Assembly (NCBI GenBank): GCA_041665845.1
Contig: JBAYIC010000002.1
Location: 221-64,220 of the forward strand
DNA from: Patescibacteria group bacterium
GTDB lineage: Bacteria > Patescibacteriota > Patescibacteriia > Patescibacteriales > UBA12465
Direction: 5' to 3'
Length of the DNA stretch: 64,000 nt
Both the position numbers and the translations under genes were made by a program. Positions 1 to 64,000 of the stretch are shown here, one piece after another. How positions within the stretch are numbered: the first letter of the stretch is position 1; the number at the start of each line of letters is the position of its first letter. Under the pieces are notes generated by a model. The model was given only the letters and a program-made list of their open reading frames with translations. It did not search any database and was not told the origin of the DNA.

Positions 1-1
1 A

Positions 2-884
2 ACTGGAACTAATGCTAGTACTCCTTCTTGCGGAACATATTGTCGCAGCAAAACTCAGACTTGTGATGTTAATGGCGCCTGGCCAGCTGATGGCTATACT
101 GGAACTGACTGCACTGCTTCAATATCTAAGACAAATAGGTATACAACCGCTTCAGTTACTTGCGGAAATACTTGTGCAACTCAGTCTCAATCTTGTACTT
201 ATGACGGTTGGGATGGCGGTTACGCGAGCTGTGCTCCGGTAACTTGCTCTGGTACTACCCCGGCTTGTGTAGCTGGAACTTGTAAGGCCTGTACTCCAAA
301 TGCGACTCGAACGATGTATGACCTCGGGACTAGCCCAGCTGGTTGCGGAACGTATTGCCGCAGTGAATCTCAAACTTGCGATGCTAATGGTAATTGGCCT
401 ACAGGCGGTTATACCGGAACATCTGATTGTACTGCTTCAATAAGTAAACTCTATAGACCAACAACTGCTTCAGTTACTTGCGGAAATACTTGCGCAACTA
501 GTCTCCAGTCTTGTACTTATGACGGTTGGACAGGTGGTTATGCAAGTTGTTCTGCAGTTTCTTGTTCCGGTTCTACTCCGGCTTGTGTAGCCGGAGCTTG
601 TAAAGCCTGTACTCCTGGAGCGACTCGAACGGCATATGAAACTGGAGGTAGTCCAGCTCAGTGCGGAATATATTGTCGTAGTAAAACTCAGACTTGTGAC
701 GCGACTGGTAATTGGCCGGCCGATGGCTATACTGGGACTAATTGTTCTGCCTTGGCTGCTACCAGAGTGGGATTTACAACAAGTTCTGTTACTTGTGGAA
801 ATACTTGTTCAACTCAGGCACAGACTTGTCTTTATGATGGTTGGAGCGGAACCGGGATTGGTGTTTGCACAGTAAATTGTTGTA
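2..884 (+). repeat. Intragenic tandem repeat with a 318-nt (106-aa) unit, about 2.8 copies; a diverged further copy starts at 1181
   Basis: Unit starts TGTACTCC..GCGACTCGAA at 290 and 608 (period 318 nt) and again at 1181. The partial first unit runs 2-289. Similarity is visible at nucleotide level, not only at protein level. Confidence 0.8.
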
Positions 885-2626
885 CGGCCAGCGCAGTAAG
901 TGGTTACTCATATAACAATATAAATTATGGTTCATCGCAAACTGGAGTAACAAAAAACGTTGCCCCGACTACTCCGGCGCCATCAAGTTATTGCACGGCC
1001 AATATTAGTTGTTCAGCGACCGGTGCGGTTACGGTTAACGGAGAAGCCGCTACTTGTAAGACGGGATTCTTTAATCAAAATAATGATTGTTCTGACGGTT
1101 GTGAATCACGATGCGGTAATGGTGTTTGTGATACAACTCTTGTAGAAACTTATGCTAATTGCGCGGGAGATTGTAATATTTGTACTCCGGGTGCGACTCG
1201 ATGGATGTATGATTCTGGTTCAGTTGCTTGCGGAATATATTGCCGTAGTGAACAACAAACTTGCCAAGCTGATCATAGTTGGAATGGTACTTATACCGGA
1301 ACAGCTGATTGCTCAACTTCATTAACCACTAGAACGCGTTATCAAATAAATACTCCTTGTGCTGCTGCTTGCGCTTCTGATACTGAAACTTGCTTATCAA
1401 CGGGAGCTTGGTACAGTGCGGCCGGTAAAGCATATACTTATGATACCTGCGTCCCGCTTACTTGCGATGGTACGGAAGATAGTATCTGCGAGGTTAATAC
1501 GTGTTCGAATAAGTGTTCTACAGCGGGGAGCCAAGATGGAGATGTATATAATGATGCTCAAGATGATGATTGTCCCGGCGGTGGCTGTGGTCAGTGTACT
1601 AGCGGTGATTGTTGCATCGTTGCCTCTGGTTGTTTTCAGCCGGTAACTCACTCTTGTGTAACCGGCTCCTGCGCTTCTCCTAGTAACGGCAATGGTTGTT
1701 CTTTTACTTATCAAAATAAATATTGTACCGGTAGCGAAGCCGCCTGTACTAATGGCGTTACCGCCGACGCTTCACCTTGGCCATGTTATTGTCCAAATGG
1801 ACAAGTTTGGAATGGAACAACTTGTGCTAATGGAAGTGATAGCGTTTGGTGTGCTCAGGGGACAACGTTTAGCTGTTTAGGCGATACTTTAGTCGCTAAT
1901 ACGCTATCTTGTAATGGGACTACTCATGCTTGTGATGTTGAAACCGGTGCGGTTACAAGAGCAACTCATGATTGTCCTGAAACCCCTTTAACCCCGGTTT
2001 GTGCGGGTGGCGTTTGTGTTGCTTGTAATGCAGATTCACAATGCGCGGAAGGCTATTATTGCCATACATCAGCTAGCTCATTCTATTGGTGTAACACTGC
2101 GACGGCCAATACTTGTCAAAAGAAATGTTGGTATTTAACTCAAACGGTAAACACGGCTTCGATTCTTGAGGGTAATATTACTGTTAGCGAGAGACAAGTC
2201 GGAGTTATTTCGGCGTATGATTGCGGTACTAGTGGTGGAACATATGCGACTACGTATGTTGACGATCCTCATTGCGATGGCGCCCCTGCCTGTCCGTATT
2301 ATTGTAGAGATGGCGGTAGTTCCGGGTATTATACTGGCTATACATCTGGAGATCAGTGCTATAAATATAGGAGTGGACCTCCCTGGGGTACGTATTGGGT
2401 AAATCGAAATAATTATAAATGTTACAGTAACGCATTGTTAAAGAAATATTATGGAGATACTTGTGCTCCTACCCTTGGCTCTACATCTGTAAATGGTGCT
2501 GTATCTTCAAGTGGTTCTTGTTATGTTCCAACGTATTGTGGTAACGGCTACTGTGATAGTGATGAAGATTGTTACATTTGTGCATATGATTGTGGCGCCT
2601 GCGAAGGAAATCCGCAGGTAGAGTAA
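2..2626 (+). CDS. Cysteine-rich extracellular repeat protein (5' end cut by window edge)
   Basis: Frame 2 is open from nt 2 (TGTNASTPSCGTYCRSKTQTCD...), so the tracked ATG at 314 is internal. I counted about 85 Cys in the 770 aa after nt 314 (~11%). Repeated unit: CTPxATR..CGxYCRSxxQTCDxxGxWPxxGYTGT..VTCGNTC..CxYDGW. Two CGNGxCD...C..DC modules (CGNGVCDTTLVETYANCAGDC; CGNGYCDSDEDCYICAYDCGAC). Stop TAA at 2624-2626. Confidence 0.75.
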   Translation, partial: TGTNASTPSCGTYCRSKTQTCDVNGAWPADGYTGTDCTASISKTNRYTTASVTCGNTCATQSQSCTYDGWDGGYASCAPVTCSGTTPACVAGTCKACTPNATRTMYDLGTSPAGCGTYCRSESQTCDANGNWPTGGYTGTSDCTASISKLYRPTTASVTCGNTCATSLQSCTYDGWTGGYASCSAVSCSGSTPACVAGACKACTPGATRTAYETGGSPAQCGIYCRSKTQTCDATGNWPADGYTGTNCSALAATRVGFTTSSVTCGNTCSTQAQTCLYDGWSGTGIGVCTVNCCTASAVSGYSYNNINYGSSQTGVTKNVAPTTPAPSSYCTANISCSATGAVTVNGEAATCKTGFFNQNNDCSDGCESRCGNGVCDTTLVETYANCAGDCNICTPGATRWMYDSGSVACGIYCRSEQQTCQADHSWNGTYTGTADCSTSLTTRTRYQINTPCAAACASDTETCLSTGAWYSAAGKAYTYDTCVPLTCDGTEDSICEVNTCSNKCSTAGSQDGDVYNDAQDDDCPGGGCGQCTSGDCCIVASGCFQPVTHSCVTGSCASPSNGNGCSFTYQNKYCTGSEAACTNGVTADASPWPCYCPNGQVWNGTTCANGSDSVWCAQGTTFSCLGDTLVANTLSCNGTTHACDVETGAVTRATHDCPETPLTPVCAGGVCVACNADSQCAEGYYCHTSASSFYWCNTATANTCQKKCWYLTQTVNTASILEGNITVSERQVGVISAYDCGTSGGTYATTYVDDPHCDGAPACPYYCRDGGSSGYYTGYTSGDQCYKYRSGPPWGTYWVNRNNYKCYSNALLKKYYGDTCAPTLGSTSVNGAVSSSGSCYVPTYCGNGYCDSDEDCYICAYDCGACEGNPQVE

Positions 2627-2670
2627 TAGCAATAGAGCGGCCTTTGCTTTATTATACAGCCCCATAACTA

Positions 2671-2699
2671 TTGACATTTATTGAAAAATAGTGTATAAT
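2671..2699 (+). promoter_or_regulatory. sigma70-type promoter TTGACA-N17-TATAAT upstream of the peptidase gene
   Basis: TTGACA at 2671-2676, a 17-nt spacer ending in TG, and TATAAT at 2694-2699. Both hexamers match consensus perfectly. Confidence 0.6.
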
Positions 2700-2777
2700 T
2701 AGATCAAATAAGTTAAGGTTATTAGGAAACCAAGCTTATTGTACGTTAAAAATATAAACAAATATATACGAAGAATC

Positions 2778-4736
2778 ATGAAAAATCTTGTTTTTTTTCT
2801 AGTATTATTGTTGTCTAATTTTGTTAATGGACAAAATTTGCTTGTTGTAAATGAGCAAATTTTACCTGATTCAATCGACAACATAGAATTCTTCCCACCG
2901 GCCGTGAAACAGCAAAATGTTCCCGACTGCACTCACATGGCTTTAATACGTAATTTAAAGTCATCTATTTATAACCGCGAGTATCATCGTAATCCTCAAC
3001 TGGCTGAAAACCAGTTCAGCCATACTTTTGTATGGAATCAAAACATTATTCCTGAATATGAAATGTCAACAGTTGATCAAGGGTTTTATTTTATGAAGTA
3101 TCAGGGCTGTGCTACTATCAAAGACTTTGCCGCTAATGAACAAAGTACCGAGCTTAAACCTTCGATTGAAATAAGGGAAAAAGCTTTAAAGTATAGAAGC
3201 AAACGATTGTTTGATGGCAATTTTTCCGTAGAAACTTCTTTCAAAGATAAAAATGGAGTAACAAAAAGATTAAACTCTTTAAAAGATTCCTTAAGTAAAG
3301 GAAAATGTTTTACTTTAGCTGTTTTTTTGTATAACTCCTTTTTCTTTGAGATGAATGAAAATAATAGGATGTATTCCTATTATTCTAACGCTGATTCAGA
3401 GACGCATCGTATTCCTCATGTTGTAACCGTAGTTGGTTATAATGATAGGATTGGCCACGGCGGAGCATTCAAAGTATTAGATGCTAGTACCGATAGGATT
3501 ACTGATGGAATTTTCTATCTTGATTTCAATTGGTTTTACGCCTTTAATCAGGATTTCCAATATTATTTTTTGGAAGAAGATTTCTCAGCCCCCGCTACAA
3601 CAACAGTCCTGCATCTTAGCATTTCTTCCGGCTTAATTCCCGACGATATATTCAATGGGAGATATATTTTTGCTGATACCTTGCTTAGTTTTTGGCGAGT
3701 ATTTGAAACTCGAGTAATTGATTTCCAGCATTTCTTTGATTATGCCTATAACAGAAATCAGTTCCAGGTAACAAGTATTAATGGAAATAGAATTAAGTTA
3801 AGAAGTAATCAGTTGTTTGCACCGGCTAACAATTCTGAAGGGAACTATGAAATTGTCAAAGACTTGACTGAGATTGATAATTTAAAATCACTTTCGGTTA
3901 CAGTATTTGATCCAATTTCAGCTGAGTATATTGGTGAAGCTGGTCAAACTATTTATTCTTATAGTGACAGAGCAGCAAATTGCCAAGTTAATTCTGCTAC
4001 GATTCATTTTTTAGAAACCAATAAAAATGTTCAAGCTCAAGTTACAGAGTTATCTGATACTACAATCGTAGTAAATAATTTTTATTCAGAACTGAGTTTA
4101 CTTTATTGGAATGCTGCTTGGTCTAACCCTGGATTTGTAAAAACCTGTACCTCTGTCTTAAAACGTACATTGATTACGTTTACGATTGAGGAACCTGCAA
4201 CACTGGTTATTACCAACCCTCCCAGTACGCTGAATGCTCTTACTAATAAGACTTTATCTTATTCGTTCGAGGTCCAAAACAACGATGGGCCGGTTACATT
4301 CTCTTTCCTTAACAAACCCGCCGAAGCTAGTATTACTAGCGACGGTAAGTTGACCTTTAAGTCAGCTAAAATAGGTACCTACAGATTTACTGTAATTGCC
4401 TCTAACAGCAAAGCGACGGACTCTTGCCCTGTTGCCGTTAAGGTTGAATTGGGAACTGCTACCGAGGATATCGAAATCCCCGAAGGTAGCTTTGATGTTT
4501 TTCCAAACCCGTTAAGTTATGTCGCCAATATTAAGTTCGCCTTACCTAAAAGGGGAACAGTGAACATCGGAATTTATAATTCCGTTGGACAATCTATTGG
4601 TAACATTGTTAACCAAACATATGAAGCTGGAGAACAGACTTTGGAATACGACGCTTCTAGTCTAAGAAGCGGAGTTTACATCTTTTGTCTTAAATCTGGC
4701 GCTTTCTCTAAGAGCATTAAAATAGTTAAACAATAA
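2778..4736 (+). CDS. Secreted papain-fold (clan CA-like) cysteine peptidase with Ig-like segment and T9SS type-A C-terminal sorting domain
   Basis: Signal peptide MKNLVFFLVLLLSNFVNG. Q-x5-C pattern QQNVPDC (Cys codon 2928-2930) and HVVTVVGYND (His codon 3417-3419). Ig-like stretch TLSYSFEVQNNDGPVTFSF..DGKLTF. The last 81 aa (4491-4733) read FDVFPNP..VNIGIYNSVGQ..SGVYIFCLKSG..KIVKQ, which fits the Por/T9SS CTD pattern. ATG 2778 is preferred over the tracked TTG 2739. Confidence 0.7.
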   Translation: MKNLVFFLVLLLSNFVNGQNLLVVNEQILPDSIDNIEFFPPAVKQQNVPDCTHMALIRNLKSSIYNREYHRNPQLAENQFSHTFVWNQNIIPEYEMSTVDQGFYFMKYQGCATIKDFAANEQSTELKPSIEIREKALKYRSKRLFDGNFSVETSFKDKNGVTKRLNSLKDSLSKGKCFTLAVFLYNSFFFEMNENNRMYSYYSNADSETHRIPHVVTVVGYNDRIGHGGAFKVLDASTDRITDGIFYLDFNWFYAFNQDFQYYFLEEDFSAPATTTVLHLSISSGLIPDDIFNGRYIFADTLLSFWRVFETRVIDFQHFFDYAYNRNQFQVTSINGNRIKLRSNQLFAPANNSEGNYEIVKDLTEIDNLKSLSVTVFDPISAEYIGEAGQTIYSYSDRAANCQVNSATIHFLETNKNVQAQVTELSDTTIVVNNFYSELSLLYWNAAWSNPGFVKTCTSVLKRTLITFTIEEPATLVITNPPSTLNALTNKTLSYSFEVQNNDGPVTFSFLNKPAEASITSDGKLTFKSAKIGTYRFTVIASNSKATDSCPVAVKVELGTATEDIEIPEGSFDVFPNPLSYVANIKFALPKRGTVNIGIYNSVGQSIGNIVNQTYEAGEQTLEYDASSLRSGVYIFCLKSGAFSKSIKIVKQ

Positions 4737-4775
4737 ATCGTTTGATTATGAAGATAGCCCTTACAGAAAATTCTT

Positions 4776-4810
4776 AAGACTCGTTACTTTTACAGTGCGA
4801 GTCTTTTTTT
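4776..4810 (+). terminator. Rho-independent terminator after the peptidase gene
   Basis: Stem AAGACTCG (4776-4783) pairs with CGAGTCTT (4798-4805). The loop is 14 nt and a T-run extends to 4810. Confidence 0.7.
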
Positions 4811-4828
4811 ATGCATTTGGATCTAAGT

Positions 4829-4855
4829 TTGACATTATTTCCGCTAAGATATAAT
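4829..4855 (+). promoter_or_regulatory. Candidate promoter of the MIO operon (TTGACA-N15-TATAAT)
   Basis: TTGACA at 4829-4834 and TATAAT at 4850-4855. The 15-nt spacer is short. A second candidate, TTGTCA 4871-4876 / TATTAT 4895-4900, lies closer to the ATG. Confidence 0.4.
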
Positions 4856-4921
4856 ATTATTTTGTAGTATTTGTCAAGTGATGTTTATTTTTTTTATTAT
4901 AACAATTAAAATTTCAAATTT

Positions 4922-6499
4922 ATGTCGATTTATAAAATTGACAATAAAAAGATTGTTTTAGCTGATTTCAATGATATTGTTAATAATTTAAATTGTAAAG
5001 TTGAAATAGATTATAAAGTAAAAAACAGTATTATTAAATCTCGTCGTTTATTAGATAAATTTGTAAAAGATGGCAGGATTATTTATGGAGTGAATACTAG
5101 TATGGGTGGTTTTGTAAATTATCTCGTTCCGATAAAATATGCGACTGAAATGCAAAATAATTTATTGTCATCAGTAGCCTCGAATGTTGGTGAATATTTC
5201 GAAGATTCTGTGGCTAGAGCTGCAATGCTAGCAAGGATTATCTCTCTTTCTAAAGGCGTCTCTGCAATAAGCCTAGACAATTTCATGATTTTAGTTGAAA
5301 TGTTTAATAAAAAAATATTTCCATGCATTCCACAAAAAGGATCGTTAGGCGCAAGTGGTGATTTGGGTCCGTTAGCATTTATTGCTTTAGTGGCAACTGG
5401 TAAATGGAAGGCAAAATATAATGGGAGAATAATGTCCGGTGCGAAGGCTATGAAAAAGGCAAAAATTTCTCTGATGACACTAAATTATAAAGAAGGCTTA
5501 GCTTTAGTTAATGGAACATCAGCTATGGCTGGTTTAGGTGCTATTACTTGGGATAGAGCCAACTCTTTATTAAATATGTATGAGTTTGTTTCTGCTCTAT
5601 CTTTTGAGGGGTTAGCAACAAAAACGAAGCCGTTCGATCCAAAAGTACATGAAAGGAAATTACATAAAGGTCAAAATTTATTTGCCCAAAGACTTTGGAA
5701 AATTTTATCTGATAGTAAATTAGCCATTAATGAAAAATCTGCTGAAAAACGTATACAACAAAAAAATAAAAATGAATTACAAAATTTAGATAGTCAAATT
5801 GAAGACGCCTATTCTTTAAGGTGTAGTCCTCAAATCCTAGGGCCAATTTATGATAATCTAAAATTTATTGGCGAAACATTGGAGAATGAAATTAATTCAA
5901 GTAGTGACAATCCTTTGATAATAGCAGATGAAGGAGACGTTTTTCATAATGGACATTTTCATGGTCAATATATTTCTATGGCTATGGATAATCTTTCTAT
6001 ATGCTTAACTACATTGTCCAATCTTTCTGACAGAAGAATTGATAGATTTATGGATAAACATAATAGTAACGGTTTGCCAGCTTTTTTGTGCAAAGAAAAG
6101 CCAGGCATTCGACTAGGATTAATGGGTGGGCAGTTTATGAGCACATCCATAACGGCGGAAAATAGATCTTTATGCGTTCCGCTATCAATTCAATCTTTAA
6201 CTTCGACTGGTGATTTTCAAGACATTGTTTCATTTGGCCTGATTGCAGCTAGGAGATGTGCAGAAATTTTAGATAATACTCTTTATATTGTAAGTTTTGA
6301 ATTACTTTGTGCCTGTCAGGCCGTTGATATAAGAGGGGCAAAAGGTTTATCGTCGTTTACGAGGCCTTTGTATAGAGAGGTGAGAAAAATAGTCCCTTAT
6401 TTTTCTTTTGATGATTCAATTACTCCGTATATTGAAGATTTAAAAGAATTGCTTGAAAATAGAAATTTAGTTAAAAAACTCGTAGCATTAATTGGTTAA
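4922..6499 (+). CDS. MIO-dependent aromatic amino acid ammonia-lyase / 2,3-aminomutase family protein (HAL/PAL/TAL/TAM family)
   Basis: GSLGASGDLGPLAF contains the Ala144-Ser145-Gly146 MIO-forming triad (nt 5351-5359). Inner-loop Tyr lies in IIYGVNTSMGGF. Length is 525 aa, typical of bacterial members. Confidence 0.85.
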   Translation: MSIYKIDNKKIVLADFNDIVNNLNCKVEIDYKVKNSIIKSRRLLDKFVKDGRIIYGVNTSMGGFVNYLVPIKYATEMQNNLLSSVASNVGEYFEDSVARAAMLARIISLSKGVSAISLDNFMILVEMFNKKIFPCIPQKGSLGASGDLGPLAFIALVATGKWKAKYNGRIMSGAKAMKKAKISLMTLNYKEGLALVNGTSAMAGLGAITWDRANSLLNMYEFVSALSFEGLATKTKPFDPKVHERKLHKGQNLFAQRLWKILSDSKLAINEKSAEKRIQQKNKNELQNLDSQIEDAYSLRCSPQILGPIYDNLKFIGETLENEINSSSDNPLIIADEGDVFHNGHFHGQYISMAMDNLSICLTTLSNLSDRRIDRFMDKHNSNGLPAFLCKEKPGIRLGLMGGQFMSTSITAENRSLCVPLSIQSLTSTGDFQDIVSFGLIAARRCAEILDNTLYIVSFELLCACQAVDIRGAKGLSSFTRPLYREVRKIVPYFSFDDSITPYIEDLKELLENRNLVKKLVALIG

Positions 6500-6503
6500 A
6501 TAT

Positions 6504-7730
6504 ATGCATAAAAAAAGAATTTTGTTTTGTGGCAACGGATTAAGTTGTGAAATTATAAAAACTCTTAAAGATAGCTATGAAATTTTTATGATTTCTGATT
6601 TTTCTAATGATATCGGTATAGAATATGTTGATAAGTTAATTATTGCAGAATCAAAAAACCCCGAAGCCGCCTTAAAAGCAGCCATCGAATTAAGTGAACA
6701 GGGCTATACTTTTGATGCAGTTTTAAGTTTGTGTTGGGACTCGGGGATGTCTGTTTCTAAAATTGCTGAACATTTTGGTTTGCCTAGTGTTCCCTTTGAT
6801 GTGTCTTATAGATCAACCATTAAATCGTTACGTTCTAAAATATTTGAAGACAATAATATACCGGCACCGAAATATAAATTAAGCACAAGTAAAAATGATT
6901 TTCTCTCCAAAATTAAAGAAATCGGTTTGCCCGTCGTTCTCAAACCAGTTAACTTGTCATCATCAAAAGGGGTTATATTATTAGAAAAAATGTCAGAACT
7001 TGAAAATGCTTATAACTATTGCACGGGTTTCGCCAAAAGTCAGGATGTTATCATTAATGAGTATATAGAGGGGGTGGAATATAGCACCGAAGGATTAATG
7101 GTCAAAGGAAAATATTATATGACGGGAATTTCAGAAAGAGTGTTTCATTATCAAAAATGTAAACCACTTTTTGTAGAAATAGGCGATATTATGCCGACCT
7201 TATTGAGTGAAGATGAAATATCCAAATTTTCTGAAGTTACCGAAAAAGCAGCTTTAGCATTAGGAATTACGGATGGAGTAGCAAAAGGCGATTTGATTTA
7301 TACCAACAAGAAAGAAATTAAAGTTTTTGAGATTACTCCTCGTTTGGGCGGGCCAAGATTTGGCACAGAAATGATTCCATTAAGTAACGGTACCGATATT
7401 TTAAGAGCGGCCATACAACAAGCTCTGGGGGAGGAAATAAATATGGATTATTTAAAAATAAAATTTAATAGAGGAATGGTTAATTGGTCCATCTTTCCAA
7501 ATCCTGGTAAGATAAAAAGTGTAAGAGGTTTGGATGAGATAAAAAATATGCCTGGTTATTATGATTTTAAGTGGTGGGGGGTAAGAACTTTAAGGATAGG
7601 AGATATAATTCCGAAACCCGAAAATATGTGCGGTGGCGTTGGTTATATTATTGCTACTGGTCAAAATAGAGAAGAAGCAATTTTAAATGCCAACAACATA
7701 GAGAAAAAAATTATTATAGAAACGGAGTAA
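6504..7730 (+). CDS. ATP-grasp carboxylate-amine ligase (L-amino-acid-ligase-like)
   Basis: ATP-grasp segments VVLKPVNLSSSKGV, INEYIEGVEYSTEG and VFEITPRLGG. At 408 aa it is a stand-alone enzyme. First ATG is 6504; the tracked TTG 6492 overlaps the upstream stop. Confidence 0.75.
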   Translation: MHKKRILFCGNGLSCEIIKTLKDSYEIFMISDFSNDIGIEYVDKLIIAESKNPEAALKAAIELSEQGYTFDAVLSLCWDSGMSVSKIAEHFGLPSVPFDVSYRSTIKSLRSKIFEDNNIPAPKYKLSTSKNDFLSKIKEIGLPVVLKPVNLSSSKGVILLEKMSELENAYNYCTGFAKSQDVIINEYIEGVEYSTEGLMVKGKYYMTGISERVFHYQKCKPLFVEIGDIMPTLLSEDEISKFSEVTEKAALALGITDGVAKGDLIYTNKKEIKVFEITPRLGGPRFGTEMIPLSNGTDILRAAIQQALGEEINMDYLKIKFNRGMVNWSIFPNPGKIKSVRGLDEIKNMPGYYDFKWWGVRTLRIGDIIPKPENMCGGVGYIIATGQNREEAILNANNIEKKIIIETE

Positions 7731-7765
7731 ATTGAAGCGAGAATAGCAATATTAGTAAATATTTT

Positions 7766-8746
7766 ATGATTAAATTAGATATTTCAAATCAAATTAAACT
7801 AAACGAGGATGTAATCAAAAAATTGCTAAGTGTTTATGATGTTAAATATCAGAGTTATAAATTAATAAAATTTGGAATAGAAAATATTAGCGCCTTTATT
7901 TCAACTAAAGAAGGGAAGTTTGTCCTACGAGTTTATAGAAATAATAATAAAAAATTAAGTGATATAAAACTTGAACTCGAGTTCATGGCATTCTTAAGAA
8001 AGAATGGTGTTAAAACTCCGAAAATAATTGGAAATCATCACAAGCAATCCCTCAGTAGGAAGAAAATTGACAATAAGTTTTGGAATTATATTTTAATGGA
8101 ATTTGTAGACGGAGCACATTTAAAATACAATCAAATTAATTTAATTTCTTCCTTAGCTAAAGCGCAGGCGATTATCCATAAACATACCTCTAAATTTAAA
8201 ATAATTTCAAAAGATTATCATAATTTCAGAAATAGATTGAATTCATTTGTTTCAGAATATAAAACTAATAAGCCCTTTATCTATAACAAGTATGGTGAGG
8301 AATTAACTATTGAAACTATAGAAGAGGTTGTACATGATTTAAAGAAAAATTTAGATGCTCTGCAAAAACTTCCATCAGGCTTAGTGCATCTTGATTATCA
8401 CGGTTCAAACATTTTAGTAAAGGACAACAAAATTAATGGAATTATTGATTTTGATGATTTATCTTTCAGTCCGTTTGTTGCCGATTTAGCTAATTCTTTA
8501 TTATGGTGGACATATTTAAATCAAACTAAAAACATTCAAAAAATAAAAGAGAAATATTTACTGGAATATCAAAAATATAGAAAATTGTCTAGAAATGAAC
8601 TAGCTTTAGTCGCATTGCTCATGAGATGGAGAAATGTGTCAGTCGGATTAAATCTGGAAAATTTCAAAAGAATGACAAAAAAAGATTGGCAAAGAATAAC
8701 AAATTTTGATTTATTATTAAAAAATGATATTGATTTTAAAGATTAA
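7766..8746 (+). CDS. APH/choline-kinase-type phosphotransferase (homoserine kinase type II-like)
   Basis: Catalytic loop LVHLDYHGSNILV (HxDxxxxN) and metal-binding GIIDFDD. N-terminal lobe contains FVLRVYR. Confidence 0.75.
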   Translation: MIKLDISNQIKLNEDVIKKLLSVYDVKYQSYKLIKFGIENISAFISTKEGKFVLRVYRNNNKKLSDIKLELEFMAFLRKNGVKTPKIIGNHHKQSLSRKKIDNKFWNYILMEFVDGAHLKYNQINLISSLAKAQAIIHKHTSKFKIISKDYHNFRNRLNSFVSEYKTNKPFIYNKYGEELTIETIEEVVHDLKKNLDALQKLPSGLVHLDYHGSNILVKDNKINGIIDFDDLSFSPFVADLANSLLWWTYLNQTKNIQKIKEKYLLEYQKYRKLSRNELALVALLMRWRNVSVGLNLENFKRMTKKDWQRITNFDLLLKNDIDFKD

Positions 8747-8749
8747 AAA

Positions 8750-10102
8750 ATGCCTATTATGAAAATAAGAAGTGTGCCAAGAATATATACAAAATACCGT
8801 AAGATATTCGGGATTGTCCCTAATGTGGGTACTTTAAAAAAAATTAAAGAACTTCAAAAATTAGAGCCAGTTTGTATGAGCGGACAATCAGAAACTATTT
8901 GGGATCATGCCGAGGAAGTGAATGTATATGATGTATATGGTAATAAATGGTTAGATTTTTCATCTGGAGTATTAATCACTAATGCTGGCCATGGTAATAA
9001 TGCAATAGTTCAGGCAATTATTAATCAAGTTTCCAAACCGCTTCTTACCAGTTATTGTTTTCCTAATCAGCCCAGAATAGATTTAATAAAAAAAATTGCC
9101 TCCTTGTCTCCGCGTGGTTACAAGACTTTATTATTGAGTACGGGGTCTGAAAGTACTGAGGTATTACTAAAATTAATGCGCACCTATGGTAGCAAAATAA
9201 AGAAAAACCGAAATATTATTATTAGCTTTCAGGGAGCATTTCATGGCCGGACATTAGGAGCACAACAAATGGGTGGATCGCCGGCTCTTAAAAGTTGGAT
9301 TAAAAATATTGATTCAGAAATTGTGCAGGTTCCTTTCCCGGATGGCTTCCGTTGCAAAAACACAAGTTTTCAATTATTTAAACAATCATTAAATAAATTA
9401 GGCATTAATCCTCGAAATATTGCTGGAGTTATTAGCGAAACTTATCAGGGCGGTGGTCCATATTTTTTCCCAAAAGCTTATGTGAAGGAATTACGATTTT
9501 GGTGTAATAAATATGATATTTTGCTTTGTCTTGATGAGGTGCAGTCTGGCTTTGGTAGGTGCGGAAAACAGTGGGGATTTCAGCATTATGATATAGTCCC
9601 TGACTTGTTTGCTGTTGGCAAAGGAATTAGTAGCTCTCTTCCCATCAGCGCCGTTATAGGTCGTCCGGATGTAATGGACTTATATGGTCCGAATGAAATG
9701 ACCAGTACTCATTCCGGCAATCCGGTTTGTTGCGCAGCGGCTTTAGCAAATATAAATTATATAAAAAATAATAAATTAATACAAAATGCATCCAAGCTTG
9801 GGGCTATACTTAATAGCAGATTGCTAGAAATGCAAAATTGCTTCCCTGAATTTATAGGTTTTGTATCTTCAGTCGGTTTAGTAGGAGGAATTCATATAGT
9901 ACAGCAGGGGACAATAAAACCAGACGGCGAGTTAGCAAAAAAAATTGTTAATTTGTGTTATAAAAATGGTTTAATGATGTTTGCTCCTGTTGGTACTGGC
10001 GGCGCATGTATTAAAATTGCGCCGCCTCTTTGTATAACAGAAGAAGCTCTTAAAGAAGGTTGTGATGTAATTTTTGAATCTTTAGCAGAATTACTCCATT
10101 AA
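8750..10102 (+). CDS. Class-III pyridoxal-phosphate enzyme (omega-aminotransferase / phospho-lyase family)
   Basis: Motifs NAGHGNN, STGSESTE, DEVQSGFGRCGK and AVGKGISSSLP (Schiff-base Lys). 450 aa. Confidence 0.85.
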   Translation: MPIMKIRSVPRIYTKYRKIFGIVPNVGTLKKIKELQKLEPVCMSGQSETIWDHAEEVNVYDVYGNKWLDFSSGVLITNAGHGNNAIVQAIINQVSKPLLTSYCFPNQPRIDLIKKIASLSPRGYKTLLLSTGSESTEVLLKLMRTYGSKIKKNRNIIISFQGAFHGRTLGAQQMGGSPALKSWIKNIDSEIVQVPFPDGFRCKNTSFQLFKQSLNKLGINPRNIAGVISETYQGGGPYFFPKAYVKELRFWCNKYDILLCLDEVQSGFGRCGKQWGFQHYDIVPDLFAVGKGISSSLPISAVIGRPDVMDLYGPNEMTSTHSGNPVCCAAALANINYIKNNKLIQNASKLGAILNSRLLEMQNCFPEFIGFVSSVGLVGGIHIVQQGTIKPDGELAKKIVNLCYKNGLMMFAPVGTGGACIKIAPPLCITEEALKEGCDVIFESLAELLH

Positions 10103-10133
10103 AGAAAATATTATATTTGTTTCTATAATAAAA

Positions 10134-10157
10134 AATCCCCTGACGCCCCAGGGGATT
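10134..10157. terminator. Bidirectional hairpin terminator between the convergent PLP-enzyme gene and serS
   Basis: AATCCCCTG (10134-10142) pairs with CAGGGGATT (10149-10157). The loop is 6 nt. An A-run lies upstream and T-rich sequence downstream. Confidence 0.7.
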
Positions 10158-10179
10158 ATTTGTAAAATTGATTTAGAGT

Positions 10180-11499
10180 TTATTTGTTTCGGATAATATC
10201 ATACTTAACTGGCATGAAGTTTTTTATAACCTCCGGTATGATAATGCTTCCATCTTTTTGTTGGTGATTTTCCAGAAGAGCAATAAAAATTCTTGGACTC
10301 GGCAGAGCGGTGTTGTTGAGCATAAATACATGCTTTTTTTTACCGTCTGATGCCTGATATCTAACATTAAGTCTCCTAGATTGCCAATCGAGAAAATTAC
10401 TAGCTGAGCCGGTTTCGCCCCAATAATTTAATCCCGGCATCCAAGCTTCAATATCAAACATTCTGTATTTTCCCAAGCCCATATCACCAGTACAAATTTG
10501 AATTTGACGATATGGAATCTCTAACTCTTTGTGCATTTCTGCAGACAATTTAATCATTTCGTTTTGCAGATAATTCGCTTCCTCGACATTAGCTTTTAGA
10601 ATGATTACTTGTTCAACCTTCATGAATTCGTGCACCCGATAAATTCCTTGGTTGAATTTTCCGTAACTGCCTATTTCACGACGATAACATTGGCTGAAGC
10701 CACACATTTTTAGGGGCAGCAGACTTTCATCTAAAGTCTCTCCGGCGTAATAAGACAATAATGACGGTTCTGCTGTTCCAACTAAGAACTGCATTTTTTC
10801 ATTTGCATTTTTATCTTTTTCTTTGTTTAATCCAGTCACCTCATAAATATCATCAACATCTGAATTATATTCAGAACCCTTGAAATAGCCACTGCCAAAA
10901 AGAGTTGAACCATTTACAAGCGTAGGAACTATCATTGGAGAAAAACCGTTGATAATCATTTTATTCATAGCATACATCATGAATCCTAACATTAATGAAA
11001 CCCCTTCATTCATGACATAATACCCGCGGTAGCCCGCTACTTTAGATCCTCTTTCCAAATCTAATATGTTGAGTGTTTTGCCCAGTTGAATATGGTTTTT
11101 AGGGACAAAAGAAAACTTGGGAATTTCTTTTGATCTAAATATTTCAACATTGTCTTTATCATCTTTTCCTGTTGGCGTATCAGGTGAGGTGATGTTTGGA
11201 ACTAAAACCATAAGATTAATAAATTCCTTTTCCATTTGAGCATATTGCGGCTCTAATTCGGCAAGCTTGTTTTTAAGCAATTTGCCTTGTTGAATTTTGC
11301 CGGGCTTTTCTTCTTTGGCGATGGAATTATTGTCAAATAGGTTTTTTTTCTCAGATCTGAGTTGCTCAATTATTTTTAGCAACTCTTTTTTTTCTGCATT
11401 GAGAGCAAACAAACGATTCAAGTCTAAATCTACTTTTTTTTCAAAAATAGCTCGACGAACCTCTGCTTCATTTTCTTTAATAAAATTAATACTTAGCAT
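10180..11499 (-). CDS. serS: Seryl-tRNA synthetase
   Basis: N-terminal coiled-coil arm. Class II motifs YRVHEFMKVE, GSASNFLDWQSRRLNVRY and NNTALPSPRIFIALLENHQ. Confidence 0.95.
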   Translation of the reverse strand: MLSINFIKENEAEVRRAIFEKKVDLDLNRLFALNAEKKELLKIIEQLRSEKKNLFDNNSIAKEEKPGKIQQGKLLKNKLAELEPQYAQMEKEFINLMVLVPNITSPDTPTGKDDKDNVEIFRSKEIPKFSFVPKNHIQLGKTLNILDLERGSKVAGYRGYYVMNEGVSLMLGFMMYAMNKMIINGFSPMIVPTLVNGSTLFGSGYFKGSEYNSDVDDIYEVTGLNKEKDKNANEKMQFLVGTAEPSLLSYYAGETLDESLLPLKMCGFSQCYRREIGSYGKFNQGIYRVHEFMKVEQVIILKANVEEANYLQNEMIKLSAEMHKELEIPYRQIQICTGDMGLGKYRMFDIEAWMPGLNYWGETGSASNFLDWQSRRLNVRYQASDGKKKHVFMLNNTALPSPRIFIALLENHQQKDGSIIIPEVIKNFMPVKYDIIRNK

Positions 11500-11705
11500 A
11501 ATGACATCTCCTATTATTAATGAACGATATTTTCAAAAAATATTATCATATCTTAGTATATTTGTCAATTTGTCTTGTACTATGTCTTGCCTAGGTTCTA
11601 AAAATGTTGTATAATTAAGATATCAAGTTGGTATATATAATTAAAATTTATATTTATTTTAATTCTAATTTTAGGAATTATTTCTATAATTAGACAATTA
11701 AATCT

Positions 11706-12089
11706 ATGAACAAAAAAATTTATTTATTATTAGGCGGGGTTGTTGTAGTTATTGCCCTTATAATTGTAATAGTTTCGTTGCAAGGCGATGCTACAGTTAA
11801 ACCGGAAGTTCAAAAAACGGGTTCACTCGAACTTAATGAAAATAAAGTTGAGACTCCTGAGCCTAAAGTTATAGTAGAAACATCAATTGCAACTACAACT
11901 GGTCCAAAATCTGTTCAAGTTTACACTAAACCTATTGAGCTTGAATTTATGACCGATGCTGATAAAGCAACCTTCGGTATTCCAGCTGATATTAGAGTCC
12001 AAGTTTTAGGAAGAGATAAGGAAGGGAAAATGATGGGTTATAAAATTATCCACAGCGATGCTGATATCATGACTAAGTACGGTAATTAA
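11706..12089 (+). CDS. Signal-anchored hypothetical protein
   Basis: Single N-terminal TM helix (LLLGGVVVVIALIIVIVSL) followed by a ~95-aa soluble domain. No family recognised. Confidence 0.6.
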   Translation: MNKKIYLLLGGVVVVIALIIVIVSLQGDATVKPEVQKTGSLELNENKVETPEPKVIVETSIATTTGPKSVQVYTKPIELEFMTDADKATFGIPADIRVQVLGRDKEGKMMGYKIIHSDADIMTKYGN

Positions 12090-12117
12090 AGTCTTAAATA
12101 TTTATTAGAGAAGAATT

Positions 12118-12147
12118 AAAAACGCTTATATACAATAGGCGTTTTTT
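12118..12147 (+). terminator. Rho-independent terminator
   Basis: ACGCTTAT pairs with ATAGGCGT (8 bp, one G-U). The loop is 5 nt, with flanking A-run and T-run (GTTTTTT). Confidence 0.65.
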
Positions 12148-12231
12148 GATATTGATAATAGCTTAATTAGACCTCTTGGTTGTGAAAAAACAAAAAAAAT
12201 ACTATAATTATAATATAAAAAATTAAAAAAT

Positions 12232-12912
12232 ATGAGTTACAACGATTTAATAAATGAGAAACCTTTAAGCAGAATAACCAAGAAAATGAAACTTAGTATG
12301 GTGTTGGTTTTGTTAGTTCTTGTCTTGGTTGTTGTTTTTTTCTTAATTTCTAATAAAAAATCTCAACTCAGCCAAAACCTTGAGCCGACTCAAAATGGTG
12401 TAGACGCTGGAGCAACAAACAGCGCGGCGACTGATGCGGCTGATAATAACTTGCCAAATGCTAATACCGTTATCGCTAAAGATACTAGGGCAGTTGTTCC
12501 AGGTGGAAATGCGGTTGATAATAGTGGTCGCGTTGTAACCGAGGATGGCGTAGTAACAACAAATTCAGTTGCTCCTATGTCTGATAATGCTCCAAAACAA
12601 ACAGGATTTTTAAAAAAAGAAGAGTTGTCGGCTACAGTTTTTAAAATCGATGTTGGTAATAAAAAATTTGTTCCGAATGAATTTACAACCAAAACTGGCC
12701 GTCCAACAACCTTTGCTTTAACAAGTATTGATAAAGAAGTCCATAATTTATCTTTTACCGACCCGCGCCTATCAGCGGTTGCGGTTGTGGTCGGCCCCAA
12801 TCAAACAGGAGCAATTACTTTTAATGCTCCAGAGCCGGGAGTCTATACTTTCCATTGTACTTTTCCGGGGCATACCGGAGACGGTGAAACCGGAAAGATG
12901 ATAGTTCAATAA
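12232..12912 (+). CDS. Membrane-anchored cupredoxin-domain protein (candidate type-1 copper site)
   Basis: N-terminal TM anchor. C-terminal domain carries candidate ligands: His in EVHNLSF, Cys and His in FHCTFPGH, and Met in GKMIVQ. Confidence 0.65.
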   Translation: MSYNDLINEKPLSRITKKMKLSMVLVLLVLVLVVVFFLISNKKSQLSQNLEPTQNGVDAGATNSAATDAADNNLPNANTVIAKDTRAVVPGGNAVDNSGRVVTEDGVVTTNSVAPMSDNAPKQTGFLKKEELSATVFKIDVGNKKFVPNEFTTKTGRPTTFALTSIDKEVHNLSFTDPRLSAVAVVVGPNQTGAITFNAPEPGVYTFHCTFPGHTGDGETGKMIVQ

Positions 12913-12930
12913 TTATCCTAAATTTAAATT

Positions 12931-13521
12931 ATGAATAATAAGAAAAAAATACTTTTCGCCCTGGGGATAATTGTTGTTATTTTATTAATAATTGTAATTA
13001 TTTTAGAACTTAAAAAAGATGCGGCTCCGCAAGTTTCTCAAGCACCAATTGTAAATAATTATATTCCTGACGGAAAAACCGCTTCATCTGCTCCGCGTGA
13101 TTGGGAAGAAACTGTTGCTAGAAAAGAAGTCCCGGTAGGCGTTAAAGTCCCGGAACCAAGCGATATCATCCCCGATAATTTGAAGAATGAAATCGCCGTT
13201 CCGAGTGCTGCTGTTTCCGCCGGTTCTAGCGAAACTAAAACTGCTCAAATTAGAATATTTAAAATTGAAGGTAAGGACGGAAAATTTATCCCGTCTAAAA
13301 TAATTGCTAATTATAATGATATAGTAAATATTCAATTTGCGGCTATTGATCGTGATTATGATATAGTTTTTGCTGGTTATAATATTAAGCAAAGTGCTAA
13401 GCAGGGACAAACAAGTTTTATTGAATTTCAAGCCCTTTTAGACGGACGTTTTCCATACTACTGCGTTTCTTGCGGAGGGTCAGAAACAAATTATCAAGGA
13501 GAAATAATAATTGTAAAATAA
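12931..13521 (+). CDS. Membrane-anchored cupredoxin-like paralogue lacking the His ligands
   Basis: Same architecture as the neighbour (FIPSKI vs FVPNEF; YYC vs FHC; GEIIIVK vs GKMIVQ). The His positions read YDIVF and SCGGS, and the axial position is Gln. Confidence 0.55.
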   Translation: MNNKKKILFALGIIVVILLIIVIILELKKDAAPQVSQAPIVNNYIPDGKTASSAPRDWEETVARKEVPVGVKVPEPSDIIPDNLKNEIAVPSAAVSAGSSETKTAQIRIFKIEGKDGKFIPSKIIANYNDIVNIQFAAIDRDYDIVFAGYNIKQSAKQGQTSFIEFQALLDGRFPYYCVSCGGSETNYQGEIIIVK

Positions 13522-13539
13522 ATTCAGATAAATTTATTC

Positions 13540-13568
13540 TTGCTAGATTTTTTTTAAATTGCTATAAT
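13540..13568 (+). promoter_or_regulatory. sigma70-type promoter TTGCTA-N17-TATAAT
   Basis: TTGCTA at 13540-13545, a 17-nt spacer, TATAAT at 13563-13568. Confidence 0.5.
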
Positions 13569-13634
13569 GAAATTAAGATAATAATTTATGTTTGAAAGAG
13601 TAAGCTTAGCTTTTACTTTCAACATTTCTCAACT

Positions 13635-13841
13635 ATGCAAAAAAATATGCTTGGAACTCTGGCGACGGTTATCTTCGTTGTAATTCTCGCTGGAATGTTT
13701 ACTTATTTCTATGTGACCTTAAATCGCATGGATAAAAAAATGACGGAATTACAAACCGTTATTGCGACTGATTCCGCTAAAATCAGTGAAATCGTTAATT
13801 TTTTTAACGCGAATGTAAATGCCCAGGACACTAATAAATAA
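13635..13841 (+). CDS. Small signal-anchored protein (68 aa)
   Basis: N-terminal TM helix followed by a helical tail ..LQTVIATDSAKISEIVNFFNANV. It is a paralogue of the next ORF. Confidence 0.55.
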   Translation: MQKNMLGTLATVIFVVILAGMFTYFYVTLNRMDKKMTELQTVIATDSAKISEIVNFFNANVNAQDTNK

Positions 13842-13902
13842 TAAAAATATAAAAAGCTTATCGGAAAAGGTTTATACCAGCCGTGAGCTAAACAATAATT
13901 CT

Positions 13903-14130
13903 ATGAAAAGAGAAATTGTGTTTCCCTTGGTAGTGGGAATAATCTTTGGTGCTTTAATTATGATTTTTTGGCAATTCACCGCTAGCATGAATAATTTAAA
14001 TGCTCGCCTTGGCCAATTAGAACAAGTTACTAGCCAAAATTCTAAGACTGTTAATGATATTGTTACCTTCATTAATCAAGCAACTGCTCCTAAGGGCGGT
14101 GCCGCTCCAGCTGCAACTCCTGCTCAATAA
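13903..14130 (+). CDS. Small signal-anchored protein (75 aa), paralogue of 13635-13841
   Basis: Starting at ATG 13903 gives MKREIVFPLVVGIIFGALIMIFW. The tail ..LEQVTSQNSKTVNDIVTFINQA mirrors the neighbour. The tracked start 13819 overlaps the previous gene. Confidence 0.5.
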   Translation: MKREIVFPLVVGIIFGALIMIFWQFTASMNNLNARLGQLEQVTSQNSKTVNDIVTFINQATAPKGGAAPAATPAQ

Positions 14131-14149
14131 TTTTAAATTTGAAGCTGAT

Positions 14150-14176
14150 AAAAGCTCTGCCAAAAGCAGAGCTTTT
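14150..14176 (+). terminator. Rho-independent terminator
   Basis: AAAAGCTCTGC (14150-14160) pairs with GCAGAGCTTTT (14166-14176). The loop is 5 nt. Confidence 0.75.
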
Positions 14177-14185
14177 ATGTTATAA

Positions 14186-16656
<2,471 letters not shown>

Positions 16657-16701
16657 TTTGAAAATAATTTGGAAATAATTTGAGAATAATCAGGAGCGAT
16701 T

Positions 16702-18150
16702 ATGAATTTAAATGAACTAACAATAAAAGCCGCCCGCAGTTTATTAGATGAAGGGGAGATAACTTCGTTGGAAATAACTGAGGCTTGTTTGAAACAGATT
16801 GAAATTTTAGATAAAGAAATTCATGCTTGTTTAACTGTTTGTGCTGATGAGGCAAGAAGAGAGGCTAAGATGGCGGATAAAAGATTGCAGGAAGGCGAGA
16901 GAGGGGATCTTTTAGGTATTCCATATCTTTGCAAAGATATTTTGATGACTAAGGGAATAAAAACAACGGCCGCTTCGAAAATCTTAGAAAATTATATTGC
17001 CCCTTACGATGCAACTGTCGTGAGAAAATTAAAAGAAGCGGGAGCCATACTCCTTGGTAAAACAAATTTAGATGAGTTTGCTCATGGAGCTTCAACAGAA
17101 AATTCGGCCTATGGCCCAACGAAAAACCCATTTGATATTACCAGGGTCGCCGGTGGGTCTTCTGGTGGTAGCGCAGCCGGGGTAGCCTCTAATATGTGTT
17201 TATTTGCGCTTGCTTCTGATACTGGTGGTTCTATTCGCCAACCGGCGAGTTTTTGTGGTGTATTTGGGCTTAAACCAAGCTATGGTAAGGTTTCTCGCTT
17301 TGGCTTATTATCGATGACTTCATCGACTGATGTCGTCGGTGTAATCGCTAAAACCGCTTATGATACAGCTATAGTTTTAAAAACTATCGCTGGTAAAGAT
17401 GAATTAGATGCAACCACTGCTCCGGAGAAAATGACTAATGTAGAAAATAAATTTTCTGAAAAAATAAAAATCAAATCGTTAGCTGGATTAAAAATAGGTT
17501 TACCTAAAGAATATTTTCTTGAAAGTCTAAACCCAGAAGTAAAAGAGAAAGTAATGGTCATCGCGGAAAAATTAAAAGCGGCCGGTGCGGAAATTAAATC
17601 AGTTAGTTTACCTTATACTAAATACGGAATCCCGGTTTATTATATAATTACCCCTTCGGAACTAAGTTCCAATTTAGCGCGGTTTGATGGAATCGGTTGG
17701 GGATTAAAAAAAGAAGAAGCGATTAATTTGCAGGAGTTCTATAAACGGAGCCGTGGAGCTGGTTTCGGTCCGGAAGCAAAAAGAAGAATTATGCTTGGAA
17801 CTTATGCGCTTTCCGCCGGTTATTATGATGCCTATTATAAAAAAGCACAAACGGTAAGAACTCTAATCATCGAAGATTTCAATAAAGCCTTTAAGCAGGT
17901 AGATTTACTTTTAACTCCGACTGCTCCGCATGGCGCTTTCAAAATTGGTGAAAAATCAAATGATCCGCTCGCGATGTATTTGGAAGATATTTTTGTAACT
18001 GGTGCGAGTCTATCTGGCTTACCAGCGATTTCTATTCCAGCCGGAAAAGTAAAAGTTGAAGGCGGCGGCGAGATGCCTTTAGGAGCGCAAATTATTGCTC
18101 CCCGCTTTCAAGAAGATTTGATGTTACAAATAGCCGATTTTTTGAATTAA
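16702..18150 (+). CDS. gatA: Asp/Glu-tRNA amidotransferase subunit A
   Basis: Amidase signature GGSSGGSAAGVAS..DTGGSIRQPASFCG. 482 aa, directly after gatC. Confidence 0.95.
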   Translation: MNLNELTIKAARSLLDEGEITSLEITEACLKQIEILDKEIHACLTVCADEARREAKMADKRLQEGERGDLLGIPYLCKDILMTKGIKTTAASKILENYIAPYDATVVRKLKEAGAILLGKTNLDEFAHGASTENSAYGPTKNPFDITRVAGGSSGGSAAGVASNMCLFALASDTGGSIRQPASFCGVFGLKPSYGKVSRFGLLSMTSSTDVVGVIAKTAYDTAIVLKTIAGKDELDATTAPEKMTNVENKFSEKIKIKSLAGLKIGLPKEYFLESLNPEVKEKVMVIAEKLKAAGAEIKSVSLPYTKYGIPVYYIITPSELSSNLARFDGIGWGLKKEEAINLQEFYKRSRGAGFGPEAKRRIMLGTYALSAGYYDAYYKKAQTVRTLIIEDFNKAFKQVDLLLTPTAPHGAFKIGEKSNDPLAMYLEDIFVTGASLSGLPAISIPAGKVKVEGGGEMPLGAQIIAPRFQEDLMLQIADFLN

Positions 18151-18165
18151 ATAAAATAAAATAAT

Positions 18166-18894
18166 ATGGCAAAAACAAGCAAATTTTTTTATCTGATAGC
18201 GGCCGTCTTGGTAATTACAGCGACCATTTTTGTTTTGATAGTTAATCGTTCTGAAAATAATCAACCAGCCGTGAGTTATCAACCGATTGCAGGGGCGAAA
18301 GCTAATAGTTATGAATTAGTAACAGATGCCTTAGCTATTCAAGCTAACGATAATATTATCGGCGCTGCAGAAGCACCGTTAAAGATTTTTGTTTATGAAG
18401 ATTATTCTAGCCAATATAGCGCTGAGCTAGCTGAAACTTTAAGTAAAATAGCTTCAGAATCAAATGATAAAGTAGCCATTATTTCTAGGCCATATATTGT
18501 CCCTGGTTCTAATCTTTCTCGGCAAACCGCTTTAGCAACTGTTTGCGCTAAAGACTCTGGTAAATGGCCGGAGATGCGCTCTTTGCTCTTTTCACTTACT
18601 AAGACCGGCTTACTGCAAGAAGAAGGATTTAGTACTTATGCCGCTGAACTGCAATTAAATGGCGAAGAATTTATCACTTGCTTGACTAATGAAGAAAAAT
18701 CCATAAAACTAGATGAAGCGATGAAGAATGCTAAAGATGCTTTAGTTTTAGGAGCGCCAACCATGTTTGTGGGGGATGAAATGATTTTGGGCGCTAGACC
18801 GTATGCTGATTTCATTGATTCTAACGGCGACGCTATTTCCGGATTAAAAACAGTTGTTGAGAGAAAACTTAAAGAAGTATTGGCGGTAGAATAG
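18166..18894 (+). CDS. DsbA-family thioredoxin-fold protein with the CxxC site replaced by SQYS
   Basis: TM anchor. DsbA-like layout IFVYEDYSSQYSAEL..CAKDSGKWPEMRSLLF..GAPTMFVG (cis-Pro loop kept). Active-site positions S82-Q-Y-S85 lie at nt 18409-18420. Confidence 0.65.
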   Translation: MAKTSKFFYLIAAVLVITATIFVLIVNRSENNQPAVSYQPIAGAKANSYELVTDALAIQANDNIIGAAEAPLKIFVYEDYSSQYSAELAETLSKIASESNDKVAIISRPYIVPGSNLSRQTALATVCAKDSGKWPEMRSLLFSLTKTGLLQEEGFSTYAAELQLNGEEFITCLTNEEKSIKLDEAMKNAKDALVLGAPTMFVGDEMILGARPYADFIDSNGDAISGLKTVVERKLKEVLAVE

Positions 18895-18911
18895 ATTTAT
18901 TAAAAAGATTT

Positions 18912-18928
18912 AGAGCGGCTTCCGCTCT
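18912..18928 (+). other. Short perfect hairpin between the dsbA-like stop and tRNA-Ser
   Basis: AGAGCGG ctt CCGCTCT. Only two T residues follow, so it could be a weak terminator or a processing structure. Confidence 0.4.
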
Positions 18929-18932
18929 TAAA

Positions 18933-19019
18933 GGAGAGGTCGCATAGTGGTCGATTGCGCTCGCTTGGAAAGCGGGTAAGGTGTTAAAGCCTTCGAGGGT
19001 TCAAATCCCTCTCTCTCCG
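18933..19019 (+). tRNA. tRNA-Ser (anticodon GGA)
   Basis: Acceptor GGAGAGG pairs with TCTCTCC. Anticodon stem CTCGC/GCGGG carries the loop TTGGAAA. Long variable arm AAGGTGTTAAAGCCTT. T arm GAGGG-TTCAAAT-CCCTC. Discriminator G. Only CC (not CCA) follows. Confidence 0.9.
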
Positions 19020-19030
19020 CCGATGTTTCA

Positions 19031-19055
19031 AAAATCGCCATTTTGGTGATTTTTT
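19031..19055 (+). terminator. Rho-independent terminator after tRNA-Ser
   Basis: AAAATCGCC pairs with GGTGATTTT (one G-U). The loop is 5 nt, followed by a T-run. Confidence 0.65.
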
Positions 19056-19125
19056 GTTATAATTTTAATATAAAACTAAAGGTAGATTTGGGTCAATATA
19101 TACTAAATAGTGTTACTATAAAAAT

Positions 19126-20499
19126 ATGAACATTGGTACAGAGTTAAAAAATTTAATTCCTAATCCACTTTCCAAAAGAGAGAGCTTAGCCGGTTTGACT
19201 AAAAAAATAGAACTTATTGCCGAAGGTTTAACTTTTATTTCCATCGCTAAACAAATATTCGCTTTAGTTATCGGAGCGTTTATTTTATATTTTGTTTTTA
19301 ATATTTCTATATCATTTGTAGCGATTTTATTTTCAGCCGGCTTATTAATGATGTTAGCTAATCTTTTTTTCTCTTCTTCGAAACTAAAGTCCATTAAACT
19401 AATTAATGCGCAAGAAGATCCCCTAAGCTCTTGGAAAATTTTAGTCATCAGCGAACGTTATAATACTCTAGCTGCGGGAGTAGCTACCATCGAGAGCATC
19501 TTGGGAGTATATCTTTTTATTTTTATATTAAATGGCGGATTTATTAAGTTAGATATCTCGCCTAACGTTATCCCATATATTAAGTATTTCCTATTTTTTG
19601 TTATCTTTGCAAAATTATGGGGATTTGCGATGAGTTTAATAAAGTATAATATAGTTCTGAAAATTCCCAAGAGTAGTGATATTGCCGAACTGGATAAAAA
19701 TTATAGCCTCGTTAACGTAAAATTTAGCATATTAAGAATCTCCTTGGTGATCGCTGTTATGGCTTTATGTATACCATGTTTGTTATTTTTTAAGGTTGTT
19801 TCTATTGAAATAATTTTTGCTTTTCGCTTCCTGTTGGTATTTTTTATTCCAATTTTTATTTGTCTATTTGCTTTTTTAATCTTGGATATCTTGAGCCATA
19901 AAAAATTAAAAAATCTCAATTTAAATAGCCGGACGGATAGTCAGACAAGCGGCCAAGCAAAAAGTCTCGAGGATAAACAACCTCATCAAGAAAATTTAGT
20001 TAAAATCTCAGAATACCAAGACGAAAAAATTTTAGGCTCGGTTTTTGGTATTACAAAAGGCGTGGCTAGTTTTAAAGATATGTTTTCGCGCACAACGGGA
20101 AGCTCTGAATTTCTCGGAGTTGGACAAAATTTTGCTCCGGAAAATACCTTATTAATTACGAATTATCGTCTCTTATTTATCCAAGTTCCGATGACCGGGG
20201 GTGATAAAGTAATTACCGGTACTGATTATACTATGAATAACATAATGTTTAATAGATCTGAAATTGCAAAGAATGGGGAAGAATTATTAAAAAATAATTC
20301 TATTTCTCAGATATCACCCTTGATTAGAAATGAAGTTTTATATAAAGATGTTATGGATTTAATTTTGAATAAGTTCATAATTAAAATAAAAAAGATAAAC
20401 GGCGAAAAGTTTCGCTATGCTTTTTTTGATAAGGAATATGCCGATTTGATAAATAAAATTTTACCAGCATACTTAAAAGATAAATTTACAAGTAAATAA
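19126..20499 (+). CDS. Polytopic membrane protein with C-terminal bacterial PH/GRAM-like domain
   Basis: Roughly 7 hydrophobic helices in the first 260 aa. The C-terminal part has ENTLLITNYRLLFIQVP..KFIIKIKKINGEKFRYAF, a PH-like pattern. Confidence 0.55.
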   Translation: MNIGTELKNLIPNPLSKRESLAGLTKKIELIAEGLTFISIAKQIFALVIGAFILYFVFNISISFVAILFSAGLLMMLANLFFSSSKLKSIKLINAQEDPLSSWKILVISERYNTLAAGVATIESILGVYLFIFILNGGFIKLDISPNVIPYIKYFLFFVIFAKLWGFAMSLIKYNIVLKIPKSSDIAELDKNYSLVNVKFSILRISLVIAVMALCIPCLLFFKVVSIEIIFAFRFLLVFFIPIFICLFAFLILDILSHKKLKNLNLNSRTDSQTSGQAKSLEDKQPHQENLVKISEYQDEKILGSVFGITKGVASFKDMFSRTTGSSEFLGVGQNFAPENTLLITNYRLLFIQVPMTGGDKVITGTDYTMNNIMFNRSEIAKNGEELLKNNSISQISPLIRNEVLYKDVMDLILNKFIIKIKKINGEKFRYAFFDKEYADLINKILPAYLKDKFTSK

Positions 20500-20500
20500 T

Positions 20501-21172
20501 ATGGCTCAAAAAGTAATTATTGAACCGGAATGGCTAGAAGCGCTTGGTGATATTATAACTCGCGAGAATTTTACAAAATTAGCTAATTTTGTGCGCGCTG
20601 AATATCAACTTAAAAAAGTTTTTCCGCTTCCGGCTGATATTTTTAAAGCTTTTTGGCTAACGCCATTTTCTCAGGTGAAAGTAGTAATCCTTGGCCAAGA
20701 TCCTTATCATGGAGATGGCCAAGCACATGGCCTTTGTTTCTCCGTCCCCGATGGCGTATCTTTACCGCCATCTCTGCAAAATATTTATAAAGAAATAGAA
20801 AGTGATTTAAATATCAAAAAAAATTTTTCCCTTGGTAATCTCGAATCTTGGGCCCGGCAGGGCGTTTTTTTATTGAATGCTATTTTGACCGTAGTAGCTC
20901 ATACTCCAACTTCTCATCGTGATAAGGGTTGGGAAGATTTTACTGATGCAGCCATTAAAAAAATTTCTGATGGTCGTGAGAATATTGTATTTATACTTTG
21001 GGGTAGCTATGCTCGTAGTAAAAAGAATCTAATTGATGGAACAAGGCATCTAGTTCTTGAAGCTCCACATCCTTCACCGTTTTCCGCTCATTCCGGATTT
21101 TTCGGTTGCAAGCATTTCTCGCTTTGTAATAAATATTTAACTTCCCATAATAAAACAGAGATAGTCTGGTAA
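20501..21172 (+). CDS. ung: Uracil-DNA glycosylase (family 1)
   Basis: Motifs GQDPYH, GVFLLNAILTV and HPSPFS. Confidence 0.95.
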   Translation: MAQKVIIEPEWLEALGDIITRENFTKLANFVRAEYQLKKVFPLPADIFKAFWLTPFSQVKVVILGQDPYHGDGQAHGLCFSVPDGVSLPPSLQNIYKEIESDLNIKKNFSLGNLESWARQGVFLLNAILTVVAHTPTSHRDKGWEDFTDAAIKKISDGRENIVFILWGSYARSKKNLIDGTRHLVLEAPHPSPFSAHSGFFGCKHFSLCNKYLTSHNKTEIVW

Positions 21173-21200
21173 TTTTATATGGTATTTATAATTAAATAAT

Positions 21201-21776
21201 ATGAAAAAAATAATTTTAGCTTCCACCTCGCCGCGACGCAAAGAACTATTTGAAAGATTGAGATTACCATTTGTGATTGAGGCGCCTGATTATGAGGAAG
21301 ATATGACTTTAAAAATGCCACCGCAAAAATTAGCTCAGTTTTTATCATATGGTAAGGCAATGTCGGTTGCAAAGAAACATAAATCCGGAGTAGTAATTGG
21401 GGCCGATACTTTTGTTGTTTTAAATAATAAATTGCTCGGTAAACCAAAAAATAAAGCAGAAGCGAAAAAAATGCTAGAAAACTTAAGCGGAAAAAGAGTC
21501 GATATTTTAACTGGCCTAACCATTATTGATATTGCTAGTTCTAAAAAAGTAAGTTTTACCGATATCACTAAAGTTTATATTAAGAAATTAACCGAGAAAG
21601 AAATTGATAATTATATTAAATCCGGCGAACCGCTGGATAAGGCGGGCGCTTTCGCTATTCAAGGCTTGGGCGCGGTAATTATTAAAAGAATAGAAGGCGA
21701 TTTTTTAGGCTCGATGGGGCTTCCGTTATTTGTTTTAGCGAAAGAATTGAAAAAAATAGGAATAAATGTTTTATAA
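21201..21776 (+). CDS. maf: Maf-like nucleoside-triphosphate pyrophosphatase
   Basis: ILASTSPRRKELF.., GADTFVV.., KAGAFAIQG. Confidence 0.9.
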   Translation: MKKIILASTSPRRKELFERLRLPFVIEAPDYEEDMTLKMPPQKLAQFLSYGKAMSVAKKHKSGVVIGADTFVVLNNKLLGKPKNKAEAKKMLENLSGKRVDILTGLTIIDIASSKKVSFTDITKVYIKKLTEKEIDNYIKSGEPLDKAGAFAIQGLGAVIIKRIEGDFLGSMGLPLFVLAKELKKIGINVL

Positions 21777-21787
21777 TAAGGTTAGTC

Positions 21788-21816
21788 TTGAAATAATTTA
21801 AAAGTCTTGCTATAAT
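21788..21816 (+). promoter_or_regulatory. sigma70-type promoter TTGAAA-N17-TATAAT upstream of rpsD
   Basis: TTGAAA at 21788-21793, a 17-nt spacer, TATAAT at 21811-21816. Confidence 0.55.
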
Positions 21817-21873
21817 ATTATTCCTAGAATCGAAAAAGGTGATGCCAATTATTTATGTTTTAATTAGTTAAAT

Positions 21874-22455
21874 ATGGCAAGACACACAAAGGTAACTTTG
21901 AAGAAGCGTCAGAAGTATGGTTTGGCGCCAGAAAGCGATAGTATTAGAAGAAAAAATATCCGTAAACCAAAACAATCAGCTTATGCTGAGCGATTAGAAC
22001 AGAAGCAAAAGTTAAAGTTGATTTATGGTATTATGGAAAAACAGATGACTCGCTACGTCCGTGAAGCTTTTAATAGCCAACGAGATGTCCAAGTTGAGTT
22101 AATGCAGAAGTTAGAAAATAGATTAGATAATATTGTATATCGTTTAGGACTTGGTAAAACGAGAGAGCAGTCTAGGCAATTAGTTAATCATGGGCATGTT
22201 TTAGTAAATGATAAGAAAGTTGATATTGCTTCTTATAATGTTAAGCAAGGAGAAATTATCACTTTACGCAAGAAAACCATCGGTAAGAGATTCTTCCTTG
22301 AGTTGGTTGAAAATAACCGTAAAGCCATAGCTCAAGTTAGTTATTTGGGATATGAGGCAAATGGTGGTCGAGTATTGGGATTACCAGCGCAAACCGATGT
22401 TGAGCAAAATGTTGATATTTCTAAGGTATTAGAATTCTACCGTCAAAAGATTTAA
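21874..22455 (+). CDS. rpsD: 30S ribosomal protein S4
   Basis: S4 RNA-binding domain RLDNIVYRLGLGKTREQSRQLVNHGHVLVNDKKV. 193 aa. Confidence 0.95.
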   Translation: MARHTKVTLKKRQKYGLAPESDSIRRKNIRKPKQSAYAERLEQKQKLKLIYGIMEKQMTRYVREAFNSQRDVQVELMQKLENRLDNIVYRLGLGKTREQSRQLVNHGHVLVNDKKVDIASYNVKQGEIITLRKKTIGKRFFLELVENNRKAIAQVSYLGYEANGGRVLGLPAQTDVEQNVDISKVLEFYRQKI

Positions 22456-22480
22456 TTAATATTCTATTAATTGTATATAT

Positions 22481-22526
22481 AAAAGAGCCCAATTTAGAGC
22501 CCAAAGCAAATTGGGCTCTTTTTGGT
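22481..22526 (+). terminator. Rho-independent terminator after rpsD
   Basis: AAAAGAGCCCAATTT (22481-22495) pairs with AAATTGGGCTCTTTT (22508-22522), followed by T residues. It covers the tracked TTG start at 22511. Confidence 0.75.
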
Positions 22527-22626
22527 TTAAATTTATCCGGTTTGAGTTTATGGGAATTTTAGGTTGCTTTTGCTATACTATAAATAGATATCTAGCTAAT
22601 ATTTTAGTGACTATCAAACTAATTTA

Positions 22627-22642
22627 TTCAGTTGTCCGATTT
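22627..22642 (+). repeat. Dispersed 16-mer copy A (TTCAGTTGTCCGATTT)
   Basis: Exact 16-mer, ending 6 nt before ATG 22649. Confidence 0.95.
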
Positions 22643-22648
22643 AGCAAT

Positions 22649-23047
22649 ATGACCAAAAGCGAGACTGTTAGTAGCCGAACCTCCAAAAAGTTAGTAATTC
22701 GTAGAGCTTGGCTAGAAAAAGAGAATAAATGGGTTTTTAGTGTGATTGATGTTTTGGGAATTATGGCTCAAAGCAAAAGACCCCGTAAATACTGGGCTGA
22801 TTTTAAGGTGAGGTTAATGAGAGATCAAAAAGAGCTATTTTCAAAAATCGGACAACTGAAAATGAAAGCTGATGACGGCAAGATGTATAATACTGATGTG
22901 GCTGATATTAACACAGTTTTTCATTTAATCCGAAGCATTCCCGCCCTAACAATTCAACAGTCTGACCATTGGCTTTATTTAAAAATAATGTTTGCCTTAA
23001 GAAAAGCCACAAAATCACCGCTCGGACATCTCAACCTAGACGATTAG
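22649..23047 (+). CDS. Bro-N / KilA-N-like DNA-binding domain protein (short)
   Basis: KKLVIRRAWLEKENKWVFSVIDVLGIMAQSKRPRKYWADFKVRL..LFSKIGQLKMKADDGKMYNTDVADINTVFHLIRSIP matches my recollection of the Bro-N-type pattern (IRRVW..W.FSVVDV...PR.YW..LK...QLK...DGK...TD). The first ATG after the terminator and -10 box is 22649. Confidence 0.5.
   Translation: MTKSETVSSRTSKKLVIRRAWLEKENKWVFSVIDVLGIMAQSKRPRKYWADFKVRLMRDQKELFSKIGQLKMKADDGKMYNTDVADINTVFHLIRSIPALTIQQSDHWLYLKIMFALRKATKSPLGHLNLDD
22845..22860 (-). repeat. Dispersed 16-mer copy B (reverse complement, AAATCGGACAACTGAA)
   Basis: Exact reverse complement, inside the Bro-N-like ORF (codons KIGQLK). Confidence 0.95.
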
Positions 23048-23097
23048 TCTCAATAATTGATTATTATAAATATATGATTTTAGCAAAAGTTTTAGTC

Positions 23098-23616
23098 ATG
23101 GAAAGGATTAATAAAATAACTCTGGTTAATCTTGCTCAATTTACAGCACTGTTAGCGGTAGCTGTTTTTGCTCCTTTATCTCATAATCAAATAATTACCG
23201 GTTCGCTAGTTAATGCAACTTTATTTATTGCGGCCGCAACAATAGGGCTTGAAGGGGCAATTTTAATTGGTATATTACCAAGCACTTTTGCTCTATTATT
23301 CGGAACTCTACCGATAGCATTAGCGCCGCTTATTCCGTTTATAATATTAAGCAACATCCTTTTGATTTTAGTCGTTTCTTCTTTTAAAAAATATAATAGT
23401 AGTTTAGTATTTTTTAGCGCTGCAGTTCTAAAATTTTTGTTCTTGTTTGCCGTTTCTTCCTGGGCCATTAATTTATTATTTCATGGAAATTTAGTTAAAA
23501 CCGCCTCTATAATGCTAAGTTGGCCACAACTTATAACTGCCTTAATCGGCGGCTTAATTGCCCTTGTTATTATAAAAAAATCTGTTAATATGAGCCTATA
23601 TGCCAACAGAAAATAA
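23098..23616 (+). CDS. Integral membrane protein (possible ECF-transporter S-component-like)
   Basis: About 5-6 TM helices (MERINKITLVNLAQFTALLAVAVFAPL..). The start is uncertain (ATG 23074 or 23098). The tracked start 22969 overlaps the previous gene. Confidence 0.5.
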   Translation: MERINKITLVNLAQFTALLAVAVFAPLSHNQIITGSLVNATLFIAAATIGLEGAILIGILPSTFALLFGTLPIALAPLIPFIILSNILLILVVSSFKKYNSSLVFFSAAVLKFLFLFAVSSWAINLLFHGNLVKTASIMLSWPQLITALIGGLIALVIIKKSVNMSLYANRK

Positions 23617-25285
23617 AGAAAACTTAAAAAAACTTGCGCAAACTCTTTTACCGGAGGCGACTCTTAGTATTGAAGAAATAACGCAAAAATATCCACCGCG
23701 AAATTTACCGGACGGTGCTATGGTTACCAGGATTGCTCCGAGTCCAACTGGCTTTATGCATATTGGTAACCTCTATGCGGCTTTAATACCGGAACGCCTA
23801 GGACATCAGTCTGGGGGTATTTTTTATTTAAGAGTTGAAGATACTGATAGAAAACGAGAGGTCGAAGGTGCGATAGAATTAGTCGTTAATTCTTTAAAAA
23901 CCTTTAATATAAATATTGATGAGGGCCAAGTTAGTTCTACCGAGGAAATCGGAAATTATGGCCCTTATAAACAAAGCGAACGCAAAAATATTTATCAAGC
24001 TTTTGTAAAAAAACTTTTAGAGAGTGGCGATGCCTATCCAGCCTTTGAAACGATTGAAGAATTAGCGAGTGTAACTGAGAATCAAACAAATCAAAAATTA
24101 GCGCCTGGCTATTATGGCGAGTGGGCGACTTGGCGATATAAATCCGTTGATGATGCTTTGGCCGCTTTAAATAAAGGATTAACTCCAGTTATCAGATTAA
24201 AATCAACCGGAGATTTAACTAGAATTATTGCGATTGAAGATTTATTTAAAGGAAAATTACGTTTACCGGAAAATAATCAAGATATTGTAATTCTAAAATC
24301 AGACGGCTTACCAACCTATCATTTCGCTCATGTAATTGATGATCATTTTATGGGGACGACTCATGTTTTACGCGGTGATGAATGGCTAGCGTCTTTGGCT
24401 CTGCATATTCAGTTATTTACTAAAATGGGCTGGGAACATCCGGTTTATGGCCATATTGCCCCCATTCAAAAATTAGATGGTTCGTCACGTCGTAAATTAA
24501 GCAAGCGTCATGACCCCGAGGCTAATGTTGCTTTCTATGAAGAAGCTGGCTATCCGACCGATGTTGTAATAATGTATTTATTAAATTTAGCTAATTCTGG
24601 ATTTGAAAAATGGCTCAATGAACACCCAGATGAAGATTTAGCGAATTATAAATTATCGGTCGCAGAATTAAAAAAAGGCGCTGGTGCACTTTTAGATTTA
24701 CAAAAAATGGATAGTTTTGGTAAAGAGTATATCGGTCGGATGTCGGCTAAAAATATGACGGAGTTGGGACTAGCTTGGGCTAAAAAATATGACGCCGATT
24801 TAGCGTCTCTTATTGAAGCGGATATTAATTATACTATTAAAATTTTAAATATTGAAAGAGAAAATATAAAAGCGCGTAAAGATATTAGTAAATGGTCAGA
24901 CTTAAGAGCACAAATCGGTTTTTTCTTTGATAGTATTTTTAAAGCTCAGGGGATTAATATGGACGAATTAGCGGGAGCGGATTTAAAAAGCATTAAGGAA
25001 GTTGCGACAAGTGTTGCTGATAAATATAATCCGGATGATGATAAAGAAACTTGGCTACAAAAAATGCGTACTCTGAGTGTTGAGTTAGGTTATGCACCTG
25101 ATGCTAAAACTTTTAAAGAATCCCCAGAAAAATATAAAGGAAATTTTGGCGATATGGCAAAAATAATTCGTGTCCTGTTGGTGGGGAAAAATCAATCGCC
25201 TGATTTATATGAGATGATGCAAGCGATGGGAGTAAAGAGAGTTAATAGACGGCTCACTTCTAATATATGGTCAGCAAAAAAATAA
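23600..25285 (+). CDS. gltX: Glutamyl-tRNA synthetase (long form, 561 aa)
   Basis: HIGH-type PSPTGFMHIGN and KMSKS-type KLSKR. Catalytic core motif HVLRGDEW. Confidence 0.9.
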   Translation: MPTENKENLKKLAQTLLPEATLSIEEITQKYPPRNLPDGAMVTRIAPSPTGFMHIGNLYAALIPERLGHQSGGIFYLRVEDTDRKREVEGAIELVVNSLKTFNINIDEGQVSSTEEIGNYGPYKQSERKNIYQAFVKKLLESGDAYPAFETIEELASVTENQTNQKLAPGYYGEWATWRYKSVDDALAALNKGLTPVIRLKSTGDLTRIIAIEDLFKGKLRLPENNQDIVILKSDGLPTYHFAHVIDDHFMGTTHVLRGDEWLASLALHIQLFTKMGWEHPVYGHIAPIQKLDGSSRRKLSKRHDPEANVAFYEEAGYPTDVVIMYLLNLANSGFEKWLNEHPDEDLANYKLSVAELKKGAGALLDLQKMDSFGKEYIGRMSAKNMTELGLAWAKKYDADLASLIEADINYTIKILNIERENIKARKDISKWSDLRAQIGFFFDSIFKAQGINMDELAGADLKSIKEVATSVADKYNPDDDKETWLQKMRTLSVELGYAPDAKTFKESPEKYKGNFGDMAKIIRVLLVGKNQSPDLYEMMQAMGVKRVNRRLTSNIWSAKK

Positions 25286-25890
25286 AGACAACTATTTTAA
25301 TTGCAACCGCGAATCACGGTAAGGCGGAAGAAATAAAAACAATATTTAAAGATTCCGGTTTTGAGCTTAAATTCTTATTTGATTTTCCTGAAGAACTAAA
25401 AAATTTAAAATTAGTTGAGAATGCTAAGAGCTTCGAAGGGAATGCTTTAATTAAAGCAATTATATCTGGCGATGTTTTTAATATGATAACCCTGGCTGAT
25501 GATAGCGGACTGTGTGTCGACGCGCTTGATGGTCGCCCTGGAGTTTATTCGGCGCGTTATTCTGAGACGGGAACAGATCGAGATAATTATTTGAAAGTTT
25601 TAGCAGAGATGAAAAATGTCCCTTTTGGGCAGAGAGATTGCCATTATCATTGTGCGGTTGCTATTTATAATCCAAAAACCAAATTTGTTGATACAGTTTT
25701 AGGAATTTGGGATGGTAAAATTGCTATCGAACCGAGAGGAGATAAAAGTTTTGGTTATGCGCCGATATTTTTAGCTAAGGACTTCAATTACGAGAAAACT
25801 AATGCTGAGTTCGATCCGGAGAATTTAATCGCTATAAACCATCGCGGAAAAGCTTTTAAGCAAGCACTCAAGATTCTAAAAACTATTTAG
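25267..25890 (+). CDS. rdgB: dITP/XTP pyrophosphatase (RdgB/HAM1)
   Basis: IATANHGKAEE, DDSGLCVDALDGRPGVYSARY, NHRGKA. Confidence 0.9.
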   Translation: MVSKKIKTTILIATANHGKAEEIKTIFKDSGFELKFLFDFPEELKNLKLVENAKSFEGNALIKAIISGDVFNMITLADDSGLCVDALDGRPGVYSARYSETGTDRDNYLKVLAEMKNVPFGQRDCHYHCAVAIYNPKTKFVDTVLGIWDGKIAIEPRGDKSFGYAPIFLAKDFNYEKTNAEFDPENLIAINHRGKAFKQALKILKTI

Positions 25891-26290
25891 ATTTTTTTTG
25901 CCTTAATAAATATAACTCCTTAGATTTTCTGGTGATAACTAGGATAGTTAAAACAGCAATATAAGCAGAAACGACAGCGTTGGGCAAGTGATAGGCTACC
26001 CCTAGCGAGAAATCAAGGAGAAATAAAGCGGCGATTAAAATCGACCAGATAATAACAAAAATTTCTCCCGGATGCTCTTCTTGATGCTTATCGTACCAGC
26101 GTTCAAATTCTTTGTTGCTAACATAAATTGCTAGAATGCTGATATAAATAGTTGCCGCCGCGCTGAGAATTTCTTCATAAGCATTAGCGCTAATAAAATC
26201 AATTACAATCATCACAAAAAATAAAAATGACCAGGCGTTGATTAATTTCCGCCAAAATCGAAATTCATTTTTAAGAAAACTTTTTTTCAT
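25883..26290 (-). CDS. Small polytopic membrane protein
   Basis: 135 aa with four hydrophobic helices. No family recognised. Confidence 0.55.
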   Translation of the reverse strand: MKKSFLKNEFRFWRKLINAWSFLFFVMIVIDFISANAYEEILSAAATIYISILAIYVSNKEFERWYDKHQEEHPGEIFVIIWSILIAALFLLDFSLGVAYHLPNAVVSAYIAVLTILVITRKSKELYLLRQKKSK

Positions 26291-26312
26291 ACTTTGTTTT
26301 ATATTTTTTAAA

Positions 26313-27725
26313 TTAATTTTCTAAGGCAACTATTTCGTCGATTTTTACTTCCCGGGTTATGGTTGCTCTAATTTTCTCATCAGCGCTGATGAGTTTTTTT
26401 GTTTTCCATTTTCCCTTTAAAAAAACACCGAGATATATAATCGACATGATAACGCTAGTCGCTGGCAAAGAAATCCAAATTCCATTTAGACCAAGCTGGA
26501 AATATTTTGATAGCAAATAGGCTAGAGGAAGTTGAATTATCCATTGGGAAATAATTGTTAAAATCATTGATTGTTTAGTTGAGCCAGCGGCCTGTAAGGT
26601 GCTGCCAATAATTACTTGGATACCGGTTAAGCCTGATGTAAGAGCAATAAAACGTAAAAAATGAGCACCTTGAATTATAACATTAATATCGTTAGGAACA
26701 AAAAAAGCAATAAAGTACGGAGCAAAGATAAAAATTATTATTCCCAATGCGCTTAAAGTTGTAAAAATAAGTTTTAAACTCAATCTCGCTATTTGATCAG
26801 CTTTTTTAGGATTATTAGCGCCGAGATTTTGTCCGACCAAGGCTGAATTAGCGCCAGCAAAACCAAAACATAACATGAGAATGAGTTGAAAAATATTAGA
26901 ACCAACGCCGTAAGCGGCGATAGCCAGGGTTCCGAAGCTTGTTATTAATCCGGTCATGACCGTTAAAACTAAACTGCGAGCAGATTGTTCTAAAGAAGAT
27001 GGAAGCCCGAGCCAAAGAGCGCGCCGCAAAAATTTAAAATCCGGATTAAAATCAGGCCAATATAATTTTATCCCTTGTCTCCCGGAAAAAAGAATAAATA
27101 GGCCAATAACAGCAGCAATACTTTGAGTAAATAAAGTTGCCCAGGCGGTACCGGCTACTCCGAGTTTAGGAATGAACCAGGTACCAAACATAAACAAAGG
27201 GTCAAGAATAAAATTTAAAATTACTGTTCCGATTATAATAAAAACAGGAAGTTTTGGTTTCCCGATACTGCGCATAATTGATTGGAACATGAAAAAAGAA
27301 AAATTAAAAATCATGCCCAAAAATGAAATACGTAAATAGGCGAGAGTGGTTTCAAATATTTCCGGGCTAACACCTAAGAATTTTAAAATGTTCGCTGAGA
27401 AAAAATAACCCAGAGTGCTAGCAATAGCAGAAACTACAAAAACTAATAATAACGTTTGAGCTGAACTATGGCTAACCATTTTTTTGTCCTTAGCTCCGAA
27501 ATATTGAGCCGTTAAAGCTGCTCCAGCAACAGCAAACCCAATTCCGAGTGAAGTCATGAAAAAAATTACTGGCATACTAACCGCCACTGCCGCTACCGCT
27601 TTTTCTCCTAATCGTCCAACCCAAAAAGCATCAGTTAGCTGATAAGCGGCTTGAAAAAAATTAGCTAGAATTATTGGCCCAGCTAAAGTAAGTAATGGTT
27701 TAATGAGACTTTTACCTTGATCCAT
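26313..27725 (-). CDS. MATE family efflux transporter
   Basis: 470 aa with about 12 TM helices. N-terminal GPIILANFFQAAYQLTDAFWVGRLG is typical of MATE. Confidence 0.85.
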   Translation of the reverse strand: MDQGKSLIKPLLTLAGPIILANFFQAAYQLTDAFWVGRLGEKAVAAVAVSMPVIFFMTSLGIGFAVAGAALTAQYFGAKDKKMVSHSSAQTLLLVFVVSAIASTLGYFFSANILKFLGVSPEIFETTLAYLRISFLGMIFNFSFFMFQSIMRSIGKPKLPVFIIIGTVILNFILDPLFMFGTWFIPKLGVAGTAWATLFTQSIAAVIGLFILFSGRQGIKLYWPDFNPDFKFLRRALWLGLPSSLEQSARSLVLTVMTGLITSFGTLAIAAYGVGSNIFQLILMLCFGFAGANSALVGQNLGANNPKKADQIARLSLKLIFTTLSALGIIIFIFAPYFIAFFVPNDINVIIQGAHFLRFIALTSGLTGIQVIIGSTLQAAGSTKQSMILTIISQWIIQLPLAYLLSKYFQLGLNGIWISLPATSVIMSIIYLGVFLKGKWKTKKLISADEKIRATITREVKIDEIVALEN

Positions 27726-27735
27726 TCAGTTTAGC

Positions 27736-28299
27736 TTATAAGTGTTTTATTATCTCGGCATGAGTTTCGTCTATAGCCATCATCCCGTCTATTTCTACTA
27801 ACTTACCTCTAGAGCGATAATATTCCAGGAGCGGCTGAGATTCGCGCTCAAAAGTTGCAAAGCGATTTTTAATAGCTTCGGGGCTCACATCGTCTTTGCG
27901 ACCGCTCGCTTTTGCCCGGGCTACTATTCTTTTTAATGCTTGTTCTGGTTTAAGACGTAGATAAAACAACTGGCCGATTTCTAAATTCATTTCATCGGCT
28001 AATTTTTCCAACATTTTGGCTTGAGCTAGAATGCGCGGGAAGCCATCGAAAATAAGACCCGATTTAGTTGCTTTATCGCCGATGTTCTTGATTATTTGGA
28101 ACATTAAGTCATCAGGAATCAAAATTCCATTATCAACGTAGGGCTTAATTTCTTGGCCTAAAGCTGATCCAGACTCAATCTCTCCTCTTAATCTTTCCCC
28201 CATTCCAAATTGAAAAAAGCCATATTTTTTCGCCAACATTTGTACTTGAGTTGATTTTCCGCAACCCGGTTGCCCGTAGAGAGTGATTATTTTTTTCAT
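27736..28299 (-). CDS. adk: Adenylate kinase (short lid)
   Basis: P-loop GQPGCGKSTQ, GFPR, RKDD. 187 aa. Confidence 0.9.
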   Translation of the reverse strand: MKKIITLYGQPGCGKSTQVQMLAKKYGFFQFGMGERLRGEIESGSALGQEIKPYVDNGILIPDDLMFQIIKNIGDKATKSGLIFDGFPRILAQAKMLEKLADEMNLEIGQLFYLRLKPEQALKRIVARAKASGRKDDVSPEAIKNRFATFERESQPLLEYYRSRGKLVEIDGMMAIDETHAEIIKHL

Positions 28300-28410
28300 A
28301 GTTTTGATTGATTTTATCGTTTACTATCTATATGATATAATACTATCTGGTCTTAGACAAGATTTTTATTAAAATTAGAGGAAAGTTCCTCTATTAGCAG
28401 GTATTAAGTT

Positions 28411-29271
28411 ATGAAGAATAATTTGTTAATCGGTTTTATCGGCCAGGGTTTTATCGGCAAAAATTATGCAGATGATTTTGAAAACCGCGGCTTTCAAGTT
28501 GTGCGTTATGCGAAAGAAGCACCTTATGAAACAAATAAAGAAAAAATCGCCGAGTGTGATTTAGTTTTTATTGCCGTCCCTACTCCGACAACTCCCAATG
28601 GTTTCAATTTTGATATTTTAAAAGAGGTTATTGGGTTAGTGGGCATAGGAAAATCAGCGATTGTGAAATCAACGATTTTACCGGGAACTTGCGAAGCTCT
28701 ACAAAATTTATATCCCGACCGTTTTGTTTTTCATTCCCCGGAATTTTTAACGGAAAAGACGGCCGCTTACGACGCCGCTCACCCGACCAGGAATATTATT
28801 GGTTATCCCGTTGATAATGAAGAATATCGCGCTAAGGCGCAAGAAATTTTAGATGTTCTACCTGATTCTCCTTTAAACATGATTTGCAAAGCGAAGGAGG
28901 CGGAACTTGTTAAATACGCAAGCAATAGTTTTTTATTTTTGAAAATTATTTATGCTAATATCTTGTATGATTTAGCAGCTAAAGAAGGAAGTGATTGGAA
29001 TAAGATTAGCGCGGGGATGGCCGCTGATCCCAGAATCGGGGCTTCTCATTTACAACCCGCTCATGCTTCGGGAATAGATGGAAAAGTCGGGCGCGGGGCG
29101 GGTGGACATTGTTTTGTAAAAGATTTTGCTGCTTTGTTGGAGTATATTAGTTGCGTGGGCGATGATAAATTAGGCGAACAATTTTTGCGCTTGGCAGAAG
29201 AAAAGAACCTAGAATTGTTAAAAGAGAGTGGTAAGGATGCGGATATAATTAGAGAAGTTTATGGCGTGTAG
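28411..29271 (+). CDS. UDP-glucose/GDP-mannose dehydrogenase family protein, short form lacking the C-terminal domain
   Basis: N-terminal Rossmann IGFIGQGFIGKN, then HSPEFLTEKTA and the catalytic-Cys motif GGHCFVKD. Only ~55 aa follow that motif (286 aa total). Confidence 0.6.
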   Translation: MKNNLLIGFIGQGFIGKNYADDFENRGFQVVRYAKEAPYETNKEKIAECDLVFIAVPTPTTPNGFNFDILKEVIGLVGIGKSAIVKSTILPGTCEALQNLYPDRFVFHSPEFLTEKTAAYDAAHPTRNIIGYPVDNEEYRAKAQEILDVLPDSPLNMICKAKEAELVKYASNSFLFLKIIYANILYDLAAKEGSDWNKISAGMAADPRIGASHLQPAHASGIDGKVGRGAGGHCFVKDFAALLEYISCVGDDKLGEQFLRLAEEKNLELLKESGKDADIIREVYGV

Positions 29272-29355
29272 CGTTAAATCCGCAGACATCGTTGACTTTT
29301 TAAATAGTTTTAAGTATACTTAAAATATATTATAAAATAGCAATAACTTTTAAGT

Positions 29356-30573
29356 ATGAACAAAACATATCAAAATCGTCCTTATTATTTAAACAAGATT
29401 AGGCCTTTTATTGGGTTGGATTTGATTAAGGTTTTAATCGGGCAACGTCGGGTGGGTAAAAGCTATATTTTATTTCAGTTAATGGATGAAATTAAAACTA
29501 AGAATAAAAAAGCAAACATCGTTTATATTAATAAAGAAGAAAATGAGTATGATGCTATTGTTGATTATCGTGATTTAATTACTTATGCCGAACAACGCAT
29601 CAAGCGAGGTGTAAAGAATTATTTATTTATTGATGAAATTCAGGATATCGAAAATTTTGAAAAGGCTTTGCGTCATTTAGCCGCTAAGAAAATTTTTGAT
29701 TTATATTGTACAGGTAGTAACGCTCGTTTGTTGTCTTCGGAAATTGCTACTGGCCTATCGGGGCGTTATATCGAAATCCCTATTCATGCCTTGTCTTATC
29801 AAGAGTTCTTGCAATTTCATAACCTTAAATCTAGCGAAGAAACATTAAATAAATATATACGCTATGGCGGGTTGCCGTTTTTGGCTAACTTAGATTTAAA
29901 AGATGAAATCGTTTATGGTTATTTACAAAGCATTTATAGTACCATTGTTTTAAAAGATGTTGTTGCTCGGTTTAATATAAGAAATATTAATTTTCTTAAT
30001 CGGTTATTAGAGTATGTCGCTGATAATATTGGTTCTTTGGTATCAGCCAAAAGGATAAGTGATTTTTTAAAGTCACAAAAAACTCAAACAACGCCAAATA
30101 AAGTTTTAGATTATTTATCCTATTTATGCTCTAGTTTTATTATTAGCGAGGTTAATCGGGCGGATATTAAGGGTAAAAAGATTTTTGAAATTAATGAAAA
30201 ATATTATTGGGAAGATTTAGGTTTACGAAATTCTTTAGTTGGCTATAAATCAGTTGAAATTGGCCAGATGTTAGAAAATTTAGTTTTTTTACACTTATCA
30301 AGATTAGGATTTAAAGTTAATGTTGGTCAGCTGGAAAATAAAGAAATTGATTTTGTGGCTGAAAAAGAGGGAAAGAAAATTTATGTTCAAGTCGCTTATT
30401 TAATTAGCAATAAATCAGTTAAGGAGAGGGAGTTTGGCAATTTATTAGAGATACCAGATAATTATCAAAAAATTGTTGTTTCTATGGATAAATTAATAGG
30501 CGAAGGCTATAAAGGTGTTAAGCATTATCATATTATGGATTTTTTGCAGGATGATACAATATTATTTGTTTAA
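29356..30573 (+). CDS. AAA-type ATPase with C-terminal DUF4143-like nuclease-fold domain
   Basis: Walker A GQRRVGKS and Walker B LFIDEIQ. C-terminal EIDFVAEKEGKKIYVQV. Confidence 0.75.
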   Translation: MNKTYQNRPYYLNKIRPFIGLDLIKVLIGQRRVGKSYILFQLMDEIKTKNKKANIVYINKEENEYDAIVDYRDLITYAEQRIKRGVKNYLFIDEIQDIENFEKALRHLAAKKIFDLYCTGSNARLLSSEIATGLSGRYIEIPIHALSYQEFLQFHNLKSSEETLNKYIRYGGLPFLANLDLKDEIVYGYLQSIYSTIVLKDVVARFNIRNINFLNRLLEYVADNIGSLVSAKRISDFLKSQKTQTTPNKVLDYLSYLCSSFIISEVNRADIKGKKIFEINEKYYWEDLGLRNSLVGYKSVEIGQMLENLVFLHLSRLGFKVNVGQLENKEIDFVAEKEGKKIYVQVAYLISNKSVKEREFGNLLEIPDNYQKIVVSMDKLIGEGYKGVKHYHIMDFLQDDTILFV

Positions 30574-30584
30574 TTTGACTTTAA

Positions 30585-31877
30585 ATGTTAGATAAAATAT
30601 TTTCTAAAATTGAAAAGTTCATGCCAGAGAAATGGTTCCACGTTTTGAACCATGAAGGATTCAAGCGCTATTTTGCCAATACCGGCTGGATGTTTTTTGG
30701 ACAAATGTTTTCGCTACTGGTTTCTTTCTTTATTGGCGCTTGGATCGCTAGGTATTTGGGACCGGAAAAGTATGGCTTGGTTAGTTATGTAGTTGCGTTT
30801 GTCGGCTTGTTTGGGTTTGTTAGTACTTTGGGGACCGATGGAATTTTAAATAGGGAATTAGTTAGTCATCCGGAGAAAAGAGATGAGTTGATGGGAACCG
30901 GCTTTCGTATAAGAATGATAGGAGGGGTTTTAGCTTTTTTAATTTCGACGATAGCCGCCTTTATCTTAGGCGAAAATAGTTATACTCGTGCGCTCATTAT
31001 AATGTTTGGTGTCTCATTTTTATTACAAGCCCCTTATATTATAAATATTTTCTTTTATTCTCAGGTTAAAGCTAAAGAAAACATAAAGGCTCAGGTTATT
31101 TCAGCGGTTATATCTTCAATATTGAAGATCATCCTTATATTATCAGGCGGAGGGGTTATCTGGCTCTTAGTCGTATTTGTCGCTGATTCTATCTGGCAGG
31201 GAATATTACTTTTCTTTTTTTATCAGGCACAGGGTTTTAGCTTTTTAAGATGGAAGTTTAAAAAAGATTTAGCAAAAGAAATTTGGCGTGATTCTTGGCC
31301 TTTAATGCTATCTTCCGCCGCCGCTTTCATTTACTTAAAAATTGATCAAGTAATGGTGGGAAAAATAATGGGTGATTCGGCAGTTGGTATATATGCGGCC
31401 GGAGTTAAAATCACTGAAATATTTTATTTTTTGCCAGGAATAATCTGCGGTTCGCTCTTTCCGGCCATTGTTAATGCTCGTAATACTAATAAAGATTTGT
31501 ATTACAGGCGTTTAAAGAATTTTTATTTTTTATTGGGCTCTCTTGGCTTTCTGGTTGCCGCTCCAATTGCCTTTTTTGCTAAACCGATAATCAGTATTAT
31601 TTTCGGCTCTGAATATTTAGCCGCTATTCCAGTTTTACAAATTTATATTTGGTCTAGCATAGGATTATTTCTTGCTGCAGCCGCTGGTCAGCAATTGATG
31701 GCGGAAAATAGAAGTAAAGATATTTTTTTAGTTAATTTTATTTCCATGATTATAAACGTGGGTTTAAATTTTATTTTAATACCTAAATTAGGAATTATTG
31801 GAGCCGCAGTAGCAACGCTCATTACTTATTTTGTTACTCCGACTTGGATGCTATTTTTAAAGAGAAAAAACATATAG
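30585..31877 (+). CDS. Polysaccharide flippase (Wzx/MOP superfamily)
   Basis: 430 aa with about 12 TM helices, located in a glycan locus. Confidence 0.75.
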   Translation: MLDKIFSKIEKFMPEKWFHVLNHEGFKRYFANTGWMFFGQMFSLLVSFFIGAWIARYLGPEKYGLVSYVVAFVGLFGFVSTLGTDGILNRELVSHPEKRDELMGTGFRIRMIGGVLAFLISTIAAFILGENSYTRALIIMFGVSFLLQAPYIINIFFYSQVKAKENIKAQVISAVISSILKIILILSGGGVIWLLVVFVADSIWQGILLFFFYQAQGFSFLRWKFKKDLAKEIWRDSWPLMLSSAAAFIYLKIDQVMVGKIMGDSAVGIYAAGVKITEIFYFLPGIICGSLFPAIVNARNTNKDLYYRRLKNFYFLLGSLGFLVAAPIAFFAKPIISIIFGSEYLAAIPVLQIYIWSSIGLFLAAAAGQQLMAENRSKDIFLVNFISMIINVGLNFILIPKLGIIGAAVATLITYFVTPTWMLFLKRKNI

Positions 31878-31881
31878 TTAT

Positions 31882-32970
31882 ATGAAAACCCTTCTTGTTA
31901 TAACTAAAGCAGAAATAGGCGGAGCTCAGTCTTTTATTTTAACTTTGGCTAAGGGTTTAAAAAAGTGTGAGAATCAAGTCGCTGTTGCCGCCGGAGAGGG
32001 GAATTTTTTACCGGAAGAATTAAAAAAAGAAAACATTAATTTTTTTCGCCTTAATAATTTAAAAAGAAGTAGAAATCCGTTAGCCATAATTGGTTTTATT
32101 TTAGAACTAAAGAAATTGATAGATAAAAATAGTTTTGATGTTTTACATTTAAATAGTACAAATACCTTGCCGGGAGTTCTGGCCGCCAAATTATCTAAAT
32201 TAAAACCAAAAATTATTTTTACGATGCACGGGCTTTCTGTCTTGGATCCTAACTATAATGCGTCAAAATTTATAAAATTTATTTTTAAGATTTATTTTAA
32301 GTTTTTTTTACGTTTTGTTGATAAAGTTGTTTTTGTAAGTAAATGTAATTTAATAGAGGCAACAAAACAGAAAATAATAAAAGACGGAACGGTTATATAT
32401 AACGGGCTTGATATAAATCAGAATTATTTTTTAACTAAGAATCAGGCTAGGGAAGAACTCGGTAAATTAATTAATGTTAGTTTGTCCGAAGATTATTTAA
32501 TTGGTTCAATTGGGAGATTAGCTCCTCAAAAAAACTATAATTTTATTATTAACGCTTGGCCAGAAATAAAAAAAATAAAAGCTAATGCAAAATTAATAAT
32601 TATTGGTGAGGGGCCAGAGAGAGAAAAATATCAAAGATTAATTAAGTCCATCGGAGCTTTAAATGATATATTTTTAGTCGGAGAAATAATAGATGCTAGT
32701 AGATTTCTTAAGGGTCTAGATATTTTTGTTTTGCCATCTGTTTACGAAGGGCTATCCATTTCTTTGATTGAGGCCGGCTTTTCCGATATTTCAATTTTAG
32801 CAAGTGATGTTGGAGGCAATAGTGAAATAGTTAACGCTGAAAATTGCTTTATTTTTGATGACCAAAAAGACTTCTTAGATAAATTAAGTAAAAATATGGT
32901 TGCTCGTATAGATCAAGCTCCTTTTTCCGCCAAGGTTATGATTAAGAGATATCAAGAAATTTATGAGTAA
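31882..32970 (+). CDS. Glycosyltransferase family 4 (GT-B)
   Basis: N-terminal GGAQSF. C-terminal PSVYEGLSISLIEAG (EX7E region). Confidence 0.8.
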   Translation: MKTLLVITKAEIGGAQSFILTLAKGLKKCENQVAVAAGEGNFLPEELKKENINFFRLNNLKRSRNPLAIIGFILELKKLIDKNSFDVLHLNSTNTLPGVLAAKLSKLKPKIIFTMHGLSVLDPNYNASKFIKFIFKIYFKFFLRFVDKVVFVSKCNLIEATKQKIIKDGTVIYNGLDINQNYFLTKNQAREELGKLINVSLSEDYLIGSIGRLAPQKNYNFIINAWPEIKKIKANAKLIIIGEGPEREKYQRLIKSIGALNDIFLVGEIIDASRFLKGLDIFVLPSVYEGLSISLIEAGFSDISILASDVGGNSEIVNAENCFIFDDQKDFLDKLSKNMVARIDQAPFSAKVMIKRYQEIYE

Positions 32971-34072
32971 TGAAATAATACAACAAAAGAAAATAATGTT
33001 TTTAATCACGGGTTCTGATATTGGTGGAGCAGAAATTGTTGTAAAAAATTTAATTTTTAATCTTGATCAGAATAGATTTTCGCCAATTTTTGTTTCTATT
33101 AGACCATTAGGAAAAATAGGTAAGGAGGTGAGTAAGATATCAAGGACCTTTAGTCTGGGGGCGAGCAAAAAATTTAACCCGCTGCTTCTTTGGCGCTTAT
33201 GGTCATTATTAAGAAAAGAAAGACCAGCTATTTTGCATTGCCATCTCTTTCATGCCAATTTCTTAGGAAGAATCATTGGTACAATGGCCCGTATTCCATT
33301 TATTATTTCGACTGTTCATTCGGATAATTTTGGAAGCAAATTAAGATATTTTTTGCTTAGAATAACGGATAGACTAAATGATATGACAGTGGCCGTTTCT
33401 GAAAAAATCAAAAATGACCTTATAAAAAATAAAATTACAAATGAAAATAAAGTCAAAGTAATTTATAATGGCATAATTGAGTATAGAAATAATGTACCGA
33501 CTGAAGAAGTTGATAGCATAAAAGAAAAATTAAATCTAGCCAATTCTAATCCTATAATTTTATCAGTCGGGCGTCTTGATATAGTTAAAGGACATATTTA
33601 TCTGGTGAGAGCGGTTAAATTGTTAAAAGAAAAATATAAAAATTTAAAATTAATTTTAATTGGTGATGGTCCGGAAAGAAGATTTTTAGAAAAAGAGGTA
33701 TGGAATTTAAATTTAACTGACGACGTTTTGTTTTTAGGTGAAATTACCGACTTAGATGTTTATTACCAATTGGCTAATATCTTTGTTTTACCTTCTATAA
33801 ATGAAGGCTTCGGGTTGGCCGCTCTTGAGGCGATGAGTAATAGATTGCTCGTTGTTGCTAGTCAAGTTGGTGGCATTCCAGAAATAATACAAGATAAAAT
33901 AAGCGGTTTTATGTTTCAGTCTTGCAATCCGGAAGAGCTATCAATAAAAATAGATCAAGCGCTGTCTGTATCAACGGAAGAAAAAGAAAAAATTATAAAT
34001 AATGCTTATAATAACTTTAAAGAAAATTTTTCTTTGGATAAAATGTTGGATAATTATTATAAACTTTACTAA
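32963..34072 (+). CDS. Glycosyltransferase family 4 (GT-B)
   Basis: GGAEIVV and PSINEGFGLAALEAMSN. Confidence 0.8.
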   Translation: MSNEIIQQKKIMFLITGSDIGGAEIVVKNLIFNLDQNRFSPIFVSIRPLGKIGKEVSKISRTFSLGASKKFNPLLLWRLWSLLRKERPAILHCHLFHANFLGRIIGTMARIPFIISTVHSDNFGSKLRYFLLRITDRLNDMTVAVSEKIKNDLIKNKITNENKVKVIYNGIIEYRNNVPTEEVDSIKEKLNLANSNPIILSVGRLDIVKGHIYLVRAVKLLKEKYKNLKLILIGDGPERRFLEKEVWNLNLTDDVLFLGEITDLDVYYQLANIFVLPSINEGFGLAALEAMSNRLLVVASQVGGIPEIIQDKISGFMFQSCNPEELSIKIDQALSVSTEEKEKIINNAYNNFKENFSLDKMLDNYYKLY

Positions 34073-34087
34073 ACCGTATAATACAAA

Positions 34088-34108
34088 AGAGGCCATTTTA
34101 AAGCCTCT
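34088..34108. terminator. Hairpin between convergent genes
   Basis: AGAGGC (34088-34093) pairs with GCCTCT (34103-34108). The loop is 9 nt. Confidence 0.45.
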
Positions 34109-34113
34109 CTTTG

Positions 34114-34899
34114 TTAGTTGTCATTATAATCGCTATCTTCCAGTTTGTATAATTTCCAGTATTTGCTAGTTAGGGACATATTTTTCGTTAACGGAGTTCC
34201 TTGGTAATCTGCCAAAGTCATTGGCTCAACTTTACTGCCGCCAGCGATTGCGTAATCATACATCGATATTTTTTTATCACCGCAGATATGAATTATAGGT
34301 TGTTTTGGTTCTTCGCTTACAATATCTTTCAGCCCTTTGGCAACCCCTTGGGCAAATAAATATGTTCCATATCTATCAGTAAAGGCTTTTGGGTATTTCC
34401 AGGGCATGCTGGTAAAATTAGTTCTCACTATAGTTACTTTCATTTTTTGGCTATTGTATGTTTTTGCAATTTCTTCCGCTACATATTTTGTTAATCCGTA
34501 ATAATGTTTCGGATAGGGGAGACTATCCTCGTCCTCCATCGTCTCGTTATCAGTACCCGGGAATATACAGGCAGTATTTAGATATATAAAATGCTTAACT
34601 CCATTTTTCTTGGATATATTTATGATGTTTTTTGTTCCCTTAACGTTTGTTTCATATGCTTCCCGTTGGTTGGTTTCGCATAACGGAATATCGGCCATAG
34701 CCGCTAAATGAATAACAATATTAATTTGTTTATTTAAAAAGTACGTTATTATACTTTTTTTATCTAGTATATTTAACTCAGTGCTATTCGGATATTGTGC
34801 ATTTGGAAATATTTTTTTACAAGCTTTACCAAGCCTACCAGAACCACCCGTAAATAATATTTTTTCTTCTTTTATCATACTATTTAATAAATCCTCCAT
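34114..34899 (-). CDS. SDR-family sugar-nucleotide 4-reductase/epimerase (RmlD/FnlB-like)
   Basis: Rossmann FTGGSGRLG and YxxxK in YYGLTKYVAEE. 261 aa. An alternative start lies at 34878. Confidence 0.7.
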   Translation of the reverse strand: MEDLLNSMIKEEKILFTGGSGRLGKACKKIFPNAQYPNSTELNILDKKSIITYFLNKQINIVIHLAAMADIPLCETNQREAYETNVKGTKNIINISKKNGVKHFIYLNTACIFPGTDNETMEDEDSLPYPKHYYGLTKYVAEEIAKTYNSQKMKVTIVRTNFTSMPWKYPKAFTDRYGTYLFAQGVAKGLKDIVSEEPKQPIIHICGDKKISMYDYAIAGGSKVEPMTLADYQGTPLTKNMSLTSKYWKLYKLEDSDYNDN

Positions 34900-35872
34900 C
34901 TTGTAATATAGTTTTAATTTCAGACATATTCATAAGCACATCATTTGATGAGTATTCTGCAAAAGATGCTTTACTAAAATTTTTATATTTTTCTTCCAAG
35001 CCCTCAATTTTAACTTGAGGTAAAATTACATAATAATTTTCATCATACTGATAGCTCGAAGGTGATTCGTGTTTACTGATTAAGCATTCATGAATTTTTT
35101 CTCCCGGCCTAAGCCCGATTTCTTTTGTAGATGTTTGTTTATTGCCAAATTCATTTATTAACACTTCTACTAAATCAACCATTTTACAGGCCGGCATTTT
35201 CATTACAAATGTTTCTCCGCCCAAGCTATCTTCGGCCGCTTTAAATAAAAGACTAATAGCCTGTTCTTGAGTCATATAATATCTGGTCATGTTTTTGTCC
35301 GTAATAGATATGGTATTGAATCTTTTTATTTGATCTATAAAGAACGGTACGACGCTACCATTAGTTCCTAGTACGTTGCCTCCACGAATACAAACAAATT
35401 TTGTTTTACTGGAGCTTGTGTTGGCGTTTATTATTAATCGCTCTCCAACTGCCTTGGTCATCCCATAAAAATTAAAAGGATTAACGGCTTTATCAGTAGA
35501 AACATCAATAACTTTTTTTATGCCGTTCTCTTTAGCGGCTTCTATTACATTTTGTGTTCCAAGGATATTTGTTTTAATCGCCTCATCCGGTTGTTCTTCG
35601 CAGATAGGTACATGTTTTAAAGCGGCTAAATGAAATACGTAATCTACTCCCTTGAAGGCTTTTTTAACTTGGTTATAATCTCGAATATCACCTATGATAA
35701 ATTTTATTTTAGGGTCGTTAAATTTCCTTTGCATGTTAACTTGTTGAAGTTCACTTCTGGAATATACAATAATTTGCTTTGGCTCTTTTTCAAGCATTTG
35801 TTTGGTTAATTCGTTACCCCAGGAGCCGGTTCCGCCAGTTATCAAAATAACTTGATTTTTAAACATCGACAT
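34880..35872 (-). CDS. UDP-GlcNAc 4,6-dehydratase (PseB/FlaA1/CapD-FnlA family)
   Basis: ILITGGTGSWGNEL, VFHLAALKHVP, and YGMTK (YxxxK). 330 aa. Confidence 0.8.
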   Translation of the reverse strand: MSMFKNQVILITGGTGSWGNELTKQMLEKEPKQIIVYSRSELQQVNMQRKFNDPKIKFIIGDIRDYNQVKKAFKGVDYVFHLAALKHVPICEEQPDEAIKTNILGTQNVIEAAKENGIKKVIDVSTDKAVNPFNFYGMTKAVGERLIINANTSSSKTKFVCIRGGNVLGTNGSVVPFFIDQIKRFNTISITDKNMTRYYMTQEQAISLLFKAAEDSLGGETFVMKMPACKMVDLVEVLINEFGNKQTSTKEIGLRPGEKIHECLISKHESPSSYQYDENYYVILPQVKIEGLEEKYKNFSKASFAEYSSNDVLMNMSEIKTILQDGGFIK

Positions 35873-35873
35873 A

Positions 35874-36950
35874 TTATTTTTTTAATAATAACTTAACTAT
35901 TTTATTAGATACATTTTTATCAGAGTAGCCTTTTGGTTGTTTCCAATTAGTTTTCTTTTTTAACATTATTTTAACACATGCAAGAATTTTTCTACTATTT
36001 AATCCCGAAATAATATTACTTCCGCACGCTATGGTTTCCGGTCTTTCGGTTGTCATTCTAATTGTTACAGCCGGGACTCTTAATATACAGCATTCTTCTT
36101 GCACGGTCCCGCTATCACTAATAGCGCAGATTGCATTTTTTTCTAATTTTACAAAATCAAAAAAGCCAAACGGTTCAAACAATTGTATTAACTTATTGCT
36201 AGGCTTGATATTATATTTTTCCATCTTTTCCTTAGTTCGCGGATGCAAGCTACCTATAATAGGCATTTTATATTGTTCAGCAATTAAATCAAGCCCTTTG
36301 AATATCTCGGTTAATCTTTTAGGATTATCTACATTTTCCGCTCGGTGAGATGTAAAAATAAAATATTGTTTTTTTTGTATATTTAATAAATTAAGTATTT
36401 TGCTGTTATCTATTTCCTTCTGGAAATTAATTAACACTTCGTTTATCGGGTTGCCAGTGATAATGGTTTTTTGCTTATCATGCCCCTCTTTCATTAAGTT
36501 TTTATAGCTGCCTGGGGTATAGGGTAAATTATATGATGAGGCGGCGTCTATAATATGTCTATTTTTTTCTTCAGGAACAGCTAAATCATGACATCTATTT
36601 CCCGCCTCCATGTGGTATACCGGGATCATCATTTTTTCGGCTATTATAGCGGCTAAGCCACTGTTTGTGTCTCCCAATATTAGCACTTTATCCGGTTTTA
36701 CTTTTTCTAATATCCTGTGTGTTTCTTTCATTATTGTACTGAGTTGCGGACCGATAGAGGAATTAATTGCATTTAAATAAAAATCCGGTTGTCGCAGTTT
36801 TAATTGTTTAAAAAAGATATCTTTTAAATTTGAGGAATAATTTTGTCCAGTATGAACTAATATGTGCTCTGAACATTTATCCAATTTTTTAATAATTGTA
36901 CTTAGACGTATTATCTCTGGTCTTGTTCCTAAAATTGTTACTATTTTCAT
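35874..36950 (-). CDS. UDP-(6-deoxy-)HexNAc 2-epimerase (WecB/FnlC-CapG family)
   Basis: ILGTRPEIIRLS..LVHTGQNY..RQPDFYLN. 358 aa. Confidence 0.8.
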   Translation of the reverse strand: MKIVTILGTRPEIIRLSTIIKKLDKCSEHILVHTGQNYSSNLKDIFFKQLKLRQPDFYLNAINSSIGPQLSTIMKETHRILEKVKPDKVLILGDTNSGLAAIIAEKMMIPVYHMEAGNRCHDLAVPEEKNRHIIDAASSYNLPYTPGSYKNLMKEGHDKQKTIITGNPINEVLINFQKEIDNSKILNLLNIQKKQYFIFTSHRAENVDNPKRLTEIFKGLDLIAEQYKMPIIGSLHPRTKEKMEKYNIKPSNKLIQLFEPFGFFDFVKLEKNAICAISDSGTVQEECCILRVPAVTIRMTTERPETIACGSNIISGLNSRKILACVKIMLKKKTNWKQPKGYSDKNVSNKIVKLLLKK

Positions 36951-38221
36951 ATATTATTAATAATTTGAGTAAATTTTTTTGCGTTTGTGCGGGCATCGTG
37001 ATTGCGATAAAACACACTGGCCGCGTTTAATACTAATTGTTTAGAATAAATATGGTTATTAGATAGCTTATCTATAGCAATTTTTAATTTATCAATATTT
37101 TCTTCATCAACTACTTCAGCAAAATTATTTTCTTTTCCATATTTAGCGATAAAAGAATATTTAGGCGCATGTATTAAAATTGGTCTTCCTGAGATTAGAT
37201 AATCCGTTAATTTGCCCGGGCTCGCAGTTCTTATTATATCGGGAGCTTCAGTATTCCAAGAGAGAGGAAGAAATAGAATATCCGCCTCGCTTTGAATTCT
37301 TGGCATATCTGATTGCGCCGCCGCCGTAAATTTTATTTTTTTGTTATCTTGGTATTTATTTATTAGATTAGTGGGCGGGGAAGGACAGTAAATAGATATT
37401 TCTATGTTTTCCGTTTGGTTATTATTTATTAGTTTTAATAGGTTGTCTAGAGATGTTTCTTGCGGCCAATAAATATTTCCAGTAAAGACTATACTTATTT
37501 TATCATCGGTTTTTTTAATTGTAGTCGGAATGATATTTTCATAATTTTCAGGGAATACGCAGTTATGGATTATGGTATATTTTTCTTCCATCCCATATTT
37601 ATTTAGATAATAATCCTTGGTTGCGCCGTTAGTTACTATTATGTTTTTAGCAGTTTTAAATATAATTGGTTCAGCAAATTTTGCTATGGCGTTATACGGA
37701 AAACTTAATTGGTTCCCATAATATAAATCAAATAAATAAATAGCAAAGGGTTTCTTTAGTATCTTTGATAATATTAAAGTTGATACTAAATTAATTTCTA
37801 CATCCGATAGTCCAATAATTAAATCTATTTTTTTATTTTTTGTTATTTCTTTACCCTGCTTTATTATTTTATTTATTAGCGATAAGCTTACTAATAAGAA
37901 CTTAAGCAATGATGCTAAATTTTTTATTGCTTTGAATATAAAAGAGAATTTTTTTATAAAATAGTAATACCTCTTTTTTGGAAGTTCTGGATCTATAATA
38001 AAATTTTTAGTCTCTTCGTCGTAAAAGAAGTAGTCGCATTCCAACTTCGTTCCGAATTTTCCCTCTTTGCCTTTTAAATTTTGTTTGCTTGTTAAAATGC
38101 AATAATCGTCTGGGTTTATATTTGCAAAAATATTATAAAGATTCTGCGCACCTCCTATTTTTGGTGGTGCCCAAGAAGATAATAATAGTATTTTTTTATT
38201 TAGATTTAATTGCTCTATCAT
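36947..38221 (-). CDS. GT-B fold glycosyltransferase-like protein
   Basis: Start at M22 (ATG 38221) limits overlap with the upstream gene to 26 nt. Contains KILLLSSWAPPKIGGAQN and SPGKLTDYLISGRPIL. Confidence 0.55.
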   Translation of the reverse strand: MIEQLNLNKKILLLSSWAPPKIGGAQNLYNIFANINPDDYCILTSKQNLKGKEGKFGTKLECDYFFYDEETKNFIIDPELPKKRYYYFIKKFSFIFKAIKNLASLLKFLLVSLSLINKIIKQGKEITKNKKIDLIIGLSDVEINLVSTLILSKILKKPFAIYLFDLYYGNQLSFPYNAIAKFAEPIIFKTAKNIIVTNGATKDYYLNKYGMEEKYTIIHNCVFPENYENIIPTTIKKTDDKISIVFTGNIYWPQETSLDNLLKLINNNQTENIEISIYCPSPPTNLINKYQDNKKIKFTAAAQSDMPRIQSEADILFLPLSWNTEAPDIIRTASPGKLTDYLISGRPILIHAPKYSFIAKYGKENNFAEVVDEENIDKLKIAIDKLSNNHIYSKQLVLNAASVFYRNHDARTNAKKFTQIINNI

Positions 38222-39395
38222 ATACTTCTTTAATTTTTTCACCAATAATTTCGCTATAAAAATTACTCGCTGTTTTAAATGCATTATCCCCCATAGATTT
38301 CCTTAATGAATCGTCATTTAGTAACTCTAGGACTCTTTGTTGCAGTTGTTTGTCGTTCTCTGGTTCTACAATAAATCCTTCCTTGCCGTTTTTGATATAT
38401 TCAGCCATTCCAATATTTTTGGTGCATATTATCGGTTTACGATTACCCATTGCCTCCAAACAAACCATTGAAAAACTATCTACTATACTGGGATGAATTA
38501 AAAAATCGCAAATATTATATAGCGCATTCATTTTTTCAGGATTTATTGCCCCAACCAGATATACAATATTTTCCAGACCTAGAGACTTAATCATTTTGTT
38601 GTGATTATTATATTCCCCCCCTTGGCCAACTATTAAAATAATAAAATCTTCGCGCTCTTTTATTCGGTGGGCTAATCTTATTATTTGTTCAATTTTTTTT
38701 TCTTTTACTAGCCAACCGACGCTCAGTATAACTTTTTTATTTTTTACAATTTCTTTTAAATCTTTTCTTAAATCAGGTATATGTTCTGTTTTGCTGAGTA
38801 GATTGGGGATTATGGATACTTTTTTATTCTGTAAGCCGCCATTAAAATAAGATTCAATTGCAATTTTTGATACTGAAACTATATTTTTGGCTTGTTCGAT
38901 GTTTGAGATAACATTGTTTATGCTACGAGATCCAAGCCTGTCTAGATGATAATTATATATACCATGAAGATGAAAAATTGAAGGTATATTTAGATTAGCG
39001 CCTACATAACAAGCCTCATCGCCAATCCCTGATTCATGGCCAATTATGAGATTAAAATGTTCTTTTATATTTATTTTTTTAGCTAATGATAATATTCTAA
39101 CTCTTGTAATATATTTGCTTAATAAAAGTATTTTTTTCTCCTCTATATTAAAAATTTTTCTGATAATTGATAGCGGAAGTATTGGTTGGCGCATTCTGTG
39201 GATAGTAAAATCATTTTTAATTGTTTTCTTTTTGTAAAATATTTTAAAACCGAAAAATTGAGGGCAAATTATTGTAAAATTATAATATTTTTTGAGATAG
39301 TTTAGTTGATTGTAAACGAAAGAGCCGAGATATGGGAAATCATCATTTGGAAATAATTCGGTTATTACTAAAATATTATATTTTTTTCCTTCCAT
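38196..39395 (-). CDS. Glycosyltransferase family 4
   Basis: HPSIVDSFSMVCLEAMGNRKPII. 399 aa. Confidence 0.8.
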   Translation of the reverse strand: MEGKKYNILVITELFPNDDFPYLGSFVYNQLNYLKKYYNFTIICPQFFGFKIFYKKKTIKNDFTIHRMRQPILPLSIIRKIFNIEEKKILLLSKYITRVRILSLAKKINIKEHFNLIIGHESGIGDEACYVGANLNIPSIFHLHGIYNYHLDRLGSRSINNVISNIEQAKNIVSVSKIAIESYFNGGLQNKKVSIIPNLLSKTEHIPDLRKDLKEIVKNKKVILSVGWLVKEKKIEQIIRLAHRIKEREDFIILIVGQGGEYNNHNKMIKSLGLENIVYLVGAINPEKMNALYNICDFLIHPSIVDSFSMVCLEAMGNRKPIICTKNIGMAEYIKNGKEGFIVEPENDKQLQQRVLELLNDDSLRKSMGDNAFKTASNFYSEIIGEKIKEVYDRAIKSK

Positions 39396-40104
39396 AGACT
39401 TTTTTGTAAAGTTTCATCGGCCATGATTTATACTTATCATAGGCAGTAATAGGTCGAGATATAACGATGTTGTGTAATAAAAAATACTTTTTTATTATTT
39501 TATTTTTTAACGTTTGTTTTTCTTTTTTTGTCTTTATGGCATAAAATGCGCCGTAAGGTTTTTCATATTTGATGCCCGCACTATCAAAAAAATGATATTC
39601 CTTTAATGCGTGTATATCCCATGAATCATCAAAATCTTCTGGCAACCATCCAGATTTATGTTCCTGCCAATCCCCACCGTCCATTCCCCAGGCGTCTTTT
39701 TTGTTTTCACTTTTTTGTGGCAAGAATCCTAGAGGGGTAAATATGATTATTTGTTTTTTTGCAATTTTTTCTGTTTCTTTGAGCAACCTTTCCCCTTCAT
39801 TTTTATCAAGATGTTCGATGACGTCTAGTATAAAAATTGTGTCTACTGACTCTTCTGGGAGAATTTTTATCACATCCTGCCAACCCGATTGCATTATTAC
39901 ATAGTTTCTATTAGTCGTCTCGCTTGCTATTTTTTGAAGGGTTTTTACATATTGCTCAAATGGTTCGGCACAAATATGGACAATGGGCGTTATGAAGTTT
40001 TGCGGCCTTATTCCGCATCCGATATCTAATATAACATTAGTTTTTTTAATTTTTCTATTTATTATTTTATCTAATTTTTTTCTACTATAGAAATTTATAT
40101 TCAT
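39376..40104 (-). CDS. Class I SAM-dependent methyltransferase
   Basis: Motif I VLDIGCGIRPQ and post-I ILDVIEHL. Confidence 0.7.
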   Translation of the reverse strand: MNINFYSRKKLDKIINRKIKKTNVILDIGCGIRPQNFITPIVHICAEPFEQYVKTLQKIASETTNRNYVIMQSGWQDVIKILPEESVDTIFILDVIEHLDKNEGERLLKETEKIAKKQIIIFTPLGFLPQKSENKKDAWGMDGGDWQEHKSGWLPEDFDDSWDIHALKEYHFFDSAGIKYEKPYGAFYAIKTKKEKQTLKNKIIKKYFLLHNIVISRPITAYDKYKSWPMKLYKKVYGRKKI

Positions 40105-40121
40105 AAATGCCGTTTATATTT

Positions 40122-40910
40122 TTATTTCTTTAAAACCTTAAATATTAACCTAGTTATTTTAATCAAATATTTTGTTATTACTCCATACCACTTGTCGAAA
40201 TAATAATCCTGAGCTTCGTAATAGTAGTTTTTTCTTTCGCTGTTTAAGCTCAAACTCTTTCCGCCTAAATGAGTTATCTCTGTTTCCAAGTTAACGGCTA
40301 TTTTATATCCGGCCTCTTTAACTCGCTTACAAATATCAACGTCTTCAAAGTAGAGAAAGAAATGATCGTCCCAGCCGCCTATTTTTTCAAACAATTCGCG
40401 CCTTATCATAAGGGCGCAACCACTTACCCAATCAACTTCAAGTATCTTTGTCTTCTCAGGAATTATTATTTCTCTTTTTCCGGTCTGAGTAATCAATCCC
40501 CCGAGGGTGGGGAAAAGTCCGAAGGCGTGCTTTTGAGCCTCACCGTTCTCCAATTTCAAGCGCGGCGATACTACCCCCATATTTTCATCTTGTTTGAATA
40601 AATTCAAGCATTTGGATAAGAAATCGTCTTTAGCTATTGTATCGCTATTTAAAAATAAAAGAAAATCACCGGTTGATAAAGCCGCTCCTTGATTATTAGC
40701 AGCGGCAAAGCCTAGATTTCTTTTATTGGAAACAATTTGAATTTTATCCGCAAATTCATTTTTTAATATTTCAACGCTTCCGTCTTCTGAGGCGTTATCG
40801 ATGACGATTATTTCTCGATCTTCTAGCCCAGATAAGGTAAATAAACTCTTTAAGCAGTTAATCGTTAGTTGCGGGGTTTTATGATTTATGACTATAATAG
40901 AGTAAAACAT
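40122..40910 (-). CDS. Glycosyltransferase family 2
   Basis: IIVINHKT.., IIVIDNASEDGS, FLNSDT. Confidence 0.85.
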   Translation of the reverse strand: MFYSIIVINHKTPQLTINCLKSLFTLSGLEDREIIVIDNASEDGSVEILKNEFADKIQIVSNKRNLGFAAANNQGAALSTGDFLLFLNSDTIAKDDFLSKCLNLFKQDENMGVVSPRLKLENGEAQKHAFGLFPTLGGLITQTGKREIIIPEKTKILEVDWVSGCALMIRRELFEKIGGWDDHFFLYFEDVDICKRVKEAGYKIAVNLETEITHLGGKSLSLNSERKNYYYEAQDYYFDKWYGVITKYLIKITRLIFKVLKK

Positions 40911-41453
40911 ATGTCTAAACTAAATTTAGGTTGTGGTAATAAAAAATTGGCTAACTATGTAAATGTTGACAATCGTGCCGAATGTACGCCCGATATTGTT
41001 CATGATCTTAACATTTTCCCCTATCCTTTCCCTGATAATCATTTTTCCGAAATTATTCTTGACCATGTGATTGAGCATCTTCAAGATCCGCTCTTAGTTT
41101 TGCAGGAAATATATCGTATTAGTGCGCCTGATGCCGAGATTTTTATTAATTGTCCACATTTTTCTGGCAATTGGGTGCATCCTGGGCATAAATCAGCTAT
41201 TAGTATTCATTTATTTGATTTTTTAAAAGAAGACGGGGAAGAAGTTTATGGAAAAACAAATTTTCAAGTTAAAAAAATTACATTATGCTGGTTTCGTTAT
41301 AGTAAAGGTAAACGCGCTTATCTTATCTTGAGATTCTTTAATTATTTAATTAATTTGCTGGCCAACATTAGTCCGAGAATTACAGAAAGATTTTGGTGTT
41401 ATTATGTCGGTGGGTTTGAGGAGATAAGATTTATTGTAAAAGTTATTAAATAG
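40911..41453 (+). CDS. SAM-dependent methyltransferase (Methyltransf_11/23-like)
   Basis: LNLGCGNKKL and ILDHVIEHL. ATG 40911 abuts the divergent start at 40910. Confidence 0.7.
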   Translation: MSKLNLGCGNKKLANYVNVDNRAECTPDIVHDLNIFPYPFPDNHFSEIILDHVIEHLQDPLLVLQEIYRISAPDAEIFINCPHFSGNWVHPGHKSAISIHLFDFLKEDGEEVYGKTNFQVKKITLCWFRYSKGKRAYLILRFFNYLINLLANISPRITERFWCYYVGGFEEIRFIVKVIK

Positions 41454-42213
41454 TTTTATCTTTTTTTATCGCTTCTCGATATTTGAAAATAACCGCTAAC
41501 CAATACGAAGCTTCAAATAGGGAATAAAAGAGGCCGTTAAAAAATCCGGCCTTATAAAATCCTTTTTTAAAAAAACAAATAAAGAAATAACGGATAGGAA
41601 GTATAATTGCTAATAAAAATAAAGTTATATTTCCATAGTTTCTTTGTTGCTCTAGCCATTTTTTAGCGATTAGTCCGGAATATTTATCGAGCTTTTCTAT
41701 ATTTTTTTCAATGCTTATCCAATTTTCATGGCTAAGATTGCCGTCTAATTTTTTAAGGCGGTTTTTATTTATTAGAATAGTCTCGTGTACTGGATGAGAA
41801 AATTTAAGATCATTTTTAAATAAAATCGGTCTATCAATAAAATTTTCCTTTAAATAGACGGAAAAAAATCTATTCATTCTTATTGACCAATAGGCGTCTA
41901 TATTTTTCGATTCAAGCTCATTTTTTATTGCTTGGGCTAATTCTGCTGAAATAATTTCGTCCGAATCTATCATGAGAACCCAGGGAGTATTGGTTAAAGA
42001 TATCCCATAATTTCTTTGTTCATCAAAACGATTAAGCTTTCTTTGTTGTATTTTTGCGTTTGGGTATTCCGCTTTGATGATGTCCAAAGTCGCATCATTG
42101 GAAAAATCATCAATAATTATCAATTTATCAATTAAAAAAGATAGGGAACGGACGCAATCAGCAATAGTTCTTTCGTTATTTTTTGTTAATATAACTCCGC
42201 TGATTTTATTCAT
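41446..42213 (-). CDS. Glycosyltransferase family 2
   Basis: ISGVILTKNNERTI, IIIDDFSNDAT, MIDSDE. Confidence 0.85.
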   Translation of the reverse strand: MNKISGVILTKNNERTIADCVRSLSFLIDKLIIIDDFSNDATLDIIKAEYPNAKIQQRKLNRFDEQRNYGISLTNTPWVLMIDSDEIISAELAQAIKNELESKNIDAYWSIRMNRFFSVYLKENFIDRPILFKNDLKFSHPVHETILINKNRLKKLDGNLSHENWISIEKNIEKLDKYSGLIAKKWLEQQRNYGNITLFLLAIILPIRYFFICFFKKGFYKAGFFNGLFYSLFEASYWLAVIFKYREAIKKDKTI

Positions 42214-42229
42214 ATTCTTGTTTTTCTTT

Positions 42230-42245
42230 TTCAGTTGTCCGATTT
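42230..42245 (+). repeat. Dispersed 16-mer copy C
   Basis: Exact 16-mer, intergenic, starting 16 nt beyond the start codon (42211-42213) of minus-strand GT2 gene 41446-42213. Confidence 0.95.
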
Positions 42246-42268
42246 TCCAATAATGACAAAAGAATTAC

Positions 42269-43588
42269 CTATCTCCCCTCGCGACTCAAAATAGTCGCAA
42301 TAGTTTTAAGAATAATGGTCGTGTCTAAAAATAGAGAGCGATTTTTAATATAAAACAAATCGTTCTGCAGTTTTTTTAGGGTATCCTCTTTGGTCGGAGA
42401 ATGGTATTCGCCGGAAACTTGGTCCCAGCCTGTTACCCCCGGTTTGACTATTAATCTAGTATTATAAAAAGGAACTGATAATTCTAATTCTTTCGCAAAT
42501 TCCGGACGTTCTGGACGGGGGCCGATAAAACTCATTTCACCTTTTAAAATATTTATCATTTGTGGAATTTCGTCAATTCTAGTTTTTCGTAAAAAATTTC
42601 CAAATTTGGTAATACGGTTATCATTTTCCAGAGTAATCCCGCGATCGTTTCCTTCTTCTTTCATTGTTCTAAATTTAATGAGGGTAAAATTTTGTCCACG
42701 ACGGCCAAGACGTATCTGTTTAATAAATGCCGGGCCCTTGCTTTCTAATTTAATAATTAAGGCAATGAGCGGCCAGAAAATTAGGGAAACAATAAATGCT
42801 AAAACAGCTAAGGTAATATCGATTATTCTCTTAAAAAAATTAAAATAATTTTTTTGGTTTTCTCGCAGGTTCTCTAGAAACCAGGTAGCACTAATTGTTT
42901 CAACGGGAATCTTACCGCTTAAAAGTTCATAAAAATCTGGATAGCTAAAAACGCTGATTCGATTTTGCAATAAACTCAAAAGAGTATCAGTAGTCGCCGA
43001 AGAAGAAAAGTCATCACAAACAACGATTATTTTAATTTTACCATTTTCAACTTGATTTTTTAATTCCGAAAATTCAACCTCGCTTTTAATTATCAGCTCA
43101 GTTTGATAACCGGTGCTCGGGTTTTTCTTCAATTCTTCTTCAATGGCCAAGCTTTTTTGGTTAGAACCGATGATTGCTAGGCCGGTTTTAGGGACAGCAT
43201 GGCTGATTGTTTGGTGAAGATAGCGCCAAGCGTAAAATATTACTAAGAAAAAGACAATAAACAGAGCCAAATTCGTTTTTGGAGTAACGTTTGAGGCAAT
43301 ATTAAGATAAAAGTAGATGACAGAAATTAAACTTGCTATAGCGGCGGCGCTTAAAACGGAACGGAAGAAGCGGCGGCCTTTAACCCGCAAATTAAGGTCG
43401 TAGAGACCGCTAACATAGATAATTATTAGCCAAATGGCAAATATCAAAGAAAATGGGCCTAAATGGTCGTTTAGTTGACTATTAAAATCTATCTTTGGAT
43501 ATCTAACAGATAAAACCATAGACAAGGCTAAAAATAGGGCAATGAAATCTCCTGTAAAAAGGATGATTTTTTTCAAGCGACTGTTCAT
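42269..43588 (-). CDS. Polyprenyl-phosphate sugar-1-phosphate transferase (WbaP/PglC-type priming enzyme)
   Basis: N-terminal TM block. C-terminal GPAFIKQIRLGRRGQNFTLIKFRTM..DEIPQMINILKGEMSFIGPRPERPEF. Confidence 0.9.
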   Translation of the reverse strand: MNSRLKKIILFTGDFIALFLALSMVLSVRYPKIDFNSQLNDHLGPFSLIFAIWLIIIYVSGLYDLNLRVKGRRFFRSVLSAAAIASLISVIYFYLNIASNVTPKTNLALFIVFFLVIFYAWRYLHQTISHAVPKTGLAIIGSNQKSLAIEEELKKNPSTGYQTELIIKSEVEFSELKNQVENGKIKIIVVCDDFSSSATTDTLLSLLQNRISVFSYPDFYELLSGKIPVETISATWFLENLRENQKNYFNFFKRIIDITLAVLAFIVSLIFWPLIALIIKLESKGPAFIKQIRLGRRGQNFTLIKFRTMKEEGNDRGITLENDNRITKFGNFLRKTRIDEIPQMINILKGEMSFIGPRPERPEFAKELELSVPFYNTRLIVKPGVTGWDQVSGEYHSPTKEDTLKKLQNDLFYIKNRSLFLDTTIILKTIATILSREGR

Positions 43589-43681
43589 ATAGGGCTAATA
43601 TAACAGTTTCAGCTTGAAAAATCAATCGTTTTTGTGCTATCCTGGTATAAACATGTTATACTATTAATAAATAGAAACTAT

Positions 43682-44866
43682 ATGGAAATTGATCAAAAAA
43701 ATAAGGAAAAAATCAAGGAATTGTTGACCAGGGGAGTTGACGAAGTTATTGACTTTAAAGATTTAGAAAATAAGCTTTTAAGCGGTAAAAAGCTTAGAAT
43801 TAAACTAGGAATTGACCCAACTAGTCCTAATATTCATCTCGGCCGCTCTATCCCGTTATTAAAATTACGCGATTTTGAAGAGCTTGGGCATCAAATTGTC
43901 TTTATTATTGGTGATTTTACTGGGACTATTGGCGATACCTCTGATAAGAATGCTGAACGTCCGATGTTAGAGGAGGCGGTGATTAAAGAAAATATCAAAC
44001 GTTATATCGAACAAGCAGGAAAGATAATTAATATTAAAAAATGTGAAGTTTATTATAACAGTGAATGGTTGGCTAAATTAGAGTATAGAGAAATTTGTCG
44101 CCAAGCTGATATTTTTTCTATTAATGAGTTTATTTCGCGTGATAATATAAAGCGTCGTTTGGAAGCTGGTTCTCGAGTATCTTTAAGAGAGATTTTATAT
44201 CCAATGATGCAGGGTTATGACTCGGTAGCGATTAAGGCCGATGTTGAAATTGGCGGTACCGACCAACGCTTTAATCTGCTTTCCGGCCGTGAAATGCAAA
44301 GAGCTTACAAGCAGGAACCGCAAAATATTATTACCAACCCCTTAATCGAGGGCCTTGATGGAAGAAAAATGAGCTCTAGTTGGGGTAACACCGTTAATCT
44401 ATTAGATGCGCCCTCTGAAATGTTCGGTAAGATTATGTCTTTGCAAGATGAGTTTATTATTAAATATTTTGTTTTGTTAACTAGAATCTCTGAAGTTAAA
44501 ATTAAAGAATATCAGAAAGCTCTTGAAACGGGCGCTAATCCAAAAGATTATAAAATTCTATTAGCGAAAGAAATTGTTAAAATTTATCATTCTGAACAAG
44601 ACGCAAAAGAGCAAGAAGAAAATTTTATTAAAGTGTTTTCTAAGAAGGAAATTCCGGATGAAATCGAAGAATTAAAACCGGCTGCTTATAACATTGTTGC
44701 AATTTTAATTGAAGCGAAGTTTGCAACTTCGAAAACTGACGCTAAACGGGTAATCGAACAAGGCGGAGTTAAGGTTGATAAAAAAGTTATTAAAGATCCT
44801 GAATTCTGTGTTGCCTCCGGTTCAATTATCCAAAAAGGAAAAATAAAATTCTTGAAAGTAATTTAG
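43682..44866 (+). CDS. tyrS: Tyrosyl-tRNA synthetase
   Basis: HIGH-type PNIHLGR and KMSKS-type KMSSSWGN. C-terminal S4-like domain. ATG 43682 follows an extended -10 box, TGTTATACT (43654-43662). Confidence 0.9.
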   Translation: MEIDQKNKEKIKELLTRGVDEVIDFKDLENKLLSGKKLRIKLGIDPTSPNIHLGRSIPLLKLRDFEELGHQIVFIIGDFTGTIGDTSDKNAERPMLEEAVIKENIKRYIEQAGKIINIKKCEVYYNSEWLAKLEYREICRQADIFSINEFISRDNIKRRLEAGSRVSLREILYPMMQGYDSVAIKADVEIGGTDQRFNLLSGREMQRAYKQEPQNIITNPLIEGLDGRKMSSSWGNTVNLLDAPSEMFGKIMSLQDEFIIKYFVLLTRISEVKIKEYQKALETGANPKDYKILLAKEIVKIYHSEQDAKEQEENFIKVFSKKEIPDEIEELKPAAYNIVAILIEAKFATSKTDAKRVIEQGGVKVDKKVIKDPEFCVASGSIIQKGKIKFLKVI

Positions 44867-44868
44867 GT

Positions 44869-45876
44869 ATGGTAAAATCTGAACTTAATTGGCCAAAGAT
44901 AGGTAACGAAAAAGCGGTTGAATTTTTGAGCCGGGCTATTATTGGCGACCGAATTGCACAGACTTATATTTTTATCGGCTCTGATGATTTAGGAAAATCG
45001 ACGGTCGCTTTAGCCTTTGCCCGTAATTTAATGGGCGAAGCGCTGGAGTCGTATCAAGGTTTTAATAGCGATCTTCATATTTTAAAGTCGGAAGATAATA
45101 AAAAATCAATTTCCATTGAACAAGTTAGAGTTTTTATTAAAGATTTAAGTTTGAGCTCTTTTTTGGATTCCTATAAGATTGGTATTATAAAAGAGGCTGA
45201 TAGCTTAACTAATGAGGCGCAAAACGCTATCTTAAAAACTTTAGAAGAGCCAAGAGATAAAGTAATTGTTATTTTACTTGCCAGAAGCGAAGATAATCTT
45301 TTGCCGACTATTTTATCGCGGGGACAAAAATTGTATTTTAATCCGGTTAAAGCAGAAATAATTTACGATTATCTCCTAGAAGAACATAAAATTCAGCGCT
45401 CGCTCGCTAAAGATTTAGCGAACATTGCTTTGGGTAGGCCTTTGAAAGCGGTAAGATTTTTAGAAAACCCAGAGTTATATGCCGCTTATTTAGAAAAGGC
45501 TTCGGTATTTTTAAAATTCTTTGATTTAAATGTTAATGATCGCCTAAGTGATTTAGATAAATTATTTACCGATAAGACATATAGTGTTTCAGCAGTCGCT
45601 GGCGCTGAAGAAATATTAATGATGGCTGAGGGCCTAATGCGCGATTTGTTTCTGCTTCATTTTAATCAACCGGAAAAAATTCAACATTCTGCTTTAGCTA
45701 GCGAACTTAATACTGCTTTGCAAACGATAGAGAGAATTAGTATTTCCGGGCCAAGTAATGATAATTTTTCGGCTTTTTTGTTGGAGCGTTTTAAATTAGC
45801 CGCTTTAGCGCACGAATATTTATCAGCGAATATTAATCCGCGTTTAGTTTTAGAGCAACTCGTTATTAATTTATAA
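44869..45876 (+). CDS. holB: DNA polymerase III delta' subunit
   Basis: AQTYIFIGSDDLGKST..NAILKTLEEP..LPTILSR. Confidence 0.85.
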   Translation: MVKSELNWPKIGNEKAVEFLSRAIIGDRIAQTYIFIGSDDLGKSTVALAFARNLMGEALESYQGFNSDLHILKSEDNKKSISIEQVRVFIKDLSLSSFLDSYKIGIIKEADSLTNEAQNAILKTLEEPRDKVIVILLARSEDNLLPTILSRGQKLYFNPVKAEIIYDYLLEEHKIQRSLAKDLANIALGRPLKAVRFLENPELYAAYLEKASVFLKFFDLNVNDRLSDLDKLFTDKTYSVSAVAGAEEILMMAEGLMRDLFLLHFNQPEKIQHSALASELNTALQTIERISISGPSNDNFSAFLLERFKLAALAHEYLSANINPRLVLEQLVINL

Positions 45877-45881
45877 TATAT

Positions 45882-46994
45882 ATGAGGTACAAAAAATTAA
45901 TTTTTATTTTTGGTTTAGCACTAGTAAGCATTTCTCTGTCTGCTTGTTCAGTTTCAACCAGCTCGGTAAAAAAAGATGTCGGTACTGATAGTAGCGTCTT
46001 TTTATCTACTAATGGTGGCGATTCTTGGCGCGAAGCGGTTTCTCTTTCCGGTCTAGGTCAAACGCAGAATATTCGCAGTCTTAATGTTAATCTTATGACT
46101 CTTGATCCGGAAGATAGCCTAGCGGTTTATTTAGCCAGTTTTGATCAAGGTCTGTATTATACTTATAATATCGTCAATGATGGTTGGACAAAAGTTAAGG
46201 GCTTACCGGAAGCAACAATTAATGATGTAAAAGTTGATCCCAAAAATAAATGCATTATTTATGCGGCTATTTCTAATAGGTTATATCGTTCTAACGACTG
46301 CTCGAGAAGTTTTACTCAAGTTTATTTTGATAATAATGCCGGGGTAATTGTGAGCGCGGTTGTAGTTGACCATTATAATTCTCAAAATATTTATATTGGA
46401 ACCTCAAGAGGCGAAATAATTAAGAGTATTGATGGCGGAAACTCTTGGCGAACAATAAAGCGTTTAGGAGAAGGAATTTCTCGATTAATAATTTCTCCGC
46501 TAGAAAGCCGTTTAGTTTTTGTCGCAACTGCGAAAAATAATATTTACAGCTTTATGGCTAATAGTACAATTAATTCAACCGACCCCGCCGTAATCGAAAA
46601 GAATTTTGCGGTTGATAGTTGGAGTGATTTAAATACCGTCTTAAAAGATTTTAATTTAGGAACTAGTTTCAGAGATTTTGTTGTTTGTGCAAAAGACGGT
46701 AAGATGTTTATAGCGACTAATCAAACTATTTTGCGTTCACCCGATAATGGAATCACTTGGGAACAAATAAAGCTGATTCAACCCGATAAAGAAACGGTTG
46801 TTAATGCCTTGGCCGTTAATCCACTCGATTCAAATCAATTATATTATGTAACTAATACAACCTTCTTCAGTTCGGTTGACGGTGGCGTAACCTGGACAAC
46901 TAAAAAACTTCCGACGTCTCGTGCCGGAAGAGAACTAATTATCGATTTTGTTAATCCAAATAATATTTATTTAGGAACCGTAAAATTAAAATAA
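45882..46994 (+). CDS. Lipoprotein with BNR/Asp-box beta-propeller repeats
   Basis: Lipobox LSAC. Asp-box motifs STNGGDSW, SIDGGNSW, SPDNGITW and SVDGGVTW. Confidence 0.7.
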   Translation: MRYKKLIFIFGLALVSISLSACSVSTSSVKKDVGTDSSVFLSTNGGDSWREAVSLSGLGQTQNIRSLNVNLMTLDPEDSLAVYLASFDQGLYYTYNIVNDGWTKVKGLPEATINDVKVDPKNKCIIYAAISNRLYRSNDCSRSFTQVYFDNNAGVIVSAVVVDHYNSQNIYIGTSRGEIIKSIDGGNSWRTIKRLGEGISRLIISPLESRLVFVATAKNNIYSFMANSTINSTDPAVIEKNFAVDSWSDLNTVLKDFNLGTSFRDFVVCAKDGKMFIATNQTILRSPDNGITWEQIKLIQPDKETVVNALAVNPLDSNQLYYVTNTTFFSSVDGGVTWTTKKLPTSRAGRELIIDFVNPNNIYLGTVKLK

Positions 46995-47004
46995 TAAAAA
47001 ATAT

Positions 47005-47559
47005 ATGAATCAATACGTTGAAAGTAAACAAAGTGATTTTATACATGCGCTTGATTTCTTTAAAAAAGAAATCGCGACTTTAAGAACCGGACAAGCGAAC
47101 CCGGCCGTTCTTGATAATGTTCAAGTTGAAGCTTATGGAGTGATGAATCCCTTAAATACAGTGGCTAATATTGCTGTTTCTGATTCCCGTAATATCTTGA
47201 TTGTTGCTTGGGATAAAGGAGTGATGAAGAGTATTGAGAAAGCAATTGTTGAGGCTGATTTGGGTTTAGGCGTAGTAAATGAAGGAGATAAAATTCGTCT
47301 CACTGTTCCGTCGCTCACTGAAGAAAATCGTAAGGATTTAGTGAAAAAACTAAATGAAAAAATGGAAAAGACTAGAATAATTCTGCGTCAAGCAAGAGAA
47401 GGAGCGAAGAATATAATTGAGACTGCGTATGATGCTAAAGAGATTAGTGAAGATGATAAATTTAGATTTATTAAAGAATTAGATGAGTTCTCGGCTAAAA
47501 AGAATGAAGAGCTAAAGGATATAAGAGATAGAAAAGAAGCTAACATCATGGAGATATAG
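47005..47559 (+). CDS. frr: Ribosome recycling factor
   Basis: 184 aa. LRTGQANPAVLDNVQVEAYG..LTEENRKDLVK. Confidence 0.95.
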   Translation: MNQYVESKQSDFIHALDFFKKEIATLRTGQANPAVLDNVQVEAYGVMNPLNTVANIAVSDSRNILIVAWDKGVMKSIEKAIVEADLGLGVVNEGDKIRLTVPSLTEENRKDLVKKLNEKMEKTRIILRQAREGAKNIIETAYDAKEISEDDKFRFIKELDEFSAKKNEELKDIRDRKEANIMEI

Positions 47560-47611
47560 CTTTTAGTAGAGCTTAAGGGTTTATTAGTAAAATTTTTTTA
47601 ATTTTAATTTC

Positions 47612-48781
47612 ATGTTTGTTACAATCATTATATTTATTCTCGTTTTGTCGGTTTTGGTTTTTTCTCATGAACTTGGCCATTTTATTACCGCGAGACGTTT
47701 AGGAGTAAGAGCTGATGAATTTGGTTTTGGCTTTCCGCCTCGAGCGATTGGTTTTTATAAGAATAAAAACAATCGTTGGCGTAAAGTTATCGGGAGCCAA
47801 ACTTACGAGAGTTTAGAAGAAAGCAAGAATGAAAAAAATATTCCCGGGAAGGGAGTAACTATTTATTCAATTAACTGGTTGCCAATCGGTGGCTTTGTAA
47901 AAATAAAAGGAGAAAACGGTGACGGTCAAAATGATCAGGATAGTTTTGCAACCAAGAAAATTTGGCAAAGGATGTTTATCCTATCGGCGGGAGTAATCAT
48001 GAATATTGTTTTAGCCTGGGGTTTATTTGCAGTTGGTTATATGCTCGGGATGCCGCAATCAACGACTGAACTCGGTAAAAATGCACGTATTAGTGAATCG
48101 AGAGTAGCGATTGTTGAAGTACTTCCAGGTTCTCCGGCAGAAAAAGCCGGCTTGAAAGTAGGAGATTCTATTTTAACAATTGACGGCCAAAAAGTTGCTT
48201 TAGAGAGTGATGTTCAAGCTATTGTGGGCACCAAAGGCGGACAAGAGTTAACGGTTGTTCTAAGGGGTGAGAGTGGAGAAAGAACGATTAAACTTTCCCC
48301 GATTGATAATCCGACCGTTGCGGCCGGAAGAGCAACTATCGGTGTTAGTATTATGGCAGCTGGGACAGTTAGCTATCCTTTCTTTGATGCTTTAATTGAA
48401 GGCGCAAAAACAACCGGTTGGATGCTTAAAGAAATCGTTGTTGCTTTTGGAATGATGATTGGTAATTTATTTCAAGGTCAATCAGTTGGCGGTGATTTTG
48501 CCGGTCCGGTAGGGATAGCTAATATTACTGGCCAAGCGGCCCGTTTAGGTTTTGCTTATTTATTACAGTTTACAGCATTATTATCTTTAAATTTAGCCAT
48601 TATCAATATTTTACCTTTTCCGGCGCTTGATGGTGGTCGAATATTATTTTTGTTAGTTGAAAAAATAAAAGGTAAGCCGGTTCGTCGTGACGTGGAAGCA
48701 ATTATCCATAATATTGGTTTTATTCTGCTTATTACGTTAATAGTCTTTATTACTTATAAAGATATCGTTAAATTATTTTAA
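47612..48781 (+). CDS. rseP: Site-2 (RIP) zinc metalloprotease with PDZ domain
   Basis: HELGH, a PDZ domain (GSPAEKAGLKVGDSILTIDG), and NILPFPALDGGR. Confidence 0.9.
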   Translation: MFVTIIIFILVLSVLVFSHELGHFITARRLGVRADEFGFGFPPRAIGFYKNKNNRWRKVIGSQTYESLEESKNEKNIPGKGVTIYSINWLPIGGFVKIKGENGDGQNDQDSFATKKIWQRMFILSAGVIMNIVLAWGLFAVGYMLGMPQSTTELGKNARISESRVAIVEVLPGSPAEKAGLKVGDSILTIDGQKVALESDVQAIVGTKGGQELTVVLRGESGERTIKLSPIDNPTVAAGRATIGVSIMAAGTVSYPFFDALIEGAKTTGWMLKEIVVAFGMMIGNLFQGQSVGGDFAGPVGIANITGQAARLGFAYLLQFTALLSLNLAIINILPFPALDGGRILFLLVEKIKGKPVRRDVEAIIHNIGFILLITLIVFITYKDIVKLF

Positions 48782-48785
48782 ATAT

Positions 48786-49112
48786 ATGAATATCAACATT
48801 AGATCATCGCGGTTAGAAATAACTGAGGCTATTAAAAAGTATATTGAAGTCAAGATGGGAATGGTCGAAAAATATTTAGGTAAAAGTGTTAAAGTGATTA
48901 ATTTTGATTTTGAAATTGAAAAATCAGTCGGCGGACAACATAAAGGTGATATTTTTCGCGCTGAAGCAAATTTACAAGTTCCACAAGAAGTACTTAGAGT
49001 AGAAAAAACGGAAGCTGACATGTATAAAGCGATTGATAAAGTTAAAGATCATTTAGAGCTAGTGATTAAAAAATATAAAGAAAGATTGATTGATAAAAAA
49101 CGGGGGAAATAG
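48786..49112 (+). CDS. hpf: Ribosome hibernation factor (short HPF/RaiA)
   Basis: 108 aa. MNINIRSSRLEITEAIKKYIEVKM.. Confidence 0.85.
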   Translation: MNINIRSSRLEITEAIKKYIEVKMGMVEKYLGKSVKVINFDFEIEKSVGGQHKGDIFRAEANLQVPQEVLRVEKTEADMYKAIDKVKDHLELVIKKYKERLIDKKRGK

Positions 49113-49129
49113 ATTATTTCATAGGAACA

Positions 49130-49160
49130 AAAAGGCTCGAATTACAATCTCGGGCCTTTT
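49130..49160 (+). terminator. Rho-independent terminator after hpf
   Basis: AAAAGGCTCGA pairs with TCGGGCCTTTT (one G-U). The loop is 9 nt. Confidence 0.7.
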
Positions 49161-49165
49161 ATAAA

Positions 49166-49195
49166 AAAGAAGAAAATTTAGTTTTTTGCGTATTA
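49166..49195 (+). promoter_or_regulatory. ECF-type promoter candidate P3 (AAAGAAGAAA-N10-TTGCGTATTA)
   Basis: One of three copies of a bipartite motif. CGTATT at 49189-49194 lies 45 nt before ATG 49240. Confidence 0.6.
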
Positions 49196-49239
49196 TTAGG
49201 TATGAACAGTTTTGTTCAAAATTTAAATAATCAAAAATT

Positions 49240-49887
49240 ATGAAAAAAACCTTAATTTTCTCGGCTTTTTTGCTATTTTCTCTAGTTTTATTAACTGGTT
49301 GTGGTAATGGTGAAGCTAAGAATAATCAAACAACTGGAGATAAAACTGGGACTCCAACCGCTATCGAGGCAAATAATATTGGGCGCCCCGGTCGTAACAA
49401 TCAACCCGATTTTGGCCAACCGGAAAGAGCGGCTGATGTTCGAGGGATTGTAAAATCTATAGTTGGTAATGAGGCCAATATTTTAAAAATTGAAAGAGGA
49501 AATGGACGGGCTAGTTCGACTGAAGCAATGGCTGGTGGCTCAGAAAATAAGGCAGCCGTTTCTTTAACTCGTACACCCGGAGTACCAGCTGGAGGTCCCG
49601 GTGGCGGAATGGGAGGTGGAATGGGCGGTCCCGGTGGCGGAATGGGAGGCACTCAAGATGCTACTAGTCGCGCGGCTATGCTCGCTGCGCTGAAAGAAAT
49701 GAGTACCGGAGAAGAGAAAGTTATTATTCCGGTTGGGATAAAAATGTTGAAATCAAGTACTGATGGGACTAAACGAGAAATGGTAGAAGCTAATTTGAGT
49801 GATATTACTAATGATAAAATGATAACTATTTGGTTAAATCAATCAGTGACCGATAAAAAAGTTGCAGAATTTGTGCTTATTAATTAA
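49240..49887 (+). CDS. Lipoprotein with Gly/Met-rich low-complexity segment
   Basis: Lipobox LLTGC, plus GGPGGGMGGGMGGPGGGMGG. Confidence 0.65.
   Translation: MKKTLIFSAFLLFSLVLLTGCGNGEAKNNQTTGDKTGTPTAIEANNIGRPGRNNQPDFGQPERAADVRGIVKSIVGNEANILKIERGNGRASSTEAMAGGSENKAAVSLTRTPGVPAGGPGGGMGGGMGGPGGGMGGTQDATSRAAMLAALKEMSTGEEKVIIPVGIKMLKSSTDGTKREMVEANLSDITNDKMITIWLNQSVTDKKVAEFVLIN
49594..49649 (+). repeat. 33-nt-offset tandem duplication (23-nt identical cores)
   Basis: GGTCCCGGTGGCGGAATGGGAGG occurs at 49594-49616 and again at 49627-49649. Confidence 0.85.
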
Positions 49888-49895
49888 TTAAATCT

Positions 49896-51761
49896 ATGGC
49901 GCAGTCAATTTTAGAAGAAAGCAAAAAGGCAAAAGCTGGTTTCTGGGGTTTTTTCCGAACAAAGAAATTTTTAATTATTGTTGTTATAATATTGGCCGCC
50001 GCCGGAGTGAGTTATTATTTTTATAATAAGAGTACTGCTACTAAAATAATTATCGCCCAGCCTAAAAACTATACCGTTGTTAGGGAAGATTTAAAGATTG
50101 CCGTTTCCGCAACCGGTAAAGTAGTTGCTAAAGATGGAGTCGAATTATCATTTCCAGTTAGCGGTAATTTAGAAGTTAATAATGTTTATGTTAAAGAAGG
50201 CGATAAAATAAAAAAAGGCGATAAGATTGCCTCTGTTAAAACTGAAACTTTAGAATTTGAAATGCGTAATGCTTATTCTAGTTATCAATCCGCTTTAGCT
50301 AATTTTAATACTAAGAAACTCCCGGCAACAGGTAGCGAAATTGCTAAAGCAAAATCAACTATTGATCAAGCGCAAGTTTCTCTTGATCAAGCAAAAATAA
50401 GTCTTGAACAAACAAAAATAAATTCCGCCCAAAATATTTCTAACGCTGAAAGCGCCCTGCAAACAGCTAATGATAATTTACAATTAAATAAAGATACTAG
50501 CGATAGTGAGCTAGTACGCAGCGCTTATTCTGATTTAGTGGGAACAATAAAATCGGTGAATATTTCTTTGCAAAAAATATTGCGTGATTCTGATAGTATC
50601 CTTGGTATAGATGAGCAATCGATTAACGATGAATTTGAATTAGGGCTTGGGGCTAAAAATAGTTCTTCGCTAACGGAAGCTAGGAGCAGTTATATAAGTG
50701 CTAGAGCAGCTAGAGAAAAATTAGATAATAAAATAGTTACCCTAGATAGCAATAATACTTTTATTGTTGATTCAGTTGCGGCTGATGCTAAGACCACTTT
50801 ATCTTCTTTTCAGAATCATCTTTATAATATGCAAGTGATGTTAGATGCTAGCGTTATTTTCGTTGGCCTTTCTCAATCTAAACTTGATAGTTTTAAATCT
50901 AGTATCAGTACTAATCGCTCTGCAGTGAATTCCTCTATTTCCAGTCTTGATAATTCTATCCAAGCGATAACGGATGCTAAAAATAATCTGAAAAAATATC
51001 AGACGGCTTATGATAAAGCGGTTAATGATTTAGCAATCATTAAGAGTCAATCCCAACAAAATATTAACAATTCAGAAATTTCTGTAAAATCAAGGGAAAT
51101 ATCCCTAACTCAAACAAAAAATGATTATAATGATTTAATCGCACCGGTTAAAGAATCTGATTTAGCTTCAGCCCGCGCCCAGCTTACTTCGGCGGCAATT
51201 AGCGTTGATAAAGCTAAGTATAATTATAACCAAGCAACTTTAATCTCTCCGATTGATGGCGTTGTGGCTCTCTTGAATTATAAAAAAGGCGATATTATTT
51301 TGAGTGATAGTGCAAAAACTATGGCCTCAATAATTAATAATGAAACTTTGTATATTGAAGCAAATATTGAAGAGGCGGATATTAGTAAAATTAAAGTAGG
51401 CGATAAGGCGAGCGTAACTTTTGACGCGGTAGATGGCGTTAATTTAACTGGAGAAGTTAGTTTTATTTCTCTGACTTCAGAAACAAGCTCAAATGGAATA
51501 GTAACTTATTTAGTTAGAGTTTTATTAGCTAATACCGGGCCTAATCAAATTAGAGAAGGAATGACGGCGAGTATTGATTTTATTACCGCCGAAGCAAAAG
51601 ACGTTTTAGCTGTTCCGGTTGCGGCTGTGAGAAATATCGCTGGTAATCCTTCAGTAGAAATGGCTGATGGTAATTTGGCTACGGTTGTAACTGGATTCAC
51701 TGATGGTAAAAAAGCAGAAATTATTAGTGGGTTAAAAGAGGGCGATAAGATTCTTTATTAA
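49896..51761 (+). CDS. HlyD/MacA-family membrane-fusion (periplasmic adaptor) protein with very long helical hairpin
   Basis: TM anchor. Lipoyl-like halves (VKEGDKIKKGDKIA ... LISPIDGVV). Between them lie ~330 aa rich in Ala/Ser/Gln/Leu/Lys that I read as helical. 621 aa. Confidence 0.8.
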   Translation: MAQSILEESKKAKAGFWGFFRTKKFLIIVVIILAAAGVSYYFYNKSTATKIIIAQPKNYTVVREDLKIAVSATGKVVAKDGVELSFPVSGNLEVNNVYVKEGDKIKKGDKIASVKTETLEFEMRNAYSSYQSALANFNTKKLPATGSEIAKAKSTIDQAQVSLDQAKISLEQTKINSAQNISNAESALQTANDNLQLNKDTSDSELVRSAYSDLVGTIKSVNISLQKILRDSDSILGIDEQSINDEFELGLGAKNSSSLTEARSSYISARAAREKLDNKIVTLDSNNTFIVDSVAADAKTTLSSFQNHLYNMQVMLDASVIFVGLSQSKLDSFKSSISTNRSAVNSSISSLDNSIQAITDAKNNLKKYQTAYDKAVNDLAIIKSQSQQNINNSEISVKSREISLTQTKNDYNDLIAPVKESDLASARAQLTSAAISVDKAKYNYNQATLISPIDGVVALLNYKKGDIILSDSAKTMASIINNETLYIEANIEEADISKIKVGDKASVTFDAVDGVNLTGEVSFISLTSETSSNGIVTYLVRVLLANTGPNQIREGMTASIDFITAEAKDVLAVPVAAVRNIAGNPSVEMADGNLATVVTGFTDGKKAEIISGLKEGDKILY

Positions 51762-51762
51762 T

Positions 51763-52485
51763 ATGCATAATATTAATATAAATAATTTAGCGATAAAAAT
51801 GGAGAACGCTTATAAGTCGTATTATCTTTCTAATAGCGAAGAAATCCCAGTTTTGAAAGGAATAAATCTCGAAATTAAAAAGGGAGAATTTGTAGCGATT
51901 ATGGGCGAGTCCGGCGGCGGTAAAACTACTCTTTTAAATATTATCGGTTGTTTGCACCCCCTAAGTTCTGGAAAATATTTTTTAGATGGTGAAAACATTG
52001 GCGAAGTCAGAGATGATTTTACGTTGGCATATATTAGAAACAAGAAAATGGGTTTTGTTTTCCAACAATTTAATCTATTTTCCCGTTTCTCTGCTTTGAA
52101 GAATGTAATTTTGCCGGCGATTTATGCCGGTACTGCGGCTCCAGAAAGGGAAGAAAGGGCCAAAGAACTTCTTAAATCGGTCGGGATGGAAACTCGATTA
52201 AACCATAAACCGACCGAGCTCTCAGGTGGTCAGCAGCAGCGTGTTGCTATTTGTCGCTCTTTGATTAATAATCCAGAAATCATTTTAGCTGATGAACCGA
52301 CCGGAGCACTTGATTCCAAGTCTGGTATTGAGGTAATGGAAATTTTTACCAAATTTAAGAACCAAGGTAAAACCGTTATTATGGTTACTCATACCGCCGA
52401 AGTTGCTAAATATGCCGATAGAATTATTTATTTGCGCGATGGGCAGGTTATAGATAATAATTATAAACTCAAAGGAAATTATTAA
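51763..52485 (+). CDS. ABC transporter ATP-binding protein (MacB/LolD type)
   Basis: Walker A GESGGGKTT, signature LSGGQQQRVAICR, Walker B ILADEPTGALD. Confidence 0.95.
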   Translation: MHNININNLAIKMENAYKSYYLSNSEEIPVLKGINLEIKKGEFVAIMGESGGGKTTLLNIIGCLHPLSSGKYFLDGENIGEVRDDFTLAYIRNKKMGFVFQQFNLFSRFSALKNVILPAIYAGTAAPEREERAKELLKSVGMETRLNHKPTELSGGQQQRVAICRSLINNPEIILADEPTGALDSKSGIEVMEIFTKFKNQGKTVIMVTHTAEVAKYADRIIYLRDGQVIDNNYKLKGNY

Positions 52486-52495
52486 AATTAATATT

Positions 52496-53692
52496 ATGAA
52501 TCTGGAAATAGTAAAGATGGCCTTTGAATCATTACTAGCCAAGAAGACTAGAACTTTTTTGTCGATGCTCGGAATTATTATTGGTGTAGCAACAGTGATT
52601 GCTGTTTTTGCGGTTGGTAAAGGTGCTCAAGATTCGGTTAATTCTCAATTTCGTAATTTAAGTGCTAATTCCATTATTGTTATGCCTAATCGCGGTCGCG
52701 GTTTTACTTCTAGCTCTAAATTAAAAACTGCTGATGCCGCCTTACTTCTTAAGGCCGATCATATTGCTTCGGCGGCCGGAGCCGTACAAGGCAACGCTAG
52801 CGTTTCCCATGGCTCAGTTGATAAAAGCTATAGCGTAGTCGGTGCAGATCAAAATTTTCTAGCGATATCTAGTCTCGTAGTTCAGTCAGGTAGAGGAATT
52901 GAAGAGGCCGATGTTTCTAGTAAGGGGATGGTAGCAGTAATCGGTAGTACGGTCGCAAATGATTTATTTGTAAATGATGAAAACCCAATTGGAAATTCAA
53001 TTAATGTTGGAAATCGCAAGGTTGAAGTAGTTGGTGTTTTAAAAAAACTTGGTTCAAGAGTCGGAATGATTTCAGTCGATGAAGCAGTTATTATTCCTAG
53101 CAGTACGGCTGAAAAAAGTATTCTGGGCGAAAGAGGACAAGTTATTATTACTACTACAGTAGATAATGTTGATAATACTTCACTAGCTACAACCAGCATC
53201 TCGGCTATTTTAAGAACGGAACATAAATTAAAAGTTAGCCAAGAGGATGATTTTAGAATTATGGATGCCGGTAGTATGGTTTCAGCCGCTCAAGAATCAG
53301 CTAAAACTTTAACTACTTTATTAACCGCGATCGCCGCTATTACTTTGCTTGTTTCAGGAATCGGAATCATGAATGTAATGTTTGTAACGGTCGCCGAAAG
53401 AACAAAAGAAATTGGTATCGCGAAAGCGATTGGGGGGAAGCGCTCCGATATTCTAGGACAGTTTTTATTAGAATCTGTTATTTTATCAATGGTAGGAGGC
53501 ATAATCGGCATGATTATCGGCCAAGGAGCCATACCGATTATTACCTATTTTAATCTCATTTCGATGACTAGTTCAGCAACCGGACCAATTCTTGGATTTA
53601 CTTTTTCAGTTTTAGTCGGTGTATTTTTCGGTTTTTACCCGGCCTATAAGGCGAGTCGTTTAGATCCGGTTGATGCTTTAAGGAGTGAATAA
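52496..53692 (+). CDS. ABC transporter permease (MacB/FtsX type)
   Basis: N-terminal TM, large extracytoplasmic domain and C-terminal FtsX-like 3-TM bundle (ERTKEIGIAKAIGGKR). Confidence 0.9.
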   Translation: MNLEIVKMAFESLLAKKTRTFLSMLGIIIGVATVIAVFAVGKGAQDSVNSQFRNLSANSIIVMPNRGRGFTSSSKLKTADAALLLKADHIASAAGAVQGNASVSHGSVDKSYSVVGADQNFLAISSLVVQSGRGIEEADVSSKGMVAVIGSTVANDLFVNDENPIGNSINVGNRKVEVVGVLKKLGSRVGMISVDEAVIIPSSTAEKSILGERGQVIITTTVDNVDNTSLATTSISAILRTEHKLKVSQEDDFRIMDAGSMVSAAQESAKTLTTLLTAIAAITLLVSGIGIMNVMFVTVAERTKEIGIAKAIGGKRSDILGQFLLESVILSMVGGIIGMIIGQGAIPIITYFNLISMTSSATGPILGFTFSVLVGVFFGFYPAYKASRLDPVDALRSE

Positions 53693-53786
53693 TTTGGTTA
53701 TTAGACTAATACCCCAGTTAATATTGAAATAATATCGTTTTTGTATTAAGATGACTGCATTAGCTTAATAACTAATTAAGAAATAT

Positions 53787-55181
53787 ATGGGTTATACTGA
53801 TATGAAATTATTACACCGAGAAACTGCTAAATATCTAGGTCAAGAGATTAAAATTGGCTCCTGGGTTAGAACAGTTCGCAGTTCTAAGGATTTTGGTTTT
53901 ATTGAAGTAAATGATGGGACTTTTTTTAAAGGCTTACAAGTTGTTTTTGATAATAATTTAGAGAATTTTAGTGAAATAGAAAAATTAACGATTGGTTCTG
54001 CTTTGGAAATAAGTGGTGTTTTGGCGGAATCCCCCGCTGCTGGTCAAGCCTTTGAACTTAAAGCAAAAAAAATAGAAATCATTAATTTGGCTGAGGCTGA
54101 TTATCCTTTACAAAAAAAGAGCCATAGCTTTGAATTTTTAAGAACTATTGCTCATCTGCGTGGACGTAGTAATACTTTTTCCGCAGTTTTTCGTCTGCGT
54201 TCCGCTTTAAGTTTCGCAATCCATAAATTTTTTCAAGAGGAGGGCTTTTCTTATATCCATACGCCAATAATTTCCGGAAGTGATGCTGAAGGCGCGGGAG
54301 AAATGTTTAATATCACAACGCTTGATTTAAAGAAAGGCGCCCCTAAATTACCATCTGGCGAAGTCGATTATGCTCAAGATTTTTTTGGTAAGAAAGTTGG
54401 TTTAACCGTTAGTGGTCAACTTGAAGCGGAGGCATTAGTCATGGGACTAAATCGAGTTTATACTTTTGGGCCAACCTTTAGAGCCGAAAACTCTAATACT
54501 ACTCGTCATGCTTGTGAATTTTGGATGATGGAGCCGGAAATGGCTTTTGCTGATTTAAATGATGATATGAATTTGGCTGAAAAAATGATTAAATATTTAA
54601 TTGCTTATATTTTGAAGGAACTCCCGGAAGAAATGGAGTTTTTTAATAAGTTTATCGATACGGGATTAATGGAAAAATTAAATAATATTTTAAATTCTGA
54701 TTTTGTGCGCCTTCCTTATACCGAAGCAATCGATTTATTAATTAAGAGTGGCGAGAAGTTTGCTTATCCAGTTTCTTGGGGTATAGATTTGCAAACTGAG
54801 CATGAAAGATATATTACCGAAAAGATTTTTGGCAAACCGGTTTTCTTAACTGATTATCCTAAAGATATTAAGGCTTTTTACATGCGTCAAAATGATGACG
54901 GGAAAACCGTTGCGGCAATGGATTTGCTTGTTCCGGGAATTGGAGAAATTATCGGTGGTAGCCAAAGGGAAGAACGTCTTGACTTTCTGGAGAATCGCAT
55001 TAAGGAGCTAAACATGAAAATAGAAGATTATTCTTGGTATCTAGATACCAGAAAATACGGATCGATGAAACATGCCGGGTTTGGGCTTGGTTTTGAAAGA
55101 GCGATTATGTATTTTTCTGGCATGGCCAATATTAGAGATGTTATTCCTTTTCCAAGAACACCAAAAAACGCTGAGTTCTAG
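53787..55181 (+). CDS. asnS: Asparaginyl-tRNA synthetase
   Basis: OB-fold N-terminus. Class IIb motifs [21 protein letters not shown] and [12 protein letters not shown]. An alternative start lies at 53802. Confidence 0.9.
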
Positions 55182-55219
55182 AAGAGGGAGAGTATAACAT
55201 TAAAAAGAGCTAAATTTGA

Positions 55220-55235
55220 AAATCGGACAACTGAA
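55220..55235 (-). repeat. Dispersed 16-mer copy D (reverse complement)
   Basis: Exact reverse complement, intergenic after asnS. The flank AAAAAGAGCTA also matches the Bro-N ORF region 22826-22836. Confidence 0.95.
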
Positions 55236-55301
55236 AACCTGATTAGGCTTATATTAAATAAATTATAAATTTATATTGTTGAACTTTTAAAATGATTAGT
55301 C

Positions 55302-55619
55302 ATGAGTGAAAAAACGTATTGGTTTGTAGAGCCAGAAGATGCCCATACAAACGGGATTATAGCCAGAAGTTTATTGGAACTTTCGCAGCTGGATGAAAAT
55401 GTATCTTTAACCGATGTTGATGGTCATAGCCATTCGGTTTTCCGGGTAGAAAATTACGCTTTTGTTAATCGCTTGTACAAAGATCAGACAAAATTTCTCT
55501 TGAAGTTTAAAGTCTTTTCTCAACAAGGGAAAAACGCTAAGCTTCGGCTTTGGACTCTGGGCATTAGAAAGCCAACACTTAAGTTGAAGGCTAAGTCTAA
55601 ATCGAAAGTAAAGATTTAA
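55302..55619 (+). CDS. Hypothetical protein with Lys-rich tail
   Basis: 105 aa with no TM. C-terminus KPTLKLKAKSKSKVKI. A terminator follows. Confidence 0.5.
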   Translation: MSEKTYWFVEPEDAHTNGIIARSLLELSQLDENVSLTDVDGHSHSVFRVENYAFVNRLYKDQTKFLLKFKVFSQQGKNAKLRLWTLGIRKPTLKLKAKSKSKVKI

Positions 55620-55632
55620 TAATTATGGTAAC

Positions 55633-55660
55633 AAGGAGGCTAATCAGTCTCCTTTTGTTT
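55633..55660 (+). terminator. Rho-independent terminator
   Basis: AAGGAGGCT pairs with AGTCTCCTT (9 bp, one G-U). The loop is 4 nt, followed by a T-run. Confidence 0.7.
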
Positions 55661-55702
55661 TTGCATTTTGTTTTTACCCGCTTTTTCTGCTAGAATTTAA
55701 AT

Positions 55703-56470
55703 ATGATGTTAAATAATCTTAAAAAGAAACGTCTAGCGTTTCTAGTGGTATATATTCCTCTCGCTTGTTTGTTGGTTTATTTTTGGCGACCAATCTATTT
55801 AATTTCAATCATTGTTGTTTTGGTTCCACCAGCTATTTTAAATTTTCTTTGGCTTAAAAAATCACATTTTAAAATATTATTTTTTGCGCTTGTTACAACT
55901 ATATTATTTGCGCCGCCGGTTGAGCTTGCTGCTCGCCTAGCTAATGCTTGGGACGTCCAATCAATTTTACCGCGATTATTCGGAATTGCGCCGCTTGAAA
56001 ATATTTTATTTGCTTTTTTAAATTTCTTCTGGGTTCTTTGTTTTTATGAATATTTTATTGATAAAGATTTAAGTTATAAAATTTCTAAACGTTTACGTTT
56101 GATAATTTTAGGTTATTGTCTTTTAGCACTTATCATCTTTTCTTTATATTTTATTAATCCGGGATTAGTAACAATTAATTATTCACTCCTAGCTTTGATT
56201 ATTTTAATTGTTCCAGGAATAATAATTTTTTATCTTAACCCTAAAATACTCAAAAAAACTTGGCTTCCAACTTTATTTTTTGCCTATGTTTTTTTCTTGT
56301 ATGAAGTCATTTCTTTAATTATCGGTTCTTGGTGGTGGCCGGGCGAGTATCTCTGGCCGATAAATTTAGCCGGGAAAGTTTTTCCGCTCGATGATGTGAT
56401 TATTTGGTATTTGCTTTCAACACCGGTATTAATTGGCGGTTATGAATTTTTTGTTGATGATAATAAATAA
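55703..56470 (+). CDS. Polytopic membrane protein, possibly lycopene-cyclase-domain family
   Basis: About 7 TM helices. Two PLE/PLD-type motifs (APLENILFAF; FPLDDVIIWYL) resemble the duplicated CrtYc/Yd motif. Confidence 0.45.
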   Translation: MMLNNLKKKRLAFLVVYIPLACLLVYFWRPIYLISIIVVLVPPAILNFLWLKKSHFKILFFALVTTILFAPPVELAARLANAWDVQSILPRLFGIAPLENILFAFLNFFWVLCFYEYFIDKDLSYKISKRLRLIILGYCLLALIIFSLYFINPGLVTINYSLLALIILIVPGIIIFYLNPKILKKTWLPTLFFAYVFFLYEVISLIIGSWWWPGEYLWPINLAGKVFPLDDVIIWYLLSTPVLIGGYEFFVDDNK

Positions 56471-56482
56471 AAATATAAAAAT

Positions 56483-57361
56483 ATGGAAGCTAGAGTTATA
56501 AAAATTATTACGCCAAAAAATATCGCTTTGCACGGTTTTATTTTTAGCTCTAAGCGCGTAAAGACGATTTATATTTTTCTTCACGGCTTGAGTGGAAATC
56601 TTTTTTCGCGTATTGCTTTAGCAGAGAAAATGGTAGCTGATGGGGCAACGGTCATGGTTTTTAATAATCGCGGATTTGGCTTGATTAATCAATTTAGAAA
56701 AATTAACCCGCGCCAACCAGATGAATATGAATCACTCGTAATTGGCCAAGCACATGAAGTTTTTGAAGATTGCGTTGATGATATAGATGGCGCGATAAAT
56801 ACCGCATTGAATCTTGGCTATAAGAAAGTTATTTTAGTCGGGCATTCAACTGGCTGTAATAAAGCGGCTTATTATCTTTCCCAGAAAAATCCTACTTGTA
56901 TTACCGGTGCTATTCTTTTAGCACCGATGAGCGATTATGCTGATGGTATAAAATTTACTGATCCTAAAATATTTAACCGAGCCCTGAAAGAAGCAAAAAG
57001 ATTAATTGCGGCTGGAAAACCGGGAGCACTTTTACCAGCCGACTATTGGAGCCGACCAATCGATGCTCAAAGATTTATCAGTTTATTTACACCGGAAAGT
57101 AAAGAAGAAATGTTTAGTTATGCGGTTCCTGATAAAAAACCGATAATTTTACAAAAAATTAAAAAACCATTTTTAGTGGTTCTTGCGGGAGAGGATCAAT
57201 TCACTGATAGGCCAATGAAAGATGTTTTCGCTTGGTTTAAGAAAGCTTTGATAGGAAAACAGGCCGGACCTTTAATGATTAAAAAATCGCTTCACAGCTT
57301 TACGGGCTACGAAGCAAAAGTAAAAAATATTATTTTTGATTTTGTAAAAAAATTGAAATAG
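56483..57361 (+). CDS. Alpha/beta hydrolase
   Basis: Nucleophile elbow GHSTG and oxyanion region LHGLSGN. Confidence 0.75.
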   Translation: MEARVIKIITPKNIALHGFIFSSKRVKTIYIFLHGLSGNLFSRIALAEKMVADGATVMVFNNRGFGLINQFRKINPRQPDEYESLVIGQAHEVFEDCVDDIDGAINTALNLGYKKVILVGHSTGCNKAAYYLSQKNPTCITGAILLAPMSDYADGIKFTDPKIFNRALKEAKRLIAAGKPGALLPADYWSRPIDAQRFISLFTPESKEEMFSYAVPDKKPIILQKIKKPFLVVLAGEDQFTDRPMKDVFAWFKKALIGKQAGPLMIKKSLHSFTGYEAKVKNIIFDFVKKLK

Positions 57362-57374
57362 AGAAGCATCTCAA

Positions 57375-57390
57375 TTCAGTTGTCCGATTT
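57375..57390 (+). repeat. Dispersed 16-mer copy E
   Basis: Exact 16-mer between the convergent hydrolase and greA genes. Confidence 0.95.
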
Positions 57391-57452
57391 TAGAAAACCA
57401 TCAAAAATGTGATAGTTTATTCCCGACCGTCAATACCGTCGATATTTGCTAT

Positions 57453-57953
57453 TTATTCTATTTTCAAAATTTTATAATAAACCTCCTTATCAGCGAGGTT
57501 TATTTTTATTGTCTCTCCTTTTTGGTGAGAAAGCAGAGCGGATCCCAGGGGGGAAGAATGGGAAATGGTTCCACTTTCCGGATTAGTTTCAGTTGAACCA
57601 AGAATTTGATAAGTTTTGATTTTTCCGTCGCGTTCGATAGTTACTTTACTTCCGAGCTGAACGGTATTGCTATTTTTTATTGGTTTGATGATTTCTGCCT
57701 TACCCAACAAATCTTCCAATTCTATAATACGTTGATTTAGGCCGCGAAGACGTCCTTTAGCAATTTGATAACCAGTATTCTCGGAAAAATCACCCATTAA
57801 AGCTAAGCGCTTTACTTCTTCTGCTTCGCGTGGACGCTTAACGCGTTTCATAAAATCAAGCTTTTTTTGAAGCTCATAGTATTTATCTTCCGTCATCGCT
57901 GGATCTACTTTTGTAAATAGACGAGAATCGCCCCGTCTTATTGGAACTTGCAT
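57453..57953 (-). CDS. greA: Transcription elongation factor GreA
   Basis: Coiled-coil N-terminus (GDFSENTGYQIAK). C-terminal ISHSSPLGSALL. Confidence 0.9.
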   Translation of the reverse strand: MQVPIRRGDSRLFTKVDPAMTEDKYYELQKKLDFMKRVKRPREAEEVKRLALMGDFSENTGYQIAKGRLRGLNQRIIELEDLLGKAEIIKPIKNSNTVQLGSKVTIERDGKIKTYQILGSTETNPESGTISHSSPLGSALLSHQKGETIKINLADKEVYYKILKIE

Positions 57954-58011
57954 ATGATTATGCTCTTTTCATAGATTATGTCCTTATCATAGGTAAAAAA
58001 GAGTTTTTTAG

Positions 58012-58041
58012 CAAGAAAAAACCCAGCTTTTTGGCCGGGTT
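58012..58041 (-). terminator. Rho-independent terminator (minus strand) after 58068-59096
   Basis: AACCCAGC pairs with GCCGGGTT (7 of 8 bp). The loop is 6 nt. A plus-strand A-run gives a U-run on the minus-strand transcript. Confidence 0.55.
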
Positions 58042-58067
58042 CATTTCGTATTTCAATTTTTCAAGTT

Positions 58068-59096
58068 TTATTCTTGGAAGCTTGTTACTTCCTTTCTTAA
58101 TAACGGAATAAGCTCATTGACGTTAGCTCCTTCCATTTGTTTGGCATATTTTTCCATTATTTCTAATGGTAATTTCTTGGAGTTTGCCAGCAGGTTTATA
58201 TTGTTTTCGATGCTGTATACAATGATAAACAGCCAAGGAAATTTTTGACTTCCATACTCCAGGAGTTCCAGCATGTCCATGCTTTTGTTGATGTCTTTGA
58301 GTTCGATATACCCAATTGGTCTATCAGTTTTTCCTGCAGTAGGAAGAGGTTGGCTTTTTTCGTTGATTGCTTCTTTGACTCTCCGGATATCTTCTTGAGC
58401 CGAAATAAAATCCTGAATTAAATAATCCAAGTTTTCTACCTGATGTCCACAGCAAATTTCATTTATGCAGTCTTTAAAAACATAGCAGTAGTTTTCTACC
58501 TTAGAGTTCAGATTAACATCCATAATGCGGGCGGCGTTTAGAGCCGTAAGGTAGCGAGTCGAGAAATAATTTCTCTTAGTAGAAGATATAATATCTCTTT
58601 CAATATCTAGCCAATCGTCAGGAACGTTAAAGCCATTATCTTTTAATATTTGCAAACAGCTTTTGTTTTTTTTGGTTACCAATTTACCGGAAATTTCGGT
58701 TTGCAAATAGTGCAGCAATCCTTTTTCCCAACACTGGGAAGTATCAGCCCAAATCATAATCGTTTCCTTGTGTTTTTCAACAAAGTCAATCAAATATCCT
58801 TCCTCGGTTTTGTTAACCGGATGAATATTAAATAGGAAGACTTGCTCTTCCGGCATATTCTCATATATCTCATCTGCAGTAATGAAATTACTTATCACGG
58901 CATCTTGCGATATATTGTCAACAATTTGCACTGTTTGATCCATTAGCTCTTTATTAGCTTCTAAATCTTTAGTACTCATCTCAAAAGGGTCGGCTGCTAT
59001 TAAAGCGACTAAACCGAATTTCTCAAAAGAGCTGATAATAGTCGCGACCGCGAAAATCAACTCGGGGTTCCTTGGGTTAATGTAAATTTTAATCAT
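58068..59096 (-). CDS. Hypothetical cytoplasmic protein (342 aa)
   Basis: Long ORF with no TM segment or signal peptide and no motif I recognise. It is divergent from the ECF sigma gene. Confidence 0.6.
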   Translation of the reverse strand: MIKIYINPRNPELIFAVATIISSFEKFGLVALIAADPFEMSTKDLEANKELMDQTVQIVDNISQDAVISNFITADEIYENMPEEQVFLFNIHPVNKTEEGYLIDFVEKHKETIMIWADTSQCWEKGLLHYLQTEISGKLVTKKNKSCLQILKDNGFNVPDDWLDIERDIISSTKRNYFSTRYLTALNAARIMDVNLNSKVENYCYVFKDCINEICCGHQVENLDYLIQDFISAQEDIRRVKEAINEKSQPLPTAGKTDRPIGYIELKDINKSMDMLELLEYGSQKFPWLFIIVYSIENNINLLANSKKLPLEIMEKYAKQMEGANVNELIPLLRKEVTSFQE

Positions 59097-59256
59097 TTCA
59101 ATATGTGTTTAGAGGTTAAATTTTAAAAGTACTGTTTTGGCTTTCCTTGGCTCACCCTTTATGGGTAGCGACCAGGCTTCAAGTTAATTTACAATTTTAT
59201 AGCTAAAAAGTCAAATTTTCTGCTATACTATAAATAAGACATTCATTTTTAGCTAA

Positions 59257-59286
59257 AATGAAGAAAAAACCGCTCTTTGCGTATTA
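59257..59286 (+). promoter_or_regulatory. ECF-type promoter candidate P1 (AATGAAGAAA-N10-TTGCGTATTA) upstream of the sigma gene
   Basis: TGAAGA at 59259-64, a 15-nt spacer, CGTATT at 59280-85, 25 nt before ATG 59311. Confidence 0.6.
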
Positions 59287-59310
59287 AATTTTAGAGTCCC
59301 GCCGTTTTTT

Positions 59311-59892
59311 ATGATAAATGATTTAAATTTAGAAGAGAAAACTGATGAAGAGTTAGTAAATATAATTTTGGAAAACCAAAACACTTTTTCTTGCGTAGTC
59401 AATCGCTACAAAGATAAACTTCTGCGTTATATTCGTCGTATTTCAAGCAGCAACTTGGAAGATGCCGAAGATATTTTGCAAAATATTTTTATTAAAGTTT
59501 ATTTGAATTTAAATGAGTTTGATGGTAGTTTGAAATTTTCTTCTTGGATATATAGAATAGCTCATAATGAAGTAATTGATAATTATCGTAAAAAGAAAGC
59601 AAGGCCTCAACTTATTGATATTGATATAAAAGATAGCCAAATTAAAGAACTTGCTGGTGATACAAATATTATCGAAGAAATCTCGCGTTTAGAATTAAAA
59701 CAAAATATCTCCGCCGCTATTGATGAGTTAGATTTAAAGTATCAAGAAATAATAATTTTAAAATATATTGAAGAGAAGGATTATCAGGAAATTTCTGATA
59801 TTATTAAGAAACCTTTGGGAACAGTTGCCTCGAGAATGAATAAAGCTAAGGCGGAATTAAAGAAAATTTTAGTCAATAAAAGTTCGCATTAA
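59311..59892 (+). CDS. ECF-type RNA polymerase sigma-70 family factor
   Basis: Region 2 FSSWIYRIAHNEVIDNYRKKK and region 4 EIIILKYIEEKDYQEISDIIKKPLGTVASRMNKAKAELKK. 193 aa. Confidence 0.9.
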   Translation: MINDLNLEEKTDEELVNIILENQNTFSCVVNRYKDKLLRYIRRISSSNLEDAEDILQNIFIKVYLNLNEFDGSLKFSSWIYRIAHNEVIDNYRKKKARPQLIDIDIKDSQIKELAGDTNIIEEISRLELKQNISAAIDELDLKYQEIIILKYIEEKDYQEISDIIKKPLGTVASRMNKAKAELKKILVNKSSH

Positions 59893-59896
59893 ATAT

Positions 59897-60706
59897 ATGG
59901 AAAATAATAATCTTGGCGACAAGATACTAGAGACAATTAAAGAGCATCGCATTAAACCTAAAGGGCGATGGTATTTTTTATTGAAAAACTATTTAATTTG
60001 GTTAGCTGGAGCCTTGGCTCTTTTAGCGGCTGGAGCCTCTTTATCAGTAATGATTTATTTTTTTCAATACAATGATTTTGGGATGAGAAGGGAAATTAAT
60101 AAAAGCTTGGCGGAAATGCTTATTCTCACCATGCCTTATCTCTGGCTGATTTTTCTAGGAATTTTTGTTTTTATTATTTATTATAATTTAAAACACACTA
60201 AGACTGGGTATCGTTATCAGATTTGGTTTATTATGATGTCGGCTGTTTTAGCTAGCATATTTTTAGGCGGTTTGTTTTCTTTGGCCGGTTGGGGAGAAAA
60301 ATTAGATGAAGTTTTAGAAGAAAAAACTCCTTTTTATGGCCAAGTAATGAACCCGCATCTTGATTTTTGGTCCAATCCAGAGGAAGGTCGCTTAGTCGGC
60401 GTAGTTGATTCATTCTCAGAAGATGGGAATTTAAATTTAGTTGATAAAGATAGAACAAAATGGACTATTAACATTTCCGAAGAAGATATGAAGATGCCGA
60501 TTATTATGGGCCAACCGATACGTATTTTAGGGGAAAAAGAATCTAAATCTACATTTAAGGCTAAAAAGATTCTACCAATGATGCCGGGCCGTGGTTTTTT
60601 CAAACATGTTGGACCTCGTGCGGGAATGAAATCAGGAAGAGAAATAAATAATAATATGGTTCCGCCGCCAAGAATGAATGATTCAAGAATGAAGAAAGAT
60701 TTTTAG
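59897..60706 (+). CDS. Membrane protein, putative anti-sigma factor
   Basis: Lies 4 nt after the sigma gene. Short cytoplasmic N-terminus, about 4 TM helices and a ~120-aa extracytoplasmic C-terminal domain. No canonical ZAS motif. Confidence 0.5.
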   Translation: MENNNLGDKILETIKEHRIKPKGRWYFLLKNYLIWLAGALALLAAGASLSVMIYFFQYNDFGMRREINKSLAEMLILTMPYLWLIFLGIFVFIIYYNLKHTKTGYRYQIWFIMMSAVLASIFLGGLFSLAGWGEKLDEVLEEKTPFYGQVMNPHLDFWSNPEEGRLVGVVDSFSEDGNLNLVDKDRTKWTINISEEDMKMPIIMGQPIRILGEKESKSTFKAKKILPMMPGRGFFKHVGPRAGMKSGREINNNMVPPPRMNDSRMKKDF

Positions 60707-60717
60707 ATTGCGTATTA
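60688..60717 (+). promoter_or_regulatory. ECF-type promoter candidate P2 (AATGAAGAAA-N10-TTGCGTATTA)
   Basis: The -35-like half lies in the last codons of 59897-60706. CGTATT at 60711-16 lies 62 nt before ATG 60779. Confidence 0.6.
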
Positions 60718-60778
60718 ATTAGCAGATGGACAAGTTAAGATCTTAACCTTCAAACGCTAATTAATTAATTTAAAAAAT

Positions 60779-61285
60779 ATGAAAAAAGACAATTTAATAA
60801 AAGGGGCAGCCGTATTGGGAGTGTTAACTTTGATGGCCGGTGGAGTGGTGGTCGCCGATGCGGCGGTTAATAATTCAGCTATTAAAAATTTAAATAAAAC
60901 GACCGGAGAGCAAGACTGGAAACATGGTCAAGGTCAAGGTCAAGGCAATGGTCAGATGGCCGGTTTAACTACGGAACAAAAAACTGCTAAATTAGCAGAA
61001 ATGGAAGCGACTAGAACTACTCATCAAGCGGAAATGACGGTCAAACGTACAGCGGTTGATGCGGCTATTAAAGCCGGTGATTACAAAGCCTGGGTTTTAG
61101 CGGTTGGCGCTGATAGCCCACAAGCACAAAAAATAACTCAAGCTAATTTCGCAAAATTTTCTGAAGCGCATAATCTAATGGAGCAAGCAAGAGCTATCTT
61201 TACCGATTTAGGTTTAGAAAATGGTGAAGGAAGGGGTTTGGGTATGGGAATGGGCGGAGGTTTTGGGCGCATGATGGATAAATAA
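60779..61285 (+). CDS. Secreted helical protein with Gly/Gln and Gly/Met-rich segments
   Basis: Signal peptide, GQGQGQGNGQ, and C-terminal GRGLGMGMGGGFGRMM. Confidence 0.6.
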   Translation: MKKDNLIKGAAVLGVLTLMAGGVVVADAAVNNSAIKNLNKTTGEQDWKHGQGQGQGNGQMAGLTTEQKTAKLAEMEATRTTHQAEMTVKRTAVDAAIKAGDYKAWVLAVGADSPQAQKITQANFAKFSEAHNLMEQARAIFTDLGLENGEGRGLGMGMGGGFGRMMDK

Positions 61286-61312
61286 TAATCGGTCGGTATT
61301 AATATAATAAAA

Positions 61313-61346
61313 ATGGCTCCTTTACTTTAAGGGGTCATTTTTGTTT
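61313..61346 (+). terminator. Rho-independent terminator
   Basis: ATGGCTCCTT pairs with AAGGGGTCAT (10 bp, two G-U). The loop is 6 nt, followed by a T-run. Confidence 0.65.
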
Positions 61347-61403
61347 TTAAAAAGCTAGTTTTATGCTAAAATTTTAGTGAAATTAAAATTAAATTTATAA
61401 TTC

Positions 61404-63989
61404 ATGGATAATACTATCGGCCTAAGCTCTTTAGAGGCAAGTAAGCGCTTAGCGGAAAATGGTTTTAATAAATTACCCAAAGAAAAAGCTTTAGTTGGTT
61501 TGCGTTTATTTCTTGGTCAATTTAAAAATCCGTTAGTTTTTATTTTGATTGTTGCTTTGGTAATCAGTTTTTTCGCTGGGCATAAAAGTGATTCCTTGAT
61601 TATTTTAATTGTTGTTTTAATTACTAATACAGTCGGTTTTTTACAGGAATGGAAAGCTAATAACGCTCTAAAAAAATTAAATGGTGCTGTTAGTTATAAA
61701 GTAAGAACTTGGCGCGATGGTGAATTATCGATTATAAATCGTGAAAATCTTGTAGTCGGAGATGTAATAGAACTAGCTGCTGGTGATATTGTTCCCGCTG
61801 ATGCAAAAATATTTATTGTTAAAAATTTAAAAATAAATGAAGCGTCTTTAACGGGGGAGTCTTTAGCGGTTGAAAAAAATACTAAAGAAGTTAAGGAGGG
61901 AGTCCCTTTAGCAGAAAGGTTTAATATTGCTCATCAAGGGACAATAGTATCAGATGGTTCCGGTCGAGCGGTGATTATTGCTGTTGGTCAAGATACAGAA
62001 ATCGGAAAAGTCGCGAAATTAATTAAAGAAACTAGCGATGAACTTACACCGCTTCAAAAACAAATTAATAAGTTTGGTCTTAAGTTGGGACTTTTTTTAA
62101 TTATTGCTAACGTTATCATTTTCTTTATTGGTATTTTGCTGGGTCGTGATATTTTTGAGATGTTTATGGTTTCGGTGGTGATAGTTGTTTCGGCTGTTCC
62201 TGAAGGCTTAATTCCGGCGATGACCATTATCTTAGCGGTTGGGATGCAACGTTTAGCTAATAAACAAGGTTTGGTAAGGCGCGCGGTAGCCGCCGAAACA
62301 CTGGGTTCGGTTTCTGTTATTTGTGCCGATAAAACAGGGACCTTAACCCAAGGAGAGATGATGATTGATAAATTGATAACTTATCAGAAGATTGAAAAAG
62401 CGGGTAGTCGTTCTTTAGCTTTAAAAATAAGTGTGATTTGTAATAATGGTTTAATCGAGAACCCAACTGATAAGATCACTGATTTTAAAATATCCGGTAA
62501 TCCAACCGATAGGGCACTTCTTCTATCAGGCATAGCCGCCGGTTTGTATCGGAAAGAATTAGAAATTCTTGAGCCGCGTTTAGATGAAATTGCTTTTTCT
62601 TCTGATTTAAAAATGATGGCAACCTTAAATGAAGCAGAAACAGGCGGCGAAATAATTTATATTAAGGGTGCGCCAGAAAAAATTCTTGAACTTGCTTCAA
62701 CTGTTGTCGTAAATGGTAAAGAAAAAAAGTTGCTTAACAAAGATAGAGAAGAGTTTATTAAACAGATAGAAGGCTTTACTAAGGCCGGTGAACGCGTTAT
62801 CGCTTTAGCTTATAAGAAGCGAGCGGGGATAAAAAAGAGAAATCTAGCCGTTGGTGATTTAGCAGAAATAACTCTGGTTGGTTTTTTATCTTTACGTGAT
62901 CAAATTAGAGGAGACGTTAAAGAATCAATTGCGTCTTGTCGCAAAGCGGGAATTCGAGTAGTGATTATTACTGGCGATAACGCGCAAACGGCGATTTCGA
63001 TTGTTGGGGAATTAGGGCTGAAAATAAATGGTCATAATGTTATTTCTGGAGAAGAGCTTGATAAAATGAGCGATGAAGAATTAAAACGGCGCATAAAAGA
63101 TATTAGACTCTACGCCCGTGTTTCTCCTCATCATAAATTAAGAATAGTTAATGCTTTTCAAGAAATAGGGAAGGTTGTTGCTATGACGGGCGATGGTATT
63201 AATGACTCACCGGCTTTAAAAAAAGCTGATATCGGAGTTGCAATCGGAAACGGAACGGATGTGGCTAAGGAAACAGCTGATTTGGTCTTACTCAATAATA
63301 GTTTTTTAACTATTGTTGAGGCGGTTAAACAAGGGCGAATTACTTTTAATAATATTCAGAAAGTAATTCTCTATTTATTTACTGATTGTTTTCAAGAGAT
63401 GGTGATTATTGGAACAACAGTTTTGGTTGGTTGGCCATTACCGATTTTACCGGTGCAAATTTTATGGATTAAATTAATAGAAGATCCCTTACCAGCGGCT
63501 AGTCTCGCTTTTGATGTCTCAGGTTATGACGTTATGAAAGATAAACCGAGAAGTAAGAGTCAACCACTACTTACTAAAGATCTCCAAAAAATAATCGCTT
63601 TTTACGCGATTATTATGGATATTATTGCTTTATCTTTATTTTATTATTACTTTAAATTTATCGGTGATCTTGTTTTAGCAAGAACGGTAATGTTTGCTGC
63701 CCTAGGTTTCAGCACGATGTTTTATATTTATGCAGTTAGAAGTTTAAAGCAATCCATCTTTAAATCCAAGCCGTTCGCTAATAAGTTTTTAGTTTACTCT
63801 ACTTTTTTGGGAGCGACCTTAATCTTTGCTTCCGTTTATATCCCGACTTTAAATCGTTTATTAAGCACGGTTCCTTTAACTTTAATTGATTGGATTTTTG
63901 TGATAGCTTATGGCTGCTTGAGTATTATCGTTTTTGAAATTGGAAAAAATCTTATTAAATATTTACATCGTGAAAACAAAACTGATTAG
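61404..63989 (+). CDS. Cation-transporting P-type ATPase (type II, Ca2+/Mg2+-like)
   Basis: TGES, phosphorylation motif CADKTGTLT, then TGDN and MTGDGINDSPAL. About 10 TM helices. 861 aa. Confidence 0.9.
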   Translation: MDNTIGLSSLEASKRLAENGFNKLPKEKALVGLRLFLGQFKNPLVFILIVALVISFFAGHKSDSLIILIVVLITNTVGFLQEWKANNALKKLNGAVSYKVRTWRDGELSIINRENLVVGDVIELAAGDIVPADAKIFIVKNLKINEASLTGESLAVEKNTKEVKEGVPLAERFNIAHQGTIVSDGSGRAVIIAVGQDTEIGKVAKLIKETSDELTPLQKQINKFGLKLGLFLIIANVIIFFIGILLGRDIFEMFMVSVVIVVSAVPEGLIPAMTIILAVGMQRLANKQGLVRRAVAAETLGSVSVICADKTGTLTQGEMMIDKLITYQKIEKAGSRSLALKISVICNNGLIENPTDKITDFKISGNPTDRALLLSGIAAGLYRKELEILEPRLDEIAFSSDLKMMATLNEAETGGEIIYIKGAPEKILELASTVVVNGKEKKLLNKDREEFIKQIEGFTKAGERVIALAYKKRAGIKKRNLAVGDLAEITLVGFLSLRDQIRGDVKESIASCRKAGIRVVIITGDNAQTAISIVGELGLKINGHNVISGEELDKMSDEELKRRIKDIRLYARVSPHHKLRIVNAFQEIGKVVAMTGDGINDSPALKKADIGVAIGNGTDVAKETADLVLLNNSFLTIVEAVKQGRITFNNIQKVILYLFTDCFQEMVIIGTTVLVGWPLPILPVQILWIKLIEDPLPAASLAFDVSGYDVMKDKPRSKSQPLLTKDLQKIIAFYAIIMDIIALSLFYYYFKFIGDLVLARTVMFAALGFSTMFYIYAVRSLKQSIFKSKPFANKFLVYSTFLGATLIFASVYIPTLNRLLSTVPLTLIDWIFVIAYGCLSIIVFEIGKNLIKYLHRENKTD

Positions 63990-64000
63990 TGGATGCTAAT

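Follow-up and report, generated by a model that had tools for sequence, protein, structure and literature searches.

The operon and its flanking signals

The window analysed here, a 64,000-nucleotide stretch of contig JBAYIC010000002.1, comes from a Patescibacteria/Moranbacteria-like CPR bacterium, whose genome had correctly been described as reduced and dominated by housekeeping functions. Four co-directional genes lie on its plus strand at 4922-6499, 6504-7730, 7766-8746 and 8750-10102, with the gaps of 4, 35 and 3 nt originally reported; the longest ORF form of the second begins at a TTG at 6492. The hairpin claimed upstream was recovered at 4776-4805, followed by a U-run (4776-4812 in all, plus strand), with a fold energy of -12.9 kcal/mol (z = -4.41; 0 of 200 shuffles equally stable). 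This terminator-like element would close the upstream gene (2739-4736) and insulate the operon. The promoter boxes suggested for the same region do exist, as TTGACA-17-TAATAT at 4829-4857 (plus strand), about 65 nt 5' of the first ATG and with a 10/12 match to the sigma-70 consensus, but they are weak evidence of a promoter because similar matches are common in this AT-rich region (39 observed versus 27.9±6.0 from shuffles, about 1.4-fold). No Rfam leader or riboswitch was found in the 5' region of the operon, the fold of which is not unusual (z = +0.42).

Downstream, the predicted bidirectional hairpin is present at 10128-10163, with its core at 10134-10157 (z = -5.94 and -3.95 on the plus and minus strands, respectively). 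A terminator scan calls it on the minus strand only, that is, for serS, the seryl-tRNA synthetase gene at 10180-11499 (minus strand). The original prediction overlooked this convergent gene, the most informative neighbour of the operon, which lies 77 nt 3' of it and shares its terminator. A polysaccharide locus is also found in the window, at about 29-43 kb, 19 kb from the terminator-insulated cassette. The description of the operon as low in GC did not hold: its GC content is 0.324, against 0.348 for the window and 0.349±0.036 (range 0.287-0.45) for the 36 other genes, and this comparison supports no compositional anomaly. Only the third gene, at 0.262, falls below the range of those 36 genes.

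Four encoded enzymes

The first gene (4922-6499) encodes an MIO-dependent phenylalanine 2,3-aminomutase of the AdmH type (PF00221, 508.8 bits). The Ala-Ser-Gly triad is present as A144-S145-G146 in SLGASGDLG (nt 5351-5359), and the protein scores 867.9 bits against TIGR04475, the model for D-β-Phe-forming phenylalanine aminomutases (cut-off 800). It aligns with the AdmH structure 3unv at 647 bits and with any HAL, TAL or TAM structure at 295 bits or less. Judged from its sequence, the enzyme should convert L-Phe to D-β-Phe, which we take to be the (S)-isomer. Identity as HutH was ruled out by a score of 446.5 bits, under the HutH cut-off of 539, together with the far closer relationship to AdmH. 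With no hutU or hutI among the called genes of any homologous locus fetched, these scores bear out the view of a self-contained pathway built around a β-amino acid.

The second gene (6504-7730) encodes an ATP-grasp amide ligase of the L-amino-acid-ligase type (PF13535 and the LAL_C2 domain, PF18603), with BL00235 (3vot) and BacD as its closest structures, and is predicted to join the carboxylate of an amino-deoxy-hexonic acid to the amine of β-Phe. The family is rare: some 6-8 clusters at 50 % identity exceed about 240 bits among 1.84 billion representatives.

The third product (7766-8746) is a small-molecule kinase of the APH/choline-kinase fold (PF01636, 95.8 bits; AF2 model pLDDT 86). Its catalytic H208-x-D210-x4-N215 and D228-F-D230 are invariant across a small family: among 5.8 billion proteins the kinase has only 8 relatives, and three of these belong to the present cluster family. 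The nearest folds include homoserine kinase II, an aminopropanol kinase (6ef6, rank 6) and AmiN, the amicoumacin self-resistance kinase; AmiN/AmiO provide a precedent for phosphorylation-based self-resistance (PMC6156654). We predict that the kinase O-phosphorylates either the product or its amino-alcohol part, whether to protect the producer or to form a prodrug. It could equally be a pathway enzyme; the C. jejuni ATP-grasp takes amine phosphates as substrates (PMC11800379).

The fourth gene (8750-10102) encodes a class-III PLP aminotransferase (PF00202, 283.7 bits) with its Schiff-base lysine at Lys291 (nt 9620-9622) in an AVGKGIS motif. It is a generic member of the class, with no equivalog match, and its predicted substrate for amination is a hexuronate-derived keto- or aldehydo-hexonate.

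A dispersed cluster family and its seryl-tRNA synthetases

The exact quartet was found in one other contig only (L021), in keeping with the statement that no characterised cluster is known to have this four-enzyme set. L021 keeps the 10128-10163 hairpin except for one loop base and carries serS in the same convergent position. Between the window and L021, dS is equal for all five genes, and each of them is under purifying selection: dN/dS is 0.052 for the aminomutase, 0.053 for the ligase, 0.196 for the kinase, 0.067 for the class-III enzyme and 0.060 for serS (dS 0.886). The serS gene has been co-inherited with the cassette.

The aminomutase and ATP-grasp genes are paired in all fetched loci with sufficient flanking sequence, and they form the invariant core of about 20 dereplicated cluster lineages spread over many phyla. 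The pair occurs in Bacillus subtilis, Pseudomonas, Streptococcus, Enterococcus, Chlamydiae, Mycoavidus, Alphaproteobacteria, Desulforhabdus, Symbiopectobacterium, Stutzerimonas and many metagenome contigs, and the trees of the two proteins are broadly congruent. The family is rare and horizontally spread, and the operon is probably a functional, minimal member of this mobile biosynthetic family.

Two architectures surround the core. Type A carries TviB/TviC-like sugar enzymes, an aldehyde reductase and an ArgE/DapE-type deacylase (closest matches TviB, 391 bits; TviC, 250 bits; ArgE/DapE deacylases, 208 bits; and tartronate-semialdehyde-type reductases). Type B, that of the window, carries the class-III aminotransferase; elsewhere its orthologues, 41-49 % identical, are fused to a KduI/IolB uronate isomerase (L013) or lie directly downstream of one (L015, where the isomerase scores 178 bits against the IolB model). 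In the trees, clusters of the two types intermingle, and the window and L021 nest with type-A clusters L012 and L023; the two modules therefore look functionally equivalent. Either could supply an amino-deoxy-hexonic acid to be joined to β-Phe. A distant Stutzerimonas cluster encodes a UDP-sugar 6-dehydrogenase, an epimerase, the aminotransferase, a GT4 enzyme, an MFS exporter and LuxI/LuxR.

SerRS is encoded within or beside the cluster in 13 of about 18 evaluable dereplicated lineages, and in some (L010, L030 and L032) its gene opens the operon; the Firmicutes clusters lack SerRS. All the cluster copies pass the serS equivalog model and, on that sequence evidence, are probably catalytically active. 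That of the window is of native Patescibacteria type (TIGR00414, 378 bits, cut-off 301.65), with its nearest relatives, at 58-64 % identity, among Moranbacteria/Parcubacteria enzymes. Its motif 2, C-Y-R-R274-E-I-G-S-Y-G-K-F282-N283-Q-G (10645-10689, minus strand), carries the lineage-unique substitutions S274R, D282F and T283N. Among 114 related SerRS, residue 274 is Ser in all 114, residue 282 is D in 107 and E in 7, and residue 283 is T in 109; the corresponding sequences are CFRSEAGSYGRDTRG in E. coli and FRSEAG in T. thermophilus. All 14 cluster-linked SerRS have another residue in place of the motif-2 Ser. The substituted residue is on a β-strand, between the Arg and the Glu, and its side chain may therefore point away from the adenylate pocket.

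Of 163 strongly conserved columns, the SerRS of the window/L021 pair deviates at 12 (mean for relatives 2.2, with one showing 13), and the pair could simply be a divergent outgroup. The Pseudomonas cluster SerRS is 36 % identical to that of E. coli and has as its best match in the PDB 2dq0, which is presumably archaeal. L030 has two copies with 30 % mutual identity, similar to the roughly 30 % reported for resistant second aminoacyl-tRNA synthetase copies (PMC9437257). The window enzyme is typical of its lineage and does not look like a second copy, and its adjacency to the cassette in this single lineage could be a historical accident.

Proposed product and competing explanations

On balance, we think it somewhat probable that the operon makes a pseudo-dipeptide directed against SerRS, and a small, possibly phosphorylated, dipeptide-like metabolite, as first suggested, is still the best reading. 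The aminomutase would form D-β-Phe from L-Phe, as its curated equivalog match and close relationship to AdmH indicate; every step after this one is what we infer. A keto- or aldehydo-acid derived from a hexuronate would then be the substrate of the aminotransferase, and its amination would yield an amino-deoxy-hexonic acid; the 5-amino-5-deoxy form is the most likely, with C5, C6 and C2 as candidate positions for the amine. This proposal follows from the fusion or adjacency to an IolB/KduI isomerase in orthologous clusters, and from the replacement of the aminotransferase in sister clusters by a module of TviB/TviC, aldehyde reductase and deacylase. The ATP-grasp enzyme would make the acyl phosphate of the amino-hexonic acid carboxylate and amidate it with the amine of β-Phe, giving a pseudo-dipeptide similar to what we take to be the pyloricidin core, amino-deoxy-hexonic acid ligated to β-Phe. 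More speculatively, the kinase might phosphorylate the product at a hydroxyl or at its 1,2-amino-alcohol end and so keep it inactive inside the producer, much as AmiN acts on amicoumacin. Once exported and dephosphorylated, the product would inhibit seryl-tRNA synthetase. Because of the recurrent linkage and convergent substitution, we propose that the producer's own SerRS, beside the cassette and altered in motif 2, is an adapted, insensitive target. That the clusters recurrently adjoin an altered serS gene suggests, if the proposal is true, an unrecognised family of antibiotics directed at SerRS. Against it, the window has no IolB/KduI isomerase and shows no hexuronate metabolism, nor is there a glycosyltransferase or exporter in the operon, which is a difficulty for the supply of the keto-acid in a CPR host. 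Also counting against it are the absence of SerRS from the Firmicutes clusters and, for the window's SerRS, its lineage-typical character, its possible position as an outgroup and a residue 274 that may face away from the pocket.

We consider it unlikely that the cassette instead decorates a cell-surface glycan, with β-Phe amidating the uronic acid of a capsule or cell-wall polysaccharide, or of a nucleotide-sugar precursor, and the SerRS linkage having another cause. A parallel would be Cj1438C, the ATP-grasp enzyme that amidates capsular glucuronate in C. jejuni, and there is a precedent in which an ATP-grasp enzyme couples amine phosphates to the C6 carboxylate of GlcA and the phosphate is then removed (PMC11800379). 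The Vi-capsule-type TviB/TviC-like nucleotide-sugar enzymes and GT4 glycosyltransferases of sister clusters and the polysaccharide locus in the window also fit; however, 19 kb and terminators separate that locus from the cassette, and the clusters' called genes include no polymerase, flippase or initiating transferase and do include MFS/ABC exporters, a deacylase, an A-T didomain (in Bacillus) and LuxI/LuxR. Moreover, the ligase is LAL-type and not TupA-like, and the recurrent divergent second SerRS copies and motif-2 substitutions would be left unaccounted for. Just as unlikely is a biosynthetic rather than a resistance role for SerRS, in which seryl-adenylate or Ser-tRNA would add serine to a β-Phe-containing scaffold in the manner of VlmL (valanimycin) or SerRS-like amino acid:carrier-protein ligases. 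The clusters that lack SerRS retain the same core, so the enzyme is unnecessary for assembly; no candidate tRNA-dependent transferase (Fem/GNAT/CDPS-like) is found among the clusters' called genes, nor any carrier protein except the Bacillus A-T didomain, in a cluster itself without SerRS; and the window enzyme is an ordinary one for its lineage. In favour of this role are the linkage in 13 lineages, at times as first gene, the probable activity of all copies, and the documented occurrence of dedicated SerRS paralogues and aa:CP ligases (PMC9437257).

The two specific roles originally offered for the class-III enzyme fared less well. Turnover of β-Phe, with a β-Phe (ω-type) transaminase making or degrading β-Phe/3-oxo-3-phenylpropanoate and the ATP-grasp and kinase serving accessory salvage, appears quite improbable: most aminomutase clusters (type A) have no aminotransferase, its orthologue, where present, adjoins a sugar-acid isomerase or is fused to one, and synthesis of β-Phe merely for deamination would be futile, even though ω-transaminases are documented to act on β-Phe with (S)-selectivity (PMC6150868) and the generic class-III assignment would allow it. 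We give still less credence to salvage or degradation of an amino alcohol by a kinase and class-III phospho-lyase (AGXT2L/hydroxylysine-kinase type, or aminopropanol kinase plus phospho-lyase). The kinase does weakly match (E about 1e-8 to 1e-9) the APH domain of PRK06148/PRK06149, families of APH-aminotransferase fusions, its nearest folds include an aminopropanol kinase, and the two genes adjoin, 3 nt apart, but they do not co-vary. The kinase recurs, besides L021, with the type-A module and no class-III enzyme in L022/23/27 (48 % identity for the relative in L022/L023), and the class-III enzyme occurs without a kinase in L008, L013, L015, L019 and L043, with a sugar-acid isomerase fused to it in L013 and adjacent in L015. 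The window enzyme itself scores 297 bits on aminotransferase models and 214 bits on the PbfA lyase model, for which the cut-off is 525.

The aminomutase and ligase genes

Gene 1 of the cassette (4922-6499) is predicted to encode an AdmH-type phenylalanine 2,3-aminomutase with D-β-Phe as its product. It scores 867.9 bits on TIGR04475, the model for D-β-Phe-forming phenylalanine aminomutases (equivalog cut-off 800), stays below the cut-offs for HutH (446.5 bits; 539), tyrosine mutase (398; 501) and PAL (259; 519), and also fails the TAL model. Among structures, AdmH itself, the PaPAM enzyme of andrimid (3unv), is a full-length homologue at 647 bits, with the next best match at 295 bits; the two enzymes share the MIO motif, the inner-loop sequence and the predicted product. 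Membership of the MIO family, originally claimed from an Ala-Ser-Gly triad, was borne out by the motif SLGASGDLG, in which A144-S145-G146 form the cofactor. The original prediction had named nesting within HutH, beside hutU and hutI, as the opposing outcome. The protein falls short of the HutH cut-off, the genes called in the homologous loci include neither hutU nor hutI, and histidine catabolism was rejected. Andrimid is assembled by NRPS/PKS machinery, whereas in the window β-Phe would be handed to a stand-alone ATP-grasp ligase, and the host is a CPR bacterium. The AdmH enzyme class is EC 5.4.3.11. An aminomutase of Pseudomonas fluorescens R124 is the subject of work by Csuka et al., as cited in PMC6150868.

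Gene 2 (6504-7730, with an alternative TTG start at 6492) is, by its domain make-up, an ATP-grasp enzyme of the L-amino-acid-ligase class. It carries PF13535 (52.1 bits) and PF18603, the LAL C-terminal domain 2 (50.2 bits; cut-off 29.4), its best structural matches are BL00235 (~66 bits) and BacD (44 bits), and K147, E276 and an RLGGPRFGT block are invariant in its family. The known L-amino-acid ligases (BacD/YwfE of bacilysin, BL00235, RizA, TabS) have the same ATP-grasp fold and LAL_C2 domain, and are stand-alone enzymes of ~410 aa whose products are small peptide antibiotics, in many cases Trojan-horse dipeptides. They join two unprotected L-α-amino acids, whereas context predicts that gene 2 joins a β-amino acid, as nucleophile, to a sugar-derived amino acid. 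Its family is also distinct from theirs and rare, with ~6-8 clusters (50 % identity) above ~240 bits among 1.84 billion representatives and, below these, a plateau of generic LAL-like proteins; no plasmid-borne copies were found in PLSDB. We consider it highly probable that the genes form a biosynthetic β-Phe ligation cassette rather than a catabolic one.

The ORF list reproduced the layout of four co-directional genes on the plus strand, with genes 3 and 4 at 7766-8746 and 8750-10102 and gaps of 4, 35 and 3 nt. The hairpin claimed upstream was recovered, with a U-run, at 4776-4805 (fold -12.9 kcal/mol, z = -4.4). The downstream hairpin (10128-10163) had been called bidirectional, and it does fold on both strands (z = -5.9 and -3.95), but the terminator scan calls it for the minus strand alone, that is, for the convergent serS gene (10180-11499, minus strand). 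The promoter-like boxes are likewise present, as a sigma-70-like TTGACA-17-TAATAT match at 4829-4857, but such matches are frequent in the region (39 observed, 27.9±6 expected). Rfam and fold analysis gave no riboswitch, T-box or leader RNA 5' of the operon, and a single tRNA was the only Rfam match across the window. The description of the operon as low in GC did not survive, and a low-GC island was rejected: its GC of 0.324 lies within 1 SD of the 36 other genes (mean 0.349±0.036), with only the kinase gene outside their range (0.262 against a minimum of 0.287).

A cluster family with two supply modules

In every fetched locus with enough flanking sequence, the ATP-grasp gene lies near an AdmH-type MIO gene; a few short contigs stop before a MIO gene could appear. 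The loci include those of Bacillus subtilis, Pseudomonas, Streptococcus ruminantium, Enterococcus columbae, a Chlamydiae MAG, Mycoavidus, Symbiopectobacterium, Stutzerimonas and metagenome contigs. A scan of reference genomes gave 8 loci, the window's own genome not being among them. The MIO tree broadly agrees with the ATP-grasp tree.

Two sets of genes accompany this core. Type A clusters encode a GFO/IDH/MocA oxidoreductase, a dehydrogenase of the tartronate-semialdehyde-reductase family and an ArgE/DapE-family deacylase, often with a nucleotide-sugar 6-dehydrogenase nearest TviB and an epimerase nearest TviC. Type B clusters, the window included, encode class-III aminotransferases (41-49 % identity to gene 4) and tend to include a GT4 glycosyltransferase and an MFS transporter. 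In the Chlamydiae MAG (L013, 7773-9911, minus strand), a single 712-aa fusion protein combines a KduI/IolB-family isomerase with the class-III aminotransferase, which implies that the two catalyze consecutive reactions, and in Mycoavidus the aminotransferase gene lies directly 3' of a KduI/IolB-family isomerase gene. The two types are intermixed in the trees. Because the type-B pair formed by the window and L021, another contig with the same quartet, nests with the type-A loci L012 and L023, the modules have been swapped around a constant MIO and ligase core.

We infer that both modules supply the same kind of acid. In type A, a UDP-HexNAc would be converted to a uronic acid by the TviB-like enzyme, epimerised by the TviC-like enzyme, reduced at the C1 aldehyde and finally N-deacetylated. 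In type B, a hexuronate would be isomerised to a 5-keto-hexonate by the IolB/KduI-like enzyme and then transaminated, so that the two routes would converge on 5-amino-5-deoxy-hexonic acid. For the window, the source of the keto acid is the weakest point of the model, because no KduI/IolB isomerase lies within it and no hexuronate metabolism is visible among its genes. Nor does it hold the orthologous glycosyltransferase or MFS transporter; its glycosyltransferase matches are generic GT4 genes at 32-34 kb only, and the glycosyltransferases of its surface-polysaccharide locus (29356-43588) are not orthologous to those of the type-B clusters.

These building blocks suggest a possible link between the cassette and the pyloricidins, drawn from chemistry. 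Pyloricidins A-C of Bacillus sp. are β-D-phenylalanine amides of (2S,3R,4R,5S)-5-amino-2,3,4,6-tetrahydroxyhexanoic acid, N-capped with Leu or Val, and no gene cluster or target is known to have been published for them. Either cluster type encodes enzymes that could yield both building blocks, with an aminomutase of the D-β-Phe-forming type. In the window, the β-D-Phe unit is matched at the level of enzyme type by the predicted product of gene 1. The 5-amino-2,3,4,6-tetrahydroxyhexanoic acid unit would fit the enzyme logic of both types, the window being without the isomerase. The pyloricidins carry an N-terminal L-Leu or L-Val cap, whereas neither a second ligase nor an adenylation enzyme for capping is encoded in the window, which has a kinase instead. 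The B. subtilis clusters (L001-L003; GCA_008369185.1, GCA_009676665.1) are of type A, lack SerRS, and add an ABC transporter and a stand-alone A-T didomain (adenylation plus carrier protein) that was seen only there; we regard them as a candidate for the unreported pyloricidin gene cluster. In the non-subscription literature searched, the cluster family, its SerRS link and a pyloricidin gene cluster are undescribed, and searches for aminomutase/ATP-grasp/SerRS combinations and for pyloricidin gave no account of this family.

A more distant cousin occurs on a Stutzerimonas nitrititolerans-type contig (L043, 2551-17224; ATP-grasp 39 % and MIO 43 % identity), where a UDP-sugar 6-dehydrogenase and epimerase occur together with the aminotransferase, a GT4 enzyme, an MFS exporter, embedded LuxI/LuxR, an AMP-binding enzyme and a carrier-protein/thioesterase protein. 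This gene content suggests that a related metabolite is produced under quorum-sensing control. Another locus (L008, 1-17230) contains IS elements throughout (IS21, IS66, DDE, rve), with ~5 kb of transposase genes between the MIO and ATP-grasp genes, and in L019 a phage-type integrase (5078-5704, minus strand) adjoins the cluster SerRS; both point to cluster mobility.

SerRS beside the clusters and its motif 2

Thirteen dereplicated lineages (window/L021, L008/9, L013, L015, L019, L004/5, L016, L010/11, L022/23/27, L030, L032/33, L036 and L041) have a SerRS gene inside or next to the cluster; it is lacking from the Bacillus, Streptococcus, Enterococcus, Symbiopectobacterium and distant Stutzerimonas clusters. 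If the odds of such a gene within 10 kb are at most ~2 %, this recurrence is, as a rough estimate with partly dependent lineages, far beyond chance. Moreover, because the linked copies fall in at least five clades, SerRS seems to have been recruited repeatedly. The linked Pseudomonas SerRS is a foreign second copy, since it has 36 % identity to E. coli SerRS and its best PDB match is 2dq0, the archaeal Pyrococcus enzyme. The metagenome contig L030 has two SerRS genes, one heading the type-A operon (4879-6162, plus strand) and the other downstream on the opposite strand (15253-16395). Their 30 % identity fits the ~30 % reported for the resistant second aminoacyl-tRNA synthetases that albomycin, mupirocin and indolmycin producers carry (PMC9437257).

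The window differs from such systems in that its linked SerRS is a native-type enzyme with point substitutions rather than a clearly foreign paralogue. Its nearest SerRS relatives, at 58-64 % identity, are from Candidatus Moranbacteria and Parcubacteria, and it is of the native Moranbacteria type; NCBI records the window's proteins under a 'Patescibacteria group bacterium' MAG, with a contig of 132 kb. No conserved synteny was found around serS in a Moranbacteria relative without the cassette (L026), in which serS lies between transporter and MatE genes. Between the window and L021, all five genes have dS values of 0.80-1.02 with dN/dS of 0.05-0.20, which shows purifying selection, and the shared terminator is conserved; serS has co-diverged with the cassette.

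Motif 2 of the window SerRS reads C-Y-R-R274-E-I-G-S-Y-G-K-F282-N283-Q-G. In related SerRS proteins, position 274 is always Ser (114/114), position 282 has either Asp (107) or Glu (7), and position 283 has Thr in 109, as against R274, F282 and N283 here. The E. coli (CFRSEAGSYGRDTRG) and T. thermophilus (FR256-S-E258AG) enzymes also have Ser at the position equivalent to 274, and relative to its kin the only departures from it are in the two cassette carriers, the window and L021. None of 14 cluster-linked SerRS proteins has Ser there: seven have Arg, two Thr, two Val or Ile and two Lys. The L030 copy outside the operon also has Lys at this position, as do, by nature, the archaeal and eukaryotic-type SerRS among the PDB matches. 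Residue 274 lies on a β-strand between the ATP-binding Arg and Glu, and its side chain may face away from the pocket. At 163 columns that are at least 95 % conserved, the window and L021 proteins deviate at 12, compared with a mean of 2.2±2.6 (median 1, maximum 13) in related SerRS, and the pair may partly be an outgroup.

A divergent synthetase recurring in or next to a cluster is also the pattern of albomycin with SerRS2, mupirocin with IleRS and indolmycin with TrpRS, where the aminoacyl-tRNA synthetase is a second copy. Albomycin is otherwise unrelated in its chemistry, the cassette having neither nucleoside nor siderophore.

Possible roles of the kinase and class-III enzyme, and the host

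Gene 3 is a kinase of the APH/choline-kinase fold (PF01636, 95.8 bits) with an intact Brenner motif (VHLDYHGSN) and metal-binding DFD (IIDFDD); H208, D210, N215, D228 and D230 are invariant in 8 family members, and a search of 5.8 billion proteins gave only eight relatives. Its predicted model is confident (pLDDT 86), and the nearest folds are homoserine kinase II, the amicoumacin kinase AmiN, aminopropanol kinase and N-acetylhexosamine kinase. An identity as homoserine kinase type II (ThrB_alt) was rejected, since the equivalog cut-offs are missed by far (106.9 bits against 271, and 70.5 against 255.9) and the fold, though alike (2ppq, TM 0.75), is shared at 19 % identity. The gene's rate of evolution is 3-4 times that of the other operon genes (dN/dS 0.196, compared with ~0.05-0.07), and its GC and dN/dS hint at a separate origin, or at relaxed or diversifying selection. 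More distant relatives (37-40 % identity; L024, L025) occur in unrelated contexts: one is surrounded by NUDIX, VanY and M23 genes, and the other belongs to another amino-sugar pathway, with DegT-type aminotransferases, an epimerase and a FemAB-like protein next to it.

Gene 4 has an Aminotran_3 domain (283.7 bits) with a Schiff-base lysine (AVGK291GIS) that aligns with the catalytic Lys region of 5wya. It reaches no equivalog model, and its distance from GABA transaminases is about the same as that from class-III racemases. The original prediction had offered two roles for it, as a β/ω-amino-acid transaminase or as the phospho-lyase partner of the kinase in an AGXT2L1/2-type salvage route. Across the sister clusters, the kinase and class-III enzyme occur independently: one kinase relative is in L021, where the five-gene layout of the window is repeated, and another, 48 % identical, is in the type-A clusters L022/23/27, which have no class-III enzyme. 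Because of this distribution, the kinase belongs to the cluster family and not to the PLP enzyme, which disfavors the kinase and phospho-lyase pair; the co-occurrence pattern also speaks against transamination of β-Phe by gene 4.

Two roles may be considered for the kinase. It could be a pathway enzyme that provides a phosphorylated intermediate as the ligase substrate. The capsule glucuronamide pathway of C. jejuni (the ATP-grasp Cj1438C and the phosphatase Cj1435, with the aminotransferase Cj1437) resembles the cassette in that an ATP-grasp enzyme amidates a hexuronate carboxylate. That pathway includes a phosphorylated intermediate and so offers a precedent (PMC11800379). Alternatively, the kinase could mask the product. 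AmiN protects the producer of a translation inhibitor by phosphorylating the inhibitor's hydroxy-amino-acid moiety, and with the phosphatase AmiO, which reactivates the antibiotic, it constitutes a self-resistance system of masking and unmasking (PMC6156654). When folds are compared with the window kinase, AmiN structures take ranks 2-5, at 14-18 % sequence identity, and the window operon has no phosphatase partner such as AmiO.

As a whole, we lean slightly towards the mechanism in which a β-Phe/amino-hexonate pseudo-dipeptide is made and aimed at SerRS; what we infer is which acid is the partner and with what regiochemistry, which way ligation runs, what the kinase does and that SerRS is the target. 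A more specific version joins this mechanism to masking: a CPR (Moranbacteria-like) host with a reduced genome would make the pseudo-dipeptide in phosphorylated form, and the unmasked form would inhibit SerRS, a proposal that we offer tentatively and consider rather doubtful. Similarly speculative is the suggestion that the host protects itself by rewiring motif 2 of its sole SerRS (S274R/D282F/T283N) together with kinase masking, and with no spare enzyme. If both were true, the cluster family would join albomycin as a second natural class of SerRS inhibitors. It would have reached more than 8 phyla, SerRS genes having been recruited independently at least five times, and its Bacillus version may be the pyloricidin gene cluster. 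The component kinds (MIO mutase, LAL-type ligase, resistance-type kinase, target-copy synthetase) are already known; what is new is the gene combination, the dual supply modules, the CPR occurrence and a single native SerRS that seems to have adapted.

To our knowledge, albomycin is the only well-known natural SerRS inhibitor, and SerRS is essential and clinically unexploited. If our proposal is correct, an orphan chemical class to which the pyloricidins belong, that of β-Phe amides with amino-sugar acids, would be tied to genes and a molecular target, two interchangeable enzymatic routes would lead to one unusual building block, and convergent recruitment of a resistance gene could serve as a beacon for genome mining. 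The cassette would also be among very few antibiotic-like biosynthetic cassettes in candidate-phyla-radiation bacteria. Since these are thought to be episymbionts with minimal metabolism, the molecule could mediate their dealings with hosts or competitors. Because all five genes are small, the proposal is open to direct expression in E. coli.

The remaining gene content of the window (LigA, GatA, GluRS, TyrRS, Asp/AsnRS, HolB, the surface-polysaccharide locus and a P-type ATPase) agrees with the picture of a reduced, housekeeping-dominated genome. The polysaccharide locus encodes a flippase, at least three GT4 glycosyltransferases, an initiating sugar transferase, a UDP-GlcNAc 4,6-dehydratase-like enzyme and a UDP-GlcNAc 2-epimerase. 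Immediately 5' of the operon, a 665-aa protein (2739-4736, plus strand) has a Por_Secre_tail, the T9SS-type C-terminal sorting domain (E = 7e-10), a Bacteroidota hallmark that is surprising on a Patescibacteria contig. The first ~2 kb of the window have a GC of 0.45-0.47, compared with ~0.35 elsewhere, and may be foreign DNA; within positions 1-2626, a 770-aa ORF (314-2626) has no Pfam or NCBIfam match. Beyond serS, two tandem cupredoxin-domain proteins of 226 and 196 aa (12232-13521, plus strand) are weakly similar to the C-terminal copper domain of NosZ, a pair that is unusual for a fermentative CPR genome. The sole tRNA gene of the 64-kb window is a tRNA-Ser (anticodon GGA; 18933-19021, plus strand), separated from serS by ~7.4 kb and from the cassette by ~8.8 kb; its presence may be fortuitous, but it deserves mention given the recurrence of SerRS.

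Follow-up and report, generated by a model that had tools for sequence, protein, structure and literature searches.

A 16-nucleotide sequence that recurs in a Patescibacteria genome is the loop and 3′ arm (AAA-TCGGACAACTG-AA) of a 27–31 bp palindrome. This palindrome lies inside the coding region of a family of stand-alone Bro-N-domain genes, in which repeated compensatory changes keep its two arms complementary. A preliminary description had treated the 16-mer as a dispersed motif. The repeat is real; it is not free-standing, however, but the arm and loop of this covarying gene palindrome. The likeliest of the explanations considered, at roughly 40%, is that selection preserves the half-palindrome as a sequence-specific cis element, most likely read by the Bro-N domain.

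Five copies of the 16-mer in the window

The repeated motif is AAAATCGGACAACTGAA, and the reverse complement of the 16-mer is AAATCGGACAACTGAA. An exact-match scan of both strands of the window (the whole 64-kb stretch of DNA analysed) recovered the five copies reported earlier.

Copy A, 22627 to 22642, forward strand: 3′ arm and loop when read on the reverse strand
Copy B, 22845 to 22860, reverse strand: 3′ arm and loop where the family genes have their palindrome; it codes for K-I-G-Q-L-K
Copy C, 42230 to 42245, forward strand: half-palindrome in the 55-nt spacer from a sugar-transferase stop to a GT2 start (both genes on the reverse strand)
Copy D, 55220 to 55235, reverse strand: 3′ arm and loop, with the decayed 5′ arm gagctaaatttg
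Copy E, 57375 to 57390, forward strand: within the 91 nt that separate the convergent hydrolase and greA genes

A chance origin is unlikely, as had been estimated, since none of 100 dinucleotide-preserving shuffles contained a copy. The gene contexts first assigned to the copies were also reproduced: A lies 6 nt ahead of the ATG (22649) of a Bro-N-like ORF, B within the same ORF, C 16 nt before the start of the GT2 gene (42213, reverse strand), D 38 nt past the asnS stop and E between two convergent genes, hydrolase and greA. Copies C and D are upstream of gene starts, while the location of E between convergent genes is not a promoter position, an observation that speaks against an operator. 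Conservation of the 16-mer at the DNA level, which had been deduced from these contexts, holds irrespective of coding context. Allowing up to three mismatches added a single site in the window, at 15921 within ligA (two mismatches). An in-frame insertion was considered for this site, but the linker varies strongly and QLS(G/D)FLKI is already found in relatives, so that a native or old origin is probable.

The density of five copies in 64 kb, about one per 13 kb, bears on the earlier suggestion of a DNA-uptake-sequence-like signal for transformation in this Patescibacteria lineage. Copies of either orientation, most of them intergenic, would suit such a signal, as would a cluster of related copies adjoining comF in L230, a metagenome contig. 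Known uptake sequences, however, occur at roughly one copy per kb, 64 kb from relatives with 82–84% AsnS identity contained no copy of the 16-mer, and the origin of the motif from a gene-internal palindrome is clear. The suggestion therefore fits poorly, and we regard it as scarcely credible.

A palindrome within Bro-N-domain genes

When GTDB genomes were scanned with the 16-mer (per-genome counts are at-least values), about 70 of 118 among the matches listed fell within one protein family. In the matched family genes the 5′ arm, which was absent from the query, completes a palindrome of the form (C/G)AGTTGTCCGA-AAAAA-TCGGACAACTG at codons ~65–75 (ELSE-K-IGQLK). The family is spread over many bacterial and archaeal phyla and phage contigs, and the phage contigs carry the same palindrome around the 16-mer. 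Defined as complementary arms of 10–12 bp around a 3–7 nt A-rich loop at HMM positions 65–75, the palindrome is present in nearly all of 107 family genes. Its carriers are named ‘Bro-N domain-containing protein’ in RefSeq and come closest to the Bro-N genes of the ‘Bro network’, a set of DNA-interactive proteins from phages and defence islands (Pfam PF02498; PADLOC candidate label PDC-S13), with matches to Bro-N, PHROG 15286 and PDC-S13; for the canonical member L046 the E-values were 2e-11, 4e-117 and 1.5e-134, respectively. The gene in the window is a truncated, 132-aa form that Pfam misses. Bro-N is described as a DNA-interactive domain (PMC8096241, PMC10111431). The literature searched yielded neither an account of a conserved palindrome inside Bro-N family genes nor anything relevant on PDC-S13.

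Family genes occur singly, sometimes inside McrBC or beside Type I, AbiE or Fic genes, and in two plasmids a Bro gene directly follows parA-parB. Cultured hosts of canonical full-length members include Arcobacter cloacae (plasmid NZ_CP053834.1), Haliscomenobacter hydrossis (pHALHY01) and Bacteroides/Parabacteroides. Clustering the neighbours of ~70 family genes revealed no conserved partner gene and no recurring recombinase, RAYT, integrase or transposase. Members elsewhere are often truncated or pseudogenised, and homology often begins or ends a few codons from the palindrome (L079, L096, L118, L126, L131, L083 and L115). Palindromes are also found isolated, and in L064 three different ones stand side by side; these three resemble accumulated remnants rather than operators of one protein. 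Extra copies just upstream of family-gene starts were seen in L007, L044, L072 and this window, and are absent from most family genes.

Short palindromic units dispersed between genes in both orientations, sometimes in tandem (as in L064) and sometimes compatible with a reading frame, recall REP/BIME sequences, Rickettsia RPEs and Neisseria Correia elements. REP/BIME sequences are associated with RAYT transposases, and the Rickettsia and Neisseria elements are in-frame palindromic repeats. Unlike REP/BIME, the window copies have no GTAG head and no RAYT or transposase neighbour, are low in number and have lost the palindrome; the unit itself has a single ancestral location, fixed within one protein family. 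Assignment of the copies to REP/BIME was excluded on the grounds that they lack both palindrome and GTAG and that the family genes have no transposase-like neighbour.

Nucleotide conservation and covariation in the family genes

Synonymous sites of the family genes are saturated except in the palindrome. Codon entropy equals the global value except at HMM positions 66–74, where S67 is encoded by TCC in 63/63, I70 by ATC in 82/82 and G71 by GGA in 63/63 family genes. Stem cells were paired in 88.5% of cases, compared with 18–38% when the partner columns were slid. Double changes were found in 10 of the 12 arm pairs, none of 500 shuffles reached the observed covariation values, and on a tree of the remaining protein sequence each variable pair had undergone at least 10–25 changes of state. 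The covariation includes paired amino-acid changes. These data demonstrate that repeated compensatory changes keep the arms complementary. Each arm position also falls at a codon position in one of the two arms, and the codon and pairing constraints together freeze the commonest allele, which explains the same 16-mer in dozens of phyla.

A good fold is predicted for the canonical hairpin (z = −3.4). No T run follows it on either strand, and the hairpin was accordingly rejected as an intrinsic terminator. G·U pairs are not in excess over A·C mismatches on either strand. Programmed frameshifting was rejected since neither the A AAA AAG-like run upstream nor the A-run of the loop is conserved, as was an internal start after the hairpin, where the next codon is often TTA or CTA.

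Many independent pair switches without a G·U bias point to pairing in DNA. Such pairing would be expected of a structure-forming site (hairpin or cruciform) that provokes breaks, template switches or site-specific recombination. On this view the copies would be left over from such events, as scars or solo ends, and would be renewed by copying rather than preserved by binding selection; A and B might even make up a 5′ module that can invert or be exchanged. We judge both parts of this alternative possible but rather improbable. The ends of family homology near the palindrome, the isolated palindromes and the L064 tandem array all agree with it, as do the arms, whose 10–12 bp around a 5–7 nt centre match the core sites of tyrosine recombinases (inverted arms around a 6–8 bp overlap). 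The expected enzymes were not encountered, however. No recombinase, RAYT or integrase recurs beside the ~70 family genes, and a Pfam scan of 20 window ORFs, mostly around the copies, identified none. For an inverton, in which inverted repeats flank 100–800 bp and an invertase acts on them, the observations are that A and B form perfect 16-bp inverted repeats 202 bp apart and that no recombinase appeared among the 20 ORFs scanned. Target-site duplications were not seen. A tyrosine-recombinase att site was rejected in spite of the fitting geometry, as no integrase recurs beside the family genes and no island boundaries were seen; an integron attC site was rejected because GTTGTCC is unlike GTTRRRY and no integrase neighbour was found. 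tRNA and tmRNA integration sites, where symmetric stems around a 7-nt loop act as integrase core sites, offer a related comparison: a conserved stem-loop in a widely shared gene, with similar arm and loop sizes and with gene fragments that begin or end nearby. The family palindrome differs from them in having no adjacent integrase and no direct-repeat island boundaries that we could find.

The many switches of pair state better fit selection on base pairing, or template-switch ‘palindrome correction’, than repeated shifts of protein specificity.

The window copies are decayed half-palindromes

In all five window copies the 3′ arm is perfect and the 5′ arm has decayed, and the same is true of L230. 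The eroded arms have lost about half of their G+C content in this AT-rich genome. Copy B has GAGCTATTTTCA in place of GAGTTGTCCGAA, and of the 107 family genes compared its gene alone has lost the 5′ arm while keeping the 3′ arm intact; the 5′ arm of copy C reads cattattgga. The ≤3-mismatch scan of the window found 3′-arm halves only and not a single 5′-arm half. None of the window copies retains the complementary arms around an A-rich loop that define the palindrome, and no local hairpin was predicted at any of them. The window copies are thus derivatives of the Bro-N family palindrome and not members of it. Decay of the 5′ arms by point mutation in place, rather than by loop breakage, and the survival of 3′-arm halves only both argue against a breakage-prone DNA structure.

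Similarity extends 20–40 nt past the 16-mer in the pairs A/C, B/D and E/L230, where flanks that are 76–83% identical surround perfect 16–17-mers. The flank AAAAAGAGCTA noticed earlier between B and D proved to be part of a longer similar segment.

B-region segment similar to D, 22827 to 22864, forward strand: 38 nt, AAAAAGAGCTA-n6-AAAATCGGACAACTGAAAA

The flank TTTTC-N-AAAATCGG shared by B and E was likewise found again. A resemblance that had gone unnoticed joins A and C, with 13 of 17 nt the same on the loop side (agcaatATGACCAAAAG and tccaataATGACAAAAG; 22643–22659 for A), and the left flank of E is ~83% identical to that of copy 1 in L230, an unrelated CPR-like contig. Searching the window with 11-mers from the copy flanks otherwise gave AT-rich noise, apart from the B/D match and a promoter-like box described below. 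Copies A, C, D and E are short decayed pieces of Bro-N family genes, and A/C and B/D are not independent events.

Conservation and gain of copies in relatives

Copy E is identical in 17/17 positions at the orthologous site of L218 (94% AsnS identity), although its flanks there are diverged and unalignable. Between the window and this relative 40–50% of fourfold sites differ (~45% neutral divergence), and we estimate the chance of neutral survival of E at 0.55^17, or ~4e-5.

Copy D has a different history.

Copy-D insertion segment, 55182 to 55252, forward strand: 71 nt directly after the asnS stop, absent from L218 and L241

Since copy D and its 71-nt segment are missing from both L218 (94% AsnS identity) and L241 (88%), the segment is a lineage-specific insertion, and copy D is a recent gain of this lineage. 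The insertion repeats 38 nt of the B region, as copying from a DNA structure would predict; the conservation of E despite large neutral divergence is hard to reconcile with the same process. A metagenome scan for half-sites without a 5′ arm returned 12 loci, mostly chance matches; L230/L228 and L225 were informative, and in L230 the copies are in mixed orientation relative to transcription.

These comparisons also bear on whether the copies are neutral relics, that is, remains of acquired Bro-N genes that decayed while the 16-mer survived by chance or recency. The copies are recognisable as family-gene fragments, and truncated genes and pseudogenes are common among family members elsewhere, as neutral decay would predict. 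Perfect 16–17-mers in flanks that are 76–83% identical (A/C, B/D and E/L230) or unalignable (E in L218) would nevertheless be expected to survive in only ~1–3% of cases per pair, and in ~4e-5 for E, and the G+C-rich 3′ arm has stayed intact under the AT bias to which the 5′ arm gave way. We therefore hold neutral survival to be very unlikely. The preliminary description had allowed that the copies might be fragments of a recently duplicated gene family; fragments of family genes they are, but the identity of E over ~45% divergence does not agree with recent neutral origin.

A Bro-N-only gene carries copies A and B

Truncated, diverged Bro-N-only gene, 22649 to 23047, forward strand: 132 aa, colinear with family positions 5–112

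This ORF, initially called Bro-N-like, scored 120 bits against the family HMM built here (positions 5–112) and is undetected by Pfam at E ≤ 0.01, so the name is borne out by the family model and not by Pfam. Its product is identical to the NCBI entry ‘hypothetical protein WCT50_01245’ from Patescibacteria. In the alignment it retains all family-invariant residues up to W109 and lacks the C-terminal ~170 aa of the canonical full-length proteins. The AF2 model is predicted with pLDDT ~90 at residues 20–95. A Foldseek search of this model against the PDB gave nothing significant, so that a fold match lends no support to a binding mode, and a PDB sequence search had no matches. HUH/Rep motifs were not noted among the invariant residues of the family.

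Promoter-like extended −10 box, 22571 to 22586, forward strand: TGCTATACT (TGnTATACT), upstream of A, named for its resemblance to the consensus

The same 16 nt were found again at 59221–59236. As copy A lies downstream of this TGnTATACT box and 6 nt before the ATG, it is probably in the 5′ UTR. A terminator scan around A and B detected the rpsD terminator only. In the predicted mRNA fold A pairs with B over 15 bp.

This arrangement raises the possibility of an RNA-level element, in which the hairpin tunes translation or stability in canonical genes and, here, A (UUCAGUUGUCCGAUUU) pairs with B in cis and with C, D and E in trans in an antisense-like manner. The promoter-like box, the predicted A–B fold and the z-score of the canonical hairpin are consistent with such an element, and when each is followed in the direction in which its surroundings are transcribed (for E, that of greA), B, C, D and E have the sequence AAAAUCGGACAACUGAA. 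Against it, the stems show no G·U excess over A·C mismatches, the L230 copies are in mixed orientation, and a hairpin within a coding sequence would be unwound by ribosomes. An Rfam scan gave only a tRNA in the window and, for five canonical loci, nothing that matched at the palindrome with E ≤ 1. Bacterial sRNAs moreover rarely pair with perfect 16-nt identity at every one of their targets. Regulation by RNA pairing is thus an unlikely explanation.

A putative site read by the Bro-N domain

We favour the explanation that the half-palindrome is a cis element for which the Bro-N domain is the most likely, putative reader. In favour of this reader are the window ORF, with every invariant Bro-N residue and a confidently predicted fold, the lack of a conserved partner gene beside family genes, the extra copies just ahead of some family-gene starts and the description of Bro-N as DNA-interactive; for the source genome, the copies considered are those in the 64 kb analysed. 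The palindrome would serve canonical full-length proteins as an operator of two half-sites, encoded by the gene itself; it would travel with the gene and may permit autoregulation wherever the gene lands. A Bro-N-only protein, without the C-terminal ~170 aa, would need a single half-site; two such sites are present on the gene of this protein (A, in the probable 5′ UTR, and B, in the coding sequence) and a few beside other genes. The operator for a DNA-binding protein and the core of a Bro-N-associated element, both among the original candidates, come close to this explanation, and what they missed is the identity of the motif as a palindrome arm.

Cis sites inside the gene of their own reader are familiar from parS in spo0J/parB, the pT181 origin in repC and lac O2 in lacZ. 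In each, as in the Bro-N family, the palindromic or hairpin site lies in coding sequence under a double constraint from protein and nucleic acid; the window copies differ in being half-sites rather than palindromes.

More tentatively, and on balance doubtfully, the Bro-N family may carry its own putative recognition palindrome within the stretch that encodes the domain, as a self-contained, autoregulated cassette able to move horizontally; site and protein sequence would co-evolve codon against codon and be conserved in phages as well as in Bacteria and Archaea. A truncated descendant reduced to the domain, and dispersed single half-sites with it, would then have been domesticated as a small regulon in one Patescibacteria lineage or more.

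If this is correct, a 16-mer repeat in one CPR genome would be the visible fragment of a nucleic-acid element within widespread Bro-N genes that are also defence candidates, an element strong enough to dictate the amino-acid pairs S/G, Y/V, H/V and P/R. It would provide a natural example of dual coding, with protein and DNA or RNA structure specified by the same bases. Exact 16-mers common to many phyla need not imply recent transfer, and the palindrome arm is a signature by which decayed Bro-N remnants can be spotted. Arm-breaking and compensatory mutations, combined with binding assays, would then offer an experimental handle on the function of the Bro-N family.

Origin of the repeat in a family of Bro-N genes

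The preliminary description reported five exact copies of TTCAGTTGTCCGATTT in the window, and a search of the window bore out their positions and strands as well as the sequence context given for each.

Copy A: 22627-22642 (+)
Copy B: 22845-22860 (-)
Copy C: 42230-42245 (+)
Copy D: 55220-55235 (-)
Copy E: 57375-57390 (+)

Dinucleotide-preserving shuffles of the window (n=100) contained 0 occurrences, and allowing ≤3 mismatches added a single window site, within ligA. The window has a G+C content of 30-37% and carries housekeeping genes (rpsD, ligA, gatCA, gltX, tyrS, asnS, greA) and a glycosyltransferase cluster; proteins identical to its own are listed in a public collection as 'Patescibacteria group bacterium', and Falkowbacteria are the closest named relatives.

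When the exact 16-mer was scanned in phage contigs and in GTDB genomes (one genome per species), ∼10 of 37 phage-contig matches fell into a single protein family of ∼285 aa, as did ∼70 of the 118 GTDB matches listed, the GTDB counts being lower bounds. The family consensus reads ...RPRKYWSDLKxKLKxEGSELSEKIGQLKMxSSDGKxYxTDVADTE..RLIQSIPSPKAEPFKxWLA.... Its hosts are bacterial (Bacteroidota, Acidobacteriota, Patescibacteria, Omnitrophota, Planctomycetota, Pseudomonadota, Nitrospirota, Chloroflexota and others) and archaeal (Pace-, Woese- and Nanoarchaeota, Methanosarcinales). A full-length member matched Pfam Bro-N (aa 14-109), PHROG 15286 (function unknown) and the PADLOC defence candidate PDC-S13, and RefSeq plasmid records name the protein 'Bro-N domain-containing protein'. 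Neighbourhoods of family genes contained no conserved neighbouring gene; hsdM, AbiE or Fic genes occurred in single cases. One truncated member (130 aa, palindrome intact) lies between mcrB and mcrC (locus L242, 7537-11965). On the Chondrinema litorale and Candidatus Chlorohelix plasmids L236 and L238 the Bro gene lies immediately downstream of parA-parB, and each of at least 11 Chondrinema plasmids has a BRO family gene.

The motif originates from a palindrome inside these genes. AAATCGGACAACTGAA, the reverse complement of the 16-mer, encodes (K)IGQLK, and directly 5' of it lies (G/C)AGTTGTCCGA(A/T/C)A, the inverted complement of the 16-mer itself, in sequence that the 16-mer search had left free. 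The complete element is AGTTGTCCGA-AAAAA-TCGGACAACT, with 10-12 bp per arm.

Nucleotide-level selection on the palindrome

We threaded 107 distinct family genes onto the family HMM. Genes retrieved by protein similarity alone displayed many arm variants, and complementarity was kept in all.

Arm variant pairs in family genes
AACTGTCCGA / TCGGACAGTT: complementary
AGTTGTACGA / TCGTACAACT: S to Y paired with G to V
AACTGCACGA / TCGTGCAGTT: H with V
AACCTTACGA / TCGTAAGGTT: P with R
CAAACCGTTACA / TGTAACGGTTTG: Haliscomenobacter
AGTTATCTACA / TGTAGACAACT: Chondrinema, C-terminal domain different

Across 32 distinct hairpins, 88.5% of stem cells were paired, compared with 18-38% when partner columns were slid; both-sided changes occurred in 10 of 12 pairs, and 0 of 500 shuffles reached the observed pairing values. 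Mapped onto a neighbour-joining tree of the remaining protein sequence, variable pairs underwent at least 10-25 state changes each. Codon entropy at conserved residues equalled the gene-wide value except at HMM positions 66-74, where codons were fixed (S67 TCC 63/63, I70 ATC 82/82, G71 GGA 63/63). Synonymous sites elsewhere are therefore saturated, and sharing of the 16-mer does not stem from recent whole-gene transfer. The palindrome is under nucleotide-level selection in family genes. Each arm base would be constrained twice, by its own codon and by that of the paired base, which would freeze the commonest allele.

An element acting in RNA is possible, because copy A pairs with copy B in the predicted mRNA. 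However, G.U was not in excess over A.C among stem mismatches on either strand, so an RNA-only structure is not favoured. Rfam families gave no match to the palindrome or the window motif.

The HhH linker of LigA (window 15861-15940; ligA 14189-16369, +) contains a motif-like unit aatcaattgtccgaaaaa followed by two of aatcagttatccgat, which together encode NQLSE.... This linker is hypervariable across the clade, and close relatives already have QLS(G/D)FLKI, one with CTCAGTTGTCCGGTTT. The units may descend from a palindrome arm captured in frame long ago, or be a coincidence.

The window copies are half-sites

ORF 22649-23047 aligns colinearly with positions 5-112 of the family HMM (120 bits), retains all family-invariant residues up to W109 and gave a confident predicted structure model. 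As the C-terminal ∼170 aa are missing, it encodes a Bro-N-only protein. Copy B is the 3' arm inside this ORF, where the 5' arm is GAGCTATTTTCA and not GAGTTGTCCGAA; this gene alone among the 107 combines an intact 3' arm with a lost 5' arm. All five copies correspond to one half, an A-run plus TCGGACAACTGAA; the opposite half does not occur in the window. The local hairpin is missing at every copy (z −0.2 to −1.0 versus −3.4 in a canonical gene), and the 5' arm on the loop side has decayed, its G+C being roughly halved (3-4 per 11 bases, versus 6-7 in canonical genes).

Copies A and C have the flanks TTT-n6/7-ATGAC(C/A)AAAAG in common, and B and D a 38-nt segment. The left flank of E shares ∼83% identity with the flank of a copy on L230, an unrelated CPR-like contig. 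There (3220-3330, also on L228) the spacer between thrS and comF contains two exact direct half-sites 39 nt apart and an inverted copy with 2 mismatches; within 11.6 kb there is no family gene. As in the window, the 3' arm is perfect and the 5' arm decayed (G+C 1-3 per 11 bases).

A strong bidirectional terminator-like hairpin (22480-22523) lies 3' of rpsD, ∼105 nt upstream of copy A. The identical 16-mer TGCTATACTATAAATA, resembling an extended −10 box, occurs at 22571-22586, upstream of the Bro-N-only gene, and at 59221-59236, upstream of ORF 59311-59892, whose counterpart in a relative has sigma-70 domains.

Conservation and gain of half-sites

In L218, a locus from a relative with 94% identical AsnS, 40-50% of fourfold sites differ from the window. 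The hydrolase/greA spacer orthologous to the copy E site nonetheless contains TTCAGTTGTCCGATTTT between barely alignable flanks, for which we estimate a chance of 0.55^17 (∼4e-5) under neutrality. The window copies thus appear to be maintained and not neutral relics. Copy D lies on a 71-nt segment that follows the asnS stop codon without a gap. Neither L218 nor the 88% relative L241 has this segment, which was therefore gained in the window lineage. No half-site (≤3 mismatches) was found in three loci of relatives with 82-84% AsnS identity (64 kb total), and a genome carrying a further truncated member of the family had the in-gene palindrome and no further copies, indicating that the enrichment is lineage-specific.

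Between copies D and E, a 255-aa ORF (55703-56470) without a Pfam match is missing from the 94% relative, where a small ORF directly precedes the hydrolase gene. Relatives (L234, 4858-12456; L235) have an inovirus-like integrated element with a large serine recombinase, REP_ORF2-G2P and Zot directly after gatA/dsbA; the window shows dsbA, tRNA-Ser and an unassigned 457-aa ORF at the corresponding position.

A candidate reader of the half-site

We infer that a sequence-specific reader of the half-site exists in the window lineage. The obvious candidate for this role is the Bro-N domain, because the domain-only gene is intact, because it carries two sites itself (A after a promoter-like box, B in the coding sequence) and because the literature describes the domain as DNA-interactive (PMC8096241, PMC10111431). 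A dimeric full-length protein would suit the full palindrome, and the truncated protein a half-site.

Four observations speak against a Bro-N reader and leave room for a recombination or fragile site. The repeated, independent switching of pair states is more readily explained by selection for pairing or by template-switch correction than by a shifting protein specificity; copy E is not located at a promoter; the Berkelbacteria locus L064 has three different palindromes in a row; and family homology often breaks off only a few codons away from the palindrome. The L064 array (4150-4275; cores GTACGA, GTCGACA and GTCCGGA) is flanked by a full Bro-N family gene on one side and an AbiEi-like gene on the other. 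A DNA-uptake-sequence-like signal, also proposed initially, was not supported.

The repeat is real; its origin is explained, its function only in part. A literature search found no earlier description of the Bro-N family palindrome; what the repeat exposes is a palindrome that is conserved and dual-coding across a large gene family.
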